From: Amoebophrya sp. A120
Lineage: Eukaryota > Protista > Dinoflagellata
NCBI GenBank assembly: GCA_905178155.1
Contig: CAJINV010000022.1
Coordinates: 527,458-591,457, forward strand
Direction of reading: 5' to 3'
DNA: 64,000 nucleotides
In this document: piece by piece, positions 1 to 64,000 of the stretch
Position numbering within the stretch: position 1 is the first letter of the stretch
How the letters are laid out: every line of letters starts with the position of its first letter
Notes under the pieces: generated by a model
What the model saw: the letters and a program-made list of their open reading frames with translations, nothing else
Told to the model about the DNA's origin: nothing
The model's database searches: none
Translations under genes and position numbers: made by a program

Positions 1-574
1 TTCGTTTGGGTTTTGATGTCGGGGATCTTGGTCTCAATCTCTAGGGTTGCAGTTGTTCTTGCTGGTCGTATTCTGCGAGCAATGGGGCAGGGAGTTCTGT
101 ACAGGCAAAAATCTTCCGTCCTTTGGCGCAAGATTTTTCCTGTTCAAGTTGTGTGCTTTTTTTCTTGATCGGCGCCAAGCACGGCCATGCCTGCCCATGA
201 TGCAAGCCGCGATAGATTTTGTTCGTCGGGAACGAACGTGTAATAAGCCGACACCTTCATCATGGCTGTATGATGATGAAGATGAATGTGCTTGGTCCAG
301 GGAAGAACATGTTCATGAGCCTGATCATGAACATGTTCTTGGCTCTCTACCTGATCGTCAGTTGCTCCTCGCAGCTGCCGCAACTGACGTCGACATGGTA
401 ATTTTCGGCTTTGACACTTCTTCTAAAATGAAGTCTAAAGTTGCAAATTTGCAAAATCGTGTGCGATTTTGCCTATGTTGCAACTTTAGACAAACTTTAG
501 ACAGACTGTAGAAGGACAACTGCCTGCAGCTGCAACACGTCCTGCGCCCCTACCCGGAAGGCGTGTCCCCATAC

Positions 575-665
575 TTCGTAAATTCGGTCAAATGTCGTCT
601 GTCCAAAACCAACCAACCAACCGACCAACCCACCGGAATTTAGGCCCGCAGGCCCACGCCTACTC
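575..665. mobile_element. Right end/TIR of a DNA transposon of the same family as 6562-8460; element extends left past the window start
   Basis: Near-identical to 8370-8460 (TTCGGTCA..TGTCGTCTGTCCAAAACCAACC...GGCCCACGCCTACTC). Confidence 0.85.
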
Positions 666-708
666 CAAACATGCATTCTTCCAGACCCAGACATTTTTAC
701 ATTTGATA
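666..708. mobile_element. Right-end remnant of a family-A introner, interrupted by the TIR transposon
   Basis: CAAACATGCATTCTTCCAGACCCAGACATTTTTACATTTGATA matches family-A right TIRs (e.g. 10745-10787). Confidence 0.8.
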
Positions 709-1440
709 TGAAGTCCCTGCTTGCGCCACAGGCAGGAGAAGAAGAAAATTAAAATGAGTGTCTCCTCCACTTCTAGTACGCGACCAAACCGATACTGTTG
801 TGCTACGCAACATGGAAAATAAATTCACCCACGCAAACAAAATCCTGCACTGGAAATGAGTCGTTCAAGAAGAACTCGCCCAAGATGTTGCTACAACGTT
901 ACAGTGTAATACTTCGCGACGTTCAGCTGTATTCGAATTGTGTCCTCGAATTGTGTCCAGAAGGAGGAGTAAAAGCAAACGTTGAGATGTTGCACAACGC
1001 GGCAGCCGAGTCGCATAGACACTCCGCTTTTGTTCGCCAATGTAAGAATTGTTGAAAAATTCTATGCGTCAGTTGAATTCTTGTGCCAGATGTCATGTTT
1101 ATGACTTCTTCTTTGAAAGGTTGCTGTGATTCCCACATCTTTCTGTAATTTTTTACGGTACAAAACACGCCAATCACGGCGCTATACTCGATTTGAAGGG
1201 ATAAAAATTGCAGCTGGTACAAGCGCACGCAAGATGGTATTTTTTGAGTCATTTTATTGTATGAAATCCGCGTATACAGGTCGTGCAAGGCTTAAGTTTA
1301 CCATTGTGGATTAATCCACAATGGAATCCAGAACATGCAGAACAAGCAAGCCTGTAGCTATTTGGACTGCTTCCAAAAAAAATTACCCATTTTCTAGGCC
1401 TGTTTGAGGTTTACAAAATAGCTGCAAAGAATGCAGTTGT

Positions 1441-2584
1441 GAAAAGTTTGGGGAAGCAAAAGCAAATTGTGGACAGGCGTGAAAAGTGCCCTGCAGCGGA
1501 CGTCCGGATTTCCGCTGCAGGGCAAATTTTAGAGCCTGAGTAGAGTTTGAAAAATGGTAAAAAAGGGAGTTTTGAAAAGTTTGGGGAAGCAAAAGTCAAC
1601 GCCGGACAGGCTTGAAAAGTGCCCTGCAGCGGAAATCCGGATTTCCGCTGCAGGGCAAATTTTAGAGCCTGAGTAGAGTTTGAAAAATGGTAAAAAAAGG
1701 AGTTTTGAAAAGTTTGGGGAAGCAAAAGTCAACTCCGGACAGGCTTGAAAAGTGCCCTGCAGCGGAAATCCGGATTTCCGCTGCAGGGCAAATTTTAGAG
1801 CCTGAGTAGAGTTTGAAAAATGGTAAAAAAAGGAGTTTTGAAAAGTTTGGGGAAGCAAAAGTCAACTCCGGACAGGCTTGAAAAGTGCCCTGCAGCGGAA
1901 ATCCGGATTTCCGCTGCAGGGCAAATTTTAGAGCCTGAGTAGAGTTTGAAAAATGGTAAAAAAAGGAGTTTTGAAAAGTTTGGGGAAGCAAAAGTCAACT
2001 CCGGACAGGCTTGAAAAGTGCCCTGCAGCGGAAATCCGGATTTCCGCTGCAGGGCAAATTTTAGAGCCTGAGTAGAGTTTGAAAAATGGTAAAAAAAGGA
2101 GTTTTGAAAAGTTTGGGGAAGCAAAAGTCAACTCCGGACAGGCTTGAAAAGTGCCCTGCAGCGGAAATCCGGATTTCCGCTGCAGGGCAAATTTTAGAGC
2201 CTGAGTAGAGTTTGAAAAATGGTAAAAAAAGGAGTTTTGAAAAGTTTGGGGAAGCAAAAGTCAACTCCGGACAGGCTTGAAAAGTGCCCTGCAGCGGAAA
2301 TCCGGATTTCCGCTGCAGGGCAAATTTTAGAGCCTGAGTAGAGTTTGAAAAATGGTAAAAAAAGGAGTTTTGAAAAGTTTGGGGAAGCAAAAGTCAACTC
2401 CGGACAGGCTTGAAAAGTGCCCTGCAGCGGAAATCCGGATTTCCGCTGCAGGGCAAATTTTAGAGCCTGAGTAGAGTTTGAAAAATGGTAAAAAAAGGAG
2501 TTTTGAAAAGTTTGGGGAAGCAAAAGTCAACTCCGGACAGGCTTGAAAAGTGCCCTGCAGCGGAAATCCAGATTTCCGCTGCAG
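1441..2584. repeat. 133-bp tandem repeat, ~8.6 near-identical copies, each with a perfect 38-bp palindrome
   Basis: Units start at 1441,1574,1707,...,2505; core TGCCCTGCAGCGGAAATCC|GGATTTCCGCTGCAGGGCA; first and last units slightly diverged. Confidence 0.97.
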
Positions 2585-3158
2585 TTCTGAAAGGTTGGAG
2601 AGGACGGACCAGCGTCGTGCTATTCGAATTTATTTGGATCAGAAAGGCGTGTTCAAAGCATGGAGTATGGAACTGTGAAATGAGAAGGACTCACTTCAAC
2701 CCATTTTCGATGAACTTTACAGGTTGGATCATTTTCGTCCGGCACTATGTCAGATCCAAAACATTCATGGAGAACTTGTGGAAAATAAGACTTTTGTAAA
2801 ACTAAAGAACCTCCACCTATCGAAGATCCGTCAGTCAAGCTATAGCACTTTGAGCCCCATGCACGAAATTACTAAATTTGAAAATCGCACGCAAATAGTT
2901 AGTTGAAGAACTGCGCAGAAATTTGCCTACATGTTGTTGTCCTTCTTGCGATTGGGGCGATAAGCTTCGTCTAAGCGCCAGATGTTCTTGAGCTTCATTG
3001 AATAAAGTGGCTTCATTGAATAAAGTAGCTCGTCAAGATAGAAGCACGCCGGGTTTTAAAGGATCAAAGCGTCCGCCTGGCGAGTTCAAAATAAAAGTAT
3101 GTAAGATGAAGTCAAATTTACCAATACGTATACGACGAAGAAGTGATAAACGAAAATA

Positions 3159-6100
3159 ATGAACTACCTCATTTCCATCAAAATGTTCTTTCTTTCCCAC
3201 AACTACTCTCTCGGCCTGGTGCTGCTGCTGCTCATCGGGTCGGTGGATTTCGGCACGTGCAGTTTATTGGAAACAAGGACAACTAAAAGTCAAAAAACTA
3301 CTGCACCAGATGAAGCAGAAGATATCAAACGCGACTCCTCTTCTCCGCAAGACGAAGAACCTCCACTAGAGGAGCGTGCGTCTTTTATGGGCGGAGAACC
3401 TCAACTTTTGCTGCCAGGCATGACATCAGGGGATGAAGTTATTGAAGACCTCGTCGGCGTGCAAGCTGATTTTTCACCTACATCTGGAATTTTGTCACAG
3501 CATGAAAAACCTCCACCACCTCCGTCGAGGACCACCACTACAGAGAACAAAACCATGAAAACGGAGACTATTCCGCTCAAGCTTTTGATCACGGCAAAGG
3601 GAAGCTTGACGGCGCCGCAAGATGGACTTGGTGTCGCGCGTCCTGGTATCAAATGTAAAAATGTCTGGGTCTGGAAGATTGCCAGGTTTGTCATGCACAT
3701 TTTGAATGACTCCTGATGTCTGTGATGCATGCCCTAGCATCACAGACTTTGTGAGAGCTTCCTGATGCCTATACCGCATGACAAATGCTCTTTCCGTGTA
3801 GGAAGACTTGGAATCTATTTGCTGCTCATGCAATACAGATTTTTTTAGAATCTACAATCAGCATGAGAAGTTGGATTCTTCCAGACCCAGACATTTTTAC
3901 AGTTGATACCTGGTCCTGGAGGAAGATCTTGGTGTACCGCGTATCCTGAGTAAAAACGTACCCACACCATAGTTGTCATGCAACTCTGCATGGTTAAAAT
4001 GTTTCTCATGCGGAGCCCCATGAGAAGCGTTTTCTAATGCGGTTTTGAAATTTGTCATGCTCCAATCAGCACGAGATACTAGATCTGTAATGCTGCTAAA
4101 CTAGCTCAAACAGCACTACACTACGCGGACAAACTTGTCGTGCCAAACAACCAAAGCTGGCTGATTTGTCTAGCAGATTCCCCATCCTGACTCTGGTGTG
4201 GATACGTTTTTACTCAGGATAGCGCGTCAGCAGCCTCCGCTCTGGAAGAAGATCTTCTTCACGATCATCTTAGCAGAAGAACGGGCAGCGTTTTGAAATC
4301 ACAATCACAACAAGAAACAACTCGTCCTACTTTCCGCTACACGACTACTTCCCTCTTGACGGAGGCGATGGTTCCGCGTGACCAGCAGTTTACTACAACA
4401 GTCTCTTTGCCCTCCACCACGCAGACGAGGTTTCGCGGAGAGTTCGTGAACAACTTAAAGCGACGGGACGATGAGGAGAATCTATGCTATTGTTCATCTT
4501 ACGAAGGGCAGCACGTGAGTAAACTTGTGCTTCCGAGCTGCTCTCATGCACCAAGCGGCAATTTGGTGCTGCCAGACGTTTTCTCTACCAGAACAAACAG
4601 GTCCTTCGCGACGACATTCGCATCCTTATCTACTTCCTGGGCAGATCGACTAGCTGCACAAAATTTCAGCTCAACAACAGGCTCTTCGTTCCTAGAGCAA
4701 AAGCGCAAAAAACTCGCTGAAGACGTTGCGGCGAAATTATCCGCTGGAACGGCAGCGATTCTGCTCAGCGACAGCTATTTGCTGGATCTACCACGTCGTG
4801 GTACTAAAGTTGTACCAAGCAACAAGTACGCGGAAAATAGTGACAACACCGAGGGCCTTGCAGATTTATTCGCAGACCAACTTTCCATCCAACAACATGA
4901 TCATTTTCAGCTCCACCACGCCACGACGCAGGACCAGCAACAACTCAATCTCTGGACCTTGACCGACGAAGAATTGCAGGTTCTGAGTAAGAAAATGCTG
5001 TCGGAGGAACATCAGTTTCTGCAAACGAATATGAAATGCAAAAGCATCGTACTAGTACGAATTGCATATACAAATTTTCTCAGCATGAGAAATGGAATTT
5101 GTAATGCTGATTGACCTTAGGAAAAAGATTTGTAATGCATAGTGTGCAATTATTACGAGTGCGATCCTTTTGCAGTGGATAACGAAGCGCATCGTGCGGA
5201 TTGGGCAGACGGATCTGGACAGTGCAGAAGGCGCCATGGCGTTTTTTTCCGCTAGTTTTCTCGACGGCCAAGGGACAAATGACGCTGCTGGGGCAGACAC
5301 GCGAAGCTCGTTGGTGCTGCAGCAGAACAGGACTGAGTTCTATCCACCAATAAACCGAGAAGATGACAACTCCATCCCAAGTGGCCCACCGTTCCGTATT
5401 GTCGGCAAAAAAGAATGTCGCGGGCTCACGCAAAGACAATTGGAAGAAATCGCGGTGCACGAGCATGATTTAATATTTCCAGCAAAACTACGTTGCGCCC
5501 CCTCGTCTTTCCGCCCAAGAAGCAAACTTTCCCCCGTACGACACGACCTCGACCGTCGGGGCGAAAATAACTTCTTTTTCCACCACGAAAGATCTGCCGG
5601 CCGCGACAGGACGAGATATCTGACGACCACCCCGCTGCTGGCACGGGTAGTAGTATCAACAGCGCAGCAGTGTTCAACATCTACTGCATCATACGATCCG
5701 GCAGAAGTAGAATCTCCAGAAGCAGGCGCGACACGAACTGACTACATTGTCAGGCCTGCAGCTGATCATGGTTCTTTCGGTGAAAATGCTGATTCGTCCG
5801 GCGAGCCCAACAAGGAAACTCTGCAAGAACTAGCACATGATAGACAGCAGCAAGCAGCCGTGTTTCAACAATTATATCCAACCGCAGCTGCAACTCCCTC
5901 TCCACCTTCCGGGTTGGAAAGCAGCTGCACAGACCACGACCAGAACAAGCGGAAAAATAAAATGAGTGCTAGACGCTTTATGGTGCAGAACGCAAAACTA
6001 GGAGCAGCGCGTACTACGATAAGCGGGACGACGAGAGAAGGTAGTGGGTCTCCTGCTGTTTCGCAAGACTTGGCGGGAAATGGCGAAGGCGAAGCGCATG

Positions 6101-6189
6101 TGCCTCCCAGCGGAAAATTTGCGGCGAGCGAGCTGCTGCACTCGCGGACGGCGGCAAGCAGTGGGTCGTTTGCGACGGTTGAAAAATAA
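3159..6189 (+). CDS. Hypothetical ~773-aa protein with N-terminal signal-peptide-like segment; exons ~3159-3646, 3914-3941, 4227-5029, 5187-6189
   Basis: Three long + ORFs join in frame when each introner plus one 5-bp repeat is removed; hydrophobic LGLVLLLLIGSVDFGTCS near the N-terminus; no recognisable domain. Confidence 0.75.
3647..3908. mobile_element. Introner, family A
   Basis: TATCAAATGTAAAAATGTCTGGGTCTGG TIR; direct repeat CCTGG/CCTGG. Confidence 0.93.
3942..4221. mobile_element. Introner, family C
   Basis: TATCCTGAGTAAAAACGTA TIR; repeat CCGCG/GCGCG. Confidence 0.92.
5030..5181. mobile_element. Introner, family B
   Basis: TATGAAATGCAAAAGCATCGTAC TIR; repeat ACGAA/ACGAA. Confidence 0.92.
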
Positions 6190-6789
6190 GTATGGAACAG
6201 GCTTCCCTACGCCCTGATCCGTTTGCGGGGGCTTTGATTTTTTCTTGTACTTGTTTATCCTTTTGGTTTTGGTCGTCGTTTTGCACTCATGTTCATGATG
6301 TTCCTTGTCCTTCTGGTAGAGCATAACTTCGTCAGTCATTTGTTTTTTAGCTAAAGAAGATTGATTTTTACACACATGTAATGATCGCAAGCACGAGACA
6401 CCGTTTATCATTTCGAAACAGATGCGTAAATGTCTTCGAAGCACAGGCAAGCACTACATGCTACTTATCCAAAGGTTCAGTCATACAGTCGTAGTTTTGA
6501 CTTTTTGATTTACAACCATACATTGCAGCACGGCACCAGAGCAGCAGAAATCTTATCTTTGCAATAGGCGTGGGCCTGTAGGCCTAAATTCCGGTCGGTT
6601 GGTCGGTTGGTTGGTTGGTTTTGGACAGACGACAACTGACCGAACCCGCTGCATTGTGTTTTGTGTTTTTCTGAGATTCGTCTATTGTTACTGTTGAAGC
6701 TGCCTACCTACCCACCTACCTGGCGTCTTTTCGATTCATTGTAGTACCGTGATCGCACCGACCCACCTACCTACCTATCCCTTGCCACC

Positions 6790-7665
6790 CAGAGACAGCT
6801 GCCTACTGGCCACGCCTACCGACCTACCCACCCACATGGTGGGTAGGTGGGGCGAGGGAGCGCGCGCTGCCAATTGGCCACGCCTACCGACCTACCGACC
6901 CACCAGCCTGGTGGGTCGGTGGGGCGAGGGAGGGCGCGCTGCCTATTGGCCAGCACACCTACCGACCTACCCACCCACCTCGCTGGTGGGTGGGTGGGGC
7001 GAGGGAGCGCGCGCTGCGTATTGGCCGCGCCTACCGACCTACCCACCCACCAGCCTGGTTGATGGGTGCGGCGAGCAAACGCTGCCTATTGGCCACGCCC
7101 ACCGACCTACCCACCCACCTCGCTGGTGGGTGGGTGGGGCGAGCCAGGCAGCGAGCGCTGCCCCTTGGCCACGCCTACCGACCTGCCCACCCACGAGCCT
7201 GGTGGGCGGATGGGGCGAGCGTGCGCTGCCTATTGACCACGCCTACCGACCTACCCACCCACCTCGCTGGTGGGTGGGTGGGGTGAGCGTGTGTTGCCTC
7301 TTGGCCACGCCTACCGACCTACCCACCCACCTGCCTGGTGGGTGGGTGGGGCGAGCGCGCGCCGCCTATTGTCCACGCCTGCCGAGCGACCTACCCACCC
7401 ACCAGGCAGGTGGGGGTGTGGGGCGAGCGTGCGCTGCCTACTGGCCACGCCTACCGACCTACCCACCCACCTGCCTGATGGGGGGGGCGGGGCGAGCGTG
7501 CGTTGCCTATTGGCTACGCCTACCGCCCTAGACCCACCCACCCAGCTGCCAAGCGGGGGGGGGGCGGGGGCGAGCGTGTGTTGGCTACTGGCCACGCCTA
7601 CCGACCTACCAACCCACCTGCCAAGCGGGGGGGGAGGGGGTGGGGCGAGCGTGCGTTGCCTATGG
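6790..7665. repeat. GC-rich ~60-65-bp degenerate tandem repeat inside the TIR element
   Basis: Repeated GCCTATTGGCCACGCCTACCGACCTACCCACCCACC...GGTGGGTGGGTGGGGCGAGCG with internal inverted symmetry. Confidence 0.9.
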
Positions 7666-7914
7666 CTCAACTTATTAGCAGGGGGTTTGCAAGCAAGCGA
7701 CTCGCGCAGCGAAGGGGTTGCGCAAAAAGCCTCCCTCGGCATGACCCAGCGGGGGCTGATCCAAATTTTGCGCGAGTTTGTCTCTATTTCCCAAGTGTGT
7801 TTCGCTTGGGTTGAGGAAGCGCAGGTCGTGGCTGGAGAAAAATGCAGCACTGGGGCCCCGACCTCTTTCTATCTCACAGGCGCAAACTCTCACGAGGCCC
7901 CCCGGAGCTCCGAT

Positions 7915-8140
7915 CGCGTCCACGCAGCACAGATTTGCGTCTGCAGCGAGCTGCGCGCAACACTGATTTGCGTTGCGCGCAACACAGATTTGCGTCCACG
8001 CAGCACAGATTTGCGCGCAGCGCCGATTTGTGCTGCGCGCACGCAGCGGAGCTTTGTGTCTGCGGCGAGCTGCGCGCAGCACAGATTTGTGGCGCGCGCA
8101 ACACAGACTGGCGTCCACGCAACACAGATTTGTGTCTGTG
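7915..8140. repeat. Short degenerate tandem repeat (GCACAGATTTGCG-like) inside the TIR element
   Basis: Repeated CACAGATTTG motif at ~20-40 bp spacing. Confidence 0.7.
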
Positions 8141-9812
8141 TTGCGTGGACACATCGAACTCTCCTTCTGCCGAGACCTTTCTGCCGCCCTGGCGGAAGTG
8201 CCTACTGGGCGGCGATAGGATGTGGCGCCACCAGCCTCGCAGGGGCGGGCTGCAGCCCCGGTAGGGAGGCAGGTGCGCCGCACGCCCCGACCACCCCCCT
8301 ATCGCGTTTCGCCCTCCTTGCCGTTGCGGTTGTCTTCTAAATTCAAAACCGATATGCGTTTTTCCATAATTCGTAAATTCGGTCAGTTGTCGTCTGTCCA
8401 AAACCAACCAACCAACCGACCAACCGACCGGAATTTAGGCCTACAGGCCCACGCCTACTCTATCTTTGATACAGTCTGTCGAGCTGCTGTTAACTACATC
8501 TGCACAACTGCAAAACCCACGTCTGCTCTGCCATAAAGTGGAAAAGAAAAATGTACCGGAAATATTTCCAATCGCGGCCAGGCTGTTGAAATTGAAATTG
8601 TGGATACTAAGCGTATTGCTTTTTTCTCCATTGTGCTCGGAGGTGGGAAGAACTCACAGTGAGCTACAAGTGTTCTACTTCACGACAGTGGGTACCCGAT
8701 ACTATTTCTTCTGGCATTACTTCTCCATATTGGTGTTCAAGTTCGTTCTCGCAACCGACCCTTGCTGGAGAAAGGAAAAGTGAAGAGATCTGGTGAGAAT
8801 GATGTGACGGAACGATTAGTGATGGTTGACGTGAAGAACAAGCAGGATGATGTGCTGGAAAAAGATCATCCTCTTGAGTCTTGTTGTCCCTTGGACAACG
8901 TGGCAATCCGTTTATTTCAAACCAAGGTGGAGGTCGTCTGATGGTGCCAAGCTGAATTTGAACGATGAATTACAAAACAAAACGAACGAGAAGTACGTGA
9001 GGTGGTTCTTTTTGATTCTGCGATTTTTCCATGACGCGAAGATCGGATCTTCGCTTTCACAAGTTTGTCATGCATGAACTGCGATGGGCAAGAAGAAGAA
9101 GAACGAGATCCAGACTGATGCGCAAGCCACATAAAGGTAAACGTGGTTGCACAAGCACAGTCAACTGTTATTCTACAATATTATCCGCACTGTGTTGCCG
9201 AAGGCGTCTATCCCGGATGAATAGGAAGTTTACCATTATGGATTGCTTCTTTCTTCGAGGTGGATTCTACTTTCTGAGAATTTTCGGAATCTGAATTTTT
9301 CCAGCCCAATAAAAACTCGATTAGGAAAAGGAAAAAGGAATCGCGAGTCATCTCTCCAGATTGACCCTACTGGTAACATTACATAAAAACTAAAACAGTA
9401 TTGAAAGGCAAATATATAAAGACGTCTACTTCTTTGACACCTGAAAGCGACACAAGGAACTACACGGCGACATTGTTAAAAAAGAATATCTCCAATACCA
9501 AGCGACAGAAAGTTCTATCAGGTCAGAACGTCGGGTGACCGTGACCAGAATAATTGTGAAGGAAAATAAATTCAGCAGACGTGACTCTTCTCAACAGCAG
9601 GAGAAGAACTGAACTAATCTTTGTTTCCACAAAACATCTTCTCGTGGGACGGAAGGACTTCTCGAACTTGAACCACTACTTACACCCGGAAGTGGAACCG
9701 CTGCGCTCGTCATCTCCACGGCGTTCGGCCATTTGCAGTTTTGATCCACATCAACTACCCGGTAGTGGAGGTTGTGTAGCAAAAACAGCTCTACAAAGTA
9801 CCACGAACCAAC

Positions 9813-12800
9813 ATGCCGGACGAGCCCAAGAAAATCGCCATGAAGGTTTCTGCGGCCGCCAAAAATATCCTGTGCAAAAGTATCGTACTCGTATTGTAAT
9901 CATGCATCACAAATCTTTTTCTTAAAGGGAAATCAGCATTACAAATTGTATTTCTCATGCTGAGGAAATTTGTAATGCATTTATACGAGTACGACTACGA
10001 TACTTCTGCAATGCATAAAAAAGGCCGCGCAACCCAAGGCCAAAGCGGCTGCGGGAGGGAAGTCAGCGGCTGCGGGTGCAGCTGGGAAGAAAGCGGCTAG
10101 TGCGGGGGATGAACCTGAAGCTGAAGTTGGTCCGACGGTGGAAAAACAGCCGAAAGGCAAAGCAGCGGCCATGAAATCCATGAAGAAGGACGATGACGGA
10201 GGTGCTGTTGCTGCTGGTCCAGGCGAGGCCGCGCCGCAAGCGAATAAAGCTGCTGCGAGTATGAAGAAATCCATGAAGAAGGAGAACGATGCTCTATCCT
10301 GTGCAAAAGTAATATCGCACAAGTATGAATTGCATTACAAATTAGCCCAGCATTACAAATTGAATTTGTAATGCTGATTTGCCTTGAGAAAGAAATTTGT
10401 AAAACATAAATGCAATTACTACGAGTGTGATACTTTTGCAATGCATATGCTCCTGCGGAGGACAAAAAAGGCAGCAAGTCCGTCAATGCCAAAGTGATGA
10501 AATCGATGAAGCAACAGCCCGCTGCGTCTTCCGCTTATCAACTGTAAAAATGTCTGGGTCTGGGAACTTGTGATGCTGGGTAGCGTCTCATGATGAGGCT
10601 ACAAATGCTGGCTCAGCATGACAAGTTTCTGAGCTCCTAGGTGTTGCCTATTCTGCATGACAAACTGCGCTTCTGCATCACACAAAAACGGAGCTCTTGG
10701 GTAACGTGCATGACAGATTTAAGAGTCATGCCAGACAAGCATGACAAACATGAATTCTTCCAGAACCAAACATTTTTACAGTTGATACCGCTGCTGCTGG
10801 TGCCAAAAAGGGTGAGGAAGGTGGTCCTGTTGCTGAGGACGTGGGATCTGGCGGCAACGGAGCCGGGGAGCAGGACCAGGCGAAGAATGATCCCGTCGGC
10901 CTGGCTATCGCACGAAAAAAAGTTTTTACAGTTACACATTTGTTGGAATTTCTGCATCACAAACTTGCTCGACATGGCAAAGAAAATCTGTGTTGCGTAG
11001 ACTATAAGGGAAAACACGCACGAAATGACGCTGGCAAGCATTTTCCTGCATGACAGAGGGTGTCTGTCTTGCTTGTCTTCCATCAGAGTGTGGAACTACT
11101 GTAACACTGTTTCCGTGCGATACTGGCTGCTGGTGAAGGAGCAAATGTGAAGAAAATGAACCTCTCCAAGGAACTGGGCGGTGAGCCGCAAGTTGGGAAA
11201 AATGTGGACAACCAGAAGAACAACGACCTTGCTGCTGCTCCCGCTGTGAAAGAGCCCGGAGTTGGTGCTGGTGCTGCTGCTGTTCCAACCGGATTCCCCT
11301 CTGTTGCTGCTCCAGCTCCCGGTGCTGCGGCTAGCAGCTCCGCTGGTGCTATGGATTGCAAATTTCGTCTGGGTCGTCCTGGGGAGCAAGCTGGCAACTT
11401 GTCATGCGAAATCTCGATCACAAAAAAAATATGTGTTGCATGAAGTACGCCAAAGAGTGTCCACTTCTTGGTAGGGAAAGAGTTGTGGGTTTCTCAAGTG
11501 GACGGAGAGGCATGAGTTGTAAAGGTCTCGCAAATAAATCTGTGATGCTTCTGTGATGACAAACTTGTGCATTCATGATCCAGAGGACATCCCTGACGTG
11601 TTTGCATTCGACAAGTACATCCGGGGACATGTTGTCCCAGAAGAATTCTCTCGTCACTGCCAACCAGCATCAACCTGCAGCTGCCAGTAGTACTACTAGT
11701 ACTCCTGCAAAAAATTCCGAAATGTTGATGAAGAATTCCTTATCTTGTGCAAAAGTACCGTACAACTCGTACGAATTGCAATTAGGCATGACAAATCTTG
11801 TTACCTTAAAGGTAAAACAGCATGACAAATTCCAGCTGCTCTCATGCTGAGCTGCAAATTTGGAATGCAATTCATACTAGTACGACACTTTTGCAATGCA
11901 TATTCCTTGGCCGCTGCGAACCTGAATTTCAACCAGCACGCGCACGACATGGCCGACGCCATGCGCCTATCAAATGTAAAAATGTCTGGCTCTGGAAGAT
12001 ACTGACACTTGTCATGCGCGTTTTGCATGAGCCATGATGTCTGTGATGCATACCCTAGCAATACAGATTATTTGAGGGCTTCTTGATGCGTATTCTGCAT
12101 GACAGATGCCCTCTCAGCGTAGCAAAAATTGCATTTCCATTGGTACTCATGCAATACAGATTTTTTTGGAATCCAAATGCAGCATCACAAGTTGCATTCT
12201 TCCAGACCCAGACATTTTTACAGTTGATAGCGCCAGGGGGGCTGCGACAGGGCAACCGCGCTCGGCGCTTTGCTCGACGCGGGATTTGACGCCGTGACCG
12301 CTGCCATCACGACGACATGCTTCACTTGGTCGGACGAAAACAAGGAGAAAAAAGCAGACCCCGTCGCCGTCGGTGTTGTGGGTGGAACAAATATGGCTGC
12401 AGTGATAAATCATTCGGAGAAAAAACCGCCGGAGGAAAAAATAGAGCAGCATGTGGTGGATTCGTTCCTCGCCCAGATGAACAAGGTGAGCGAAAACAAG
12501 CATATGCATTGCAAATATGTCTGGGTCCTCTGGAGGGTTGCAACTTGTGATGCTGTCTTTAGATTCTAAAAAAATCTGTATTGCGTGACCAAGAAGAGGG
12601 GTGGTCCATTTTGTGCTACGCGGAGAGGGCATTTCTCATGCGGCATAGGCATCAGAAATGCCCTCTAAAAATATGTGATGCTAGGGCATGCATTACAGGG
12701 AGTGTGGGTGATGCAAAATATGCATGACAAACCTGGCAAGCTTCCAGACCGAGACATATTTGCACCTGATAAAGCAGCCGCAGATGCAACTCGACCCACA

Positions 12801-15800
12801 AATTCTGGAAAAGGAGCAAAGCGCGCTGCTTCCGCCGCCGGTGGCCGAGAACAACCAGAACTCGCTGCTGCAGCCGCAGGGGTATCCTGTGCAAACGTAT
12901 CGTATTTGTAGTAATCCATAATCGCATTTATGCATTGCAAATCTCCATCCCAAGGTAAAACAGCATGACAAATTCCATTTGTCTTGCTGGCCGAATTTGT
13001 AATGCGATTTCTACTACTACGATGCTTTTGCAAAGCATAAGGGCCTGCTGGGAAAGAAGAACGACATGCCGTTCCAGCAGATTGATGCGCAAGAATCCGC
13101 CGCGAAAATGAAAAATGCACTGCTGGATAATCGTCTCCCGGAGGAGCAGCCGCAGTTGGGCGCAAAGGTCGATCATGTCGGCAAGCAAAACATGATGCTC
13201 GGAAAGGAGCAGGTGGTTGTTCCCATGCAGTTGCTGCCAGACGAGGAGAAGAACAAAGAAATGAAGAAGATGGACGAAGACGTCGAGATGCAAGATGCGT
13301 TTGCTCAGGTCGTGCAGGAGCCGCTCGCCGTCCAGGCAGCCCCGGTTGGTGCAGTGATGAAGAAGTCCGGAATGAAGAAAGAAAAAATCGCCCCACCCGC
13401 CATGAAGAAGCAGAACCAGAAAGCCGCGGCACCGAAGGCTGCTCCTGCTGCGGAGGGTAACAATAAGAACGCCGTGAAGAAGCCGAACAACAAAAATAAG
13501 GGCGTCAAAGGCGGGAAAAAGAACGACCTCGACCTGGACTTGGACATCTTTGATGGCGAGGAGGACGAGGTATCACATAGAAAAAAGCAGGCGAAGTATA
13601 TCCATTTGTAAATGCAAAAAACGTTTAGCAGAAAAATCCGTCATGGGCGAAGATCTTCCCATAGCATGCTGTTTAGAAGAGGTTTCCTTACGCAATACAG
13701 ATTTTTCTGTGTGTTCATTTTTGCATGGCAAATAGGCCGTGCCTGGCTTTTTCTGTGGGATACGAGGAAGACATGGACTTGGAGGAGTTGCAGGATGGGG
13801 AGGAGTATCAACTGCAGAAATGTCTGGGTCTGGAAGAATGCCAGACTTGTCATGCTGGTTTTGCATGACCCATGCGGCCTGGCGTGTAGGACATAGCATG
13901 ACAGACTCTGTGAGAGTGCTATCATGCCTATCCTGCATGAATAACCGCCTCTCGATTAGGTCAAAAGTGGACAGCTTTTGGCAATCATGCAACACAGATT
14001 TTTACAAAATCAGATTTAGCATTACAAGTTGCTTTCTTCCAGACCCAGACACTTTTGCATTTGATAAGGAGGACGAGAACGGGGAGAAGCAGAAGGGCGG
14101 AAAAAATGCCATGAAAAAGGTCATGAAAGGGAAGAAAAAAGCCATGCAGAAGGAAGATGAGCAAGGTGCTGCGCAGAAGCAAGTCATGAAGGCAGGGGCG
14201 AAAAAACAGTCCACGGTGGCAGGGGGAGAAATGAGCTACCGCCTGCGGGTCAGCCGCGTGTTCCACGGCCGTTTTGGAAAGACAGTCACTTCGGGTGGAA
14301 TGCAGAAGAAAGACTTGAAGCGAAACAAGCGTGGGAAGATTTATGCTGTGCAAAAGTATCGTGCTCGTATAAATGCATTACAAATTTTCCCAATATGAGA
14401 AATAAAATTTGTCATGCGGAATAACCTTACGAAAAAAATTTGTAATGCATGAATGCAATTACTACGAGTACGATACTTTTGCACAGGATAAGATTGTCTC
14501 AAAGGCAAAATCCGCCGCCGCGAAAAAGAGAACTCCTATGAACTGCAAAAGTATCGTACTAGTACAAGAATTGCATTACAAGTTTGCTCAGCATTACAAA
14601 TTGAACTTGTAATGCGGATTTGCCTTAGGAACCAGATTTGTAATGCATAAATGCAATTGGTACGAGTGCGATACTTTTGCAATTCATAACTCCCCTCCTG
14701 TGGCCAGTGTGCGTCGCGGAAGCGCGAAAGGAGCTCGGTATGGCGTTCTCAACTGTTACATTCTCAACTGTTGCATAAATTTGTAATGCTAAAACAGCAA
14801 AAGCGAAAGCGGAGAGATCATTGCGTGTTTGCAATACAAATCTGGAGCGGATTGTTATGCTGTTTAGCCCTTCGAGACTTTGTGATGCGAGAACACCTTG
14901 ACCGCGTGGCTGCTTGTGGCAGTTTTGCATGATAAATCATGTAACGGCTGAGAATGTAACGTTTGAGAACCCCATACTCGGGACCAAGGGCTTTGGGAAA
15001 ATGAAGAACCCGGCTAAGGGAGGGGGTACCCCAGCGGAGTACGAGCTGTATCGCACGGTGAAGCGCATTTACGAAGTATTGTGAGGAAAAATCCCCCCTG
15101 CCCATGACAAAAAGGGAGACTTCTGAAAATTTGTGATGCCGATTTGTGACCACAAATCGGTTCTGTGTTGCAAGAAGGCCAATCCAGAGACTCCGCCGCA
15201 TTATCCAGGCGGTTTGTGATGCTATGGGGTCTACAGAGTACACATTTGCCGTGCTACGCGCCTACGTCAAGACCCTTCGCCTTGGGCTGGGTATGGGCCT
15301 GCAGTCCTCTACTGCAACACAGACCTGATTTGTGTACGCAAATCCAGCATCAGAAACTTCCGTGTGATATGTGGAGGGGGGATTTTTCATTTTAATACGA
15401 AGAGAAGAAAAAAGTGGCTGGCGAAACGAAAAAGAAAATGGAGGCGGACGTGGCGGCAGCCTTGGCCGACGGAAAAAATGTATGAACTGCAAAAGAAATA
15501 GTATCGTACTAGCATAAATCGCATGACAAATTAGCCCTGCATGACAAGTGGAATTTGTCATGCTGATTTGGCTTGGAAACGATATTTGTAATGCATAACT
15601 GTGATTTTTGCGATTAGTACGAGTACGATACCTTTGCACAGCATAAAATCCCGCCGCGGGCAAGAACATCTTTGGTTTATCGTCGGTGGTGAACAATGGC
15701 GCGGGCGTCGGAGGAGCTCCGGTAGTTGCTGCTGTCCTGGGCGTATGAAATGCAAAAATGTCTGGGTCTGGAAACTTGTGATGCTACAATGTGCATGATG

Positions 15801-18051
15801 AAAACACTTCCGAATGCAGTCCGGCATGACAACTTTCCAAAACGCTTTCTCATAGGCAATCCGCATGAGAAAGTGCGTTTTTGCATGACAAAACAGGCTG
15901 CGACTTTTGTTGGTTATGCAATAGAGATTTTTTAGGTATGGAAAGCTAGCATTACAAGTTCCATTTCCCAGACCCAGACACTTTTACAATCCATAGGGCG
16001 GTGGAGGACCCGCGCCGCACAACATGCCGGATCCGTTCGCGCCGTCCGCGGTGCAAAATAATATCAAATGCAAAAATGTCTGGGTCTGGAAGGTCGGAAC
16101 TTGTGATGCTAACTTTGGATGCTAAAAAAATCTGTATTGCATGACCAGCAAGAGGAGCCCAGTTTGTGCTACGGGGGGAGGGCATTTGTCATGCGGGATA
16201 GGCAGCAGGAAGGCCTCTAAAAATATGTGATGCTAGCTCATGCATTACAGACATCCTGACTCATGCAAAATATGCATGACAAACCTGGTAATCTTCCAGA
16301 CCCAGACATTTTTACAGTTGATAAATAACCAGATGGAAGCACCATTGTTGCAGCACCCAGAGGGCGGGCTGCGTGTTGCTCCTGGCGCGGGTGTAGGTGC
16401 GGTGGCTGCTGTCGTGGGGGGTAGTAACGACCAGATGGTGAACAATGTCCGGCAGATATCCTGTGCAAAAGTATCGTACTCGTAGTAATTGCGTTTATGC
16501 ATGACAAATCTCTTTCTCAAGGGAAATCAGCATTACAAATTCAATTTGTAATGCTGGGCTAACTTGTAATGCAATTGATACTAGTACGATGCTTTTGCAT
16601 TGCATGGCAGAATATGAATAACAATGTGGGCGGTGGTGGTGCTCCCGGAGCAGCATCTTCTTCTTCTTCCTCTCACCAAGTCGTGCCGCAGTTTTTGGGT
16701 CTTCAGCAGCCGCAGCAGTTTGGGGCTACTTCCAGCAACGCAGCGTCTGCAGCTTTACCAGGACAAGGACAGGAGAACAACGGCGACATCATCTTCATGT
16801 CCGGTGAGAAGGTCATGGACGCTTATCCAGGGAAAAACACACATCTCCACCCCCATCCAATCTGTCAAGCAAAACATGCATAAGCTCCAGTGTTTGTCAT
16901 GCAAAAAATGGATGGAGATTGATGTTTTTTCGTGGATATTAGCGCTGAGGGAGATGCGATCTTGGAGCAGGAGCCGGCGCAGGCGGGAGAGCAGAAAGGC
17001 GATATTCCAGAGCAGGATACGCATTGCAAAAGCATCGCACTATGTTGAAATTGCATGCCAACAAATTACTCATCTATCGCGAACAAGAACAAATGTGATA
17101 TCTGTATTGCTGATTCAGGTATTAAGAAACTAGATTTGTCATGCATAGCTGCAAGAACTTAAAAACCTTAGACGAGTACGGTATTTGTTTTGCAACAGTC
17201 TTCGTCCTCGTATAAATGCATTACAAGTTTCCACCTCAGCATGATAACTAAAACCTGTATATGCGGATTTACCCAAAAGAAAAAGATTTGTAATGCATGA
17301 CAGCAAGAATTATTACGAGTACGATACTTTTGCACAGGATAAAGTTCGAGGACCCGAACAAGTCTCCTATCCTGAGCAAAAACGTTCCTATCCCAGAGTT
17401 GTCATGCAAATGCGCAATGACAAAAACATTTGCAATGCGGATCTCCATGAAAGGCATTTCAAATCGCGTTTTGGCATTTGTAATGCTGTAAACAGGATCA
17501 GAAAATGGCTTTCTCATGCGGCTGCCCTTGCTAACCAGCATCACACTTCTGCAGGTGGAAATTTGTCATGCACATCTCTCAAGACTAGGAGATTTGTGTT
17601 GCAGATTTCCCAACTTGTTGACTATGGGGTGTGGGCCCCGTTTTTGCTCAGGATATCTCTCTTCAAGAATCCGTTAAAAGAGATGGATATTAAAGGCGAT
17701 CGAGACTGGGACGCTTTATCAACTGTAAAAGTGTCTGGGTCTGGAAGAATTCGAATTTGTGATGCGAAGTCTACATCATGAGAAAATCTGTGATGCGTGG
17801 CTAGCAAAAGGCCCCACTTCTTGTTTCCGAGAGCCGGGATTTGTCATGCGGATTAGGCATTGGGATATCTGCTCAAAATCTGTGATGCTAGAGCTTGCAT
17901 TCCAGACGATTTGGGTCATACAAAATCTGCATGACAGATCTCGCATTCTTCCAGACCCAGACAATTTTGCATTTGATACGCTTTGTCGGAACCCGAAAGC
18001 CCGGATCCGTATGGGCTGAAAAAACAAAAAGCAGATGCGGCGCAGGAATGA
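9813..18051 (+). CDS. ~1033-aa protein with an internal DVNP-like (dinoflagellate/viral nucleoprotein) domain; 24 exons
   Basis: All 24 exons join in one frame (3102 nt) using the element+5 rule. Domain at ~14230-15076 reads RVSRVFHGRFGKTVTSGGMQKKDLKRNKRGKIVSKAKSAAAKKRTPLLWPVCVAEARKELGTKGFGKMKNP...YELYRTVKRIYE, matching the DVNP core pattern; AMK/SMKK motifs typical of DVNP N-termini recur. Confidence 0.88.
9866..10017. mobile_element. Introner, family B
   Basis: TIR; repeat AAAAA/AAAAA. Confidence 0.92.
10295..10447. mobile_element. Introner, family B
   Basis: TIR; repeat TGCTC/TGCTC. Confidence 0.92.
10536..10787. mobile_element. Introner, family A (same subfamily as 35418-35669, opposite orientation)
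   Basis: TIR; repeat CCGCT/CCGCT. Confidence 0.93.
10906..11122. mobile_element. Introner, family E
   Basis: TATCGCACGAAAA...TTTCCGTGCGATA; repeat CTGGC/CTGGC. Confidence 0.9.
11350..11613. mobile_element. Degenerate A-like introner
   Basis: TATGGATTGCAAATTTCGTCTGGG...TTTGCATTCGACA; repeat GGTGC/AGTAC; frame restored. Confidence 0.75.
11741..11902. mobile_element. Introner, family B
   Basis: TIR; repeat TTCCT/TTCCT. Confidence 0.92.
11968..12229. mobile_element. Introner, family A
   Basis: TIR; repeat GCGCC/GCGCC. Confidence 0.93.
12503..12771. mobile_element. Introner, family A
   Basis: TIR; repeat AAGCA/AAGCA. Confidence 0.92.
12883..13039. mobile_element. Introner, family B
   Basis: TIR; repeat AGGGG/AGGGC. 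Confidence 0.91.
13571..13762. mobile_element. Introner, family F
   Basis: TATCACATAGAAAAAAGC...GCTTTTTCTGTGGGATA; repeat CGAGG/CGAGG. Confidence 0.9.
13806..14066. mobile_element. Introner, family A
   Basis: TIR; repeat AGGAG/AGGAG. Confidence 0.93.
14342..14490. mobile_element. Introner, family B (inside the DVNP domain)
   Basis: TIR; repeat AGATT/AGATT; joins RGKI|VSK. Confidence 0.93.
14537..14688. mobile_element. Introner, family B
   Basis: TIR; repeat ACTCC/ACTCC. Confidence 0.93.
14739..14976. mobile_element. Introner, family G
   Basis: TATGGCGTTCTCAACTGTTACATTCTCA...TGAGAATGTAACGTTTGAGAACCCCATA; repeat CTCGG/CTCGG. Confidence 0.92.
15077..15397. mobile_element. Introner, family D
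   Basis: TATTGTGAGGAAAAATCCCCC...GGGGGATTTTTCATTTTAATA; repeat CGAAG/CGAAG. Confidence 0.92.
15481..15645. mobile_element. Introner, family B
   Basis: TIR; repeat AAATG/AAATC. Confidence 0.9.
15744..15995. mobile_element. Introner, family A
   Basis: TIR; repeat GGGCG/GGGCG. Confidence 0.92.
16062..16323. mobile_element. Introner, family A
   Basis: TIR; repeat AATAA/AATAA. Confidence 0.93.
16457..16606. mobile_element. Introner, family B
   Basis: TIR (right end ATG); repeat GCAGA/GCAGA. Confidence 0.9.
16824..16941. mobile_element. Mini introner (~118 bp)
   Basis: TATCCAGGGAAAAAC...GTTTTTTCGTGGATA(TTA); repeat ACGCT/GCGCT; frame restored. Confidence 0.75.
17018..17341. mobile_element. Composite intron made of two fused family-B introners
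   Basis: Two B bodies joined at TTTTGCAACAGTCTTCGTCCTCGTA (~17190); flanks CAGGA/AAGTT unmatched; frame still restored by element+5. Confidence 0.75.
17368..17655. mobile_element. Introner, family C
   Basis: TIR; repeat TCTCC/TCTCT. Confidence 0.92.
17717..17978. mobile_element. Introner, family A
   Basis: TIR; repeat CGCTT/CGCTT. Confidence 0.93.
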
Positions 18052-18235
18052 TCGAAAAAAAAACCAGTGATTTCTTCTTTGATTTAATCATCATCATCTT
18101 CTTCTACTTTGTCTTTCCGGGATTTCTAATTCGGAAGTTAAGTAGAACAAACTGTACCACCTCCTTCGAGCAGAACTGAACAAACGGTGAATATCAAACT
18201 GGTCTTCTTGAACATCTACCTCACGACATGGATGA

Positions 18236-18384
18236 TATGCACTGCAAAAGTATCGTATTGGTCCTAATTGCAGTTGTGCATTACAAATTTCTTTTTCAAG
18301 CTAAATCAGCATCACAAATTCCATTTGTCATGCTGAGCCAATTTGTATTGCAATACTACGAGCGCGATACTTTTGCAGTGCATA
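18236..18384. mobile_element. Introner, family B (outside any recognised CDS, probable 3' UTR)
   Basis: TIR; repeat GATGA/GACGA. Confidence 0.9.
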
Positions 18385-19272
18385 GACGAAATAAGGCAGC
18401 AACAATCTTTTCACAACTACCAGCAACTCAACCTAAATTTCTTCTTCAACAGCACCGAAAAAGGAAAAACGAGAACACCAAATCGACGACGACGTCACTG
18501 TTATTTTACTGTATCAGGAACAACAGACCGGCTTCTTGTTACATCACGACATCTACATCAAGGAAAGACGTCTTCTTCGAAAGCAGGAACGTCGACGTCG
18601 GCACTTCGAGATCTAACGACAAGTAGACCACGACGACGCGGAAAATATAACGACCTCTTCTTCAACTTTATATCAACTACAACTAATAAAAACGAATGTA
18701 TTTGTATTCTCTTTCTTCAGCACGGGATAAGGATTTTTTCTCCAAGTTCAACTACAGCGGGACGACGAGGAACCATGCTGCATTAAGATTTTTTTCCGAA
18801 ACGAGAACGATTATTGGTACAAACAGCTTCTTTTGATTTCTACCGGACGGCAGAAACTTCTCTCTCTGGGTCGTACCACAAGCGGAGGACGATAATATTA
18901 AATCGGTCGTGGTCCTGGAAAGTGGAAGTAGTATCATGTTGAGGAGGACATCGAGAACATCGATTCAAGTCATCATCATGATCTCGGTGTAGTATGATAG
19001 CAAAACGACCGAACTCGCTAGAAGTTTTTTGACCTCGGGGTCTACAGCAGGAGACACATCACTGGGGACGAGCAGATCCTTCTAGACAACAAGGCGACTC
19101 GTGCCAGCTTTCCGGTACAACTAGAAGAGACCCCTTCAATTATACTCGATTTTCCACCGTGCATGATCTTCATTACCTGCAGTGTTTCCAGAGGCAGGTG
19201 AATGGATGGAGTCATGATCATGTGTTGATCACAAATAATAATTATCCCAGGTACTACAACTTCAACTGGCTC

Positions 19273-19477
19273 TATGGAGAGAAAAAAGTTTGTCACAATC
19301 ACTAATTTGCAGGTTTTGCATTACAAATTTTTTAGCATCACAACTTCTCCTTGTATTGCAGAAACACTAGGGAAATCCCTTATGAAGTGTGGCTGTGATG
19401 CATTTTTACGCATGACAGACAGCTTTGTGTTGCAAAAATGCAGATGACTGATCGTGACGAACTTTTTTCTTTTGATA
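19273..19477. mobile_element. Introner, minor family (outside recognised CDS)
   Basis: TATGGAGAGAAAAAAGTTTGTCAC...GTGACGAACTTTTTTCTTTTGATA; repeat GGCTC/GGCTC. Confidence 0.88.
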
Positions 19478-19535
19478 GGCTCACCACGATGATGTTTCGG
19501 TGACGGTGCTGCAGCTCGAGTTTTTTGTTTTTTAA

Positions 19536-19846
19536 TATCAAAACGAAAAATCCCCCCTCCCCATATCAAAACGGAAATCTGTGATGCAGATTTGTTGTCA
19601 CAAATCAGCTTTGTTATGCTACACGGGAAAAGATGCGGACTGTAGTGCTGGGTGGCGTGGGGGAGCGTTGCATCTTCAGCATGATAGGAGGCAGCTGAGA
19701 GTGGGAAACAGCATGACAAATTGCCTGCAAACGAGACCACGACTGCGGCTCTTGGCCTTCTAGCATGACAAGTCGATTTGGTACCTCAAATCCTGCATCA
19801 CAGATTTCCATTTCGATATGGGGAGGGGGGATTTTTCCGTTTGATA
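19536..19846. mobile_element. Introner, family D (outside recognised CDS)
   Basis: TIR; repeat TTTAA/TTTAA; close relative of 28620-28923. Confidence 0.92.
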
Positions 19847-20655
19847 TTTAACAAAAGTCGTTAGCGGTCCGGTTTTCGATTAAAGAACCTCCTCCTGCTA
19901 CCAGCAATATAGACCACTTCACGACTACTTCCACATAAGGACAGGCCGAAAAAACAATTTTTCTCGGACGGAATAACAACAGCCCGGTACTATAGTACGT
20001 AGCGTTTTCCTGGACCCGCTGCTTTTGTCATGCGTACTGGCGTGAGGAAGAGGATGCTGAAATTGGAGCCTCATGCGCTTGTCTTCTACCGCATGAGGAA
20101 GAGGATACTTCAACACATGGCGAATAAAAAAAAATGAAAATGACAGGTGAAGTGCCGCTCACAACAGGGAGCGTCGATTTCCTGGTTTGACGCAGCACCG
20201 GGATCCACCGAGTTCGTCTAGAGAACAGAGCCTTCACTTTCACCCGAAAAATAGTTCCAACGAAAAGGTAGTAGAACCCGAACAAGGATTTTAGCAACTG
20301 GCACGAGGTGGAAGCACTGTTTTTTAGAACACGGATAAAGGCAAAAAAAACGGACGCGACTTGAACGTGCTCGACCATCTTTTATATCACAAATTATTAC
20401 GTACAACTTGCTCTACAAACAGAACAACACGGTATTGTCAAGAAGAACCTCAAACGGTACAAGTAGTCGTGAAGCGAAATTCCGGGGCATCGACGCTACA
20501 GCCGGAGCTAGTACAACTCGAAAAAATACAACATCATCGAACAATCGGCAAGAGCCAGAAAGTCTTCGGTAGAACTTTCTGAAAGTTCGCTCCTGCAGGA
20601 GCTGCAGGAACGGCGACAAGAACCGGAGATCTAATTTTTGGCTAAGTAGGAGAAC

Positions 20656-20923
20656 TATGGATTGCAAAAATGTCTGGGTCTGGAAGGTTGGAACTTGTCA
20701 TGCTAAATCTGAATCAAAATCATGCAAAAATCTGTGTTGCATGATTTGCAAATGCTGTCCACTTTTGATCAAGTTGAGAGGCACTTTCTCATGCCGGATA
20801 GGCATGATAGTGATCTCACGGAATCTGTCATGCTAGGTCCTCCATTACAGATGATGTGGGTCATGGAAAACCTGCATGACAAGTCTAGCAAAGTTCCAGA
20901 CCCAGACATTTTTACACTTGATA
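20656..20923. mobile_element. Introner, family A (outside recognised CDS)
   Basis: TIR; repeat AGAAC/AGAAC. Confidence 0.93.
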
Positions 20924-22450
20924 AGAACTGCAGGGATTTCGATTGGGGTGCGAAAGCTGCGCGAACAATAGGACAGCTATAAGATGAATCCTTGATGGTA
21001 CTATCGAACCGTGTTGCTTCTGTCTACTGCATGTGAGCTCGGCTTGTGATGTCATGTGCATTTTTTTTTTTTTTTGTTATGCAAGAAAACTTAAACGACG
21101 CCTCTACAAAGCTAATATCGAATCCACAGGTTGTACTTCTGTCTCCTGTTCTTTTCCTTCAAACTCTGCGCTTCACGAGGCGGATCGCGGTCGCTGCACA
21201 AAAAGATTTTATCGAACGGATGCGCGAGTAGCTAGAAATCGGAAAAGGGAAGAATCATTTGGGACACTACGACAACCTTCGTCAACCGCGCGTCAATATT
21301 GCCAGGAATTTCTGCATACGACTTCTTCTGCAATATACAACACACGATATTATTCTTCTAGTTGTGCATTTTTTGGTTGGACAACGAGCGATGATATAGC
21401 AATAGAAAACTACACAGAAGGACTCATTTTTGTTGTGCAAGAGGTGAAACCTCACTTCTTTGTTTTTTACACTATTAAAAATCGAAAGTCAAGTCAAAAT
21501 CTCCTTGGAGTACCGATAAGACTGCGATTACAGACTGACCCAATCCCCATGACTTACCTTTTACAAAAAACTTCAAAAAAAGCAGAAAACCATAAAACAA
21601 GAACGAACGGCCATCAGATTGCAGGTGGAATCTGTGGCCCTGAGATCATCAACTACAAGTGTGTCATCGCAATAGTAGGCGGCGCTGCTGTCGTGTTCAG
21701 AAATAGCTCTGTAGGTGCTCCATTCCTTTGGAAGGATCGAAAAAAAAAACACTTTCTGACTGCTCACGCATGGTTCTTTTGCGAGAACTGCAACCATTCC
21801 GACCTCAGAAGTTCAAGAAGATTTACAATCTACTCTCTACTGTACTTTATTTGCGTGTGAAACAGCATGAGCCAAGGTCTCAATCAGCACTGATGAAAAT
21901 TCAGACCTTTTTTTTATTTCTTAGGGTACAAGAACGACAAGTTCTTGAAGGCCATAAAAAACAACTATGCGGAATTCTCCAAAACTTTATATCTTCCCAA
22001 TGGCACAGGAAGGAACAGAACGTCTGCGTAGCATGTGCGCAGCACCACGACTATGGGTGCTAGATGTACTCGGAAGTAAACATTAATTTTTTGCAAGGAC
22101 GGGGTAATAAGTTCAGTAGCAATCATAGGATCCGCCTGTAACTGATAGTGAAAAGCTACCGTCTGTTGACAGGTTGAGGTGAGGCAGACTTTTGCCACAG
22201 AACCCACTTGGGCGATGAAGTAGTGTTGGATCATGACTATCATGATAGAATGAATCTCCAAGATGTAGTTGACCACGCGCAGCAAAAATCACTTCCTGGT
22301 ACTGGTCTTCTCGAGGATAATTCCGGCGGCCCTGACGGACACATTCCCGTGGCCAGCGTCTGTGCACTAGCAGCTTCAAGCCCAACAGTCATAATTCTTG
22401 CGGAAAAATAGCATGACAAAAAACGAAAACCACACTTCCTCGCAGTCAAC

Positions 22451-25400
22451 ATGGAGCAGCAAGAGAGCGACGAAGCCTTGCTGCCCTCTTTTGCACCGGA
22501 TGAGTTCTATGGCGATGATCATGTGGCGCAAGGGAAAAGCCATCCCCACCGCAGTTCCCTCTCTCCTCCCGTTGCGACGCGGAAAACAACGCTTTCGAAA
22601 AACCCCCACTGTTCTTCCGGGTCCCCGGAAGATCTCCACGAGCCCCCCGTCCGGCAAAATGAAAATAGCCTGTCGCCAGCATTCTCCTCCAATGCATGCC
22701 ACACAAACGACTCTGCAGAGCGGGACCGACGGCGGCCGCCTGCCACAACAGACGATAACCAGGGCGACGGTGACATCATCTCCGAGGCGGATGAAGCAGC
22801 TCTGGCAGAACCCGCTGGGGCTGTGGCCTCATCACCTCCGTGCGAGGACCGTGCGGTAGCATCTTCTCAGCGGTCGAAAACCTTCTCCATTCACGACCTT
22901 TCCTTCACCATTGGGGATCTGATCGGGCGTGGCGGCTTTGCAGAGGTCTACCAAGCGAAGAGGGACGATAAGAAATTCGCCTTGAAAATTGTTTCCGCAC
23001 AAAATAAGCGTCGTTTGATGCAGTTTCAGCAAGAAGCAGTTTTGCTCTATGGATTGCAAATATGTCTGGGTCTGGAAGAGTGCAAGTTGTCATGCTAGAT
23101 CTGAATCATACAAAATTCTGTGTTGCATGATTACCAATAAAAAGCTGTTCACTTTTGAGAAGGCCGCGAGGCACTTTCTTATGCGGAAAAGGCATGGTAA
23201 AGATCTCACACAATCTGTGATGCTAGGGCATGCATCACAGACCTCACACGTTATGGAAAACGTGCATTACAAACCTGGAAATCTTCCAGACCCAGATATT
23301 TTTGCAGTTGATATGCTCGAGAACCTGACGAAAAAGGACAAGATATCCAGAGGAAAAACGTTCCCGACCCAGAGTTGTCATGCGCAATGGCATGTCTATA
23401 TCTAAAATTTTTCTACTTAACGCAACCCCATGAGAAGCGTTTTTTCATGTTGTCTGGGACTTTGTCATGTCAGAATCAGGATTAGAATACGAAGATGGAT
23501 CGATTTTTTATGCGGCTTTTCTAGCTAAACACGATCACCATCACACTAAAGACCCCAAGCTTGTCATGTGCAACAGCCAAAAGTTCTTGATTTGTGTTGC
23601 AAAGTCCCAATATACTTGACTCTGGGGTGGGGACGTTTGTCCACAGGATACAAGACAGGGAGAAAGCACGTCGTGCACTGTTTTGGCTCTTACTGTGACG
23701 TCGCCAACTTGCGGATCCACATCTTGCTATGCTCTGCAAAAGTATCGTACTCGTACTAATTGCAATCATGCATGACAAATCTTGTTTCTTAGCCAAATCA
23801 GCATTTACAAACTCCATTTCTCCTTCTGAGAAAATTTGTATTGCGATTTGTACTAGTACGTTTCTTTTGCACAGGATACTTGCTGGAATTTGCCGATTGC
23901 GACTTCGAGGCCTATCATCGGAGCTTCGTCACGAAAGTGACTCATGTGCCGACTCTTGAAGATGCCGATCCCGATGCTGGGGCCAGCCCAGGTGGGAGAG
24001 GACCACGACACACCAGAGCCTGTTCACGGAATAAAACGAAATTCTTCATGCCTTTAAACACGATTCTGCATTGCGGAAAGCAGATGGCGGCTGCGGTCGC
24101 CTTTATTCACAGCAAGAACATCGTGCACTTTGATTTGAAGCCCGCAAACTTTCTCATGTTTGAAAACAAGCAGAAAATCAAGCTGTCCGACTTCGGGCTG
24201 GCGAGGGAGGTCGAGCAAGATAAATCCCATATCAGCCGGTTTGGGCAGTGCGGCACAATCTTATACATGGCTCCGGAGGCCTTCCACCAGGGCGAGCAGT
24301 ACGAATCCAGTATGAAAATGAAGCCGGAAACGGATATTTGGTCCCTTGGAATCATACTGTACGCGATGATCTACGAAAAGCCGCCGCACGCGTATTTGTT
24401 CAACCAACCAGGGGGAGGCAATCGGGTGATGTTCTGCATCGTCGACCCTTTCATGGAAATCCAGTATCCGGACAAGTTCTGCGCCTTCACACAAGACATT
24501 TTAGAAGACGGCCTCGCAGATTTCGAAGGCAAGAGGCTGGAGCATTTGCTGTATTTGGTGCAATTCTGTCTCGCACGGGAAGTCGCAGACAGGATCACTG
24601 CCTTTGATTTAGAAAAAGAGCTGGTCGGACTGGAGGTGGTGAGCGAACGCAGGTTGTTGCGGATCGACAACCGAACTGGGGGCGTAGGGGGCGAAGATCT
24701 GTTGCATGGCAAGCAAGGATCAGGGCCAAAGCAAAATGGCACGTCTAATGCGAGGACCCGCACAACAACGGCGGAGGGGTCGGAGTCCTCGGGTTTGTCC
24801 AACAATAGCGGCCGCGATGCTGCTTCCCCTGCGAAGCTAGATTTCCAGTTTCGCACAGCGTTGATTAGGCCGATTCCGGGAAGCACGGCAACGGTGTTGC
24901 ATCGAAAGCACATTCCGGAGGTAGCGGTTTCTCGGTCTGGTTCACGGCCTACTTCGGAAAGCGGATTCATTTCCCCTCCGGAGAAAGCCACCCCTGCGCA
25001 AGAGAGCGAAATATTATCACCAATTGCACCCACCGTGCAACAAGAACAGCACCTTTCAGAATCGATGCTTCGCAGATCCGAGGACGAGGAAGCTGGGAGG
25101 CAGCAGTTGCTGCTACAAGGGAAAATGCCGCCCTCCAATTGTGCAAAAGGCTCCGAACAAGTGGATCTCGATCCGGAACAAGCACCGCTGATCGATACCG
25201 AAAAACAAGACCTATTCGCGGTCGGAAATGGCTCTACGGGACAACACGATGCGGCCGCACCAGACGCTCGTCATGTCGATGCACCTTTCTGGAGCAGCAT
25301 TGCTGGGAAAGCTATCATTTCTGCTCTTCTCCTGGCTATCGGCATTAGCACTGCTGTATCTATCGGAATATTTGGGACAAACACGGCGACGTCGTCGAAT

Positions 25401-27326
25401 TCTGGCGCAGCGAATCAACAACTCAATTTCGGCGGCAACAACGCGTTATTTCCGCCCGGAATACTAAGACCAAATGATATAGTTTTCGTAAAAAATGGGA
25501 ACGGGACCATGTTCGGAGCGACAGGTGGACGAAATGTCGGCGGCAACGGCTACGGGACTTGTAGCTCTACAGACATCCAGCCCGTGGTAGCCAGGCCTCA
25601 TACTGCGTTTTTGCCGCCGTCGAGTCCCAGTTCCTGGAGTCCGGGGCAGGAGATCGAAGCAGGTCATGGGGATGCAGGCAGTCCAAGCAGCCGCCCACAT
25701 GTTGGTGCACAAGAAACAACCACGCAACAAATAAATGCGGCCCGCCCGGCCACGTCAATCGCAGCTCCGCCAGCTGGGATTTCCCTTGGAAATATCGGAC
25801 CAACTGTAGGCTCACCCTCTCCCCCAAATGGCAGCGTGCCTGTCAGCACAGCTGCTCCGTCGGTCGTGCCAGGGGGCTTACGTGTATCGCCAGCACATCT
25901 TCAAGGAAGGACTGCAATCACGCCACAGCCCAGGCAGTCTCCGGCCTCCGAGCCCCCTGCTCCTTCTGCTCCTTCAGTGGTACTGCCGCCAGTAGTACCT
26001 CCTGGTGGAAACGATCCGCACGAACCCTTACCGACCCAACCGGTGGGCGCGTCTTCGGCGCCTCCCTCCCACATCGGAGTCGCGACGACGGCTGTGAGCG
26101 AGCAGTTGCAGACCGCGTTTTCGCCGCCGAGTCCGAGTGTTCTCAGCCCGGGTCAGAGCGGAGACGGAGATGCCGATGCGGGGGGCAACGGAAATGGAGG
26201 TGCTGACGGTGCGGGCACTGGCTTTAATAATAGCAGCAGCGACCTTGGAACTGACAACAGCAATGGTGGCCGTCCGCTATATGATGCACAAGAAACCACA
26301 CAACCAACCACAGCCCCGGCATCGAGCCCCCCTGTTGCAGCTCTCGTATCAGTTGGGAATCATACTGAAACCGGAGAGACCGCCAGCCCTCCTCTCGTCA
26401 ATGGTAACCTGCCTGTCACAGCTGGTTCTGCTGTGGAGGTTCGTGCAGGTTTATCAACAGAACCAGGCACGGGCGATTCTTATCGCGAAATCCTTCGTGA
26501 GATGAATGCACGCAGGTTTATCGAAAATCTCAGGCGCGCGGTGGCTCTCAGGCGCGCTGATGTGCACTGCCGGAGCCGTTGTGGCGGAGCCGGAGGTGCC
26601 AGCAGCGAGCTATATCAGGAAGAGTCTTTGGCAGGGCCAAGCGGAACTTCTCCATCGCTGCCAGCCGGAGCCACGATACTTACTGCCGACTCACCAACAC
26701 GAGAACCGGACGGCCCCGCATCAAACCCACCTGCAGCAGCTCCAGTCCCAGATGGGAATGATATTGGAAACGGAGGAGGTCCTGCTAGCTCTCCTCTCGT
26801 CAATGGTAACCTGCCTGTCACAGCTGGTTCTGCTGTGGAGGTTCGTGCAGGTTTATCAACAGAACCAGGCACGGGCGATGCTGATGACGAAATTCGTCGT
26901 GAGATCGCGCTATGCCGTCCGCGCAAGTTTATCGACAAGGTCAGGCGCGCGCGCGCGCGCCGATCGGGTTCTGATGTGCACTGCCGGAGCCGTTGTGGCG
27001 GAGGTGCTAGCAGCGAGCTATATCATGGCGGCCCTCAGTTTCATGAAGACCCGGTGCAGCGATTCGCGCAGAGGTACACGTGCTCGATCTGTTCGGACTC
27101 CCCACTGCAACTGCCGCAGGAGGTGCAGCAAAGGTTGGGAGCTCCGAGGAACTCCCGCACTCGTGGTCCTGCATACGAGACGAAATCGCTAGCGGTGCTG
27201 CCTTGTGGGCACACCTTCTGTGAGGGTTGCATCGGATACTGGACGCACAATCACCCTAGTTGCGCCTTCTGTCGCTGTAGCATTCCCCGTATGAGAGTGC
27301 ACAAGAACCCCCATTTACTTAAGTAA
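22451..27326 (+). CDS. Kinase paralog 1 (~1378 aa): Mps1/TTK-like Ser/Thr kinase, TM helix, Pro/Ser/Gly stalk, C-terminal C3HC4 RING finger; exons 22451-23047, 23319-23343, 23656-23727, 23884-27326
   Basis: GRGGFAEV, FALK, QQEAVLL, HFDLKPANFL, DFG, GTILYMAPE, DIWSLGIILY; TM AIISALLLAIGISTAVSIGIFG (~25311-25376); CSIC...LPCGHTFCEGC...CAFCR (~27081-27278). Start codon uncertain. Confidence 0.9.
23048..23313. mobile_element. Introner, family A
   Basis: TIR; repeat TGCTC/TGCTC; joins VLL|ENL as in intron-less paralog 3. Confidence 0.95.
23344..23650. mobile_element. Introner, family C
   Basis: TIR; repeat CAAGA/CAAGA. Confidence 0.93.
23728..23878. mobile_element. Introner, family B
   Basis: TIR; repeat CTTGC/CTTGC. 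Confidence 0.94.
26385..27022 (+). repeat. Intragenic duplication (~230 bp x2) in kinase paralog 1
   Basis: PLVNGNLPVTAGSAVEVRAGLSTEPGTGD...DVHCRSRCGG...ASSELY encoded at ~26385-26615 and ~26786-27022. Confidence 0.9.
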
Positions 27327-27736
27327 CATTGTCCCCCGCTTTATGTATCAGTTTGGAAGAAAAGCAGCCGCAACAGAAACAAAGTATAGAATTTTTGTAG
27401 CTTCTGCATGCCAAATACAAATTGAAGTATACTTATGCGCGCGGCCTGTAGTACAACGGATAGATACAATTACTTGGGTTCTCCTGGTCGTGCCCTAATT
27501 CATTATTGTCACACCCATTGATGTATATATAGCGGGGATGTGAAGAGGCTGCACTAGTATGAGTACCTGCAGTTGCGTTTGTCTTGCATGACGACAATAA
27601 AGGTGGGACGATCCCCGGACCGCATGAGGAGTTCATCTTGTGCACTCGGATACCCCGTGCCAAACGTGAACGTGTCGAGCTGAACGACGGTGCCAGCGAG
27701 TTTTACTTTGATCCCTCCTACCATGCGCGCTGTGTT

Positions 27737-27941
27737 TATCCAAGGAAAAAAGTGTAGTGTAAGTGTAACTTTTTTGCAGGAACAGCATCACATGACAGAG
27801 AAATAAACCTGTCATGCGTAGCTAGTAAGCGAAAACACGTCTTAAAATAGCCTTTGACGCATATAATCCAGCATGACAAGTGTAACTGTGTCGCAGCCTC
27901 TGCAAGACAAAGTTACACTTACACAGTTTTTCTCTTGCATA
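27737..27941. mobile_element. Introner, family E (downstream of the paralog 1 stop)
   Basis: TATCCAAGGAAAAAAGTGT...TTTTTCTCTTGCATA; repeat GTGTT/GTGTT. Confidence 0.9.
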
Positions 27942-28619
27942 GTGTTCCACGTTACGAGGCACCACGTGGTAGTGGGCAATACGCAGGCGCTAATCGTTAT
28001 GGGTGTGGCAGGATCAAAATTGACAAAGTCGAAAAATTTGTATATGCATAGAATGTAGGGCACGCGTGGCCTGTGTTGGGGAGCAGGCAAATGAGTCCGA
28101 TTGCAATCCTGCCTGTTTAGGGGTAATACGCAATGTGCTGCCAGAGTAGCATGACAGGAGTAGTCTTCTTTGCCCAAACAGCACGACAGATTGCATTGTG
28201 GTGCTCCCGAATAAATTTGTCATGCGCCGCTTGCAAAGAAACAAACTGAGGCTCCAACTGGTATCGATTTTACACGACATGCATCACAAGTTTTATTTTG
28301 ATTATTGTCAATTTATTCGATTCTGACACTTCCATAATCGTGTTGTGCGCTTGAAATTCAATATCTACAAGCGTGACCACACGGATGAAGTCGAGGGGGC
28401 TCGTTCCCGGGGGCACGTGGAACTGGTGCAGCCGCAGGCGTGCGAGGGTCATCATCGTACTAACAGTGGACACCCCGCACCAGGAAAGACTACATTCACA
28501 CCAAAAGTTGAAATCGAAGAGCGCCGAGCCATTTCGTCAGCGGACCACACCAGCACAACTGAAGATGGGAATGAATTCCATCTAAAGTGGACAAACAGGA
28601 GGGAGCAGGAAGGGTCTGC

Positions 28620-28923
28620 TACTGAGAGGAAAAATCCCCTCTCCCCATATCAAAAATGTGATGCAGATTTGTGGTCACAAATCAGCTTTGTCATGCTAGA
28701 AGGGAAAAGATGCGGACTGTAGTGCTGGGCTGCGTGGGACAGCCGTGCATCTTCAGCATCACAGGAGGCAGCTGGAAGTGGGAAACAGCATAACAAACTG
28801 CCTCCAATCGAGGCCACAACTACGCCTCTTCGCCTTCTAGCAATACAAGTCGATTTGTGTACTCACATACAGCATCACAAATTTCGCTTTTGATATGGGG
28901 AGGGGGGATTTTTCCTCGCGATA
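28620..28923. mobile_element. Introner, family D
   Basis: TIR; repeat TCTGC/TCTGC. Confidence 0.92.
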
Positions 28924-29479
28924 TCTGCGTCTGCTGGCCAGCAGGGCGAGCGCGAGATGACTCTGATAAGACAGATCATGTTCTAGAAAGAGGGTGGGCC
29001 TGCTGGTTCGTTATAAGTACTCGTCACAACCGGAAGTACTTACACCATTCAGATTTATTGTAGGATTTTTACTGGAAGCAATTTAGCATGTGCATGATAA
29101 GCATATCACGTACTTATCTTGACCAAGAACACACTCCTCACTACTACGGCAGGAGATTGGAGCAAAGAACTACGACCAGCTTTTTATTCAATAAGCATCT
29201 TCTACTTTGCTTCGTAAAGAAATATAGGTGTTAAACTTTCAAAAGGATTAGGGCACGGTGGCATATGCAATCATATTTACACATCTCTTCAAAAATGAAT
29301 AGTAAGTGTCTGAGTGCGATCGAGCAATTGGGACAAGGGCAAGGGAGTTCTGATGCCGATGAGGCCACGTGTCCCTACCGAATGGTGGATCAATTACTCG
29401 TCCGCGTCCGCCAACGGCAAGGGCAACGAAGTTCTGAAAGTGCGGTCGCGATACATACGTCCGGTTTACAAGCACGAGA

Positions 29480-30000
29480 CCGGGACGGTAGTGCAGTTAT
29501 TCCTCACTCGAAGTCAGGCCCAGCCTCCACGCTCGCTGTTGCCGCTCCTCCTCCACCCCCTCCCCAGCCACCGGGACTACCGCCGGCCGTAGCGAATAAC
29601 GTGTGGGAAGAGTAGCGGCCTGGCGAAGCGCCTGTTCCAATAACGCTCTCCGCAGAGAGGTCGACACCGAATGCCGCGCAGGCAGACACGAACATTTCGC
29701 ATGTATCGAGCGCAAGCTCAATCGCACCACAGGCAAGTCAAAGTCCTGCCTCGCCTAGTGTTCAATCCGTACCGCCAACAAGTAGCAGGGGTGCACCGAC
29801 CGAAGCCGGACCGGCAGCCGCACCGCCTGCAAACAGGGTTGAGCATGACGAAGAAAGGGGTCTCTGTACGATCGATTAAGCAGTTGCCCACCAGCGGCGG
29901 GCACACAAAATATTTCAAGCGGTCGAACGGCGGCAATATAGAATTGAGTATGATCGAGCCTTGAAAAGATATGAAGCTGCCTGCCAGCGGGGGCGGCAAC
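29480..30000 (+). pseudogene. Decayed copy of the stalk-coding region of kinase paralog 2
   Basis: GSAVIPHSKSGPASTLAVAAPPPPPPQPPGLPPAVANN resembles ~37665-38340 but contains stops and frameshifts. Confidence 0.7.
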
Positions 30001-31470
30001 AGCCGACACAAATAATTCACCGACCTCAATCCCAGCAGTGGCAAGGCAGCGTCTACCAAATTCTTCGGACCGCAATCTTCGGGCCGCAACGCTGCCAAAC
30101 TGAGACAAGAACAATTTCGGGCGAGTGATCTAATGCAGTGCGCCGTCGATCGCGTTGCCATCGTTGCTGCGACATTTGCATTTTTACAGCTGGACAAGGT
30201 CGCGCGGGAAGGAGTGCCACTTCCTTCTCCTCCTTCTCTTCGCTTGCTCCGCGCACCGAGACACTGAAGAAGTGACTTCCTTCGCCATTCCGGTGTCGAA
30301 ACTGACAAAAGATGTGCCAAGTCACAATACAACGCGCAGTATTTCTCTCTCGGACCGTGGTGGCAGAATTTCTCTAGGTCTGGTCCCAACGAACATGAAC
30401 ATGCACGACAGCACCCACTTTCAAACTCGATTACTCTTTTCATTTTTTCGGCCACCCGACGTTGTAAGGTGGCGGTGGCGACTTTTTTTTTACCATGTTC
30501 GCCAAAATGTTCGAACGAGCCATGCGCAAGAATGGCCACAAAACTATAAATAGAACGATGATGCTCGCGACCGCGACGTGCCTGTAGTAGCAGCCATTGC
30601 GTGACCGCGCTGCGGGCAGTCGTGTTTTGATGACAATGCAGCAACGCATAAACCAATAATTACAATTTTTTTGAGCAGCGTCGCCGCCGCTCCCTCTCGG
30701 AAAAGAAATAAAATTTTTATCTGCAACACAATTTAGCACTTTTGTCTCGTGCAAGAAATTGCCTGACATTTTTTTTTCACCGGGATTACGGACTGCTCCG
30801 TAAATGTACGATTCTCTAGACTGTTTATTTCAATCTGTAAATAAAATATTTATAGACAAAAGAAAGTATGAATAAGCATTGAATCTTAGCGCCCCAGCAT
30901 CGACAGTCGAGTGCGAGGCATCCTATGCAGCCGTGATTTAGCAGGCAGCAGCTGCAGCTGACTTTTTACTTTTATACTTTTTGTAGACGAAGCCCGTTTT
31001 TACATATTTGTATATCCACTCACCCACACCAAATATCTCGCGCCTAATCGGCAGAAAGATCCAATCAGCGCCCGGCCGGTCCCGGAATCCTTCTTTTCGC
31101 ATCAGTATCTATTCAAGGAACGCAAAACCAAAAACAAACGGGCGACCGATACGTCGACGAAGCGCACATACAGCTGCGCGTACTTCTACAATAAGATAAA
31201 AGCGACTACAAGATGAACTACATGAAAGATGAAATGACTTATGAGCGATAGGGGTGGAAGTTTAACGTCCGGCACTAGCGCACATTAGTGTGAGGCTGTC
31301 ACAATTTTGAGTGCGATAAATTGTGTTCCGCTGCGAAGAGGTAGCAGCCGCAGCCGTAGTAACGAGTTTGGGTGTGCTGCTTTTTGCGATAGAAGTGTTT
31401 TGGCAGTTTCTCCGATTACGCAGAGGAAGGGACCAAGCGTGTGGGGGTGCTGGTCTCGATATCTTTATAC

Positions 31471-32715
31471 AAGCATTCTTTCCTGCCCTTCCCAGCATGC
31501 TATGCTACTCCGAAAGTTGCAGTTCTTCCATGTTGGGGGGACTTTTGTTGCGCTACAGGGCGAACCGCCAGAAATTGCCAAAGGCGGAAAAAGCATTCTT
31601 CCACGCCGTTCCCCGCATGCTATGCTGCTCCGAAAGTTGCAATTTTTGTTCTTCCATGGAGGCATTTGTGTTGGGCACACGGCGAACCACCAGTAATTTC
31701 TAAGTAGGGAAAAAGCATTCTTCCACGCCCTTCGCAGCATGCTATGCTGCTCCGAAAGTTGCAATTCTTCCATGAGTGGGATTTGTGTTGGGCTAAAGGG
31801 CGAATCACCAGTAATTTTGAAGTAGGGAAAAGGCATTCTTCAACGCCGTTCCCCGCATGCTATGCTGCTCCGAAAGTTGCAATTCTTCCATGAGTGGGAT
31901 TTGTGTTGGGCTAAAGGGCGAATCACCAGTAATTTTTAAGTAGGGAAAAAGCATTCTTCCACGCCGTTCCCTGCATGCTATGCTGCTCCGACAGTTGCAA
32001 TACTTCCATGGGTGGCATTTGTGTCGGGCTACAGGGCGAATCACCAGTAATTTCTAAGTAGGGAAAAAGCACTCTTCCACGCCCTTCGCAGCATACTATG
32101 CTGCTCCGAAAGTTGCAATTCTTCCATGGATGGGATTTGTGTTGGGCTAAAGGGCGAATCTCCAGAAATTTCCAAATAGGGAAAAAGCATTCTTCCACGC
32201 CCTTCGCGTTCGCAGCATGCTATGCTGCTCCGAAAGTTGCAATTCTTCCATGAGTTGGTTTTGTGTTGGGCTAAAGGGCGAACCACCAGAAATTTCTCAG
32301 TAGGGAAAAAGCATTCTTCCACGCCCTTGGCAGCATGCTATGCTGCTCCAAAAGTTGCAATTCTTCCATGAGTGGGATTTGTCTTGGGCTAAAGGGCGAA
32401 TCACCAGTAATTTTTATCTAGGGAAAAACCATTCTTCCACGCCCTTCGCAGCATGCTATACTGCGCCGAAAGTTGCAGTTCTTCCATGGGTGGGATTTGT
32501 GTTGGGCTAAAGGGCGAACCACCAGTAATTTCTAAGTAGGGAAAAAGCATTCTTCCACGCCCTTCGCAGCATGCTATGCTGCTCCGAAAGTTGCAATCCT
32601 TCCATGAGGGGGATTTGTGCTGGGCTACAGGGCGAACCACCCGTAATTTCTAAGTAGGGAAAAAGCATTCTTCCAAGCCCTTCCCAGCATTCTATGCTGC
32701 TCCGAAACTTGCAAA
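31471..32715. repeat. ~119-bp degenerate tandem repeat, ~10.5 copies
   Basis: AAGCATTCTTCCACGCCCTTCGCAGCATGCTATGCTGCTCCGAAAGTTGC... recurs at ~118-124 bp spacing. Confidence 0.95.
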
Positions 32716-33356
32716 AAATTATTCACTGACCATACATCTCGCCTCACAAGAGCAACCATTCCACCATGGGAGAAGATCTACAATCGCATATTTTCGTGGG
32801 CATATAAAGACCGGATACGAAGCAGCACTGATATTGAAATTTGATCTTTTTTTACCGTACATGTTCTGAAGCTGTTCTATTGTCGGGCATGTGCTCGACG
32901 ATACCGATAGCACACCTTCTATGTGTCAAACATTGGAATTGGAGGGAAACGCATGTGTGTAGCACCTCTATGGGCGGATCAATTGTGATGGATAAGGATA
33001 TCTCTGTGTTCCTTGGCAGCACCTAGGAAATAAAAAGTTTTGTACCCGCATTTCTTTTGATATTATTGTCTGAAGAGCTCGTATGTTGATTCACATTTAT
33101 TTCACCGCCATTATGCACAGCACTGAGTTGAGGTTGAGAGATGGAGAAGTAGTCTGGATGTTATATCATAGCTCGCAGGCCGCAAAGCAGGATGTAGACG
33201 CACACCAAAAATCACCTTATGACGAACACCCTCTCAACGATAAAACCGACGGCCCTGATGGACGTATCGGCAGCGCATGTTCTGCAGGGGCTTCACCCAC
33301 TGGTTATTCTAGCGGAATAGCATGACAAAAAGCCACAGTAGTTCCTCGCAGTCAAC

Positions 33357-36300
33357 ATGGAGATGGAGCGAGATAGCGAAGAGGCCTTACTGCCTCCTTC
33401 TGGACCAGATGCTCCACCGTCGGAGAAGTTTCATGGCGATGATCATGTGGCGCAAGAGAAAAGCCAAAACCACCGCAGTCCCCTTCTTTCTTTTTGGGCG
33501 ACACGAAAAACGACGCTTTCAAAAAACCCTCACAGTTCCGGATCTCCAGAAGATCTCGAGCTCCTTGAACAAAATTCAAATAGCCCGTCGCCGGGCTTTT
33601 CGTCCAATGCATACCACACAAACGACTCTGCAGAGCGGGACCGACGGCGGCCGCCTGCCACAACGGAAGATAACCAGGGCGACGGTGACATCATCTCCGA
33701 GCCGGATGTAGCAGCTCTGGCAGAACCCGCTGGGGCTTTGGCCTCACCACCTCCGTGCGAGGACCGTGCGGTAGCATCTTCTCAGCGGTCAAAAACCTTC
33801 TCCATTCACGACCTTTCCTTCACCATTGGGGATCTGATCGGGCGCGGCGGCTTTGCAGAGGTCTACCAGGCAAAGAGGGACGACAAAAACTTCGCCTTGA
33901 AAATTGTTTCCGCACAAAATAAGCGTCGTTTAATGCAGTTTCAGCAAGAAGCAGTTTTGCTTTATGGATTGCAAATATGTCTGGGTCTGGAAGAGTGCAA
34001 GTTGTCATGCTAGATCTGAATCATACAAAATTCTGTGTTGCATGATTACCAATAAAAAGCTGTTCACTTTTGAGAAGGCCGCGAGGCACTTTCTTATGCG
34101 GAAAAGGCATGGTAAAGATCTCACACAATCTGTGATGCTAGGGCATGCATCACAGACCTCACACGTTATGGAAAACGTGCATTACAAACCTGGAAATCTT
34201 CCAGACCCAGATATTTTTGCAGTTGATATGCTCGAGAACCTGACGAAAAAGGACAAGATATCCAGAGGAAAAACGTTCCCGACCCAGAGTTGTCATGCGC
34301 AATGGCATGTCTATATCTAAAATTTTTCTACTTAACGCAACCCCATGAGAAGCGTTTTTTCATGTTGTCTGGGACTTTGTCATGTCAGAATCAGGATTAG
34401 AATACGAAGATGGATCGATTTTTTATGCGGCTTTTCTAGCTAAACACGATCACCATCACACTAAAGACCCCAAGCTTGTCATGTGCAACAGCCAAAAGTT
34501 CTTGATTTGTGTTGCAAAGTCCCAATATACTTGACTCTGGGGTGGGGACGTTTGTCCACAGGATACAAGACAGGGAGAAAGCACGTCGTGCACTGTTTTG
34601 GCTCTTACTGTGACGTCGCCAACTTGCGGATCCACATCTTGCTATGCTCTGCAAAAGTATCGTACTCGTACTAATTGCAATCATGCATGACAAATCTTGT
34701 TTCTTAGCCAAATCAGCATTTACAAACTCCATTTCTCCTTCTGAGAAAATTTGTATTGCGATTTGTACTAGTACGTTTCTTTTGCACAGGATACTTGCTG
34801 GAATTTGCCGATTGCGACTTCGAGGCCTATCATCGGAGCTTCGTCACGAAAGTGACTCATGTGCCGACTCTTGAAGATGCCGATCCCGATGCTGGGGCCA
34901 GCCCAGGTGGGAGAGGACCACGACACACCAGAGCCTGTTCACGGAATAAAACGAAATTCTTCATGCCTTTAAACACGATTCTGCATTGCGGAAAGCAGAT
35001 GGCGGCTGCGGTCGCCTTTATTCACAGCAAGAACATCGTGCACTTTGATTTGAAGCCCGCAAACTTTCTCATGTTTGAAAACAAGCAGAAAATCAAGCTA
35101 TCCGACTTCGGGCTGGCGAGAGAGGTGGAGCAGGATAAATCCCATATCAGCAGGTTCGGGCAGTGTGGAACGATATTATACATGGCGCCCGAGTATTCAT
35201 TGCAAAAGTATCGTACTAGTAGTAATCTTCGCATTACAAATTGGCTCGGCATGACAAATGGAATTTGTGATGCTGTTTTGCCTTGGGATGGGGATTTGTA
35301 ATGCATGACTGCGAAGATCACTACGAGTACGATACTTTTGCACAGGATACCGAGGCTTTTCATCAAGGAGAGCAATACGAAGCAAGCATGAAAATGAAGC
35401 CGGAAACGGATATTTGGTATCAAATGTAAAAATGTCTGGGTCTGGAAGAATGCATGTTTGTCATGCTTTTCTGGCATGACTCTTAAATCTGTCATGCAAG
35501 TTACCCAAGAGCTCCATTTTTCTGTGATGCAGAAACGCAGTTTGTCATGCAGAATAGGCAACACCTAGAAGCTCAGAAACTTGTGATGCTGAGCCAGCAC
35601 TTGTTGCCTCCTCATGATACGCCACCCAGCATCACAAGTTTCCAGACCCAGACATTTTTTGATTTGATATTTGGTCGCTTGGGATTATTCTCTACGCGAT
35701 GATCTACGAAAAGCCGCCGCACGCGTATTTGTTCAACCAGCCAGGCGGTGGGAATCGGGTGATGTTCTGCATCGTGGATCCGTTGATGGAAATCCTATCC
35801 TGTGCAAAAGTCTCGTACCCGTAGTAAAAGTAATTGCAATTTATGCATTACAAATATCCATCCCAAGGTAAAACAGCATCACAAATTCCATTTGTCATGC
35901 TAACGTAATTTGTAATGCAATTTACTACTGGTACGATACTTTTGCAATCCATAAATCCAGTATCCGGACAAATTTTGCGCTTTCACACAAGACATTCTGG
36001 ATGATACTCTCGCGGACTTCGAAGGACAAAGGCTCGAGCATTTGCTGTATTTGGTGCAAGTCTGTCTCGCACGGGAAGTCGCAGACAGGATCACTGCGGT
36101 TGATTTGGAGACGGAACTGGTTGGACTGGACTTGGTGCGCGAACGAAGCTTGTCGCGCATCGACAGGCAAGGATCAGGGCTAAGGCAAAATGGCACGTGC
36201 GATTCGACCGCCACCACCTCTACTACAGCCTACTGGTCGGCATCTTCAAGAGATGCGTCCGTCAGTAGCAGCCGCGATGCTGCTTCCTCTACTGCGAACC

Positions 36301-39300
36301 TAGATTTCCAGTTTCGCACAGCGTTAATTCGGCCGATTCCGGGAAGCACGGCAACGGTGTTGCATCGAAAGCACATTCCGGAGGTCGTGATTGCCCCATC
36401 AACACAGGTGTCTGATTCTGGATCTCTCGACCACAGAGAATGCCTCGCTCCACTGACAGGTGAAGAGACCGCTCCTCGTGCACAGGAAGCGACAGCTGAG
36501 CCGGTATCAGTGCCGGCTTTGGAGGAGCGTCTTTCCGAATCGATGCCCCTTCGACGATCCGAGGATGAGGAAGCTGGGAAGCAGCAGTCGATGCTCCACA
36601 AAGATACATCAAAAATGCTCCCCGATGGTGCAAAAGGCTTCGATGTAGATCTCGACCCGGAAGCTCCGCTGATGGATGACGAAGAGCAAAACCTAGTGCC
36701 TGCAGGAAGCGACCCTGTAGAAGATGCGACCGCGCCAGATTATCGTCATGTCAATACGCCCTTCTGGAGCAGCATTGCTGGCAAAGTTATCATATCTGCT
36801 CTTCTCCTGGCTATCGGCATCGGCACTGCCGTATCAATCGGAATATATGGGACAAACACCGCAACGTCGTCAAATTCTGGCGCAGCGAATCAGCAACTGA
36901 ATTTTGGCGGCAACAACGCTTTATTTCCGCCTGGAATTATACTCAGACCAAACAATATAGTGTTCGTCAAGAATGGAAATGAGACCACGTCCGGAGGAGA
37001 TGCGGGAGGGGGTCGTGGCGGTGGTACAGGCCACAACACGACTGTGCCTCCGGAAATCCGACCTGTGACCGCGCAGCCACAAATCGCGTTTCTCCCGCCG
37101 AGTGCTACTGCTCTGAGCCCAGGACAGAGCGGAGATGTAAGTGCGGGTGGAAACGAAAATAGCGGTGCAGGTAATGGGGATGCTGATAGCACCGGCGGCG
37201 GCCCTAGTGGCGACAGCGATCGAGGCGGAGCAGGAACCGCTGGCAGTCCGCAACGTGCTGCTGCGCAAGGAACCACTGCACCACGTCCTGCCCCGGCATC
37301 AAACCCGCCTGTTGCAGCTCTCGCACCAGGTGGAAATCATGGTGAAAACGGAGGAACTACTGCTAGCCCTCCTCTTGTCAACGTTGGCAGCCTGCCTGTC
37401 ACAGCTGCTTCTGCCGTGGTTGCTGCAGGTTTACCAGCAGGACGAGATGCGAGTGCCGACGCGGCCAGCGGGGTTGATGGTGATGGCGGGCGCAGTGGTC
37501 GTAATGAGAGTGGTGCTGGTAGCGGCGATGTCAGCAGTGAACTGTACCGAGCCGGCCCGCAGGCTCAAGCACAGCCTTTGGAAGGGCCAAACGCAACTTC
37601 TGCAGCATTACCAGTCGCAGCCGCGGTTGCGATAAATACGGCAGGTTTACCACCACAAGAACAGGGCGGTAGTGCGGTTATCCCGCTCTCGAAGCCAGGT
37701 CCGACCTCCACGCCCGCTGTTGGTCCTGCTGCCCCTCAGCCACCGGCACTACCGCCAGTCACAGGAAGTAACGCTGCACAAGAGCCGTGGCTTGGCGAGC
37801 CGTTAACGCCCTCCACAGCGACGTCGGCGCCGAATGCCGCGCCGGTAGATGCGAATATTTCGCAGCTACCGAGTACAACTATCTCGCACTCGAAGCCAGG
37901 TCCAGCCTCCACGCCCGCTCTTGCTGCTCCTCCACCTCCTCCTCAGCCAGTGGCACTACCACCAGTCGCAGGAAATAATGTGGCGGAAGAGCCACGGCCA
38001 AGCGAACCGTCCGTGCCAATATCACTGTCTACGGCGTCGTCAACAGCGAGTGCCGCGCCGGTAGAAACGAATGTTTCGCGGCTACCGCATGTAACAAGCT
38101 CAGCCCCACCAGAGGCAGGTCAAATGAGTCCTCGTCCCTCGCCATTTCTTCGAGCCGCATCGCAAACAAGTAGCAGCGTCGCACCGACCGGGGCCGGACC
38201 GGCAGCGTCTGAAAATGGAGATGAGCATGACTCGGTAGAAGGAGGGTCTGCCACAGTTTTCCAGCCGCAGCAGCCATCGGCCTCGCTCCCGCTAGGACGG
38301 GTAATGACAGGTGGCCCAGCATTAGAACCGATAGGAGACGAGATTGCCGGTGGAAATAATACGGAAGCACAAGAACCCGAGATTTTACTACCGTTGTCCG
38401 GTGCAGTGGGAGCGGCATCTAGCACCCCAAGCTCTTTATCGTATATAAAAGTACACCCATACCATACCGGGGAACAAGTTGTATATGTCATGCAATTTTC
38501 AGAATAAAGACAAAAATGGAGCTCATGTTGTGTGATTTGAGCGTGGCAAACTTTTGTTTATGTCCCCCTGAAGATCGGCTTCGCGTATTACAGAATCCGT
38601 TTTCATCTTGCATTCCAAAAAAGTGTACACCATAGTTGTCTCTGCATGGCAGACTTTTTAGTTGTGACGCAAATTGCTTAGCGAAAGAAATAGATACTCT
38701 ACCGGGCACAGCGCGCGTGGGTCTACATTTGTGTGTGATTCCCTTTGCAGCCCGAGATCGGGATTGTCAATCCCAACAACCTCTGCTGGATGATCAGTTT
38801 GTCGCAGAGTTTGCTGTACATTCCCTCCTTGCACGAGAAGGCCGAGGCGGAGTGCGCGCGGAGGGAGCAGGAGCAGCGAGGACCGGGTGCGAGTTCCAGT
38901 AGTAATTTTCAGCAACGCTCCCCGGAAGATAGCGACAAACTCAGACAATGGTGCCAATTTTTCCGTGCCGTCGCTGGGTCGGGCGGTCGAGGACTATCAA
39001 TTGCAAATATGTCTGGATCTGGAGGAATCCGAACTTTTGATGCTTCCTTCGGATTCTACAAAAATCTGTATTGCATGAACAGCAAGAGAGATCGAGTTTT
39101 TGCCACGGCGAGACGGCACTTCTCATGCAGGATAGGCATCAGCAAGACCTCACAAAGTCTAGGATGCTAGGGCATCCATCACAGACATCTGGAGTCATGC
39201 AAAATGTGCATGACAAACGTTGCATTTTTCCTGACCAAAACATATTTGCAGTTGATAAGGACGAAGCAACAACAATTTGTCTATTTACACCCGACAGCAA

Positions 39301-42300
39301 GGAGTAGAAGCGGTTCTACATTATGTTATGTGGAAGGCGAATTGGCGCGAACTAAGGGACAGGAATTCTTGGAGACAGCAGGACCCGACGGAGGGGATGA
39401 GCAAACTGGTCGAAAATGTGCTACCTGGGAATTTCCAAAACCTCTTCAACGTCGAAATCAAGGAGGAATTTTTCGCGATTGACCAGCAAGAGAACCCGAT
39501 TCCGGACGAGAGCAAGGAAAAGAAAGACAATGCCGGCAATGCGTGGTTCCCCGCCTCCCAATTCATGATCGACTACAACGAGCAAAAACACACTGACATT
39601 CTCGGAGCTCTGCGAAACGCCTACTTCGAGCCTGATAAGGGAGATAGCAGCATATATTCTTACGACTATCAAAGGAAAGAAAATATTGGAATCAAGCAGG
39701 CGACAAAGCTTGCCTACAGAGCTCCGGCATACGTCGTAAATGTTCTCTCAATTTGCTCCTGTGCCGGAGCAGAATCCTGCGCCGCACTGCATGACCATTG
39801 ACTGCGCAATAAGTGTAGTTGACCGAACCAATTATAGTTGCTAATTGATATTGATTCTCAAAAATTTTGCCCCAATACTGCATTGGAACCCCACGACCCT
39901 CGGCCGGCCTGGTTGGAGGGTATGGAAATGCGGACGAAGCAGGTACCGGCGGAAGTTCAGATAATCACAGATAGCCAAGGACGAACACGAACGATTCAAG
40001 GCACCAGATATGGACTCCATCGGAAGGCCCACCTCCGGAAACTGCCGGAAATTTTGCGGCTCGAGGTGAATCGTTTCACATACGAGAATAACGGAAGCAC
40101 CCGCAAAAAGATGCATTATCTAGAGGCCCCCAGGCTTTTCTACATCGACGGGGAGGCGAGCCGGAATGGTCCAAGTGGCATCCACACGGAGTTTCAGCGT
40201 GCGCGCTTGCGCAATCCGCACTGCCCCGGGGAGACAACAGCTTATACAGAGTGGGCAAGGCAAACTCGGAGACGGGGTATGGACCCCGTGTCCCAGTTGT
40301 ACGAGCTACATGCGGTGATTTTGCACCACGGCCCCACCCCGAATTGCGGCCACTACACGGCTGTTGTGAACATCGGCACAGCCCAGCAATCTCCGCGGTG
40401 GCGACATTTCGACGACCAGCTGGTGACAGAAGTCCTGACGACCTCCGTGGTAGGTCCTTCCGGTATTCTAGACAAATATCTGAGAGAACGAGCTGGGGAG
40501 GGCAAAACCATAAACATGCTGCTCTACAAGAAGAAGAAGCCCGACGCCGCATCGCCACCATATCAGGGCGCCGCACTGATCGGGCCTTCAGGGTCTGAAA
40601 ATGGTGACCCGTTTGTCCCAATAACGCCCTCCTTAGCGACGTTGGCGCCGACTGCCTTGCCGGTAGATGCGAATACTTCGCAGCTACCGAGTGTAAGCTC
40701 AATCCGACCAGCAGACGCAAGTGAAATACGTCCCTCCTCGCCTGTTATTCGAACCGCATCGCCTCCATCAAGTAGCAGCAGTGGATCGACCGGGGCCGCA
40801 GGACCGGCAGCGTCTGCAAATGGGGGTGAGCATGACGAAGCAGAGGGATCTGCTGCAGTTCATCTCCAAGGAGCGCAACAGCCTTCTCGCCCGCTAGGAG
40901 GGGCAATGGCAAGTGGCGCATCAATACACGCGACAGGAGGGGAACTGGTAGTTGCAGCCCCGGATACTACGTTTGCGCCGGCGCAACCCGGCGTATTACT
41001 ACAAACGCGGCAGGGTGACGCTGGAGCGGAAGCACGGACACTACCGCCGCAGGGTGATGAGAATAGCGAACAGCAAATAGCCCAAGATAGCGCCGGTTCG
41101 TCTTCATCCGTGGGACAGGTAGTTGAACCGCCTGGCATTGTTGGCGCCACCGGCACAGCTGACGGCGGTCCACCGCCCGCATCAGCTGCTGACACATCAG
41201 AAACCGGCCCACCTGGAGCGCCGAAGCGCAGCCGCACTTCTTCGCCGGGCAGCAGCAGCGGCAGACAACAGCTAGAACCAAGTCCAGGAAGTGGTCCGAG
41301 GCAGAAGCGCACCTTGGAGTGGGGCGAGGCAGAAGACCACCTTGAGTGGGTAGGACCAGCACTAAATATCGTCAGTCCACTGACTGATGGAAGCAGAAGT
41401 ACTGGGCCAGTGCCCGCGGTCCAACAAGCCCCGCAACTGCCCCCGGCAGAAGGTTCTACAACTTTACCCGACGCGCCACGTTTGGTACATTCACCTCCCA
41501 CGAGCGGGAGAAGCGGAAACCCGGCTGGGGAGGCAAATCGTGGGCAGGCCCAGCCGCCAACAAGGGAAGTGTCCGCGGCCCCGGTTCCAGCCGCCGCTGA
41601 GCAAGCTGCTGGAGGGGAATCGGAAGTGAGAAACGCCGTCACGGTTAGCTCTTCTGCAGCATTGGGTGGTCGTGCCTTCCCCGATGATGGTCTCTGTGAC
41701 CTCGTGTCGGCGCAAGCCGATGTTCACTTTGTTCTCGGCGTTCACGGTCCAGAAGAAGACGGCATTCCTCGTGGGCCCTACTTCCCTGCTCCACGACGCT
41801 TCTTCACCGATGTCGGTGCGGTGTATCCTATCACGCGAAAAAGAACGGCTTTTGAATCCCATGCTAGTTTCAGGCAGAGTGCACGTGCAGGCAAAATGAT
41901 GAGTCTGTGACAGGTTTGGAACCTCGCGAGCGGTTAAGACAGATATATGTTCCATGCCGTTGCGCTAAGGCTTGTGCGTTTGAGTGATTTTTTTTTTGCA
42001 GCTGTAGTTGTTGTTTTATCGCAAAAGCGAAGATGTCTCAACTTCGAGTACAGCGGACGCGCTAGCTGCGTCTACACTCGAGACAAGAAACACAATACGC
42101 TGCCATTCGAATGAATTGAGATGCGACTTAGAGCACACAAGAAAGAAGGAGAAAAAAAAAATTCTGCCCGGACGTAAGCAATAATTGTTTTTTTTCGTGT
42201 CATAAGTTAACATGCGATGATCCAGAAGGTCCTACAGGGTAGAACAATTTCTCGCTTGGACGTTGCCGACGCCCTGGGGGTATTAAGGGTAAATATGTCT

Positions 42301-45300
42301 GGGTGGTCTGGGGCGCTTCGGGGTTTGTGATTTTGGTGCAGCTTTCGCAACGTGACAGGTTCTGAACAGAAATGTCGTCTTTGGGATTGCGTGGTCAAAG
42401 GTGTGTGCTGACCTTCGCTGCCTTTAATGCGATAAAGATTTTTGTATATGAAGACCAGACCGAGACCAGCTACCGCTAGCGCCACAAACCCGGGCTCTAC
42501 TTCTAGACCCCAACATATTACGATTTGCAATGCATAGAGGAATTGGCAGCAGATGCAGACGGTACTCGGAAAAGGGGTTGCGCAGAGTGTTTATTGCCCG
42601 CTGAGGAGTTTTTACAATCTCAACTGTTACACTTTTTTCTCATTTTGATTGCATGAAGCGTTTGTGTGGGGCTGCGGTGACGCATTCATTTTTTGTCACT
42701 GGTACGCAGGACAAGTTCTAATGTCACAAAAAGCTGGAAGTCGTAGACCCTACCGCAAAATTGTAGATGCAAGACACAACTGGCGCCAGGTTCCGATTAG
42801 AGTGCAAATGCGTCACAAACTTTCAGCTTTATGTAATTTTTGGATAACAGTGAGAGCTTGTAAACGCCTGACCAGGTTATAGTGTTCGAGACTGCTTTCT
42901 ATCAGAAAAGATCGAGGACTTCATGCTGGTATGCATTGCAAGTATGGCTGGGTCGGTAAGATAGAATGCAATTGCAAGCAACCTGCATATACAATTGTGC
43001 ATTGCGAAGGAGAATGTGAATCTGTGATGCGCGAAGTGGGCTATGACAATGATTTCTGTATAGTGTGTTCCGCAAAAATGCGGTTTCTCCAACTCGTTGC
43101 GCAGGTTTCGTTGAAGTCTTCGGATACCGGAGGCCATTTCGCATAGCGAACGTGGCGTTTTTGCCAGTTTCCCGACCCAGACATATTTGTCCTGAATAGC
43201 CGGAGACTTTGCGCGCCCAGTTGGAGAAAATGCAATTGATGTTGTTGTAGGCAATGCAAAGAAGTATTGTACTCGTAGTGCTTGCACGACAAGCGCTTTC
43301 TGCGTGAAAGATGGCGTCTGTCATGTAGAGTCAAGGCCTTAGAAAAACAGATTGTAAGGACCAAATGTACGACTACAATACTTTTGCACAGGATAAGTTG
43401 TCGCACTTCGGCGCCGGCGTCTTTCGATTCTACATCGATTCTGCAAGACCAGAACGCCTTCGCTTTCACAGATCGCCGCAAGGGCAAAAAGTAGGTGACT
43501 GGGTGCAACAAAGGATCACGCAGGCAAAAAGCAACGTGGAAAATTTTTTGCGTTTAGGCGTATCCGTTGGCACCATGGCCAACCTGGAAGACCTACCGCT
43601 TGAATCCAGGACAGCCGAAGTTCGAGTGTTCCTGGAGGCAGCAAGTTTTAGGAAAATGCAGCCAAAAAGGCTTTTCACGCAGGCTGCAAATGGGAGTGCG
43701 ACCAATGGTGTCTATGCAAGGCGAAACCGAATGCATCATCGTACAAGTAAAAATTGCAGCACATACATTTTTTCATGAGTGTGCTCAAAATAAAAGACGT
43801 CGCAGTTTGTCATGCAATGTTTTTCAGGTACTAAGTAGAAGTGCAAATGTGTCATGCACGAAGCTTGCAATTTTTACGAGCACGATATTCATATTTTTCG
43901 GAGCATACTGTTTATATACGCTCTCGGGAATTCGCAAATAGTGACATTGCACAAATGGACTTCGGAACGTATTTCGGCGAGCTCATGGGTAGTCGACCTG
44001 GTGGTGCCTTGCTCTGGCTGGTCGACCAGTGGATCGAAAGCGTGACTCCAGGCAACCGAAGTCGACGTCTAGTGCTCCGATCAGCTGCAGAAGCGCTCCG
44101 CCTTGCCGAATATTTGTCAGGCGAAAAACCGCCGGCGGAGCTGCAACGGCTCGCAGCAGAAGAGGTCGTGATTAAGTGGGTACGCTGGAGTACCACTCAG
44201 GCAAGACCTTATGTGCTACGCGAATTTAAGGACTTGTCGAATCGCGATCGAGAATTCCTGTCTCAGTATTTTCGAGCCGCCCTGGAAACAGGAGGAGGTG
44301 GCGAACACTTTATTGGACGCTTTGCAAGACAACAGCATCGCACTCGTGAAAATTGCACCGCATACAATTTTTTCTCAAAATCCGCTTGCCAGAATGAAAA
44401 AACGCATTTGTCATTATGGTAATGTAATTGTAATTCTGCAGCTAGGAATAGGGAACCGATACCGGAATCCACATTTTGCATGCATTGTTGCAATGGACAC
44501 GGGGGCGATACCATTTTTTCGAAGGATACTATTCTGCCACGAGATCTGGCCGCGAAGCTGGAGCGTCTCGTCTATCCAAGTCTGGACGGGAGGCTCCGCC
44601 GGCTTGTAGAAGAGTGGATCGAAAGCGTGGTGCTGCCCTACAACGAACGCCGGACAGAAGGACGTCTAGTACTCCAATCGGCCGAAGAGGCGCTTCGCTT
44701 TGTCACATACTTATCGAGATTCACTGGGGGCGAAGGGGAACAAGAGGAACAAGAGGAACAAGAGGAACAAGAGGAACAAGAGGAACAAGAGGAACAAGAG
44801 GAAGAGGAAGACCGTGAGACGGAGCTGGCGGGCCTTCAGACAGAGCTGCAAGAGCTGGCGGCAGAAGAGGCCGCAGGGGAGCAGCAGGGAAAAGAATCTG
44901 AAATTGGACTTAGTCTTTTTCCGGCTTCTCCGTTTCTTTTTCTCCAAGATGCAGATGGTCGCCCTTTTCCCCTAAACCAGAATGGCCTTCTCGCAAGTAA
45001 AGATGGCGAAGAAGATCGGCTAACCAGACGCACACCAGATGGCATAGTGCGCTTCTTCAGCAAGCGGGGCCCGCCGGGCCCGGGGGAGGACGCACGCCGG
45101 TACCTTCGATCGAGCTACCGGACGGTCCCGGAGGACGTCGTAGCCCCTGGGGTCAAGCGCCTAGTGGAAGTTCTCTTCGGCCGGGAACATCTCGAAAATA
45201 GCCCGCTGGAGATGCAATTGCGAGAGGAATTCGCATATTGTGAGGAAAACAAGTCCCGCCCCCTTTCTAGTATGCTCACAACGGATATCTGTGACAGTGA

Positions 45301-45769
45301 TTCGCGTACGCAAATCAGCTTTGTCTTGCGAGATGGCGCCATTAGATGTCTCCGCCGCATAATAGGGGCGATTTCTAAACCTAATGCTGTGAGGACTAGA
45401 TCTAGAACAGAGCATGCGACTGGCGTCTTATTATACCGCTGCGTCGAACATTCGCATAGAATCTGCCTGCAGGCCCTTGCTCCGTGATTAATAAAGTTGA
45501 CTTATGTACAACACGGATCGGGCACCACAAGTTTCGTTTTGACTCTCGGGAAGGGGTGGATTTGTCGTTTTGATATCGCAGCAGAAATTGCGCCGAAGCT
45601 TTTGCGGATCAAAGAAGGGATCAAAAATCTTGGGATCGCAAAGCAGAGTCGTTCGCAAAGCAGAATCGTCGAGTTCCTGAGGGAGAAAAATGGTCGAGTT
45701 CGTCCTGAGGAAAAGAATTATACGCAAAGCAGAGTCGTTGAGCTGCTCCTGTTGCGGCTGCACACGTAG
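33357..45769 (+). CDS. Kinase paralog 2 (~2700 aa, ~17 introns): Mps1/TTK-like kinase, TM helix, stalk, USP (C19) deubiquitinase domain, stalk, repeated unknown domain
   Basis: Kinase motifs as paralog 1; TM ~36786-36851; Cys box GIVNPNNLCWMISLSQSL, QQDPTE, LPEILRLEVNRF, His box YELHAVILHHG...GHYTA, WRHFDD. Joins verified in frame to ~41828; the part after that rests on homology with paralog 3 and two junctions (~41829, ~44311) are uncertain. Confidence 0.8.
33963..34228. mobile_element. Introner, family A (copy of 23048-23313)
   Basis: TIR; repeat TGCTT/TGCTC. Confidence 0.95.
34259..34565. mobile_element. Introner, family C (copy of 23344-23650)
   Basis: TIR; repeat CAAGA/CAAGA. Confidence 0.93.
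34643..34793. mobile_element. Introner, family B (copy of 23728-23878)
   Basis: TIR; repeat CTTGC/CTTGC. Confidence 0.94.
35194..35349. mobile_element. Introner, family B (paralog 2 only)
   Basis: TIR; repeat CCGAG/CCGAG; joins APE|AFH. Confidence 0.95.
35418..35669. mobile_element. Introner, family A (paralog 2 only)
   Basis: TIR; repeat TTTGG/TTTGG; joins DIW|SLG. Confidence 0.95.
35796..35953. mobile_element. Introner, family B (position shared with paralog 3)
   Basis: TIR; repeat AATCC/AATCC. Confidence 0.94.
38437..38740. mobile_element. Degenerate C-like introner
   Basis: Decayed TIR; repeat CTCTT/CCCTT; removal joins the stalk to the USP Cys box in frame. Confidence 0.75.
38995..39257. 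mobile_element. Introner, family A
   Basis: TIR; repeat AGGAC/AGGAC. Confidence 0.92.
39730..39877. mobile_element. Highly degenerate introner-derived intron
   Basis: TA...ATA ends; repeat CGGCA/CTGCA; joins RAPA|LEPH in frame. Confidence 0.7.
42281..42536. mobile_element. Degenerate family-A introner
   Basis: AAATATGTCTGGGT...AGACCCCAACATATT; repeat GGGGG/GAGGA. Confidence 0.78.
42592..42881. mobile_element. Degenerate G-like introner
   Basis: CTCAACTGTTACA motif shared with 14739; repeat GTGTT/GTGTT. Confidence 0.75.
42930..43198. mobile_element. Degenerate family-A introner
   Basis: TIR remnants; repeat GCTGG/GCCGG. Confidence 0.82.
43248..43395. mobile_element. Degenerate family-B introner
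   Basis: TIR remnants; repeat TGTTG/AGTTG. Confidence 0.82.
43713..43907. mobile_element. Degenerate B-like introner
   Basis: TATGC...GCATA; repeat GTGTC/CTGTT; frame restored. Confidence 0.7.
44738..44800 (+). repeat. Coding 9-bp repeat (GAACAAGAG) x7 encoding an EQE tract
   Basis: Directly visible. Confidence 0.95.
45236..45575. mobile_element. Degenerate family-D introner
   Basis: TATTGTGAGGAAAA...; repeat TCGCA/TCGCA. Confidence 0.85.
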
Positions 45770-48001
45770 AGGCAGGGCGAGGCTTTGTATCTGATCCGCA
45801 GGAAGGTGCAGGCTCTGGATCGGGGTCTTCTTCCTCCGCCTCAGCATTTGATGTCGTTCCACGAGATCCACCCAGCGAGGCGTGGTAAACGACTGCTTCC
45901 GAGGGTCGCCAACTCGAACTGAAGGGAAAGGAAGCACGCGGGAACCTGGAGTTGCAAGCGTGGTTACAACCATGGAAAAAGAATTTCCTACGCTATAATT
46001 TCCCCCCCATGATCTGCAAAACTGATAAAAGACGTAACGGTCGACAATGCGACGCGTATTAGTCTCTCGGACGGCGGTCGCAGAACCTCACTGGGTCCGA
46101 CCCCAAGCTACTTGCACGAGGCCACGCTTTATCCTTGAAGACACTTTTTTCATTAGTATCTACACCCCCGATCTTTTACTATCGTCGAGGCGCTGGCGAC
46201 ATTGTTGAAGCTTCAACACTGTTTTCCCTCCAAACAGCTACAAAGCTCTCTAAAGATGACACTCGCGATGTACAACCTGTGGTAGCAGCTACTGTGCGCC
46301 GGCGCTCCTGCGGGCAGTCGCTGTGTTGCGTGTCTATAGTTTCCCGACGTGCAGCACGTGCTGGTGATGCATGATCTACATTAGCATTTTCTGTAAATCA
46401 ATATTACACCATAATAATTTTGATTGCTGAGCAGCCGCAGTATTGTTTTCATCTTAGGAAAAAGACTTAGACATCACCTCCTTTTGCAACACAAATATTA
46501 TAGCACTTTTTTGTCGTGCAAGAAGTTGCCGAAAGATCATTTCTCCCCGGGGCCGAAGTTGTCCTCGGTGCTCCGTGAATGTACGATTCTAGCGGGTGTA
46601 TGTTTTCCTCTTTTTCTTCAAGAAATGGTTTAAGTTGTATAATTTTGGAATAACAAAAATCAAACCTCAACCCACATTGATTTTTAAACGCCCCAGCATC
46701 GACAGTCGAGTGCGAGGCACTATCTGTAGCTCTGTTTGCCCAGCTGCAGCTCATATTTTGAAAACTTTTTGCAAATGGCGAAACACTTTTTTCTCGTTTT
46801 TCATAGCACTCGCTCGTAACAAATTTTTCGCCCCAAATCGCCAGAAGGATTGAATCAGCGCCAAGGGGTGGCGCAATAGTTTTCTTGTTGATCATCCCTG
46901 GTCAGGGACCATGACCATCGGATGTGAGACGGGCAAACTAAGCCAATACCAATCGCTCGACCGATATATTGATGAAGCGCAAAATCTATACCACTGCATA
47001 CACGCGCGGTCACTACAAGTACGGGAAGATGAATGCGACGACAAGATGAACCAAATGGAAAATGAGAAATCAATTGCACACGATAGAGGTTTGCGGACTT
47101 CTGGTTGTGTGCGACAGTTCAGCTACGATTCCGACAATTTTCTTGACTTGTTGCTATACTAAGATGCGTTCTACTGTTGTGAAGAGTTAATTTAGAAACT
47201 ACAAGATCTGGTGTGCTGTTGTGATTTCTCCCATCGCACAGAAATCCGGTGTGTGTGTGACGACCTGATATTTTTCGGTGGACGCGCTGAGAGCTTTACG
47301 GCTCGGACTCTGGTGGAGATATATTCAATATTGGATCAACATGAAGATTGTCCTCGTAGCATGAAGACGCAATGAAGGCACGCCATGAGTTCCTAATCGC
47401 GAAATCACAAAGCCAAAAGTTGTCGTCCAATTTTTCTATTAACGTATAGGCGTTGCCAAAGCGGTAGAGATGATGAAAACGCGAGACGATTCAGATAAGT
47501 GGGAGAAAATTTTTTCTGACATTGAGATTGACCAAGGTTAACTATACAAAATTTTCGTATGTGCGATCATCTGCGCATCCGTGCTCTACATCAAATTGGA
47601 TAAAGGATGCTGAAAAGCGAAGTTTTTGACAGCGAGACCGCGAGAGGCGCAAATAGATTGTCTACCGTCGTATGGAAGATGGCGATCTCTATTTCTAATC
47701 ATTGGTCGCGTGAAGATAGAAATATTCCGCATGGCAGCTCTGGATATCAGTGCAGCCACCGGCATTGTAGAGTGAATACACAGCAGGTACTTCTAGTAGG
47801 GAGCCAAAGTAATATAAAGTCTAATGTTTGTTCTGTAGGCCAATCCAAAGAGAACAAATAGCAAGATGTCGACGCCGACTAGGTTTCTCGGCGATGCAAG
47901 CAGCAGCCGCGTTGCCGGCATCGTCGATCTCTGTGCACCAGCACTGACACGAATTTGTAATGGCGGAGTAGTATGACAAAAGCCTCGAGAGCTTCATCGC
48001 C

Positions 48002-51000
48002 ATGGAGCAGCAAAATGAGGAAGCGTTGCTTCTTCCTTTTGGCGGGCGACCACCCGACGAAGGCTGTCGTGGTGATTCGGAAAAAGACTGCAGTAGCAAG
48101 CTGCCGCCACCGCACTCAGCCACACGTCAAAGAACAACGTCTTCGGAGGACGAGAGCCAACATCTCACTTCTCTTCTACAGGAACCAAATGGGAGGTGTT
48201 CTCGGGCCGCGGAAGAAGATGAAGACGAATTTCCGCGTCCCGCTGCACCAAAAGACGTCGACACAGGCAAACCTGGCGCGCGTCGAGCGGGACACCAGGC
48301 AGAGGAACAAATCGCGCCACCTTCCGCTGCGGGTCTACTTCAGCCGGCCAGCGCGGGCAATGGAACAAGAAGGGCTCCTCTTACGTCTAGTACCTCCCAG
48401 CAGCGCGACACAAAGACCACCTTCTCCAATATCGAAAAGAAAAACCGCGTTTTAGTGTAGGTGTCTTCAGCAGGTGACAGCACGACAAATTCGTTCTGCA
48501 TGACAGTGCAGTCCTGTCATGCACGGCTAGCACGTGCAAACACGACGTAAGAAAAGAACACACCGTGGCTAGTAACCAGCATGACAGAGACAAGTGTAAA
48601 CTGTTTTATATTTTCTGCATCGCAGACTTACACTTACAGACCTTTTTTGTTCCATATCCATCCACGATCTTTCCTTCACGGTGGGCGAACTGCTCGGCCG
48701 CGGCGGCTTCGTATGGATTGCAAAAGCCTATCGCCCTAGTAGAGGAAATTGCATTACAAATTCGTTCAGAAGAAAAATGAAATTTGTAATGCTGAACTTG
48801 GAGTAAGAAACTAGATCTGTCATGTATAAATGCAATTCACGCAACTACTCGGTGGGCTTTTACCGAATGCATACTTTGCCGAGGTTTACAAGGCGACAAG
48901 GGGGGAGAAGAATTTCGCGCTCAAAATCGTCTCCGCCCAGAACAAGCACAAGTTGCTGCAGTTCCAGCAAGAGGCGGTTCTGCTTGAAAACTTGACGAAA
49001 AAGGACAGACGGGGAAGAAAACATGTTGTCCACTGCTTCGGCTCCGAGTGTGACGTGGCGAGTTTGAAGATTCACATTTTGCTGGAATTCGCGGACTGTG
49101 ACTTCGAAGCCTACCATCGGAGTTTCGTGACGAAAGTCACATCGAATCCGCCCCCAACTGCGGCGGCCAACGGATTATTCGGTGCCAACGGTGCGGGAAG
49201 CAGAGACTCTTCCAGCTGTTCTAGAGGTTCAAGAAAAACGAAGTTCTTCATGCCTTTCAACATTATTCTCCATTGCGGGAAGCAGATGGCGGCTGCGGTT
49301 GCTTACATCCACAGCAAGAACATCGTGCATTTTGATTTGAAGCCGGCGAATTTTCTCATGTTTGAAAACAAGCAGAAAATCAAGCTGTCCGACTTCGGGC
49401 TAGCCAGGGAAGTGGAGGAAGATAAATCCCATATCAGCCGGTTTGGGCAGTGCGGCACGATATTATACATGGCTCCCGAGGCTTTTCATCAGGGAGAGCA
49501 ATACGAAGCAAGCATGAAAATGAAGCCGGAAACGGATATTTGGTCCCTTGGGATCATACTGTACGCGATGATCTACGAAAAACCGCCGCACGCGTATTTG
49601 TTCAACCAGCCGGGGGGCGGAAACCGGGTGATGTTCTGCATTGTGGATCCGTTGATGGAGATCCTATCCTGTGCAAAAGTATCGTACTCGTGCAAATGCA
49701 AGTCTTGCATTACAAATCTTGTTCTTAAAGGCAGATCAGCATTTCAAATTTTATTTCTCATGCTGAGGAAATTTGTGATGCATTTATACGATTGCGATAC
49801 CATGCTTTTGCAATCCATAAATCCAGTATCCGGACAAGTTCTGCGCCTTCACGCAGGACATTCTAGACGATACTCTCGCGGACTTCGAAGGACGAAGGCT
49901 CGAGCATTTGCTGTATTTGGTGCAAGTCTGTCTCGCGCGGGAAATCACAGAGAGGATCACTGCTTTTGATTTAGAAAAAGAGCTGGTCGGCCTGGAGATG
50001 GTGGGAGATGCGGTGTTAGCGTCTTCTTCTACTTCTTGCGGCACTTCTTCTTCCCTGCAGTCTGCCGCTTGCGACACTGGGGACCACCACCAGCTGTGGG
50101 AAGGCCACAATGTTGTCCTGTCTCGGGCCAGTGCCGACGCTATAAAAATGCAGTTAATGCAAGATGGACCAGGCGATCTCGATCTGACTCAAAATCGAAA
50201 TCGTGCATCCAATTCCACCGGCACCACAACCGCGGGTGATGGGTCATCTGCTCCTTCCGGAGGTTCCATCGACAACAGTAGGAGCACCGCCGCTTCTTTT
50301 TGTGCAAAATTAAACCTGGATAAAAACTTCAAGTTCCGCACAGCATTAGTACGTCCGATCCCGGGAAGCACGGCGACGGTGTTGCATCGGAAACACATTC
50401 CGCAGGTACAAGTAGCCGTCCAACAAGTGGCTGGCTCTGGATCATCTTCGGCAGGAATGAATGTTCATAGCGGGGTAATATCATCATCTGCCGTGGTGAC
50501 ACCTTCCACCAGCTTCAAAATTACATCGCTGGAAACCGCTCCAGCGCAGGAGCGGACGATTGCGCCGCCGGTGGTGGCGGTTGAAGAAAAGTTTTTGAAT
50601 GGGAGGCTCGAGGAATCTTCCGCACAAGAAGAAACCACTAGGCAGCCACCAGAGCTGGACCTGGTGGAGCTTCTGCCGCAGGATATTACAGTGTCCCCGC
50701 TCGTCGGTGGTGGTGCACGCTCCGATGTAGATCCGAATTTCGACCTCGACGAGGAAGGGCTCGTTGGCAGAAAAAACGAATTGGACAACATTCCGACCAC
50801 CGAAGTGGATGAGGCTTCTAAAGTTGATGTGCCAACACCAACAGCTGCAACATTTTGGACCAGCGTCGCTGGACAAGTGCTTATCTCGGCCCTTATCCTG
50901 TCTATCGGCATAGGCGCAGCTGTATCTATCGGCATATTTGGAACAAACACCGAAGTTGTACGAGATGCAGGAGGTGCTTCGGGCGCCGCGAATCAGCAAC

Positions 51001-54000
51001 TGAACTTTGGAGCGGGTTGGGGCAATGGTTTGTTTCCACGACCTGCCGGAAACGGTATGGTTTTCGTCAAAAACGCGAATGATTTCGATGGTAATGAAAC
51101 GACCAATACTGGTGGTAGTCCTGACGGAACATTAAACGGAACGTCTAGTGGTCCTACAGAATCTCTGCAGCCCATACTACCGAACCCTCACACTGCGTTT
51201 TTGCCCCCGAGTCCGAGTGCTCTGAGCCCAGGAGTGGTGGTGTTCGGAGATGGAGGCGTAGGTGGCGGCGGAGATGGCGGGTTTGACGGTGGCGCTGGCG
51301 GTAGCGACGGTGGTGGTGGCCCGGCAACACGACCAAATACCCCCGTTGCCCCTCGTCCCGGTGGGAGTAATTATCCCACTGGAAATTATACCGGAGGTGG
51401 AACATCACCAGGCAGCTCTCCACCTCTCGTGCGTGGCAACCTGCCCGTCCCCGCAGCTGCCCCTGCAATGGTTGCTACGAGTTTAATATTGCCAGTAGGA
51501 CCAAAAGCTGGCGCCGGCGGAATGATGCCACAGCCGAAACAACGTCCAGCTCGTCCCACACCTTCCGTTCCGCCTTCCGCTCCAGCAGTTGTGCCGCCAG
51601 AAGTTAGCAGTACACCAGGAGACGGTCCGCGAGGAGTATCACCGGCGGGCCAACCAGTCGTACCACCATTGCCCTATGACGGGTTGGTCACGGCGTCGTC
51701 GACGGGGAATACGACTAGCACCTCGCCGTCATCGCCAAGTACCACGACGCTACCGACGGCTGCACAACGCCCTCCGAGTACTAGTACGCCGATGCAGTCA
51801 ACAACCCAGAATGCTCCATTGCCAACAAGTACTCGAACTGCATCGCCACCAAGAGGCGCGCAGGTGCAACAGGATCCACCGCCGGCATTTTTACCACAAG
51901 AGCTTGCTGCAAATGGAATAGCGAGTGAGCCGCCAAGACGAAGAGACCCAGAGGGAGTAGAGCGATCTGCCGTTCCTCAACCGACACGGGACGAAACTCT
52001 GACAGAGCCGAGTCGCAATGGAAATGGCCCGCCAGCCGGAGGAAGCACTGGCCCTAGTACCAATGCAGCCCTGCAAGAAGCGGACCCCCTGTGGCAGGGC
52101 GGCAACGAGGTGCGACCGGGAGGAGCCCCGGTCGGGACATCAGGGCCACAAGCTGAAGAGCGCCACACAGAAGTACCTCGCCAACTACTGGCGGCTCAGA
52201 ATATCAGGAGCGGTACAACAGCACCGCCCCAGGTCGAAGCTCCGAGTTCAGCTCGAAGTCCGAGTGAGGGACGAGATTCCAATTCCCGTAGAACTACTGC
52301 GTTGGAGCAGCAGACGGTAGTAGAGCACGGCACTAATTCCCCACCGTCCACTATCCAAGAAAAAAACATTGTAGGTGTAACTTTTTTGGAGGAACAGCAT
52401 TACAAATTTGTCTGGCATGACAGCAAAAACCTGTCATGCGCAGATAGTACGTGAAAACGCCCTTTATTGGACCCTACGACGCATGCCAAGCATGACAGAC
52501 GCAATCATCTTGCAGGTTGCGCATCACAAATTTACACTAACAACGTTTTTTGCTTGGATATCCACCAGCCAAGAACCCCCAGGAACTACAGCAAGAGGTC
52601 CTCCGCGCAGGCAGCTCACTATCAAATGCAAAAATGTCTGGGTCTGGAAGATTGCGAGATTTGTCATGCATATTTCGGATCACCATCACGCAAATGGCGT
52701 CTGATGCAGGCAAAAGCATCACAGGTTTTGAGCGCGCCTCGTGATGCCTGTCCCGCATGAGAAACTTCCTACTTGCGTGCCAAGAAATGGACAGCTTTTG
52801 GCGCTCATGCAACACAAATTTTTGTGTGTTCCAGAGTTTGCATCACAAGTTCCAACCCTTCCAGACCCAGACACTTTTACATTTGATACTCACCTTGGCT
52901 CCGCAAAGTTTCGCCGTGCAGGTCGACCCGAATTCTGATAATTCGCAGGCGGGCACAGTCTATCCTGAGTAAAAACGTACCCACACCAGAGTTGTAATGC
53001 AGATTTGCAAAGACAGGAAGATTTGTAATGCGCATCCCCGCCATGAGAGCCATTTCCAATCGTGTTTTGGAATTTGTGATGCTGTGAACAGGATGAGCAG
53101 ATGAATCTGTGATGCGGCTGCACTTGCTAACCTGCACTACACTGCATAGCGCAACTTGTCATGCGTGACTCACAAAGCTCCTAGGTTTGTGTTGCAAAAT
53201 CCCCATCCTGACTCTGGTGTGGGTACGTTTTTGCTCAGGATACAGTCTCCACTGCGTTTATCGAGCCATCAGGCCCAACATCTCCAAGGTCGGCTTGTTC
53301 CTTCGCAGCCCCGCCGCGGCCGACTGTTGAAAGTGCTGGTAACCGGCGCCGTGTGCTGACAGTGAGTTTACGCCATGAGCAAATATAGTATCGTACTTGT
53401 GTGGTCTGTGTGAATTGTACTACTGATGCATGTTTTTTGCAGCTACAGAGAAATTCTTTTCCACTGCCCTGTGTTTCACCACCACGACCACCAGTGTCAG
53501 TCTTCCTTATTGCCACCAACATTTTCAGAACACAATTTACGCTAAAGGACGATATATGAGCTTGTGATGCATAGACGCGATGTAGCGAAAGCGACGTGAA
53601 TATCCAGCCGGCGGTGGTGCCAGCGGGTTGTGGTACTGGAGGAAGCTCGGGCTCCTCGGGCGTCCAACCCACAGTCGTGCAGACGCCTGAACCACCACTG
53701 GAAGTGGCAGGGCGACATGTTGGTACGAATACTTTAGCCGCGCGAAGACCACCGCCCATGGGTCAGCCTACAGCCGAAACCGCAACAAGTGTTCTGGGGG
53801 GTGGACAGAATCTTGTTCTCGAGGGGGTTCAACATCAACAGCCACCGATCGACTATGCTGTCGCGCCGGGTCGTTGTTCAGTTGTGACCACAGGCAGTGC
53901 TGAGCAAGCAGTGGATGCCGGGGAAAGATTCTTGCAACCGAGAATTATGAATGTTGTCCCGCCGGTGGGGACTCCGCCTGAAGCAGAAGCCAGTTGTAGC

Positions 54001-57000
54001 TCATCAAGTCTAGTGTCAACACCGGCTTGTTCACTACCACCAACCGACTCTGCTGCGTCCGCTCCAGGTACTATAGCTCCGCGCGGAGGAGTACTAGTAC
54101 TGGAACCTGCATCCGCATCGGGAGGACCCCCAGCCACTTGCGAGGAAGCTACAGTGGGTGGTGGTGGTCTTTTCCCGGCACAAGGAGGACCTGATGGTGG
54201 CCGCTTCCCTGCGCAAGGAGGACCCGACGGTGGCTGCTTCCCTGCGCAAGGAGGACCCGATGGTGGTGGTGTCTTCGCAGTACAGCAGTCTTCCGCGGCT
54301 GATAACAGCAGCACCGTCGGGGACGAGCAAAGTAGTACTACAGCTGGTGAAGCGAATGTTTTTGCGACAGTGCTGTCTACAACACGACAGGAAGATGAAG
54401 TAGAGGCGCCTGCAGTGCGCCACCAGGACGACCACGACACAGAGCCGCGTAGGCGACCCAGCTGTGATGGCCCAGGTCCGGGCGACCTCGTGACCTTCGC
54501 CAATTTGCAGACAATTTTTCTTATCACACGATGAAAAAGCGTTCCATGTTTTGCGCCTTGTCAGGCTGGAAAAGCATTGTCATGATATATGCACCATTGC
54601 CATTTTTGGTGCCTGACGGACGGAGTGGTTAAAACTTGCTCCACTGTGCGAAGAAAAGACTCATTTATACTTGACTCAGATTTGTATTGCTCTACTGATG
54701 AATTGATGGCCCCCGCTGCTGCGTCATCAAGACAGAAATAGAAATTTCGGCACAGCAACAAGCGAAACGCAAAGGAGAAGGTAGCGCCTAAGTACTTCTT
54801 TTGAAAAAAAACGCTTCTCGCGGAAGGTGGTGGACGAACCAAAACTCAGCGCTTTTTCAAGCGATACCGCAACGCGATCTAGTAAGGCGCGCTATAGCGA
54901 TTCCAGCCTTCCGCGCAGAAGTCGGTAATGCCATCGGGAATTGGCACCAGATGCGAACCGCGCTCGGAGAAGAAGTTGCGAAGGAGTTGAAACGCTCGTT
55001 TCTAGCAGAAGAAATGGACGACTTCATGGCGGAACTGCTGCGCGAGCAGCTGCACAAAATGCAAGTTCTGCAGCTGTCAGAAGGTAGTACCAGTTTAATC
55101 GGCTCTGGTGTAGTCGCTCAAGGGGCAGCTGGGACGCAAATTACCGTTCCCGCGGAAGTGTACTATGATTCTGCACGTGCACGTTACAGATTATTATACG
55201 ATATTACGGAAGAAAGCGGCCGTCGTCGCTGTCACACGACCACATCGCCGGAAGGTCAGAAGTATGAACTGCAAAAGTATCGTACTCGTATAAATGCATG
55301 ACAAATTCCCTCAGCATGAGAAATAAATTTTGTAATGCGGATTTACCTTGAGACAAAAATTTGTAATGCATGATTGCAATACGAGTACGATACTTTTTCA
55401 CAGGATAAGAAGATAGCCGAGTGGGTGGAAGAAAAGATCAAGCAGGCAAGAGAGAAAATAGCCGAGGCGAGAGCAGTATCAAATGCAAATCTGTCTGGGT
55501 CTGGAAGAACGAAGCAACTTGTCATGCTAAATCTGAATCATGTGGAAATCTGTGTTGCGTGATTGCCAAAAGCTGTCTACTTTTGACCTGATCGAGAGGC
55601 AGTTTCTCATGCAGGATAGGCATGAGAGAACTCTCACAGAATCTGTCATGCGATGTTCTACATACCAGACAGCATGGGTCATGGAAAATCTGCATGACAA
55701 GTCTACTGGCATTCTCCCAGACCCAGACACTTTTGCAGTTCATAAGCAGCAGGGGAAATTCAGAACCCTGCTGAAGTACTGGCTTTCCTGGCCGCCGGAG
55801 CGGGTCGTGCGACAAGTGCCGGCAGGACAAGCCTCGACAATCGGGCAGAGGAAGGAGGTGACGTAGAATTTCACCCTGAATCCGGAGCCCCCACCCCAGC
55901 AGCTTCTGATGTGCTGCTCTACGTGCCGCCGGTAGTTCTATCTGAGAGGCTCGCAGGGCTGCTAGAGCAATTTGCCCAAGCAGAGATCATGCGAGACGAT
56001 CGAGGCGTTCTACTGGGCGGAAGAAATTATGTGCTCCAATCAGCGGAAGAGTCCCTCCGCTTCGCGGAATACCTGTCTGGAACTGCACGGCCGCCAGAGG
56101 TGCAACGGGCCGGAGAAGTTGTTGACGCAAAGGCACGGAGGGACGGACAAGAACACCTGAATGAAGGTGGTATCAAACTAGAATTAAGGTGCCCGAGCCT
56201 GAGAATCTGATTAGGCATCAAAGCCGTGCTGCAAATCTATCTCTGCGGCAGTATGTATCAGCATCGTGATTGTTTTCGGCTTAGAATCTGAAACCACGTA
56301 GATTTGCGCACGATGAACGAGGTTGCAATCATTCCAAAAAACTACTGCATTCAATTTTCTCCAATGCATCAAAACTGTTCATTTTCTTGGGGAGTACGGC
56401 ACCTTTTTTCATTTCTATACCCTGGACCTCCTTCTACCGTTTCGCGCAAGTCAGCCTCCTACCCGGCCTCAGGCACCTCTTGAGCCTTCTCTTCTACTCT
56501 GGGACGAACAATGATCTCACGATGCTTGGGCATCAAAGAACATCAAGGGATGTAAAATTACGAGCAGAATTCGAAGCACAATGGGCACCACAACTATTGC
56601 GCATGATTTACACACTCGATAAGGGCGGTGGGAGGTTTCCGTGGACCAACATCGCACCGAAGAATAATCGTCATGCTCCTGCACGATCGAGCGGAATATT
56701 AACGGGGGCACGACAAGCAGGAGGTTATTCATCTAGCCAGAGAGGTGACCACACCTCGGGATCAGGATCTACTTCGTCGGGGTCATCTTGTTCGTCGTCC
56801 TCTGGCCGACCTGTACCCCGAGCTGCGGCGGATCATGGTTGTTCCGGAGGTGATCATGCAGAAGTGAGCCGCCCCGCCCCACACGCGGATGAACAAGACG
56901 CAAGCCACGCTTCAGGATCACGAAGCGAATTTTCACAAGGAAATCCAAACCACGAGCATCGCCCGAGGAACTACGAAGCGGTGTTTGTAGAGGAGGTTGA

Positions 57001-57004
57001 TTGA
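48002..57004 (+). CDS. Kinase paralog 3 (>2000 aa, ~11 introns): Mps1/TTK-like kinase, TM helix, long stalk, unknown domain shared with paralog 2
   Basis: Kinase motifs; TM VLISALILSIGIGAAVSIGIFG (~50877-50942); C-terminal GNWHQMRTALG...GQKIAEWVEEKI...VLQSAEESLRFAEYLSG. Junctions near 53365-53590, 54522-54800 and 56171-56390 and the 3' end are unresolved. Confidence 0.75.
48430..48656. mobile_element. Introner, E-like (paralog 3 only)
   Basis: TATCGAAAAGAAAAA...TTTTTTGTTCCATA; repeat TCCAA/TCCAT. Confidence 0.88.
48712..48873. mobile_element. Introner, family B (paralog 3 only)
   Basis: Repeat CTTCG/CTTTG; joins GGF|AEV. Confidence 0.9.
49665..49819. mobile_element. Introner, family B
   Basis: TIR; repeat GATCC/AATCC. 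Confidence 0.93.
52352..52560. mobile_element. Introner, family E
   Basis: TATCCAAGAAAAAAAC...GTTTTTTGCTTGGATA; repeat TCCAC/TCCAC. Confidence 0.92.
52620..52888. mobile_element. Introner, family A
   Basis: TIR; repeat CTCAC/CTCAC. Confidence 0.93.
52961..53242. mobile_element. Introner, family C
   Basis: TIR; repeat CAGTC/CAGTC. Confidence 0.93.
55263..55407. mobile_element. Introner, family B
   Basis: TIR; repeat AGAAG/AGAAG. Confidence 0.93.
55477..55744. mobile_element. Introner, family A
   Basis: TIR; repeat AGCAG/AGCAG. Confidence 0.93.
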
Positions 57005-57010
57005 AATTTG

Positions 57011-57379
57011 TGTTGATCGTGTGATCTTGACCTCCCGAACACACTCCTTCTTCTTCTTCTTACGGGAAACAAAACGCGTCCTTTCCTGATTGTGTTTGCT
57101 CAAAACCTTGAGCCAACGGCTCAAACGAAAATTGTTGTTGTACATGTTTCAGCATGAGAGATTCGCTCTCCACCCGGTTCCAGGGTCTATCTAATGTTCT
57201 CTCTCAAAGAAAGAAGAGTGCGAATAAACTTTTCCCCAAAAACGAATACGAAAGATATTGGAAAAACGATGGATGCGACTAGTCGTGAAAAAACAGATAC
57301 CGACTAGCGACGACCACGATAAGCGAAAAAACAAGCTCTTGACCGATGAGAGATAGGTGTGAACACATTGTGAACAACA
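57011..57379 (-). repeat. 3' LTR (369 bp)
   Basis: Appears identical to 62933-63301. Confidence 0.97.
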
Positions 57380-57388
57380 CCCCTCCTC
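57380..57388 (-). other. Polypurine tract
   Basis: GAGGAGGGG on the minus strand abutting the 3' LTR. Confidence 0.85.
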
Positions 57389-57540
57389 AAACTAGCCGAA
57401 GGACCTGCTTTTTGCAAATTTAAAGCTTGGAAAATGGCTGGTCGTGCTAGTTTGCTATTTAGTGGCGTTTTTCTTCTACTAACTCAACTATCTGTATGCT
57501 GACCTGTATGCATGCTATGACTTTTACTCGATTTTATGCG

Positions 57541-60500
57541 CTATGGATTAATCATACTGATGAGAAAGTTATGCACTTTGATCGGCAGTGACTTGGTAAG
57601 GATATCAGCATACTGGTATTTGGTTTGCACATGGACTACCTTTACTTCTTTTCGCTTGTGTAGGTCTTTGATGAAGTTGTAACGTATATCGATGTGCTTG
57701 GTTTTGCGCGTGCTATCACTTTGCTCTACTAGATCTATGCAGGACTTATTGTCCTCAAAAATTACTGTTGGGCATTTTTTAACATCAGGAATTTTTGCAC
57801 TTTCGGCTAGGCTGGAGATAAAATTCCGATAATACAAAATCTCGCGGCCGCACTCCGATATAGCGTAGTACTCGGCTTCGCAGCTGGAAAGTGATACAGA
57901 TTTTTGTGTGATCGATTGCCAAAAAACTAAATCACCACCATAGAAAACGAGGATGCCGGAAGTGGATCGGCGGTCTTCCGAATTGCCCCAATCGGCATCC
58001 GAAAAACCTATGATCTCTTCAGCATCGGGCGTGTGCGTGCACGCCTTTATTTCTAGCGGTTGCGCCCCACGAAAGGTCAACGCAAATTCCCGCGTGCCCT
58101 TCAGGTAGCGTATGAGCCGCGCGGCGGCGATGTGCTCGCGCTTCGTATTTTTGTCGCTGAATTTTCCTAGTTCTTTTACTGCGTAGCCGATATCATATCG
58201 CGAAGCTACTGCAAGATACATGCACATCCCGACTAATTTTCTATAATTGCTGCTGTTGACCTTGGTCGGTGCGTTTGTATCATCTTTGTCTATGTCAATG
58301 GATCTAAGATCGGTAGAAGGCGTGCGCACTGGCATGCAGTTTTGCATGTCAAACTCAGAAAGAATTTTGTCTATGAGTGTCTCCTGAGTTATTTTTATAG
58401 TGCCCTTCTTTTTGTTTTGATGAATATGCAGGCCGAGATACATGCGATGCGAAATTCCTTTTTCGTCAGTAGTAGGCTTAATCCGCTTGCAAGCGAAGTT
58501 TTGCAGTATCTCACTAACCTCAGCATCGATGGCATCCTGTCGGCCGAACAGAAGTAAATCATCTACATACAGGAGGAGATAAACCCCATTGCGGTCGAAG
58601 AGACACGGCTCGACTTTATTCTGTCGCCAACCATGCGAGGACAAAAAATCTCGAAAATACTCATACCACCTAAATCCGCTCTCCTTCAGCCCATAGAGGG
58701 CGCGCTGAAGCTTCCAAACTTCGCCCGGCTTCGTCCGCCACTGCGGCGGCGGCGAAACGTAAACCGGCTCGGTTAGTGGTGCATTGACATACGCATTGGA
58801 AATGTCGTATTGGTCTATGTCCCACTTTTTTCTGGCGGCTAGGGAGAGCAGGATTCTGAGCGTACTAAAACGCGCGACGGGCGAAAAGTAGGCATCTGCG
58901 CCATGCTGGCGGTTGCCAAGCACCACACATCTGCACTTAAATCTGCCATCCTCCTTGCGCGACAGGATAAGCCTGAGCGGCAAAATATCCTTCTTGGGTA
59001 TTTTTGCCCACTCAGGTTCCGGCAGAGGTATGGCGAAGTTTTTAGCTTCAAGCCCGTCCCGCTCTACTTGTATACACTTAGACCAATGGGTCGCGTTTGC
59101 ACTTTGTAGCGCCTGCCTAATGCAGATTTTATCAGCTAAAAAGCATAAGTCCTGTACACTTTGCATAGTGAATTCTACCTCAGGACATTCAACTTGCAGG
59201 TAGGCCAACAACTCCTCCGTAGTGCAGTCTTGCGTATCCTGATCTCGCGCTTGGTTCCGCAGCAGGTACGACTCGTCCTCGAAGGAGATATAGGACAGCG
59301 CGGCGCCCGCATTGTTGTGTCGCACCGTCTTTGGCGTCGGGATGGATAAGAACACGGCGTCGAGGGTCGTCTGTATCTCCGGTCGCGAGTGCTGTGCGGG
59401 CTTCGGCTGGCTACTGTTCTGGTCCCGGTCGCAGGAGCTGTTTATTGCTGCTGTATCAGAAGACGTCGCGACCGGTGCGCGTTTCCCTTCCTTGGGAAAA
59501 TGTCGATCACTGTTGCGCGTCCCCTCCTGAAGCTGTTCGTCGGTGGTAGTTACGAATTTGCGCGGGGCAGCTCCGGGAACGTATGTGCGGCACGCAATTT
59601 GCTCGGCGAAGGTTACTTTATTCCGGACACGGGAAACTGGTGCGATTGGCCGTCTCCCCGTGCTGTTCTTCCGCACAAAGTCTCGGACCCTTGGCAGGAC
59701 CTTGTCGAGCTTTTCGTCGTAAACTGCGACGTCGAGGGAATGATCGGCAAAACCTAGAAACCGCCCCGGGCTCCTTCGGTCCTCGAGCTTGCCCTGCGGC
59801 TTCGTGTTGTAAAATACTTCCTCGCCGAAGCGAAGAAGTTTGGCCGTGTCGAAGTCCTCGCCGTAGGCTTCCCGGTGGGAGTTGCTGCCGTGCAGGCATT
59901 TTCGCGGCATTATCGACAAGCAGAAAACGTAGTGCTTTATCGCATAGCACCACAACTTTTTCGGCAGTCCGGAGTCAGCGATGAGTGTTCTTGTGCCCGC
60001 GAGGGCCAGCTTGTTCAACACCTCCGCGCCGCCATTCATCGGCGATGAGTAGTAGGAGGTGAAGATCTGGACTATTCTATTAGCCCGGCACTCGGCCCGG
60101 AACCGCTCCGAAATAAATTCGCCACCGTTGTCCGACTTCAGCCGGCGCGGGGCGGTGTGCTTCGCGATCCAGAGTCGCAGGCCATTGACGCTGTCAGCCT
60201 TGCGGCGCAACGGCGCCACCTCCGGCAGCCGCGTCTTCTTGTCCGCTATGGTCATCGCGAATTTATGTCCGTGCATCGACTCCGGCAGAATTGGGCCGCA
60301 GAGGTCCGTGCTGATTTCGTCATTGAATGTCAGCCGGCCCTCGTACTGGTCATCCCGCGGCCCCGCCCGGTGTGGAGCCTTTGCTGCTCTGGAGATCGTA
60401 CAGCTCTGGCAGAACCCGCGGTAGGGAAGTATGTGTGCGCTGCGGCAGTGGTCTTCAAAGCTATATGTCAAGCATGAGTACTCCTCCTTACTAGTATTTT

Positions 60501-60960
60501 TGTGGAATATTACGTAAAAGAGACCGTTCGTAAATCTGTGTATAGCGATGCTCTTCCTCTCCTGGCCGGGAAGGAAGAGCTGCGCAAGGTCTGCGCTGAA
60601 AAGAAATCCTTTCGCCAGCAAAATGCTGACAGCGAGGATGTTAAAAGGTATGCAATCGTTGAAGATTGCCCTGCTGATATTGATCAACAAGTTGTTATTT
60701 GCAAGTGGCTTGGGTTTGCATATTGGCGCCTTGACTGGCTCGCCGAATATGCCCCGTACCGATGTAACTTGGTCCCTGTAAATCGTATCTACTAGTGTGC
60801 TGTCTTGGAGCATGTGTGACGTGGCCCCCGTGTCGAGTAGCCATATGGAAAAATTTGCATTGGATAATGTATCGACTGTTTCAACCATACTATAAATGTT
60901 GTCCATTCTAGAAAAAATTTTTGCTGTTTCGGGCGCAACCCGCATGAAGTTGTCTGACAT
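57541..60960 (-). CDS. pol: Copia Pol polyprotein (protease, integrase, reverse transcriptase, RNase H)
   Basis: WLLDTGATSHM; HHCC-like motif; STDLCGP/SDNGGEF/NGGAE; DISNAY, LYGLKE, YVDD; FSDADWG, EAEY, EDNKS, KHIDIRY, ADILTK. Confidence 0.97.
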   Translation of the reverse strand: MSDNFMRVAPETAKIFSRMDNIYSMVETVDTLSNANFSIWLLDTGATSHMLQDSTLVDTIYRDQVTSVRGIFGEPVKAPICKPKPLANNNLLINISRAIFNDCIPFNILAVSILLAKGFLFSADLAQLFLPGQERKSIAIHRFTNGLFYVIFHKNTSKEEYSCLTYSFEDHCRSAHILPYRGFCQSCTISRAAKAPHRAGPRDDQYEGRLTFNDEISTDLCGPILPESMHGHKFAMTIADKKTRLPEVAPLRRKADSVNGLRLWIAKHTAPRRLKSDNGGEFISERFRAECRANRIVQIFTSYYSSPMNGGAEVLNKLALAGTRTLIADSGLPKKLWCYAIKHYVFCLSIMPRKCLHGSNSHREAYGEDFDTAKLLRFGEEVFYNTKPQGKLEDRRSPGRFLGFADHSLDVAVYDEKLDKVLPRVRDFVRKNSTGRRPIAPVSRVRNKVTFAEQIACRTYVPGAAPRKFVTTTDEQLQEGTRNSDRHFPKEGKRAPVATSSDTAAINSSCDRDQNSSQPKPAQHSRPEIQTTLDAVFLSIPTPKTVRHNNAGAALSYISFEDESYLLRNQARDQDTQDCTTEELLAYLQVECPEVEFTMQSVQDLCFLADKICIRQALQSANATHWSKCIQVERDGLEAKNFAIPLPEPEWAKIPKKDILPLRLILSRKEDGRFKCRCVVLGNRQHGADAYFSPVARFSTLRILLSLAARKKWDIDQYDISNAYVNAPLTEPVYVSPPPQWRTKPGEVWKLQRALYGLKESGFRWYEYFRDFLSSHGWRQNKVEPCLFDRNGVYLLLYVDDLLLFGRQDAIDAEVSEILQNFACKRIKPTTDEKGISHRMYLGLHIHQNKKKGTIKITQETLIDKILSEFDMQNCMPVRTPSTDLRSIDIDKDDTNAPTKVNSSNYRKLVGMCMYLAVASRYDIGYAVKELGKFSDKNTKREHIAAARLIRYLKGTREFALTFRGAQPLEIKACTHTPDAEEIIGFSDADWGNSEDRRSTSGILVFYGGDLVFWQSITQKSVSLSSCEAEYYAISECGREILYYRNFISSLAESAKIPDVKKCPTVIFEDNKSCIDLVEQSDSTRKTKHIDIRYNFIKDLHKRKEVKVVHVQTKYQYADILTKSLPIKVHNFLISMINP

Positions 60961-61442
60961 TTTTCACAAACTGGGACGCGAATGCCACTGAGATGAGAAG
61001 GCGTGGCCTCAACGGAAAATTAGCGCACTGCTATCCCCGAGGTCAGAGGGTCTGTGACTCACGATGTCACTCCCGCCTGCGCCCTGGCGATGTCAGTGTC
61101 GTCCGTACAGCAATATTTATACACGGAAGTAGAATTATGCACATGGGCGTGACGCCTTCTGCTATTTTGTAGCGACTTATCTTGCAGTTAATCTTTTTGC
61201 TTTTCAAAAAAAAATATTTGCTTTGTAATGCGGAAACTCAGATTTTCCGTGGTTTTTGTGACAAAATCCTTCAAAATTTGTTTTACACAAAGAGAAACCA
61301 ATAAAAAAATAGAAAAAAAAAATTGTACAGAAATGCGATTGCAACCAATGAAACGAGATTATACAAAACTTGAATTGTACATTGCGAACTGATATAAATG
61401 TGTTTGAAAGTAATTATTTGAAATTGACCACCGCCGCACTAT

Positions 61443-62843
61443 TCACATTTCCACCTTCTCAGTGGAAGTGCCCCGCGACTGACTGTTGTTGCGGCTTGTG
61501 GATTGCTGGTTGCGTCTGATGGTTCCGCTGCCCCGGTTCTGGCTGGTGTTGCGACTGGTGGATCGGTCCTGTCGCACGAATTTGTTGTCGCGGAATCGCC
61601 CACGACTGCGATTGTCGTTGCCCCAGCTCCAGGAACCGTCGGCGTTCCAGTGCCACGGGCGACCGTACTCGTTGTTGTTGCCGAACTGCGGCTTGGTGTT
61701 GTTTTGGTAGTTGTTGCTCCCGGCCGTACGAAAACCGTTGCCGGTGAATCCGCGCTGCTGTGGGCGGAAGCCAACGAATGCGGTGGCGCCAGCAGCCGCT
61801 TTTCCGGCGACGTCGGAAATCCGGTCCGCGAGGATGACCCGGATCGCGGTCTGCACGTTATTGAGGCGGAAGTCGCCCGCGATTCGTGTCAACAGACCGG
61901 TGACCTGGTGCGGTTCCAACTCACCAAGCACCGCCTTGATGAGATTCAGACCGTGGATCTCGTCGACGGAAATTTTCTCGACCTTTTTCCGCAGACGCTG
62001 GTACGTCTGGAGGTCGGTCTGCAGGTGATCGGAGCGGACCGTAAAGTTGGTGAAGCGCAGCCAGATGGATAGTTTTTCACTATTGCGCCCAGGGTAGATC
62101 TCGCCGTTGAGCGCGCTCAGGTAGTCGTCGATGGATTTGATCTCCTTGTCGCGGATTGCGTCCTTCAACTCGACCACCTCGATGCTCTGCTTCAACTGGT
62201 AGATCAACGTCGAGAAGGGGAGACTACCGGCTACGACGCCGAAATACTCCCGCACGTCGGTTTCGTACGCGTCGATATCGACCTGATGGCACCGGATATC
62301 GTAATCGTCGATCTGGCTACTGTCCAACTTGAGTTTGGGCACGGAGAGCTTGGTCGGGTCGACTTGTTTCTGGTATCCGTACGAACTGTTTCCGCGACCA
62401 GCGGCCGCTGGGGTGTAAATTTCGTAGTGCTGGGTCCCCTGCTGTCCGTCGTCGGATTCTTCGGAATCTTCCTCAATTTGCTCCTGACTGCGGTTGGGTT
62501 TCAGTTTGAAGACGTCGATGTTCCCGGCGTTGTTTTCCAGGATCTCGAGCGCTTGCTTCTTGAGCTCCTTGAGATTTTCCTTCGACAAGTCGGACGCCCC
62601 TTCGGTAGCCCGGATCTTGTTCGCCACCCGCGCTACTAATTTGAGAAAATAGTAGTCTTCGCCCAATTTCAAGAATTGGCTGCGGTTCTGGTCGTTCACC
62701 GCAGTCGCGCCGGCCTGGCGCGCGAAGATCTGCCAAACCTGGTCGCTGCTACCGCAGATGTAGATGTAGCGAGCGCTGTTGATGGTTGCGATGCCTCCCG
62801 CTTTGTTTTGCGGATGTCTGCTGTTCTGGGCTGGTGGCGGCAT
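61443..62843 (-). CDS. gag: Gag-like protein (466 aa)
   Basis: Long ORF between PBS and pol; basic Arg/Asn/Gln-rich C-terminus; no CCHC knuckle seen; assignment is positional. Confidence 0.8.
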   Translation of the reverse strand: MPPPAQNSRHPQNKAGGIATINSARYIYICGSSDQVWQIFARQAGATAVNDQNRSQFLKLGEDYYFLKLVARVANKIRATEGASDLSKENLKELKKQALEILENNAGNIDVFKLKPNRSQEQIEEDSEESDDGQQGTQHYEIYTPAAAGRGNSSYGYQKQVDPTKLSVPKLKLDSSQIDDYDIRCHQVDIDAYETDVREYFGVVAGSLPFSTLIYQLKQSIEVVELKDAIRDKEIKSIDDYLSALNGEIYPGRNSEKLSIWLRFTNFTVRSDHLQTDLQTYQRLRKKVEKISVDEIHGLNLIKAVLGELEPHQVTGLLTRIAGDFRLNNVQTAIRVILADRISDVAGKAAAGATAFVGFRPQQRGFTGNGFRTAGSNNYQNNTKPQFGNNNEYGRPWHWNADGSWSWGNDNRSRGRFRDNKFVRQDRSTSRNTSQNRGSGTIRRNQQSTSRNNSQSRGTSTEKVEM

Positions 62844-62914
62844 CTTTATTGCATGTAGTAGTAGTGACTTCAGGATGATAATCGAATGTGTTTTTGGGGA
62901 TGGGGGTCTTTAGC

Positions 62915-62932
62915 AAGAGAGGCTCATAACTC
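62915..62932 (-). other. Primer-binding site, tRNA-Met half-molecule type
   Basis: Minus strand GAGTTATGAGCC next to the 5' LTR, complementary to the tRNA-Met anticodon arm GGCUCAUAAC; no TGG start. Confidence 0.75.
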
Positions 62933-63301
62933 TGTTGATCGTGTGATCTTGACCTCCCGAACACACTCCTTCTTCTTCTTCTTACGGGAAACAAAACGCG
63001 TCCTTTCCTGATTGTGTTTGCTCAAAACCTTGAGCCAACGGCTCAAACGAAAATTGTTGTTGTACATGTTTCAGCATGAGAGATTCGCTCTCCACCCGGT
63101 TCCAGGGTCTATCTAATGTTCTCTCTCAAAGAAAGAAGAGTGCGAATAAACTTTTCCCCAAAAACGAATACGAAAGATATTGGAAAAACGATGGATGCGA
63201 CTAGTCGTGAAAAAACAGATACCGACTAGCGACGACCACGATAAGCGAAAAAACAAGCTCTTGACCGATGAGAGATAGGTGTGAACACATTGTGAACAAC
63301 A
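62933..63301 (-). repeat. 5' LTR (369 bp)
   Basis: Appears identical to 57011-57379. Confidence 0.97.
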
Positions 63302-64000
63302 ATTTGGACATGAAACGAGTTCGAGAGAATAGACTTGTATAAACTGAGTTCAACATAACTCGCCTGGCGTTGCAGGTGCTGCGACCATGCACGACGAAGT
63401 ACTTACAACTTTATTTGACGACGACACAATTATTCTGTATGATGGCGACACTTCTTTCAGAAAGCTGCCCATAGTACTTTTTTCTACCGAAGGAAGCGGA
63501 AACTAGTTTCTTCTGTTCATCCTTGGGGCTTCGTCACATACTGCATGTTCTACTTGGCAGCACGCATAGGCTCAGGCTGGACCGGGGCATTACGAAGCAC
63601 CTCCAGCGTGGGTGTGACCGTCTCCGTCATGATCATGACGAGCTTTACATATTACCCCATTTATTTTCCCGTACGGATGAAAAAACTTCTTTGCATGCAC
63701 ACCAGTATATCGTTTTCGTTCTTACATAAGAGGACCACGTAAGTCTAGCCTGACGCTTTTCAAAAACCCTTGAGTCAAGAAGAAGTGTGCACAACTTCTC
63801 CTCCGCCGGAGTCGAAGGAGTAGCGACTTCCAAGTGCTGCCACCGAGAAATGTACAATTACAGCGACCATACACATAGAAAAAGCATTCCCAACTTGCGC
63901 ACGATGCGACGTCCCATTTCGGATATCATTTTACTGACTTGAGGTCAAGGTATATAAAAGTGTTCCACGAATTTGATGGCAGCTGTTTTCTGCAGCAGCA

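What the first reader, a model, noticed from the sequence alone, without database searches (positions are those of the whole stretch)
9813..18051. Giant (~1033 aa) DVNP-domain protein hidden behind 23 non-canonical introns
Seen: after removing 23 introners one frame runs from 9813 to 18051. It has Lys/Ala-rich AMKxMKK tracts, an acidic tract (DLDLDLDIFDGEEDEEDMDLEELQDGEEDE) just before a DVNP-like core at about residues 680-770, and a ~260-aa low-complexity tail. Known: DVNPs are small basic proteins that largely replace histones in dinoflagellate chromatin. Inference: this is an unusually large, mostly disordered variant that might act as a chromatin scaffold, or be regulated by its own acidic tract. 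The ORF track misses it because the domain itself is cut by four introners.
Basis: partly seen in the sequence, partly recalled or inferred. Interest (0 to 1): 0.8.

Follow-up and report, generated by a model that had tools for sequence, protein, structure and literature searches.

The report
Giant disordered DVNP in Amoebophrya parasite
A marine parasite (Amoebophrya A120) has a gene, split by 23 transposon-like introns, for a 1,034-residue version of DVNP, the normally ~130-residue protein that replaces histones in dinoflagellates; its intact DNA-binding core and long, predicted floppy, nearly neutral arms mean it likely tethers or spaces chromatin rather than packing it.

Summary
Removing 23 inverted-repeat elements plus 5 bases each opens one frame, 9813-18051, of 1,034 aa (random-phase control 0 of 20,000). 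Single RNA-like contigs from one sample join upstream exons to the DVNP exons and skip the elements. PF19060 DVNP matches residues 683-746, E 5.5e-14. 25 of 27 conserved domain columns are kept, and the domain folds confidently. It is the longest DVNP-domain protein seen: 149 homologs have median 128 aa and maximum 682.

Corrections: the protein is not hidden, as NCBI already holds it, unnamed. One intron is GT-AG. The introners are published. Long, multi-domain and acidic-tract DVNPs exist elsewhere, and another A120 DVNP is 299 aa. No ortholog of the arms was found.

Net charge is only +8, so bulk packing is unlikely. A minor chromatin tether or spacer is my best reading and is untested. The scan notes I saw listed no DVNP gene from this genome; the fixed splice register seen here was noted before on other pieces.

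The parts
9323..9812 (+). 5' untranslated region as covered by the RNA-like contig (490 nt); no ATG in it; in-frame stop at 9777
9813..18051 (+). Coding span: 24 exons, 3,105 nt, 1,034 aa (P0001). Exons: 9813-9864, 10022-10293, 10452-10534, 10792-10904, 11127-11348, 11618-11739, 11907-11966, 12234-12501, 12776-12881, 13044-13569, 13767-13804, 14071-14340, 14495-14535, 14693-14737, 14981-15075, 15402-15479, 15650-15742, 16000-16060, 16328-16455, 16611-16822, 16943-17016, 17346-17366, 17660-17715, 17983-18051
   Evidence: joints
9865..17982 (+). 23 introner introns: 9865-10021, 10294-10451, 10535-10791, 10905-11126, 11349-11617, 11740-11906, 11967-12233, 12502-12775, 12882-13043, 13570-13766 (GT-AG), 13805-14070, 14341-14494, 14536-14692, 14738-14980, 15076-15401, 15480-15649, 15743-15999, 16061-16327, 16456-16610, 16823-16942, 17017-17345, 17367-17659, 17716-17982
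9813..10517 (+). N-terminal Lys/Ala-rich arm (about residues 1-130) with three MK..MK tracts like the N-terminal tails of short DVNPs
11709..12325 (+). Predicted helical hairpin (about residues 278-335; window coordinates approximate), pLDDT 66-73, no family found
13360..13524 (+). Basic block, residues 539-593 (17 K/R, 2 D/E; coordinates approximate)
13525..14081 (+). Acidic tract, residues 594-624 (19 D/E, no K/R), cut by introns 10 and 11 (coordinates approximate)
14082..14248 (+). Basic AMKKVMK tract, residues 625-680, the equivalent of a DVNP N-terminal tail (coordinates approximate)
14249..15470 (+). DVNP domain: Pfam PF19060 at residues 683-746; confident fold about 671-795, cut by introns 12-15 (coordinates approximate)
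15471..18051 (+). Gly/Ala/Asn/Gln-rich, net acidic C-terminal tail, residues 796-1034 (14 K/R, 27 D/E), predicted disordered
18235..18388 (+). 24th introner, spliced out of the 3' untranslated region; the contig runs 2,169 spliced nt past the stop

Best explanation
This is a spliced gene of Amoebophrya sp. A120 encoding a 1,034-aa protein with one intact DVNP domain, which likely binds chromatin through that domain and likely acts as a minor tether or spacer rather than a bulk DNA packer. Shown: exon structure, domain identity, kept family residues, normal positive charge of the domain, near-zero charge of the whole protein, and alternating basic and acidic blocks. Inferred: (1) the N-terminal arm grew partly by multiplying the MK..MK tail of ordinary DVNPs; (2) the protein enters the parasite nucleus and binds DNA without sequence preference, as Hematodinium DVNPs do; (3) its ~900 disordered residues would keep DNA segments apart, bridge them or recruit partners instead of neutralising them; (4) the acidic tract may fold back on the flanking basic blocks and tune DNA binding. 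The introners are passengers, removed with one copy of their 5-nt duplication.
For: PF19060 52.8 bits against cut-off 25; exon 12 alone gives 28.7 bits. 25 of 27 domain columns conserved in at least 70% of 101 short homologs are kept (a 28th column, an N-terminal Met, is an alignment artefact and was dropped). With those homologs AlphaFold gives block pLDDT 75-96 over residues 671-800. Foldseek matches a 100-aa Feldmannia species virus protein, probability 1.00, TM 0.59 by target; that virus is reported to encode a DVNP (PMC11953307, passages). Net charge per residue of the domain is 0.185 against a homolog median of 0.198; the whole protein is 0.008 against 0.185. Charge blockiness exceeds all 2,000 shuffles. 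MK..MK occurs 4 times (0 of 10,000 shuffles reach this) and in 35 of 149 homologs. The 675 upstream codons are stop-free (chance 7e-13; other frames have 31 and 22 stops). No signal-peptide-like or membrane-like hydrophobic stretch. DNA binding and chromatin location of short DVNPs: PMC6723414 and PMC6313786 (passages and section 15).
Against: No ortholog of the arms was found. Exon 10 found only P0001 among proteins of 309-2,000 aa. The domain found no other protein of 568-1,810 aa in the word-indexed search, although later gave a 682-aa hit, so that search is insensitive. No relative scored better than E 1e-9 among 1.84 billion representatives, and two metagenome scans gave nothing useful. 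Function of the arms is therefore not backed by conservation. Amoebophrya proteins evolve fast (orthologs about 50% identical) and A120 coding sequences average 1,773 bp (PMC7789003), so neutral bloating is plausible. Other Amoebophrya DVNPs are also elongated, 299 and 366 aa. There is no protein-level, localisation or expression-level evidence, and the RNA support is contigs of one sample labelled only 'RNA?'.
Confidence: 0.5

Rival explanations
1. Neutral bloating: an ordinary minor DVNP whose termini expanded under relaxed constraint. The domain works; the arms are tolerated filler.
For: No ortholog of the arms. Fast protein evolution and long coding sequences in Amoebophrya. Other Amoebophrya DVNPs are elongated with unrelated flanks. 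Seven times the mean intron density is tolerated only in part as expected: 7.4 per kb here against 1.42 genome-wide.
Against: The arms are stop-free with codon-position bias, and the MK tracts and charge blocks are far from shuffled expectation. This shows they are translated and patterned, but not that they have a specific role.
Confidence: 0.28
2. Precursor or alternative start: the long protein is cut, or a minor transcript starts internally, giving a shorter basic DVNP. The acidic tract would act as a built-in chaperone that shields the domain until release.
For: A normal-looking AMKK tail sits directly before the domain, and Met635-Met675 are available. The acidic tract lies just upstream of that tail. 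Some other DVNP homologs also carry acidic N-terminal leaders.
Against: One unbranched contig per run joins all exons. No loose end at 14110-14230 is among the rows shown (17 rows were not shown). Internal starts would still give 360-400 aa. No cleavage evidence.
Confidence: 0.12
3. Effector for host chromatin: the parasite exports the protein to disturb the DVNP chromatin of its dinoflagellate host.
For: Intracellular parasite of dinoflagellates (PMC7789003). That A120 grows inside the host nucleus is recalled, not checked here. DVNP remodels foreign chromatin in yeast (PMC5906630 passages; PMC6723414).
Against: No signal-peptide-like N-terminus. No stage-specific expression data.
Confidence: 0.05
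4. Artefact or fusion of two neighbouring genes.
For: The NCBI model and the RNA-like contigs may rest on the same data. Genome-derived multi-domain DVNP models can be chimeric: the 707-aa AT5.2 model has a 366-aa transcript counterpart.
Against: One uniform rule from DNA alone opens the frame. Contigs in four runs carry the joins with 0 mismatches. DVNP-tail motifs occur from residue 67 on.
Confidence: 0.03

Closest known systems
DVNP family (Pfam PF19060), Hematodinium DVNPs
   Same: Domain above the curated cut-off, conserved residues kept, normal basic charge of the domain, Lys-rich AMK-type tail before it.
   Different: 107 kDa against 13.4-20.2 kDa (PMC6313786 section 15); pI 8.7 and net charge +8 against median pI 10.8; about 640 extra N-terminal and 240 extra C-terminal residues.
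Non-core, multi-domain DVNPs (WGR-WWE-DVNP; Wang et al., bioRxiv 10.1101/2024.02.09.579734, whole text read; also 11 of 19 Symbiodinium minutum DVNPs with extra domains, PMC6313786)
   Same: A DVNP domain inside a larger protein. Of the 10 longest homologs here, 3 have WWE, 2 have WW, 1 has two DVNP domains and 4 have no other Pfam domain.
   Different: No second Pfam domain, much longer, arms low-complexity. The preprint states non-core DVNPs first appear in Amphidiniales, whereas this one is in a syndinian. My tree cannot place it: weak support of 81 with a WWE-type protein.
Other elongated Amoebophrya DVNPs (A120 GSA120T00010607001, 299 aa; a 366-aa transcript protein clustering with AT5.2 g17249)
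   Same: Acidic patch, Lys/Met-rich tract, DVNP domain, low-complexity tail.
   Different: A separate clade in the domain tree; no significant similarity outside the domain; strongly basic overall.
Amoebophrya A120 introner elements (Farhat et al. 2021, PMC7789003, sections 5, 10, 11 and passages; Gozashti et al. 2025, PMC12130899, passages)
   Same: TAT-starting inverted repeats, short direct repeats, non-GT-AG ends, tens of copies in one gene.
   Different: Nothing in kind. Here the cut fits one fixed register, whereas the paper's Fig. 3 legend calls the position variable or unknown.

Membership tests
DVNP family (PF19060) | Profile match above the curated cut-off | tested here: met
   52.8 bits against 25, E 5.5e-14, residues 683-746
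DVNP family (PF19060) | Conserved core residues and fold | tested here: met
   25 of 27 columns kept; confident model; fold match to a Feldmannia virus protein
DVNP family (PF19060) | Lys-rich N-terminal extension of dinoflagellate members | tested here: met
   16 K/R in residues 625-680, MK..MK at 635
Canonical (core, bulk-packing) DVNP | Small and highly basic overall | tested here: not met
   1,034 aa, net +8, 0.008 per residue against median 0.185
Canonical (core, bulk-packing) DVNP | Among the most abundant transcripts and nuclear proteins | not testable with these tools
   Only contigs were available; their depth cannot rank genes
DVNP family (PF19060) | Nuclear location and DNA binding | not testable with these tools
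   Needs experiment; basic clusters at residues 99, 639 and 700-705 are only suggestive
WGR/WWE-type non-core DVNP | WWE and WGR domains | tested here: not met
   Only PF19060 at E up to 1
Amoebophrya A120 introner elements | Terminal inverted repeats starting TAT with 3-5-nt direct repeats | tested here: met
Amoebophrya A120 introner elements | Removed from transcripts, mostly without GT-AG | tested here: met
   Joints in RNA-like contigs; 1 of 24 GT-AG
Amoebophrya A120 introner elements | Repeated across the genome | tested here: met
   Thousands of contigs from other loci lay on the elements in run X5; 46 found in the window by a strict scan

The most novel reading that the evidence does not exclude
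Amoebophrya has turned the virus-derived histone replacement into a ~107-kDa charge-patterned chromatin organiser: one DVNP anchor, multiplied DVNP tails and a built-in acidic switch. It would be a specialised architectural DVNP variant that opens, bridges or phase-separates nucleosome-free chromatin, and the largest transcript-supported DVNP found here.
Probability: 0.3. Interest if true: 0.72.

Novelty: new variant of a known kind. Interest (0 to 1): 0.45.

Why it matters
How dinoflagellates regulate chromatin without nucleosomes is open, and the division of labour among DVNP paralogs is described as unknown (PMC4751559, passages). A transcript-supported DVNP eight times the usual length and nearly neutral cannot easily be a bulk packer, so it is a concrete candidate for a regulatory or architectural variant that can be tested in vitro and in yeast. 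Surveys can miss such proteins: one filtered DVNPs by length (PMC11953307), another rebuilt genes from 2 kb on each side of a hit (bioRxiv 2024.02.09.579734), while this gene spans 8.2 kb. Interest is limited by the lack of any ortholog, the existing database entry and known multi-domain DVNPs.

Tried and rejected
No whole genome was held, so A120 paralogs could not be surveyed. Run X8 (raw RNA reads, same species label) gave 28 reads, all only partly on the stretch and under 99% alike; it says nothing on this gene. No listed holder is on record as RNA. Single-sequence folding left the domain unfolded (mean pLDDT 37.9). Solved-structure searches found nothing meaningful: sequence best E 0.77, Foldseek none at E up to 0.001, VIA best Z 5.7 on generic helices. 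The Atlas gave DVNP clusters at 0.85 for residues 660-800, a lead only, and nothing for 270-410. Metagenome scans: none for P0001, and one weak 20-residue match, L001, not followed. The domain tree is the quick version with 123 columns, 13 of 154 branches starred; it cannot name the closest paralog. No internal protein repeat by self-BLAST. An open frame alone fixes only the phase: removing element+2 or +8 also opens it; RNA joints fixed +5. Exon 9 has an alternative open frame, rejected because the block sum and the perfect duplication at element 8 fit +5/+5, as does P0001. 30 homologs were looked up for source; most were unnamed and none was labelled A25. 57 of 207 hits were not listed.

Full report
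Observation. The region 9813-18051 holds 23 elements of 115-324 nt with terminal inverted repeats, nearly all TAT...ATA, flanked by a 5-nt duplication. Element 5 is degenerate (arms 10 of 20) and was placed by eye; the ends of elements 16 and 19 were moved one base before RNA data were seen. Removing each element with 5 more bases gives one frame of 1,034 codons ending at 18051; with random phases 0 of 20,000 trials exceeded 1,000 aa. ATG 9813 follows an in-frame stop at 9777 and is the first ATG on the covered leader, 9323-9812.

Transcript evidence. No run is on record as RNA holding this stretch, but four contig runs of one sample, labelled 'RNA?', behave as spliced RNA. In X1 one 5,764-nt contig runs from 9323 through the exons with no mismatch; X3 has a matching 3,751-nt contig. 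Record offsets give intron 1 exactly and introns 2-4, 5-7 and 8-9 as block sums equal to element+5 (my arithmetic). A closer lay of X1, X2 and X4 showed 14 joints: 13 skips equal element+5, including one in the 3' untranslated region, and the 14th equals two elements around a micro-exon. So 15 of 23 coding introns are resolved singly and 8 only as blocks. Run X5 holds unspliced pieces, for example 13003-13834 across intron 10. These contigs may be the data behind the NCBI model, so the two are not independent, and contigs show neither starts nor levels.

Identity. Exon 10 retrieved a single protein, P0001, 1,034 aa, 'unnamed protein product [Amoebophrya sp. A120]', with PF19060 precomputed. 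The gene is therefore already predicted, though unnamed. PF19060 matches residues 683-746 at 52.8 bits (cut-off 25) and nothing else matches. Against 101 short homologs, 25 of 27 conserved domain columns are kept. Folded with them, residues 671-800 reach block pLDDT 75-96 while 765 residues stay under 50. The model matches a 100-aa Feldmannia species virus protein and an unnamed 80-aa viral protein at probability 1.00; the top row by E-value is a low-confidence 57-A match and was ignored.

Length survey. The domain found 207 representatives at E up to 0.001, of which 150 were listed. The 149 homologs have median 128 aa; 27 reach 200 aa, 10 reach 300, and the longest is 682. A 707-aa AT5.2 gene model appeared as a cluster member of a 366-aa transcript protein and may be over-extended. 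Of the 10 longest, 5 carry WW or WWE domains, 1 has two DVNP domains and 4 have no other family. Another A120 DVNP is 299 aa. Long DVNPs are thus a known theme: WGR-WWE fusions (bioRxiv 10.1101/2024.02.09.579734, whole text; its supplementary data sets are closed and may list this gene among the Amoebophrya DVNPs) and extra domains in S. minutum (PMC6313786 section 15). P0001 is the extreme case seen, and differs in having low-complexity arms. Paper searches and the passages read showed no description of a ~1,000-aa DVNP; most listed papers were seen as listings only. The Farhat supplement only marks DVNP as detected.

Anatomy. Residues 1-130 are Lys/Ala-rich with three MK..MK tracts; a fourth lies at 635. 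Four such tracts were never reached in 10,000 shuffles, and 35 of 149 homologs carry one. This suggests, without proving, that the arm grew partly from copies of the ordinary DVNP tail. Residues 278-335 form a predicted helical hairpin with no family. Then follow a basic block (539-593), an acidic tract (594-624, 19 D/E), a basic tail (625-680), the domain, and an acidic Gly/Ala/Asn/Gln-rich tail. The domain is as basic as its homologs (0.185 against 0.198 per residue) but the whole protein is nearly neutral (0.008 against 0.185; 8 of 149 homologs fall below 0.05), and charges are more clustered than in any of 2,000 shuffles. Acidic tracts of this strength occur in 6 of 149 homologs. The upstream arm is maintained as coding sequence. 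There is no signal-peptide-like stretch.

Mechanism. Short DVNPs bind DNA about as well as histones and lie on chromatin (PMC6723414 passages). A protein with one such domain per 107 kDa and net charge +8 would neutralise DNA poorly, so I infer a minor tether or spacer role, possibly tuned by the acidic tract (0.5). The main rival is neutral expansion (0.28): no ortholog of the arms was found, Amoebrophrya-type fast protein evolution is documented, and mean A120 coding length is 1,773 bp (PMC7789003). Processing or an internal start (0.12), a host-directed effector (0.05) and artefact (0.03) are less likely.

Introns. They are the published A120 introners (PMC7789003 sections 10, 11; PMC12130899 passages), here at 7.4 per kb against 1.42 genome-wide. 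Only one of six tested registers, cutting one base before the left arm and four bases after the right arm, reproduces P0001 with no difference. RNA joints pin it exactly at introns 20 and 21 and exclude the neighbouring register at 16 and 22. At that register 1 of 24 introns is GT-AG. I found this before looking, then saw that other scan notes report the same; those are unchecked notes, not independent support.

Verdict. Real, accurately read, and a new variant of a known family: an unusually large, nearly neutral DVNP-domain protein with untested function.

Noticed in passing
window 9865-18388, 24 introners: All joints fit one cut register: one base before the left-arm TAT to four bases after the right-arm ATA, so intron position 2 is always T. 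Intron 21 ignores an AG one base away, and intron 20 follows the arm rather than its displaced direct repeat (though it ends in AG). Farhat 2021 calls the border variable or unknown; other scan notes report the same register.
   Followed up: yes
window 18052 to about 21200: The RNA-like contig runs 2,169 spliced nt past the stop, with at least one spliced introner (18235-18388). Further elements near 19270-19850 and 20657-20923 are visible.
   Followed up: partly
proteins P0031, P0033, P0128 (unnamed metagenome or metatranscriptome sources): DVNPs of 232-265 aa with a long acidic N-terminal leader before a normal basic DVNP; in two the leader ends in an LRGG motif, which I recall as a ubiquitin-like cleavage site. 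Possibly a processed, self-chaperoned DVNP precursor class.
   Followed up: no
proteins P0118, P0036: DVNP domain fused behind two WW domains (682 and 426 aa, transcriptome sources); the DVNP survey read here reports WWE and WGR fusions, not WW.
   Followed up: no
window 22451-28722, 33357-38507, 48830-53388: After removing introners, three long + strand frames (1,536, 1,276 and 1,207 aa) with similar beginnings or kinase-like stretches appear, probably a local family of kinase paralogs (not searched against families).
   Followed up: no
window 57541-60960 (- strand): A 1,139-aa uninterrupted frame whose start resembles a Copia-type retrotransposon protease motif (recalled).
   Followed up: no
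window about 6800-8400: GC-rich repetitive region upstream of the gene (67% GC at 7001-8000) giving long repetitive frames; probably tandem repeats.
   Followed up: no

Follow-up and report, generated by a model that had tools for sequence, protein, structure and literature searches.

The window, a 64,000-nucleotide stretch of contig C22 of Amoebophrya sp. A120, contains three tandem kinase paralogs, all on the forward strand. Amoebophrya is an intracellular alveolate parasite of algae. From N to C terminus, the proteins comprise a variable N-terminus, a kinase, the RPIPGS motif, a transmembrane (TM) helix, a low-complexity repetitive stalk and a variable C-terminal part. The core of this layout is common to all three paralogs, as the first-pass annotation had described: an intact kinase is followed by a conserved motif, F[R]TAL[IV]RPIPGSTATVLHRKHIP, then by a single strong TM helix and a stalk of repeats rich in P/S/T/G/A. 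Pfam Pkinase (PF00069) scores above its gathering threshold in each, and the catalytic motifs (Gly loop GRGGF, FALK lysine, HFDLKPANF, DFG, APE) are all present. The tail differs by paralog, being a C3HC4 RING in paralog 1, a ubiquitin-specific protease (USP) domain in paralog 2, and neither in paralog 3. The public annotation fragments these genes.

Exon 1 of paralog 1 (22451-23047), delimited from its ORF and a Pkinase match to profile positions 2-52, encodes the N-terminal region and the kinase up to the end of helix C (QQEAVLL), with the Gly loop at 22925-22939 and the FALK lysine at 22976-22993, both located by motif search. In the following intron block (23048-23879), mapped peptides of the annotated protein P0001 place three non-canonical introns around two mini-exons (~23319-23344 and ~23652-23727); the first intron holds an introner repeat (23047-23313, blastn). 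The main exon (23880-27326) is a single open frame encoding the kinase C-lobe (HFD 24126-24152, DFG 24189, APE 24267), the conserved motif (24849-24917), the TM helix (25311-25376), the stalk and the RING (27081-27272). Two stretches within it (26403-26477 and 26805-26879) form a tandem duplication, and remnants resembling the stalk are found beyond the RING (29442-29863). Kinase and RING are fused in paralog 1: the RING occupies the same 1161-codon open frame as the C-lobe and TM helix, and the annotation has one gene here (P0001, Pkinase plus zf-RING_2), whose model runs on in small exons to ~28983. The RING matches zf-RING_2 at 29.9 bits (cut-off 27.3; aa 1113-1145 of ORF 23841-27326), and its eight zinc ligands are all present with cross-brace spacing (C-x2-C-x37-C-x-H-x2-C-x2-C-x10-C-x2-C). 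Its best PDB matches are the RINGs of RNF141, RNF126 and CBL. The Ile of C-x-I-C and the Trp of C-I-G-Y-W, read from the sequence, stand at the usual E2-contact positions and may serve that role.

Over its 5′ 2 kb, introns as well as exons, paralog 2 shares 92% identity with paralog 1. Its kinase exons (33357-35957; HFD 35041-35067, DFG 35104, APE 35182) are interrupted by three extra non-canonical introns (35193-35353, 35417-35673, 35795-35957), the removal of which restores a frame colinear with paralog 1. The next exon (35958-38450) encodes the last kinase helix, the motif (36312-36380), the TM helix (36786-36851) and P/S/T/G/A stalk repeats, and is covered in parts by RNA-like contigs. The USP module follows in three exons (38751-40533), delimited by Pfam and RNA-like contigs. 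Exon 1 (38751-38993) contains the Cys box (38760-38816; UCH profile positions 1-40, E 0.0056); exon 2 (~39258-39665) contains the QQD box (39376-39396, motif search); and exon 3, from 39882, contains the His box (40300-40368), WRHFDD at the Asp position (40399-40416) and the end of the module, MLLYKK (40516-40533). These exons are transcribed and spliced: an RNA-like contig joins 39665 to 39882 across intron 39666-39881, and the annotated partial model P0140 removes the introner at 38994-39257. The first-pass view that paralog 2 carries a complete USP holds, in that the Cys, QQD and His boxes and the Asp are all located. The domain, split over three exons, was scored in pieces rather than as one profile match, with UCH/USP (PF00443) matching at 60-63 bits over profile positions 140-241 in ORF 39838-41910.

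The exon that ends the USP continues into a contig-covered tail (40534-41827) with a further stalk-repeat copy (~40607-40950), such that the repeat is found on both sides of the USP (37542-38450 versus 40417-41826; 43% over 117 aa, E 4e-13, BLASTP). An intron (41828-42208) and downstream exons, extending to 44725, encode a C-terminal region shared with paralog 3. The loose end of an RNA-like contig at 41827 resumes at 42209, and the partial protein P0117, which maps to 42211-44725, spans this 41827/42209 junction; it also maps to paralog 3 (54825-55262 and 56022-56138).

Paralog 3 has its N-terminal exon(s), kinase, motif, TM helix and stalk within 48002-52454. The kinase (48878-49663) is free of the introns that interrupt the 5′ part in paralogs 1 and 2, and its Gly loop is split by an intron at 48711-48877. 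The motif lies at 50334-50402 and the TM helix at 50877-50942, and a spliced RNA-like contig contains exon sequence 49839-49868. Probable 3′ exons (53596-56138), putatively linked to the kinase exons, combine a low-complexity ORF (53596-54534) with a region homologous to the C-terminal part of paralog 2. In the ORFs of paralog 3, including those of 53596-56138, Pfam finds the kinase and no other domain, in line with the first-pass description of a form lacking RING and USP.

Kinase ancestry and the wider family

Several comparisons support an Mps1/TTK-like identity for the kinase of all three paralogs, as first proposed. TTK is the top PDB match (E 1e-25 to 5e-29; next kinases ~1e-16 to 1e-20), some nine orders of magnitude ahead of any other kinase of known structure, and database matches outside Amoebophrya carry the names Mps1, mph1 or TTK. 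In a tree with only three outgroup sequences, the Amoebophrya kinases form a clade (91/89) that has canonical Mps1 (91/90) as its sister and stands apart from the TLK/AMPK outgroups (99/97). The kinases have HFD in place of HRD, where TTK has HSD, and share with Mps1/TTK a long activation-segment/P+1 insert and the IVDPxxEIxYP stretch. Mps1/TTK is a soluble spindle-checkpoint kinase, whereas the Amoebophrya kinases are membrane-anchored, with a strong TM helix after the kinase in all those checked, exist in dozens of copies and carry long low-complexity tails. They also differ in their N-terminal region: a TPR or Mad3-BUB1-I-like kinetochore-targeting region (PF08311), present in several canonical Mps1 matches, is absent from the Pfam results for the family proteins and for exon 1 of each paralog. 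A candidate canonical-type Mps1 is encoded by a separate gene on contig C67.

In A120, this Amoebophrya-specific family counts at least 45 genomic matches, a size that the first-pass annotation had overlooked. Copies at ~48% identity are found on contigs C1, C9, C24, C4, C13 and C6; the window paralogs, which carry the RPIPGS motif and in two of three cases a RING or USP, fall into a different subclade, with copies on C10, C18 and C7. All members examined, AT5.2 and MMETSP Ameob2 proteins among them, have one strong TM helix after the kinase. In most other members, Pfam recognises no tail domain. In one AT5.2 protein (P0115), the TM helix is followed by an F5/8-type C (discoidin) domain, and two proteins (AT5.2 P0004 and MMETSP P0009) are tail-anchored, with only ~20 residues beyond the helix. 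Among the database matches, there is no RING- or USP-bearing ortholog from other Amoebophrya strains.

Membrane topology and origin of the modules

Each paralog has one TM helix with a Kyte-Doolittle hydropathy of ~2.3, and no other segment exceeds 1.7; a weak second hydrophobic patch is proline-rich, and charged in paralog 1. Because the TM helix is single, the kinase and the RING or USP should lie on opposite sides of the membrane, a prediction that agrees with the first-pass annotation. The absence of a signal peptide, claimed there as well, stands as a hydropathy result (no hydrophobic N-terminal segment in the paralogs). The proposal that N-x-S/T sequons after the TM helix mark the outside is not supported, as these are no commoner than in shuffles of the same regions. 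On balance, we slightly favor a topology in which the TM helix serves as an internal signal anchor: the folded kinase would remain in the parasite cytosol, while the stalk and RING or USP would pass through the membrane and end up exoplasmic, either on the cell surface or in a secretory compartment. Tails of 600 to 1500 residues that follow an internal signal anchor normally cross the membrane, and discoidin is a domain type that is usually exoplasmic. Some family members have basic residues C-terminal of the TM helix, so orientation may not be uniform across the family. If the tail is exoplasmic, any activity it has towards ubiquitin would be confined to substrates beyond the parasite's own cytosol. 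Such a location would be biochemically odd, since these domains need cytosolic ubiquitin, E1/E2 and reducing conditions.

Both modules have genomic paralogs and sit within the stalk repeat array, in keeping with the earlier suggestion of swappable ubiquitin modules, and the comparisons firmly indicate that they originate from elsewhere in the genome. The RING has paralogs at C2:4055006 and C2:4068975. The USP is 85-88% identical at the nucleotide level to a USP at C18:129.6-131 kb, from 38747 to 40416, with homology beginning at the acceptor AG (38747), and further USP paralogs occur along C22. At the protein level, RING and USP diverge from their paralogs by 20-35%, with all RING ligands and USP boxes intact; dN/dS for the USP against the C18 copy is 0.50, suggesting only mild constraint. 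We propose that pieces of other A120 genes, a type with paralogs on C2 for the RING and a type with paralogs on C18 and C22 for the USP, were inserted as copies among the stalk repeats of paralogs 1 and 2 and then exonised. This would have yielded kinase-TM-stalk-RING in paralog 1 and kinase-TM-stalk-USP-stalk-C-terminal region in paralog 2, with the plain form kept in paralog 3. Introns at this locus bear inverted terminal repeats, with short direct repeats spanning their boundaries, and introner copies are detected by blastn at 23047-23313, 33970-34231, 38994-39257 and 55484-55747. Introner elements are a known background of Amoebophrya genomes, and the introns here are of the same kind, with no difference (Farhat et al. 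2021, PMC7789003). That they are introners accounts for the differing intron positions of the paralogs.

We give a probability of roughly 0.6 to the combined explanation of the locus, in which an Amoebophrya-specific expansion of proteins that span the membrane once and derive their kinase from Mps1/TTK would have acquired its modules by capture, joined them by splicing and placed them across the membrane as described.

The probable stalk-USP splice and alternative explanations

The premise, implicit in the first-pass annotation, that kinase and ubiquitin domain share a transcript is secure for the RING, by virtue of its open frame; for paralog 2, no RNA record bridges the stalk-USP junction (38450/38751), and two raw RNA-seq runs gave zero reads. 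Gene structure nevertheless makes it likely that kinase-stalk and USP are joined in one transcript. A putative canonical GT..AG intron (38451-38750), placed from sequence and RNA-like contig depth, would connect them in frame; depth is zero at 38416-38750, one contig starts exactly at 38751, the USP frame has a stop at 38736-38738 inside the putative intron, and no ATG lies between this stop and the catalytic Cys. It is also conceivable, though we think it unlikely, that the USP lies outside the kinase gene, either as a 5′-truncated, decaying copy of the C18 type in the 3′ region or as a separate gene with a small unrecognised first exon, leaving paralog 1 as the only true kinase-ubiquitin fusion. 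This would fit the unbridged junction, the annotation of the 3′ half as partial models only (P0140, P0116, P0117), a homology that starts within the C18 coding sequence and omits the parent's N-terminal exons, and a short ATG-led ORF at 38516 that could in principle give a start. Yet the three USP exons and a further tail of ~430 codons are all still open, the new introner within the USP is removed in frame, and dN/dS is 0.5, not ~1. The place for a private first exon has zero RNA depth, and the USP sits between stalk repeats and is followed by the family's C-terminal region. Alternatively, RING and USP may be recent neutral passengers of exon shuffling, with the proteins acting via kinase and TM helix alone. 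The mild constraint on the USP, the lack of RING- or USP-bearing orthologs in other strains among the database matches and the many members without a recognisable tail domain are all consistent with this idea, which we regard as improbable given that the eight RING ligands, the E2-contact Ile and Trp and every USP box have been kept despite 20-35% divergence.

A further alternative concerns topology. Kinase and RING or USP could share one compartment within the parasite, cytosol or nucleoplasm, with the helix only tethering a kinase-E3/DUB module to an internal membrane such as the nuclear envelope. Mps1 is a kinetochore kinase, and dinoflagellate-type mitosis anchors kinetochores at the nuclear envelope; moreover, the only known settings for ubiquitin enzymes are those that supply ubiquitin, E1/E2 and ATP, the cytosol is the site of action of RING-kinase fusions such as plant KEG, and the family includes the tail-anchored P0004 and P0009. 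We nonetheless doubt this arrangement. There is a single TM-grade segment, the second patch being weak, proline-rich and, in paralog 1, charged; the length of the tail and the discoidin domain of P0115 favor translocation. In addition, large size, tandem duplication and fast evolution set the family apart from core mitotic machinery, and a distinct canonical-type Mps1 candidate is encoded on C67.

Comparison with known kinases and significance

In plant KEG and U-box kinases, too, one polypeptide contains both a kinase and a ubiquitin ligase domain. Their kinases are unrelated, and the proteins are cytosolic, either soluble or peripheral, with no TM helix between the domains, whereas paralog 1 has one. 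The family also resembles Plasmodium FIKK and Toxoplasma ROP kinases in being lineage-specific, tandemly amplified and fast-evolving in an alveolate parasite. However, FIKK and ROP kinases have export or secretion signals and reach the host, whereas the Amoebophrya kinase, for which no signal peptide is apparent, should stay in the parasite. Like type I receptor kinases, these proteins cross the membrane once, which separates their kinase from a variable domain. Type I receptor kinases are defined by a signal peptide, an N-terminal ectodomain and a C-terminal kinase, a combination that the paralogs do not have; here the kinase is N-terminal, no signal peptide is seen, and the variable side carries ubiquitin-system enzymes. 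The literature searched contains no report of Mps1-derived membrane kinases, nor of a TM helix between a kinase and a RING or USP, and within it the kinase-TM-RING/USP layout is undescribed. The words "kinase" and "ubiquitin" are both absent from the A120/A25 genome paper.

As speculation, which we consider improbable, the stalk and RING or USP might be exposed on the trophont surface or released, facing host cytoplasm or nucleoplasm and editing host ubiquitin. The Mps1-derived kinase would then signal on the parasite side. The protein would be an inverted receptor kinase whose ectodomain acts enzymatically on the host and owes its diversity to modules shuffled into the repeat stalk. If the tails do face outward, they would give a eukaryotic parasite a new means of access to the host's ubiquitin system and would define a receptor layout of a new type. 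Even if they do not, the locus offers a clean case of domain capture, in which gene fragments are exonised in a repeat array, within a genome whose introns are themselves mobile.

Domain content and kinase affinity of the three paralogs

Every part that the first-pass annotation had listed for this tandem array of plus-strand genes is found in the window. Pfam and PDB-type searches were run exon by exon, with the USP domain and the proteins scored in pieces. Pfam identifies Pkinase in paralogs 1, 2 and 3 (~22451–27326, 33357–44725 and 48002–56138, respectively), a RING in paralog 1 (27081–27272) and a USP (UCH) domain, spread over three exons, in paralog 2 (38751–40533). Paralog 3 has neither RING nor USP, Pfam giving no domain besides Pkinase. 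The kinase catalytic motifs are complete in each paralog. In equivalent positions, all three also have the conserved post-kinase motif and just one strongly hydrophobic helix. The remaining hydrophobic patches are proline-rich, score no higher than 1.7 and, in paralog 1, are charged. The RING has all 8 of its Zn ligands and matches the RINGs of RNF141, RNF126 and CBL; the USP has its Cys, QQD and His boxes. Neither the C-terminal region common to paralogs 2 and 3 nor a helical unit (WIESV ... RLVL.SA.EALR), of which the C-terminal part of paralog 2 holds two tandem copies (43898–44329 and 44438–44725), has a relative in Pfam or Atlas.

The proposal that these kinases are Mps1-like is borne out. 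In the PDB search, the closest solved relative is TTK/Mps1 (E = 1e-25 to 5e-29), followed by ULK3, Aurora, PLK, Chk1 and MELK (E ~1e-16 to 1e-20), and the TTK alignment takes in both the IVDPxxEIxYP stretch and the insert typical of the TTK activation segment. Database matches outside Amoebophrya carry the names Mps1, mph1 or TTK. In a maximum-likelihood tree, the Amoebophrya clade (91/89) is sister to canonical Mps1 (91/90), with a thin sample of outgroups (TLK/AMPK) set apart at 99/97.

Fusion of kinase and RING in paralog 1 is certain at the DNA level, since a single open frame contains both. The top database match of this ORF (23841–27326; 1161 codons) is the annotated Amoebophrya sp. A120 protein P0001, with 98% identity and Pfam domains Pkinase and zf-RING_2. 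Within 26403–26879 lies an internal tandem duplication of ~400 nt, each unit of which closes with a basic helix followed by HCRSRCGG; about one repeat unit is left out here in the public model P0001, as though it were an intron.

Probable connection of the USP to the kinase in paralog 2

Several observations argue that paralog 2 encodes a kinase–USP fusion, a reading to which we assign a probability of roughly three in four. The USP frame is preceded by a stop at 38736 and its next ATG falls past the catalytic Cys; the USP therefore requires an upstream exon. GT at 38451 and AG at 38750 define a canonical intron, removal of which joins the stalk frame exactly to the USP frame. Both flanks of this intron are covered by contigs of two cDNA-like runs, X1 and X2, whose label as RNA is a guess supported only by their splice joints and whose coverage is thin; these contigs were mapped to the part of paralog 2 that lies 3′ of its kinase exons. 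RNA-like depth is zero across 38416–38750, and one contig begins exactly at 38751. The contigs contain an in-frame joint at 39665/39882 and, at 41827, molecules with and without the splice. The tail of the USP exon is spliced to downstream exons, and the partial database protein P0117 crosses the 41827/42209 junction and runs into a region homologous to the 3′ exons of paralog 3. Finally, this copy of the USP is without the 5′ exons of the donor gene, yet its three exons and long tail stay open, with a dN/dS of 0.50 relative to the copy on C18, another A120 contig. Counting against the fusion, no record among the thin RNA-like contigs and the annotation spans the stalk-to-USP junction (38450/38751), and the 3′ half of paralog 2 is annotated as partial fragments only (P0140, P0116 and P0117). 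Two raw RNA runs, X7 and X8, yielded no read on the mapped region and speak neither for nor against it.

The introns of the locus are mostly non-canonical. In the RNA-like contigs, junctions 39665→39882 and 41827→42209 correspond to introns with an N-TAT start, an ATA-NNNN end and inverted terminal repeats, which fits published descriptions of introner elements in this genome (PMC7789003). For the plus-strand genes, we place the cuts 1 nt ahead of TAT and 4 nt past ATA. The kinase of paralog 2 seems broken in the raw ORF list because it has three additional introns (35193–35353, 35417–35673 and 35795–35957); their excision by this rule makes its frame colinear with that of paralog 1, in a local frame check. 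Paralog 3 is without the three 5′ introns of paralogs 1 and 2 and has other introns, and hence introns have been gained or lost between paralogs. Copies of one introner family lie at 23047–23313, 33970–34231, 38994–39257 and 55484–55747, and also at 35417–35560 and 52619–52669. This family sits in differing introns of paralogs 1–3 as well as at the USP loci of C18 and of C22, the contig whose positions 527458–591457 make up the window, and its RNA-like depth is 2–3 times that of adjoining exons. One loose contig end, at 39120, falls within the repeated introner and has no match in the window; another, before 36003, was assigned to paralog 3. Other joints considered for the stalk-to-USP gap were rejected: 38415→38751, to which contig ends pointed, breaks the frame, and N-TAT...ATA-NNNN introns would end at 38696 or 38700, retaining the in-frame stop at 38736.

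Origin of the RING and USP modules

The USP segment at 38747–40416 shares 85–88% DNA identity with a USP at C18:129.6–131 kb. That donor-type USP sits mid-way in a very large, coiled-coil-rich, multi-exon gene (C18:124001–144000, minus strand), and its N-terminal half gave no match in the PDB search. C22 carries two more USP paralogs, arranged in tandem at 628 and 645 kb. Homology to the C18 copy starts 4 nt upstream of the proposed acceptor and continues through a common intron (39666–39881); the introner at 38994–39257 is new in paralog 2. Paralogs of the RING, with 67–71% identity, are found on contig C2 (C2:4055006 and C2:4068975). Both modules are placed within the stalk repeat array. A 117-residue stalk repeat right before the USP reappears right after it (43% identity, E = 4e-13), and stalk-like remnants lie 3′ of the RING (29442–29863). 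Paralogs 1 (22275–24278) and 2 (33198–35193) are 92% identical across their 5′ 2 kb, introns included, whereas their stalks share only ~73% identity, which suggests that the 5′ half of the kinase was recently copied, either by partial (mosaic) duplication or by gene conversion.

The array has as a neighbor a Ty1/copia-type retrotransposon on the minus strand (57541–60960 and 61443–62843). Its 1139-aa ORF matches RVT_2 at 134 bits, with weak integrase and SH3 matches in Pfam; upstream, on the same strand, is a gag-like ORF of 466 aa for which Pfam gives no match.

Wider family and predicted topology

A search of the 115.5-Mb A120 assembly with the kinase piece of paralog 1 gives at least 45 matches, among them long open frames on contigs C7 (two), C10, C2 and C18 and about ten copies, at 48% identity, on C1, C9, C24, C4, C13 and C6. 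On the small contig C27, family kinase matches (~14958–27332) and a USP match (40343–40777) occupy the same (plus) strand and may represent another kinase–USP pair. Every long frame or protein examined, including those of AT5.2 and MMETSP 'Ameob2', two other Amoebophrya sources, has one strong TM 300–650 residues past the kinase, followed by a tail that ranges from ~20 residues, in tail-anchored forms, to more than 1500. Elsewhere in the family, Pfam gives no domain beyond the kinase, even where the tails are long, with the lone exception of AT5.2 protein P0115, which has an F5/8-type C (discoidin) domain C-terminal to the TM. This kinase–TM gene appears in two forms (P0009/P0115), a tail-anchored protein of 775 aa derived from a transcript and a 1457-aa discoidin-bearing gene model, which could represent alternative 3′ ends or a modelling difference.

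With no signal peptide apparent and one TM ~700 residues into the protein, the TM should be an internal signal anchor, such that the folded kinase would be kept in the cytosol while the stalk and its RING or USP would cross the membrane. The flanks of the TM, with Lys/Arg/His on the N-terminal side and no charge on the C-terminal side, agree with this orientation, and the discoidin domain C-terminal to the TM of P0115 fits it too. Sequons just 3′ of the TM, which had been offered as a further sign of this arrangement, are no commoner than composition predicts, and we give them no weight. On balance, we lean slightly toward a cytosolic kinase and an exoplasmic tail. Ubiquitin enzymes are not known to have substrates or cofactors on the exoplasmic side. 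An exoplasmic RING or USP might meet host material, as has been proposed, which we regard as unlikely; alternatively, the topology may be other than the default described here, or the RING and USP may be passengers without function.

A query of canonical Mps1 type has its best genomic match, with 54% identity (E = 1.6e-55), at C67:2741–3768 (minus strand), on a further A120 contig, within an open frame of 815 aa. This frame may encode the regular soluble Mps1 of A120. Thus, A120 seems to have a conventional Mps1 in addition to the membrane kinase family.
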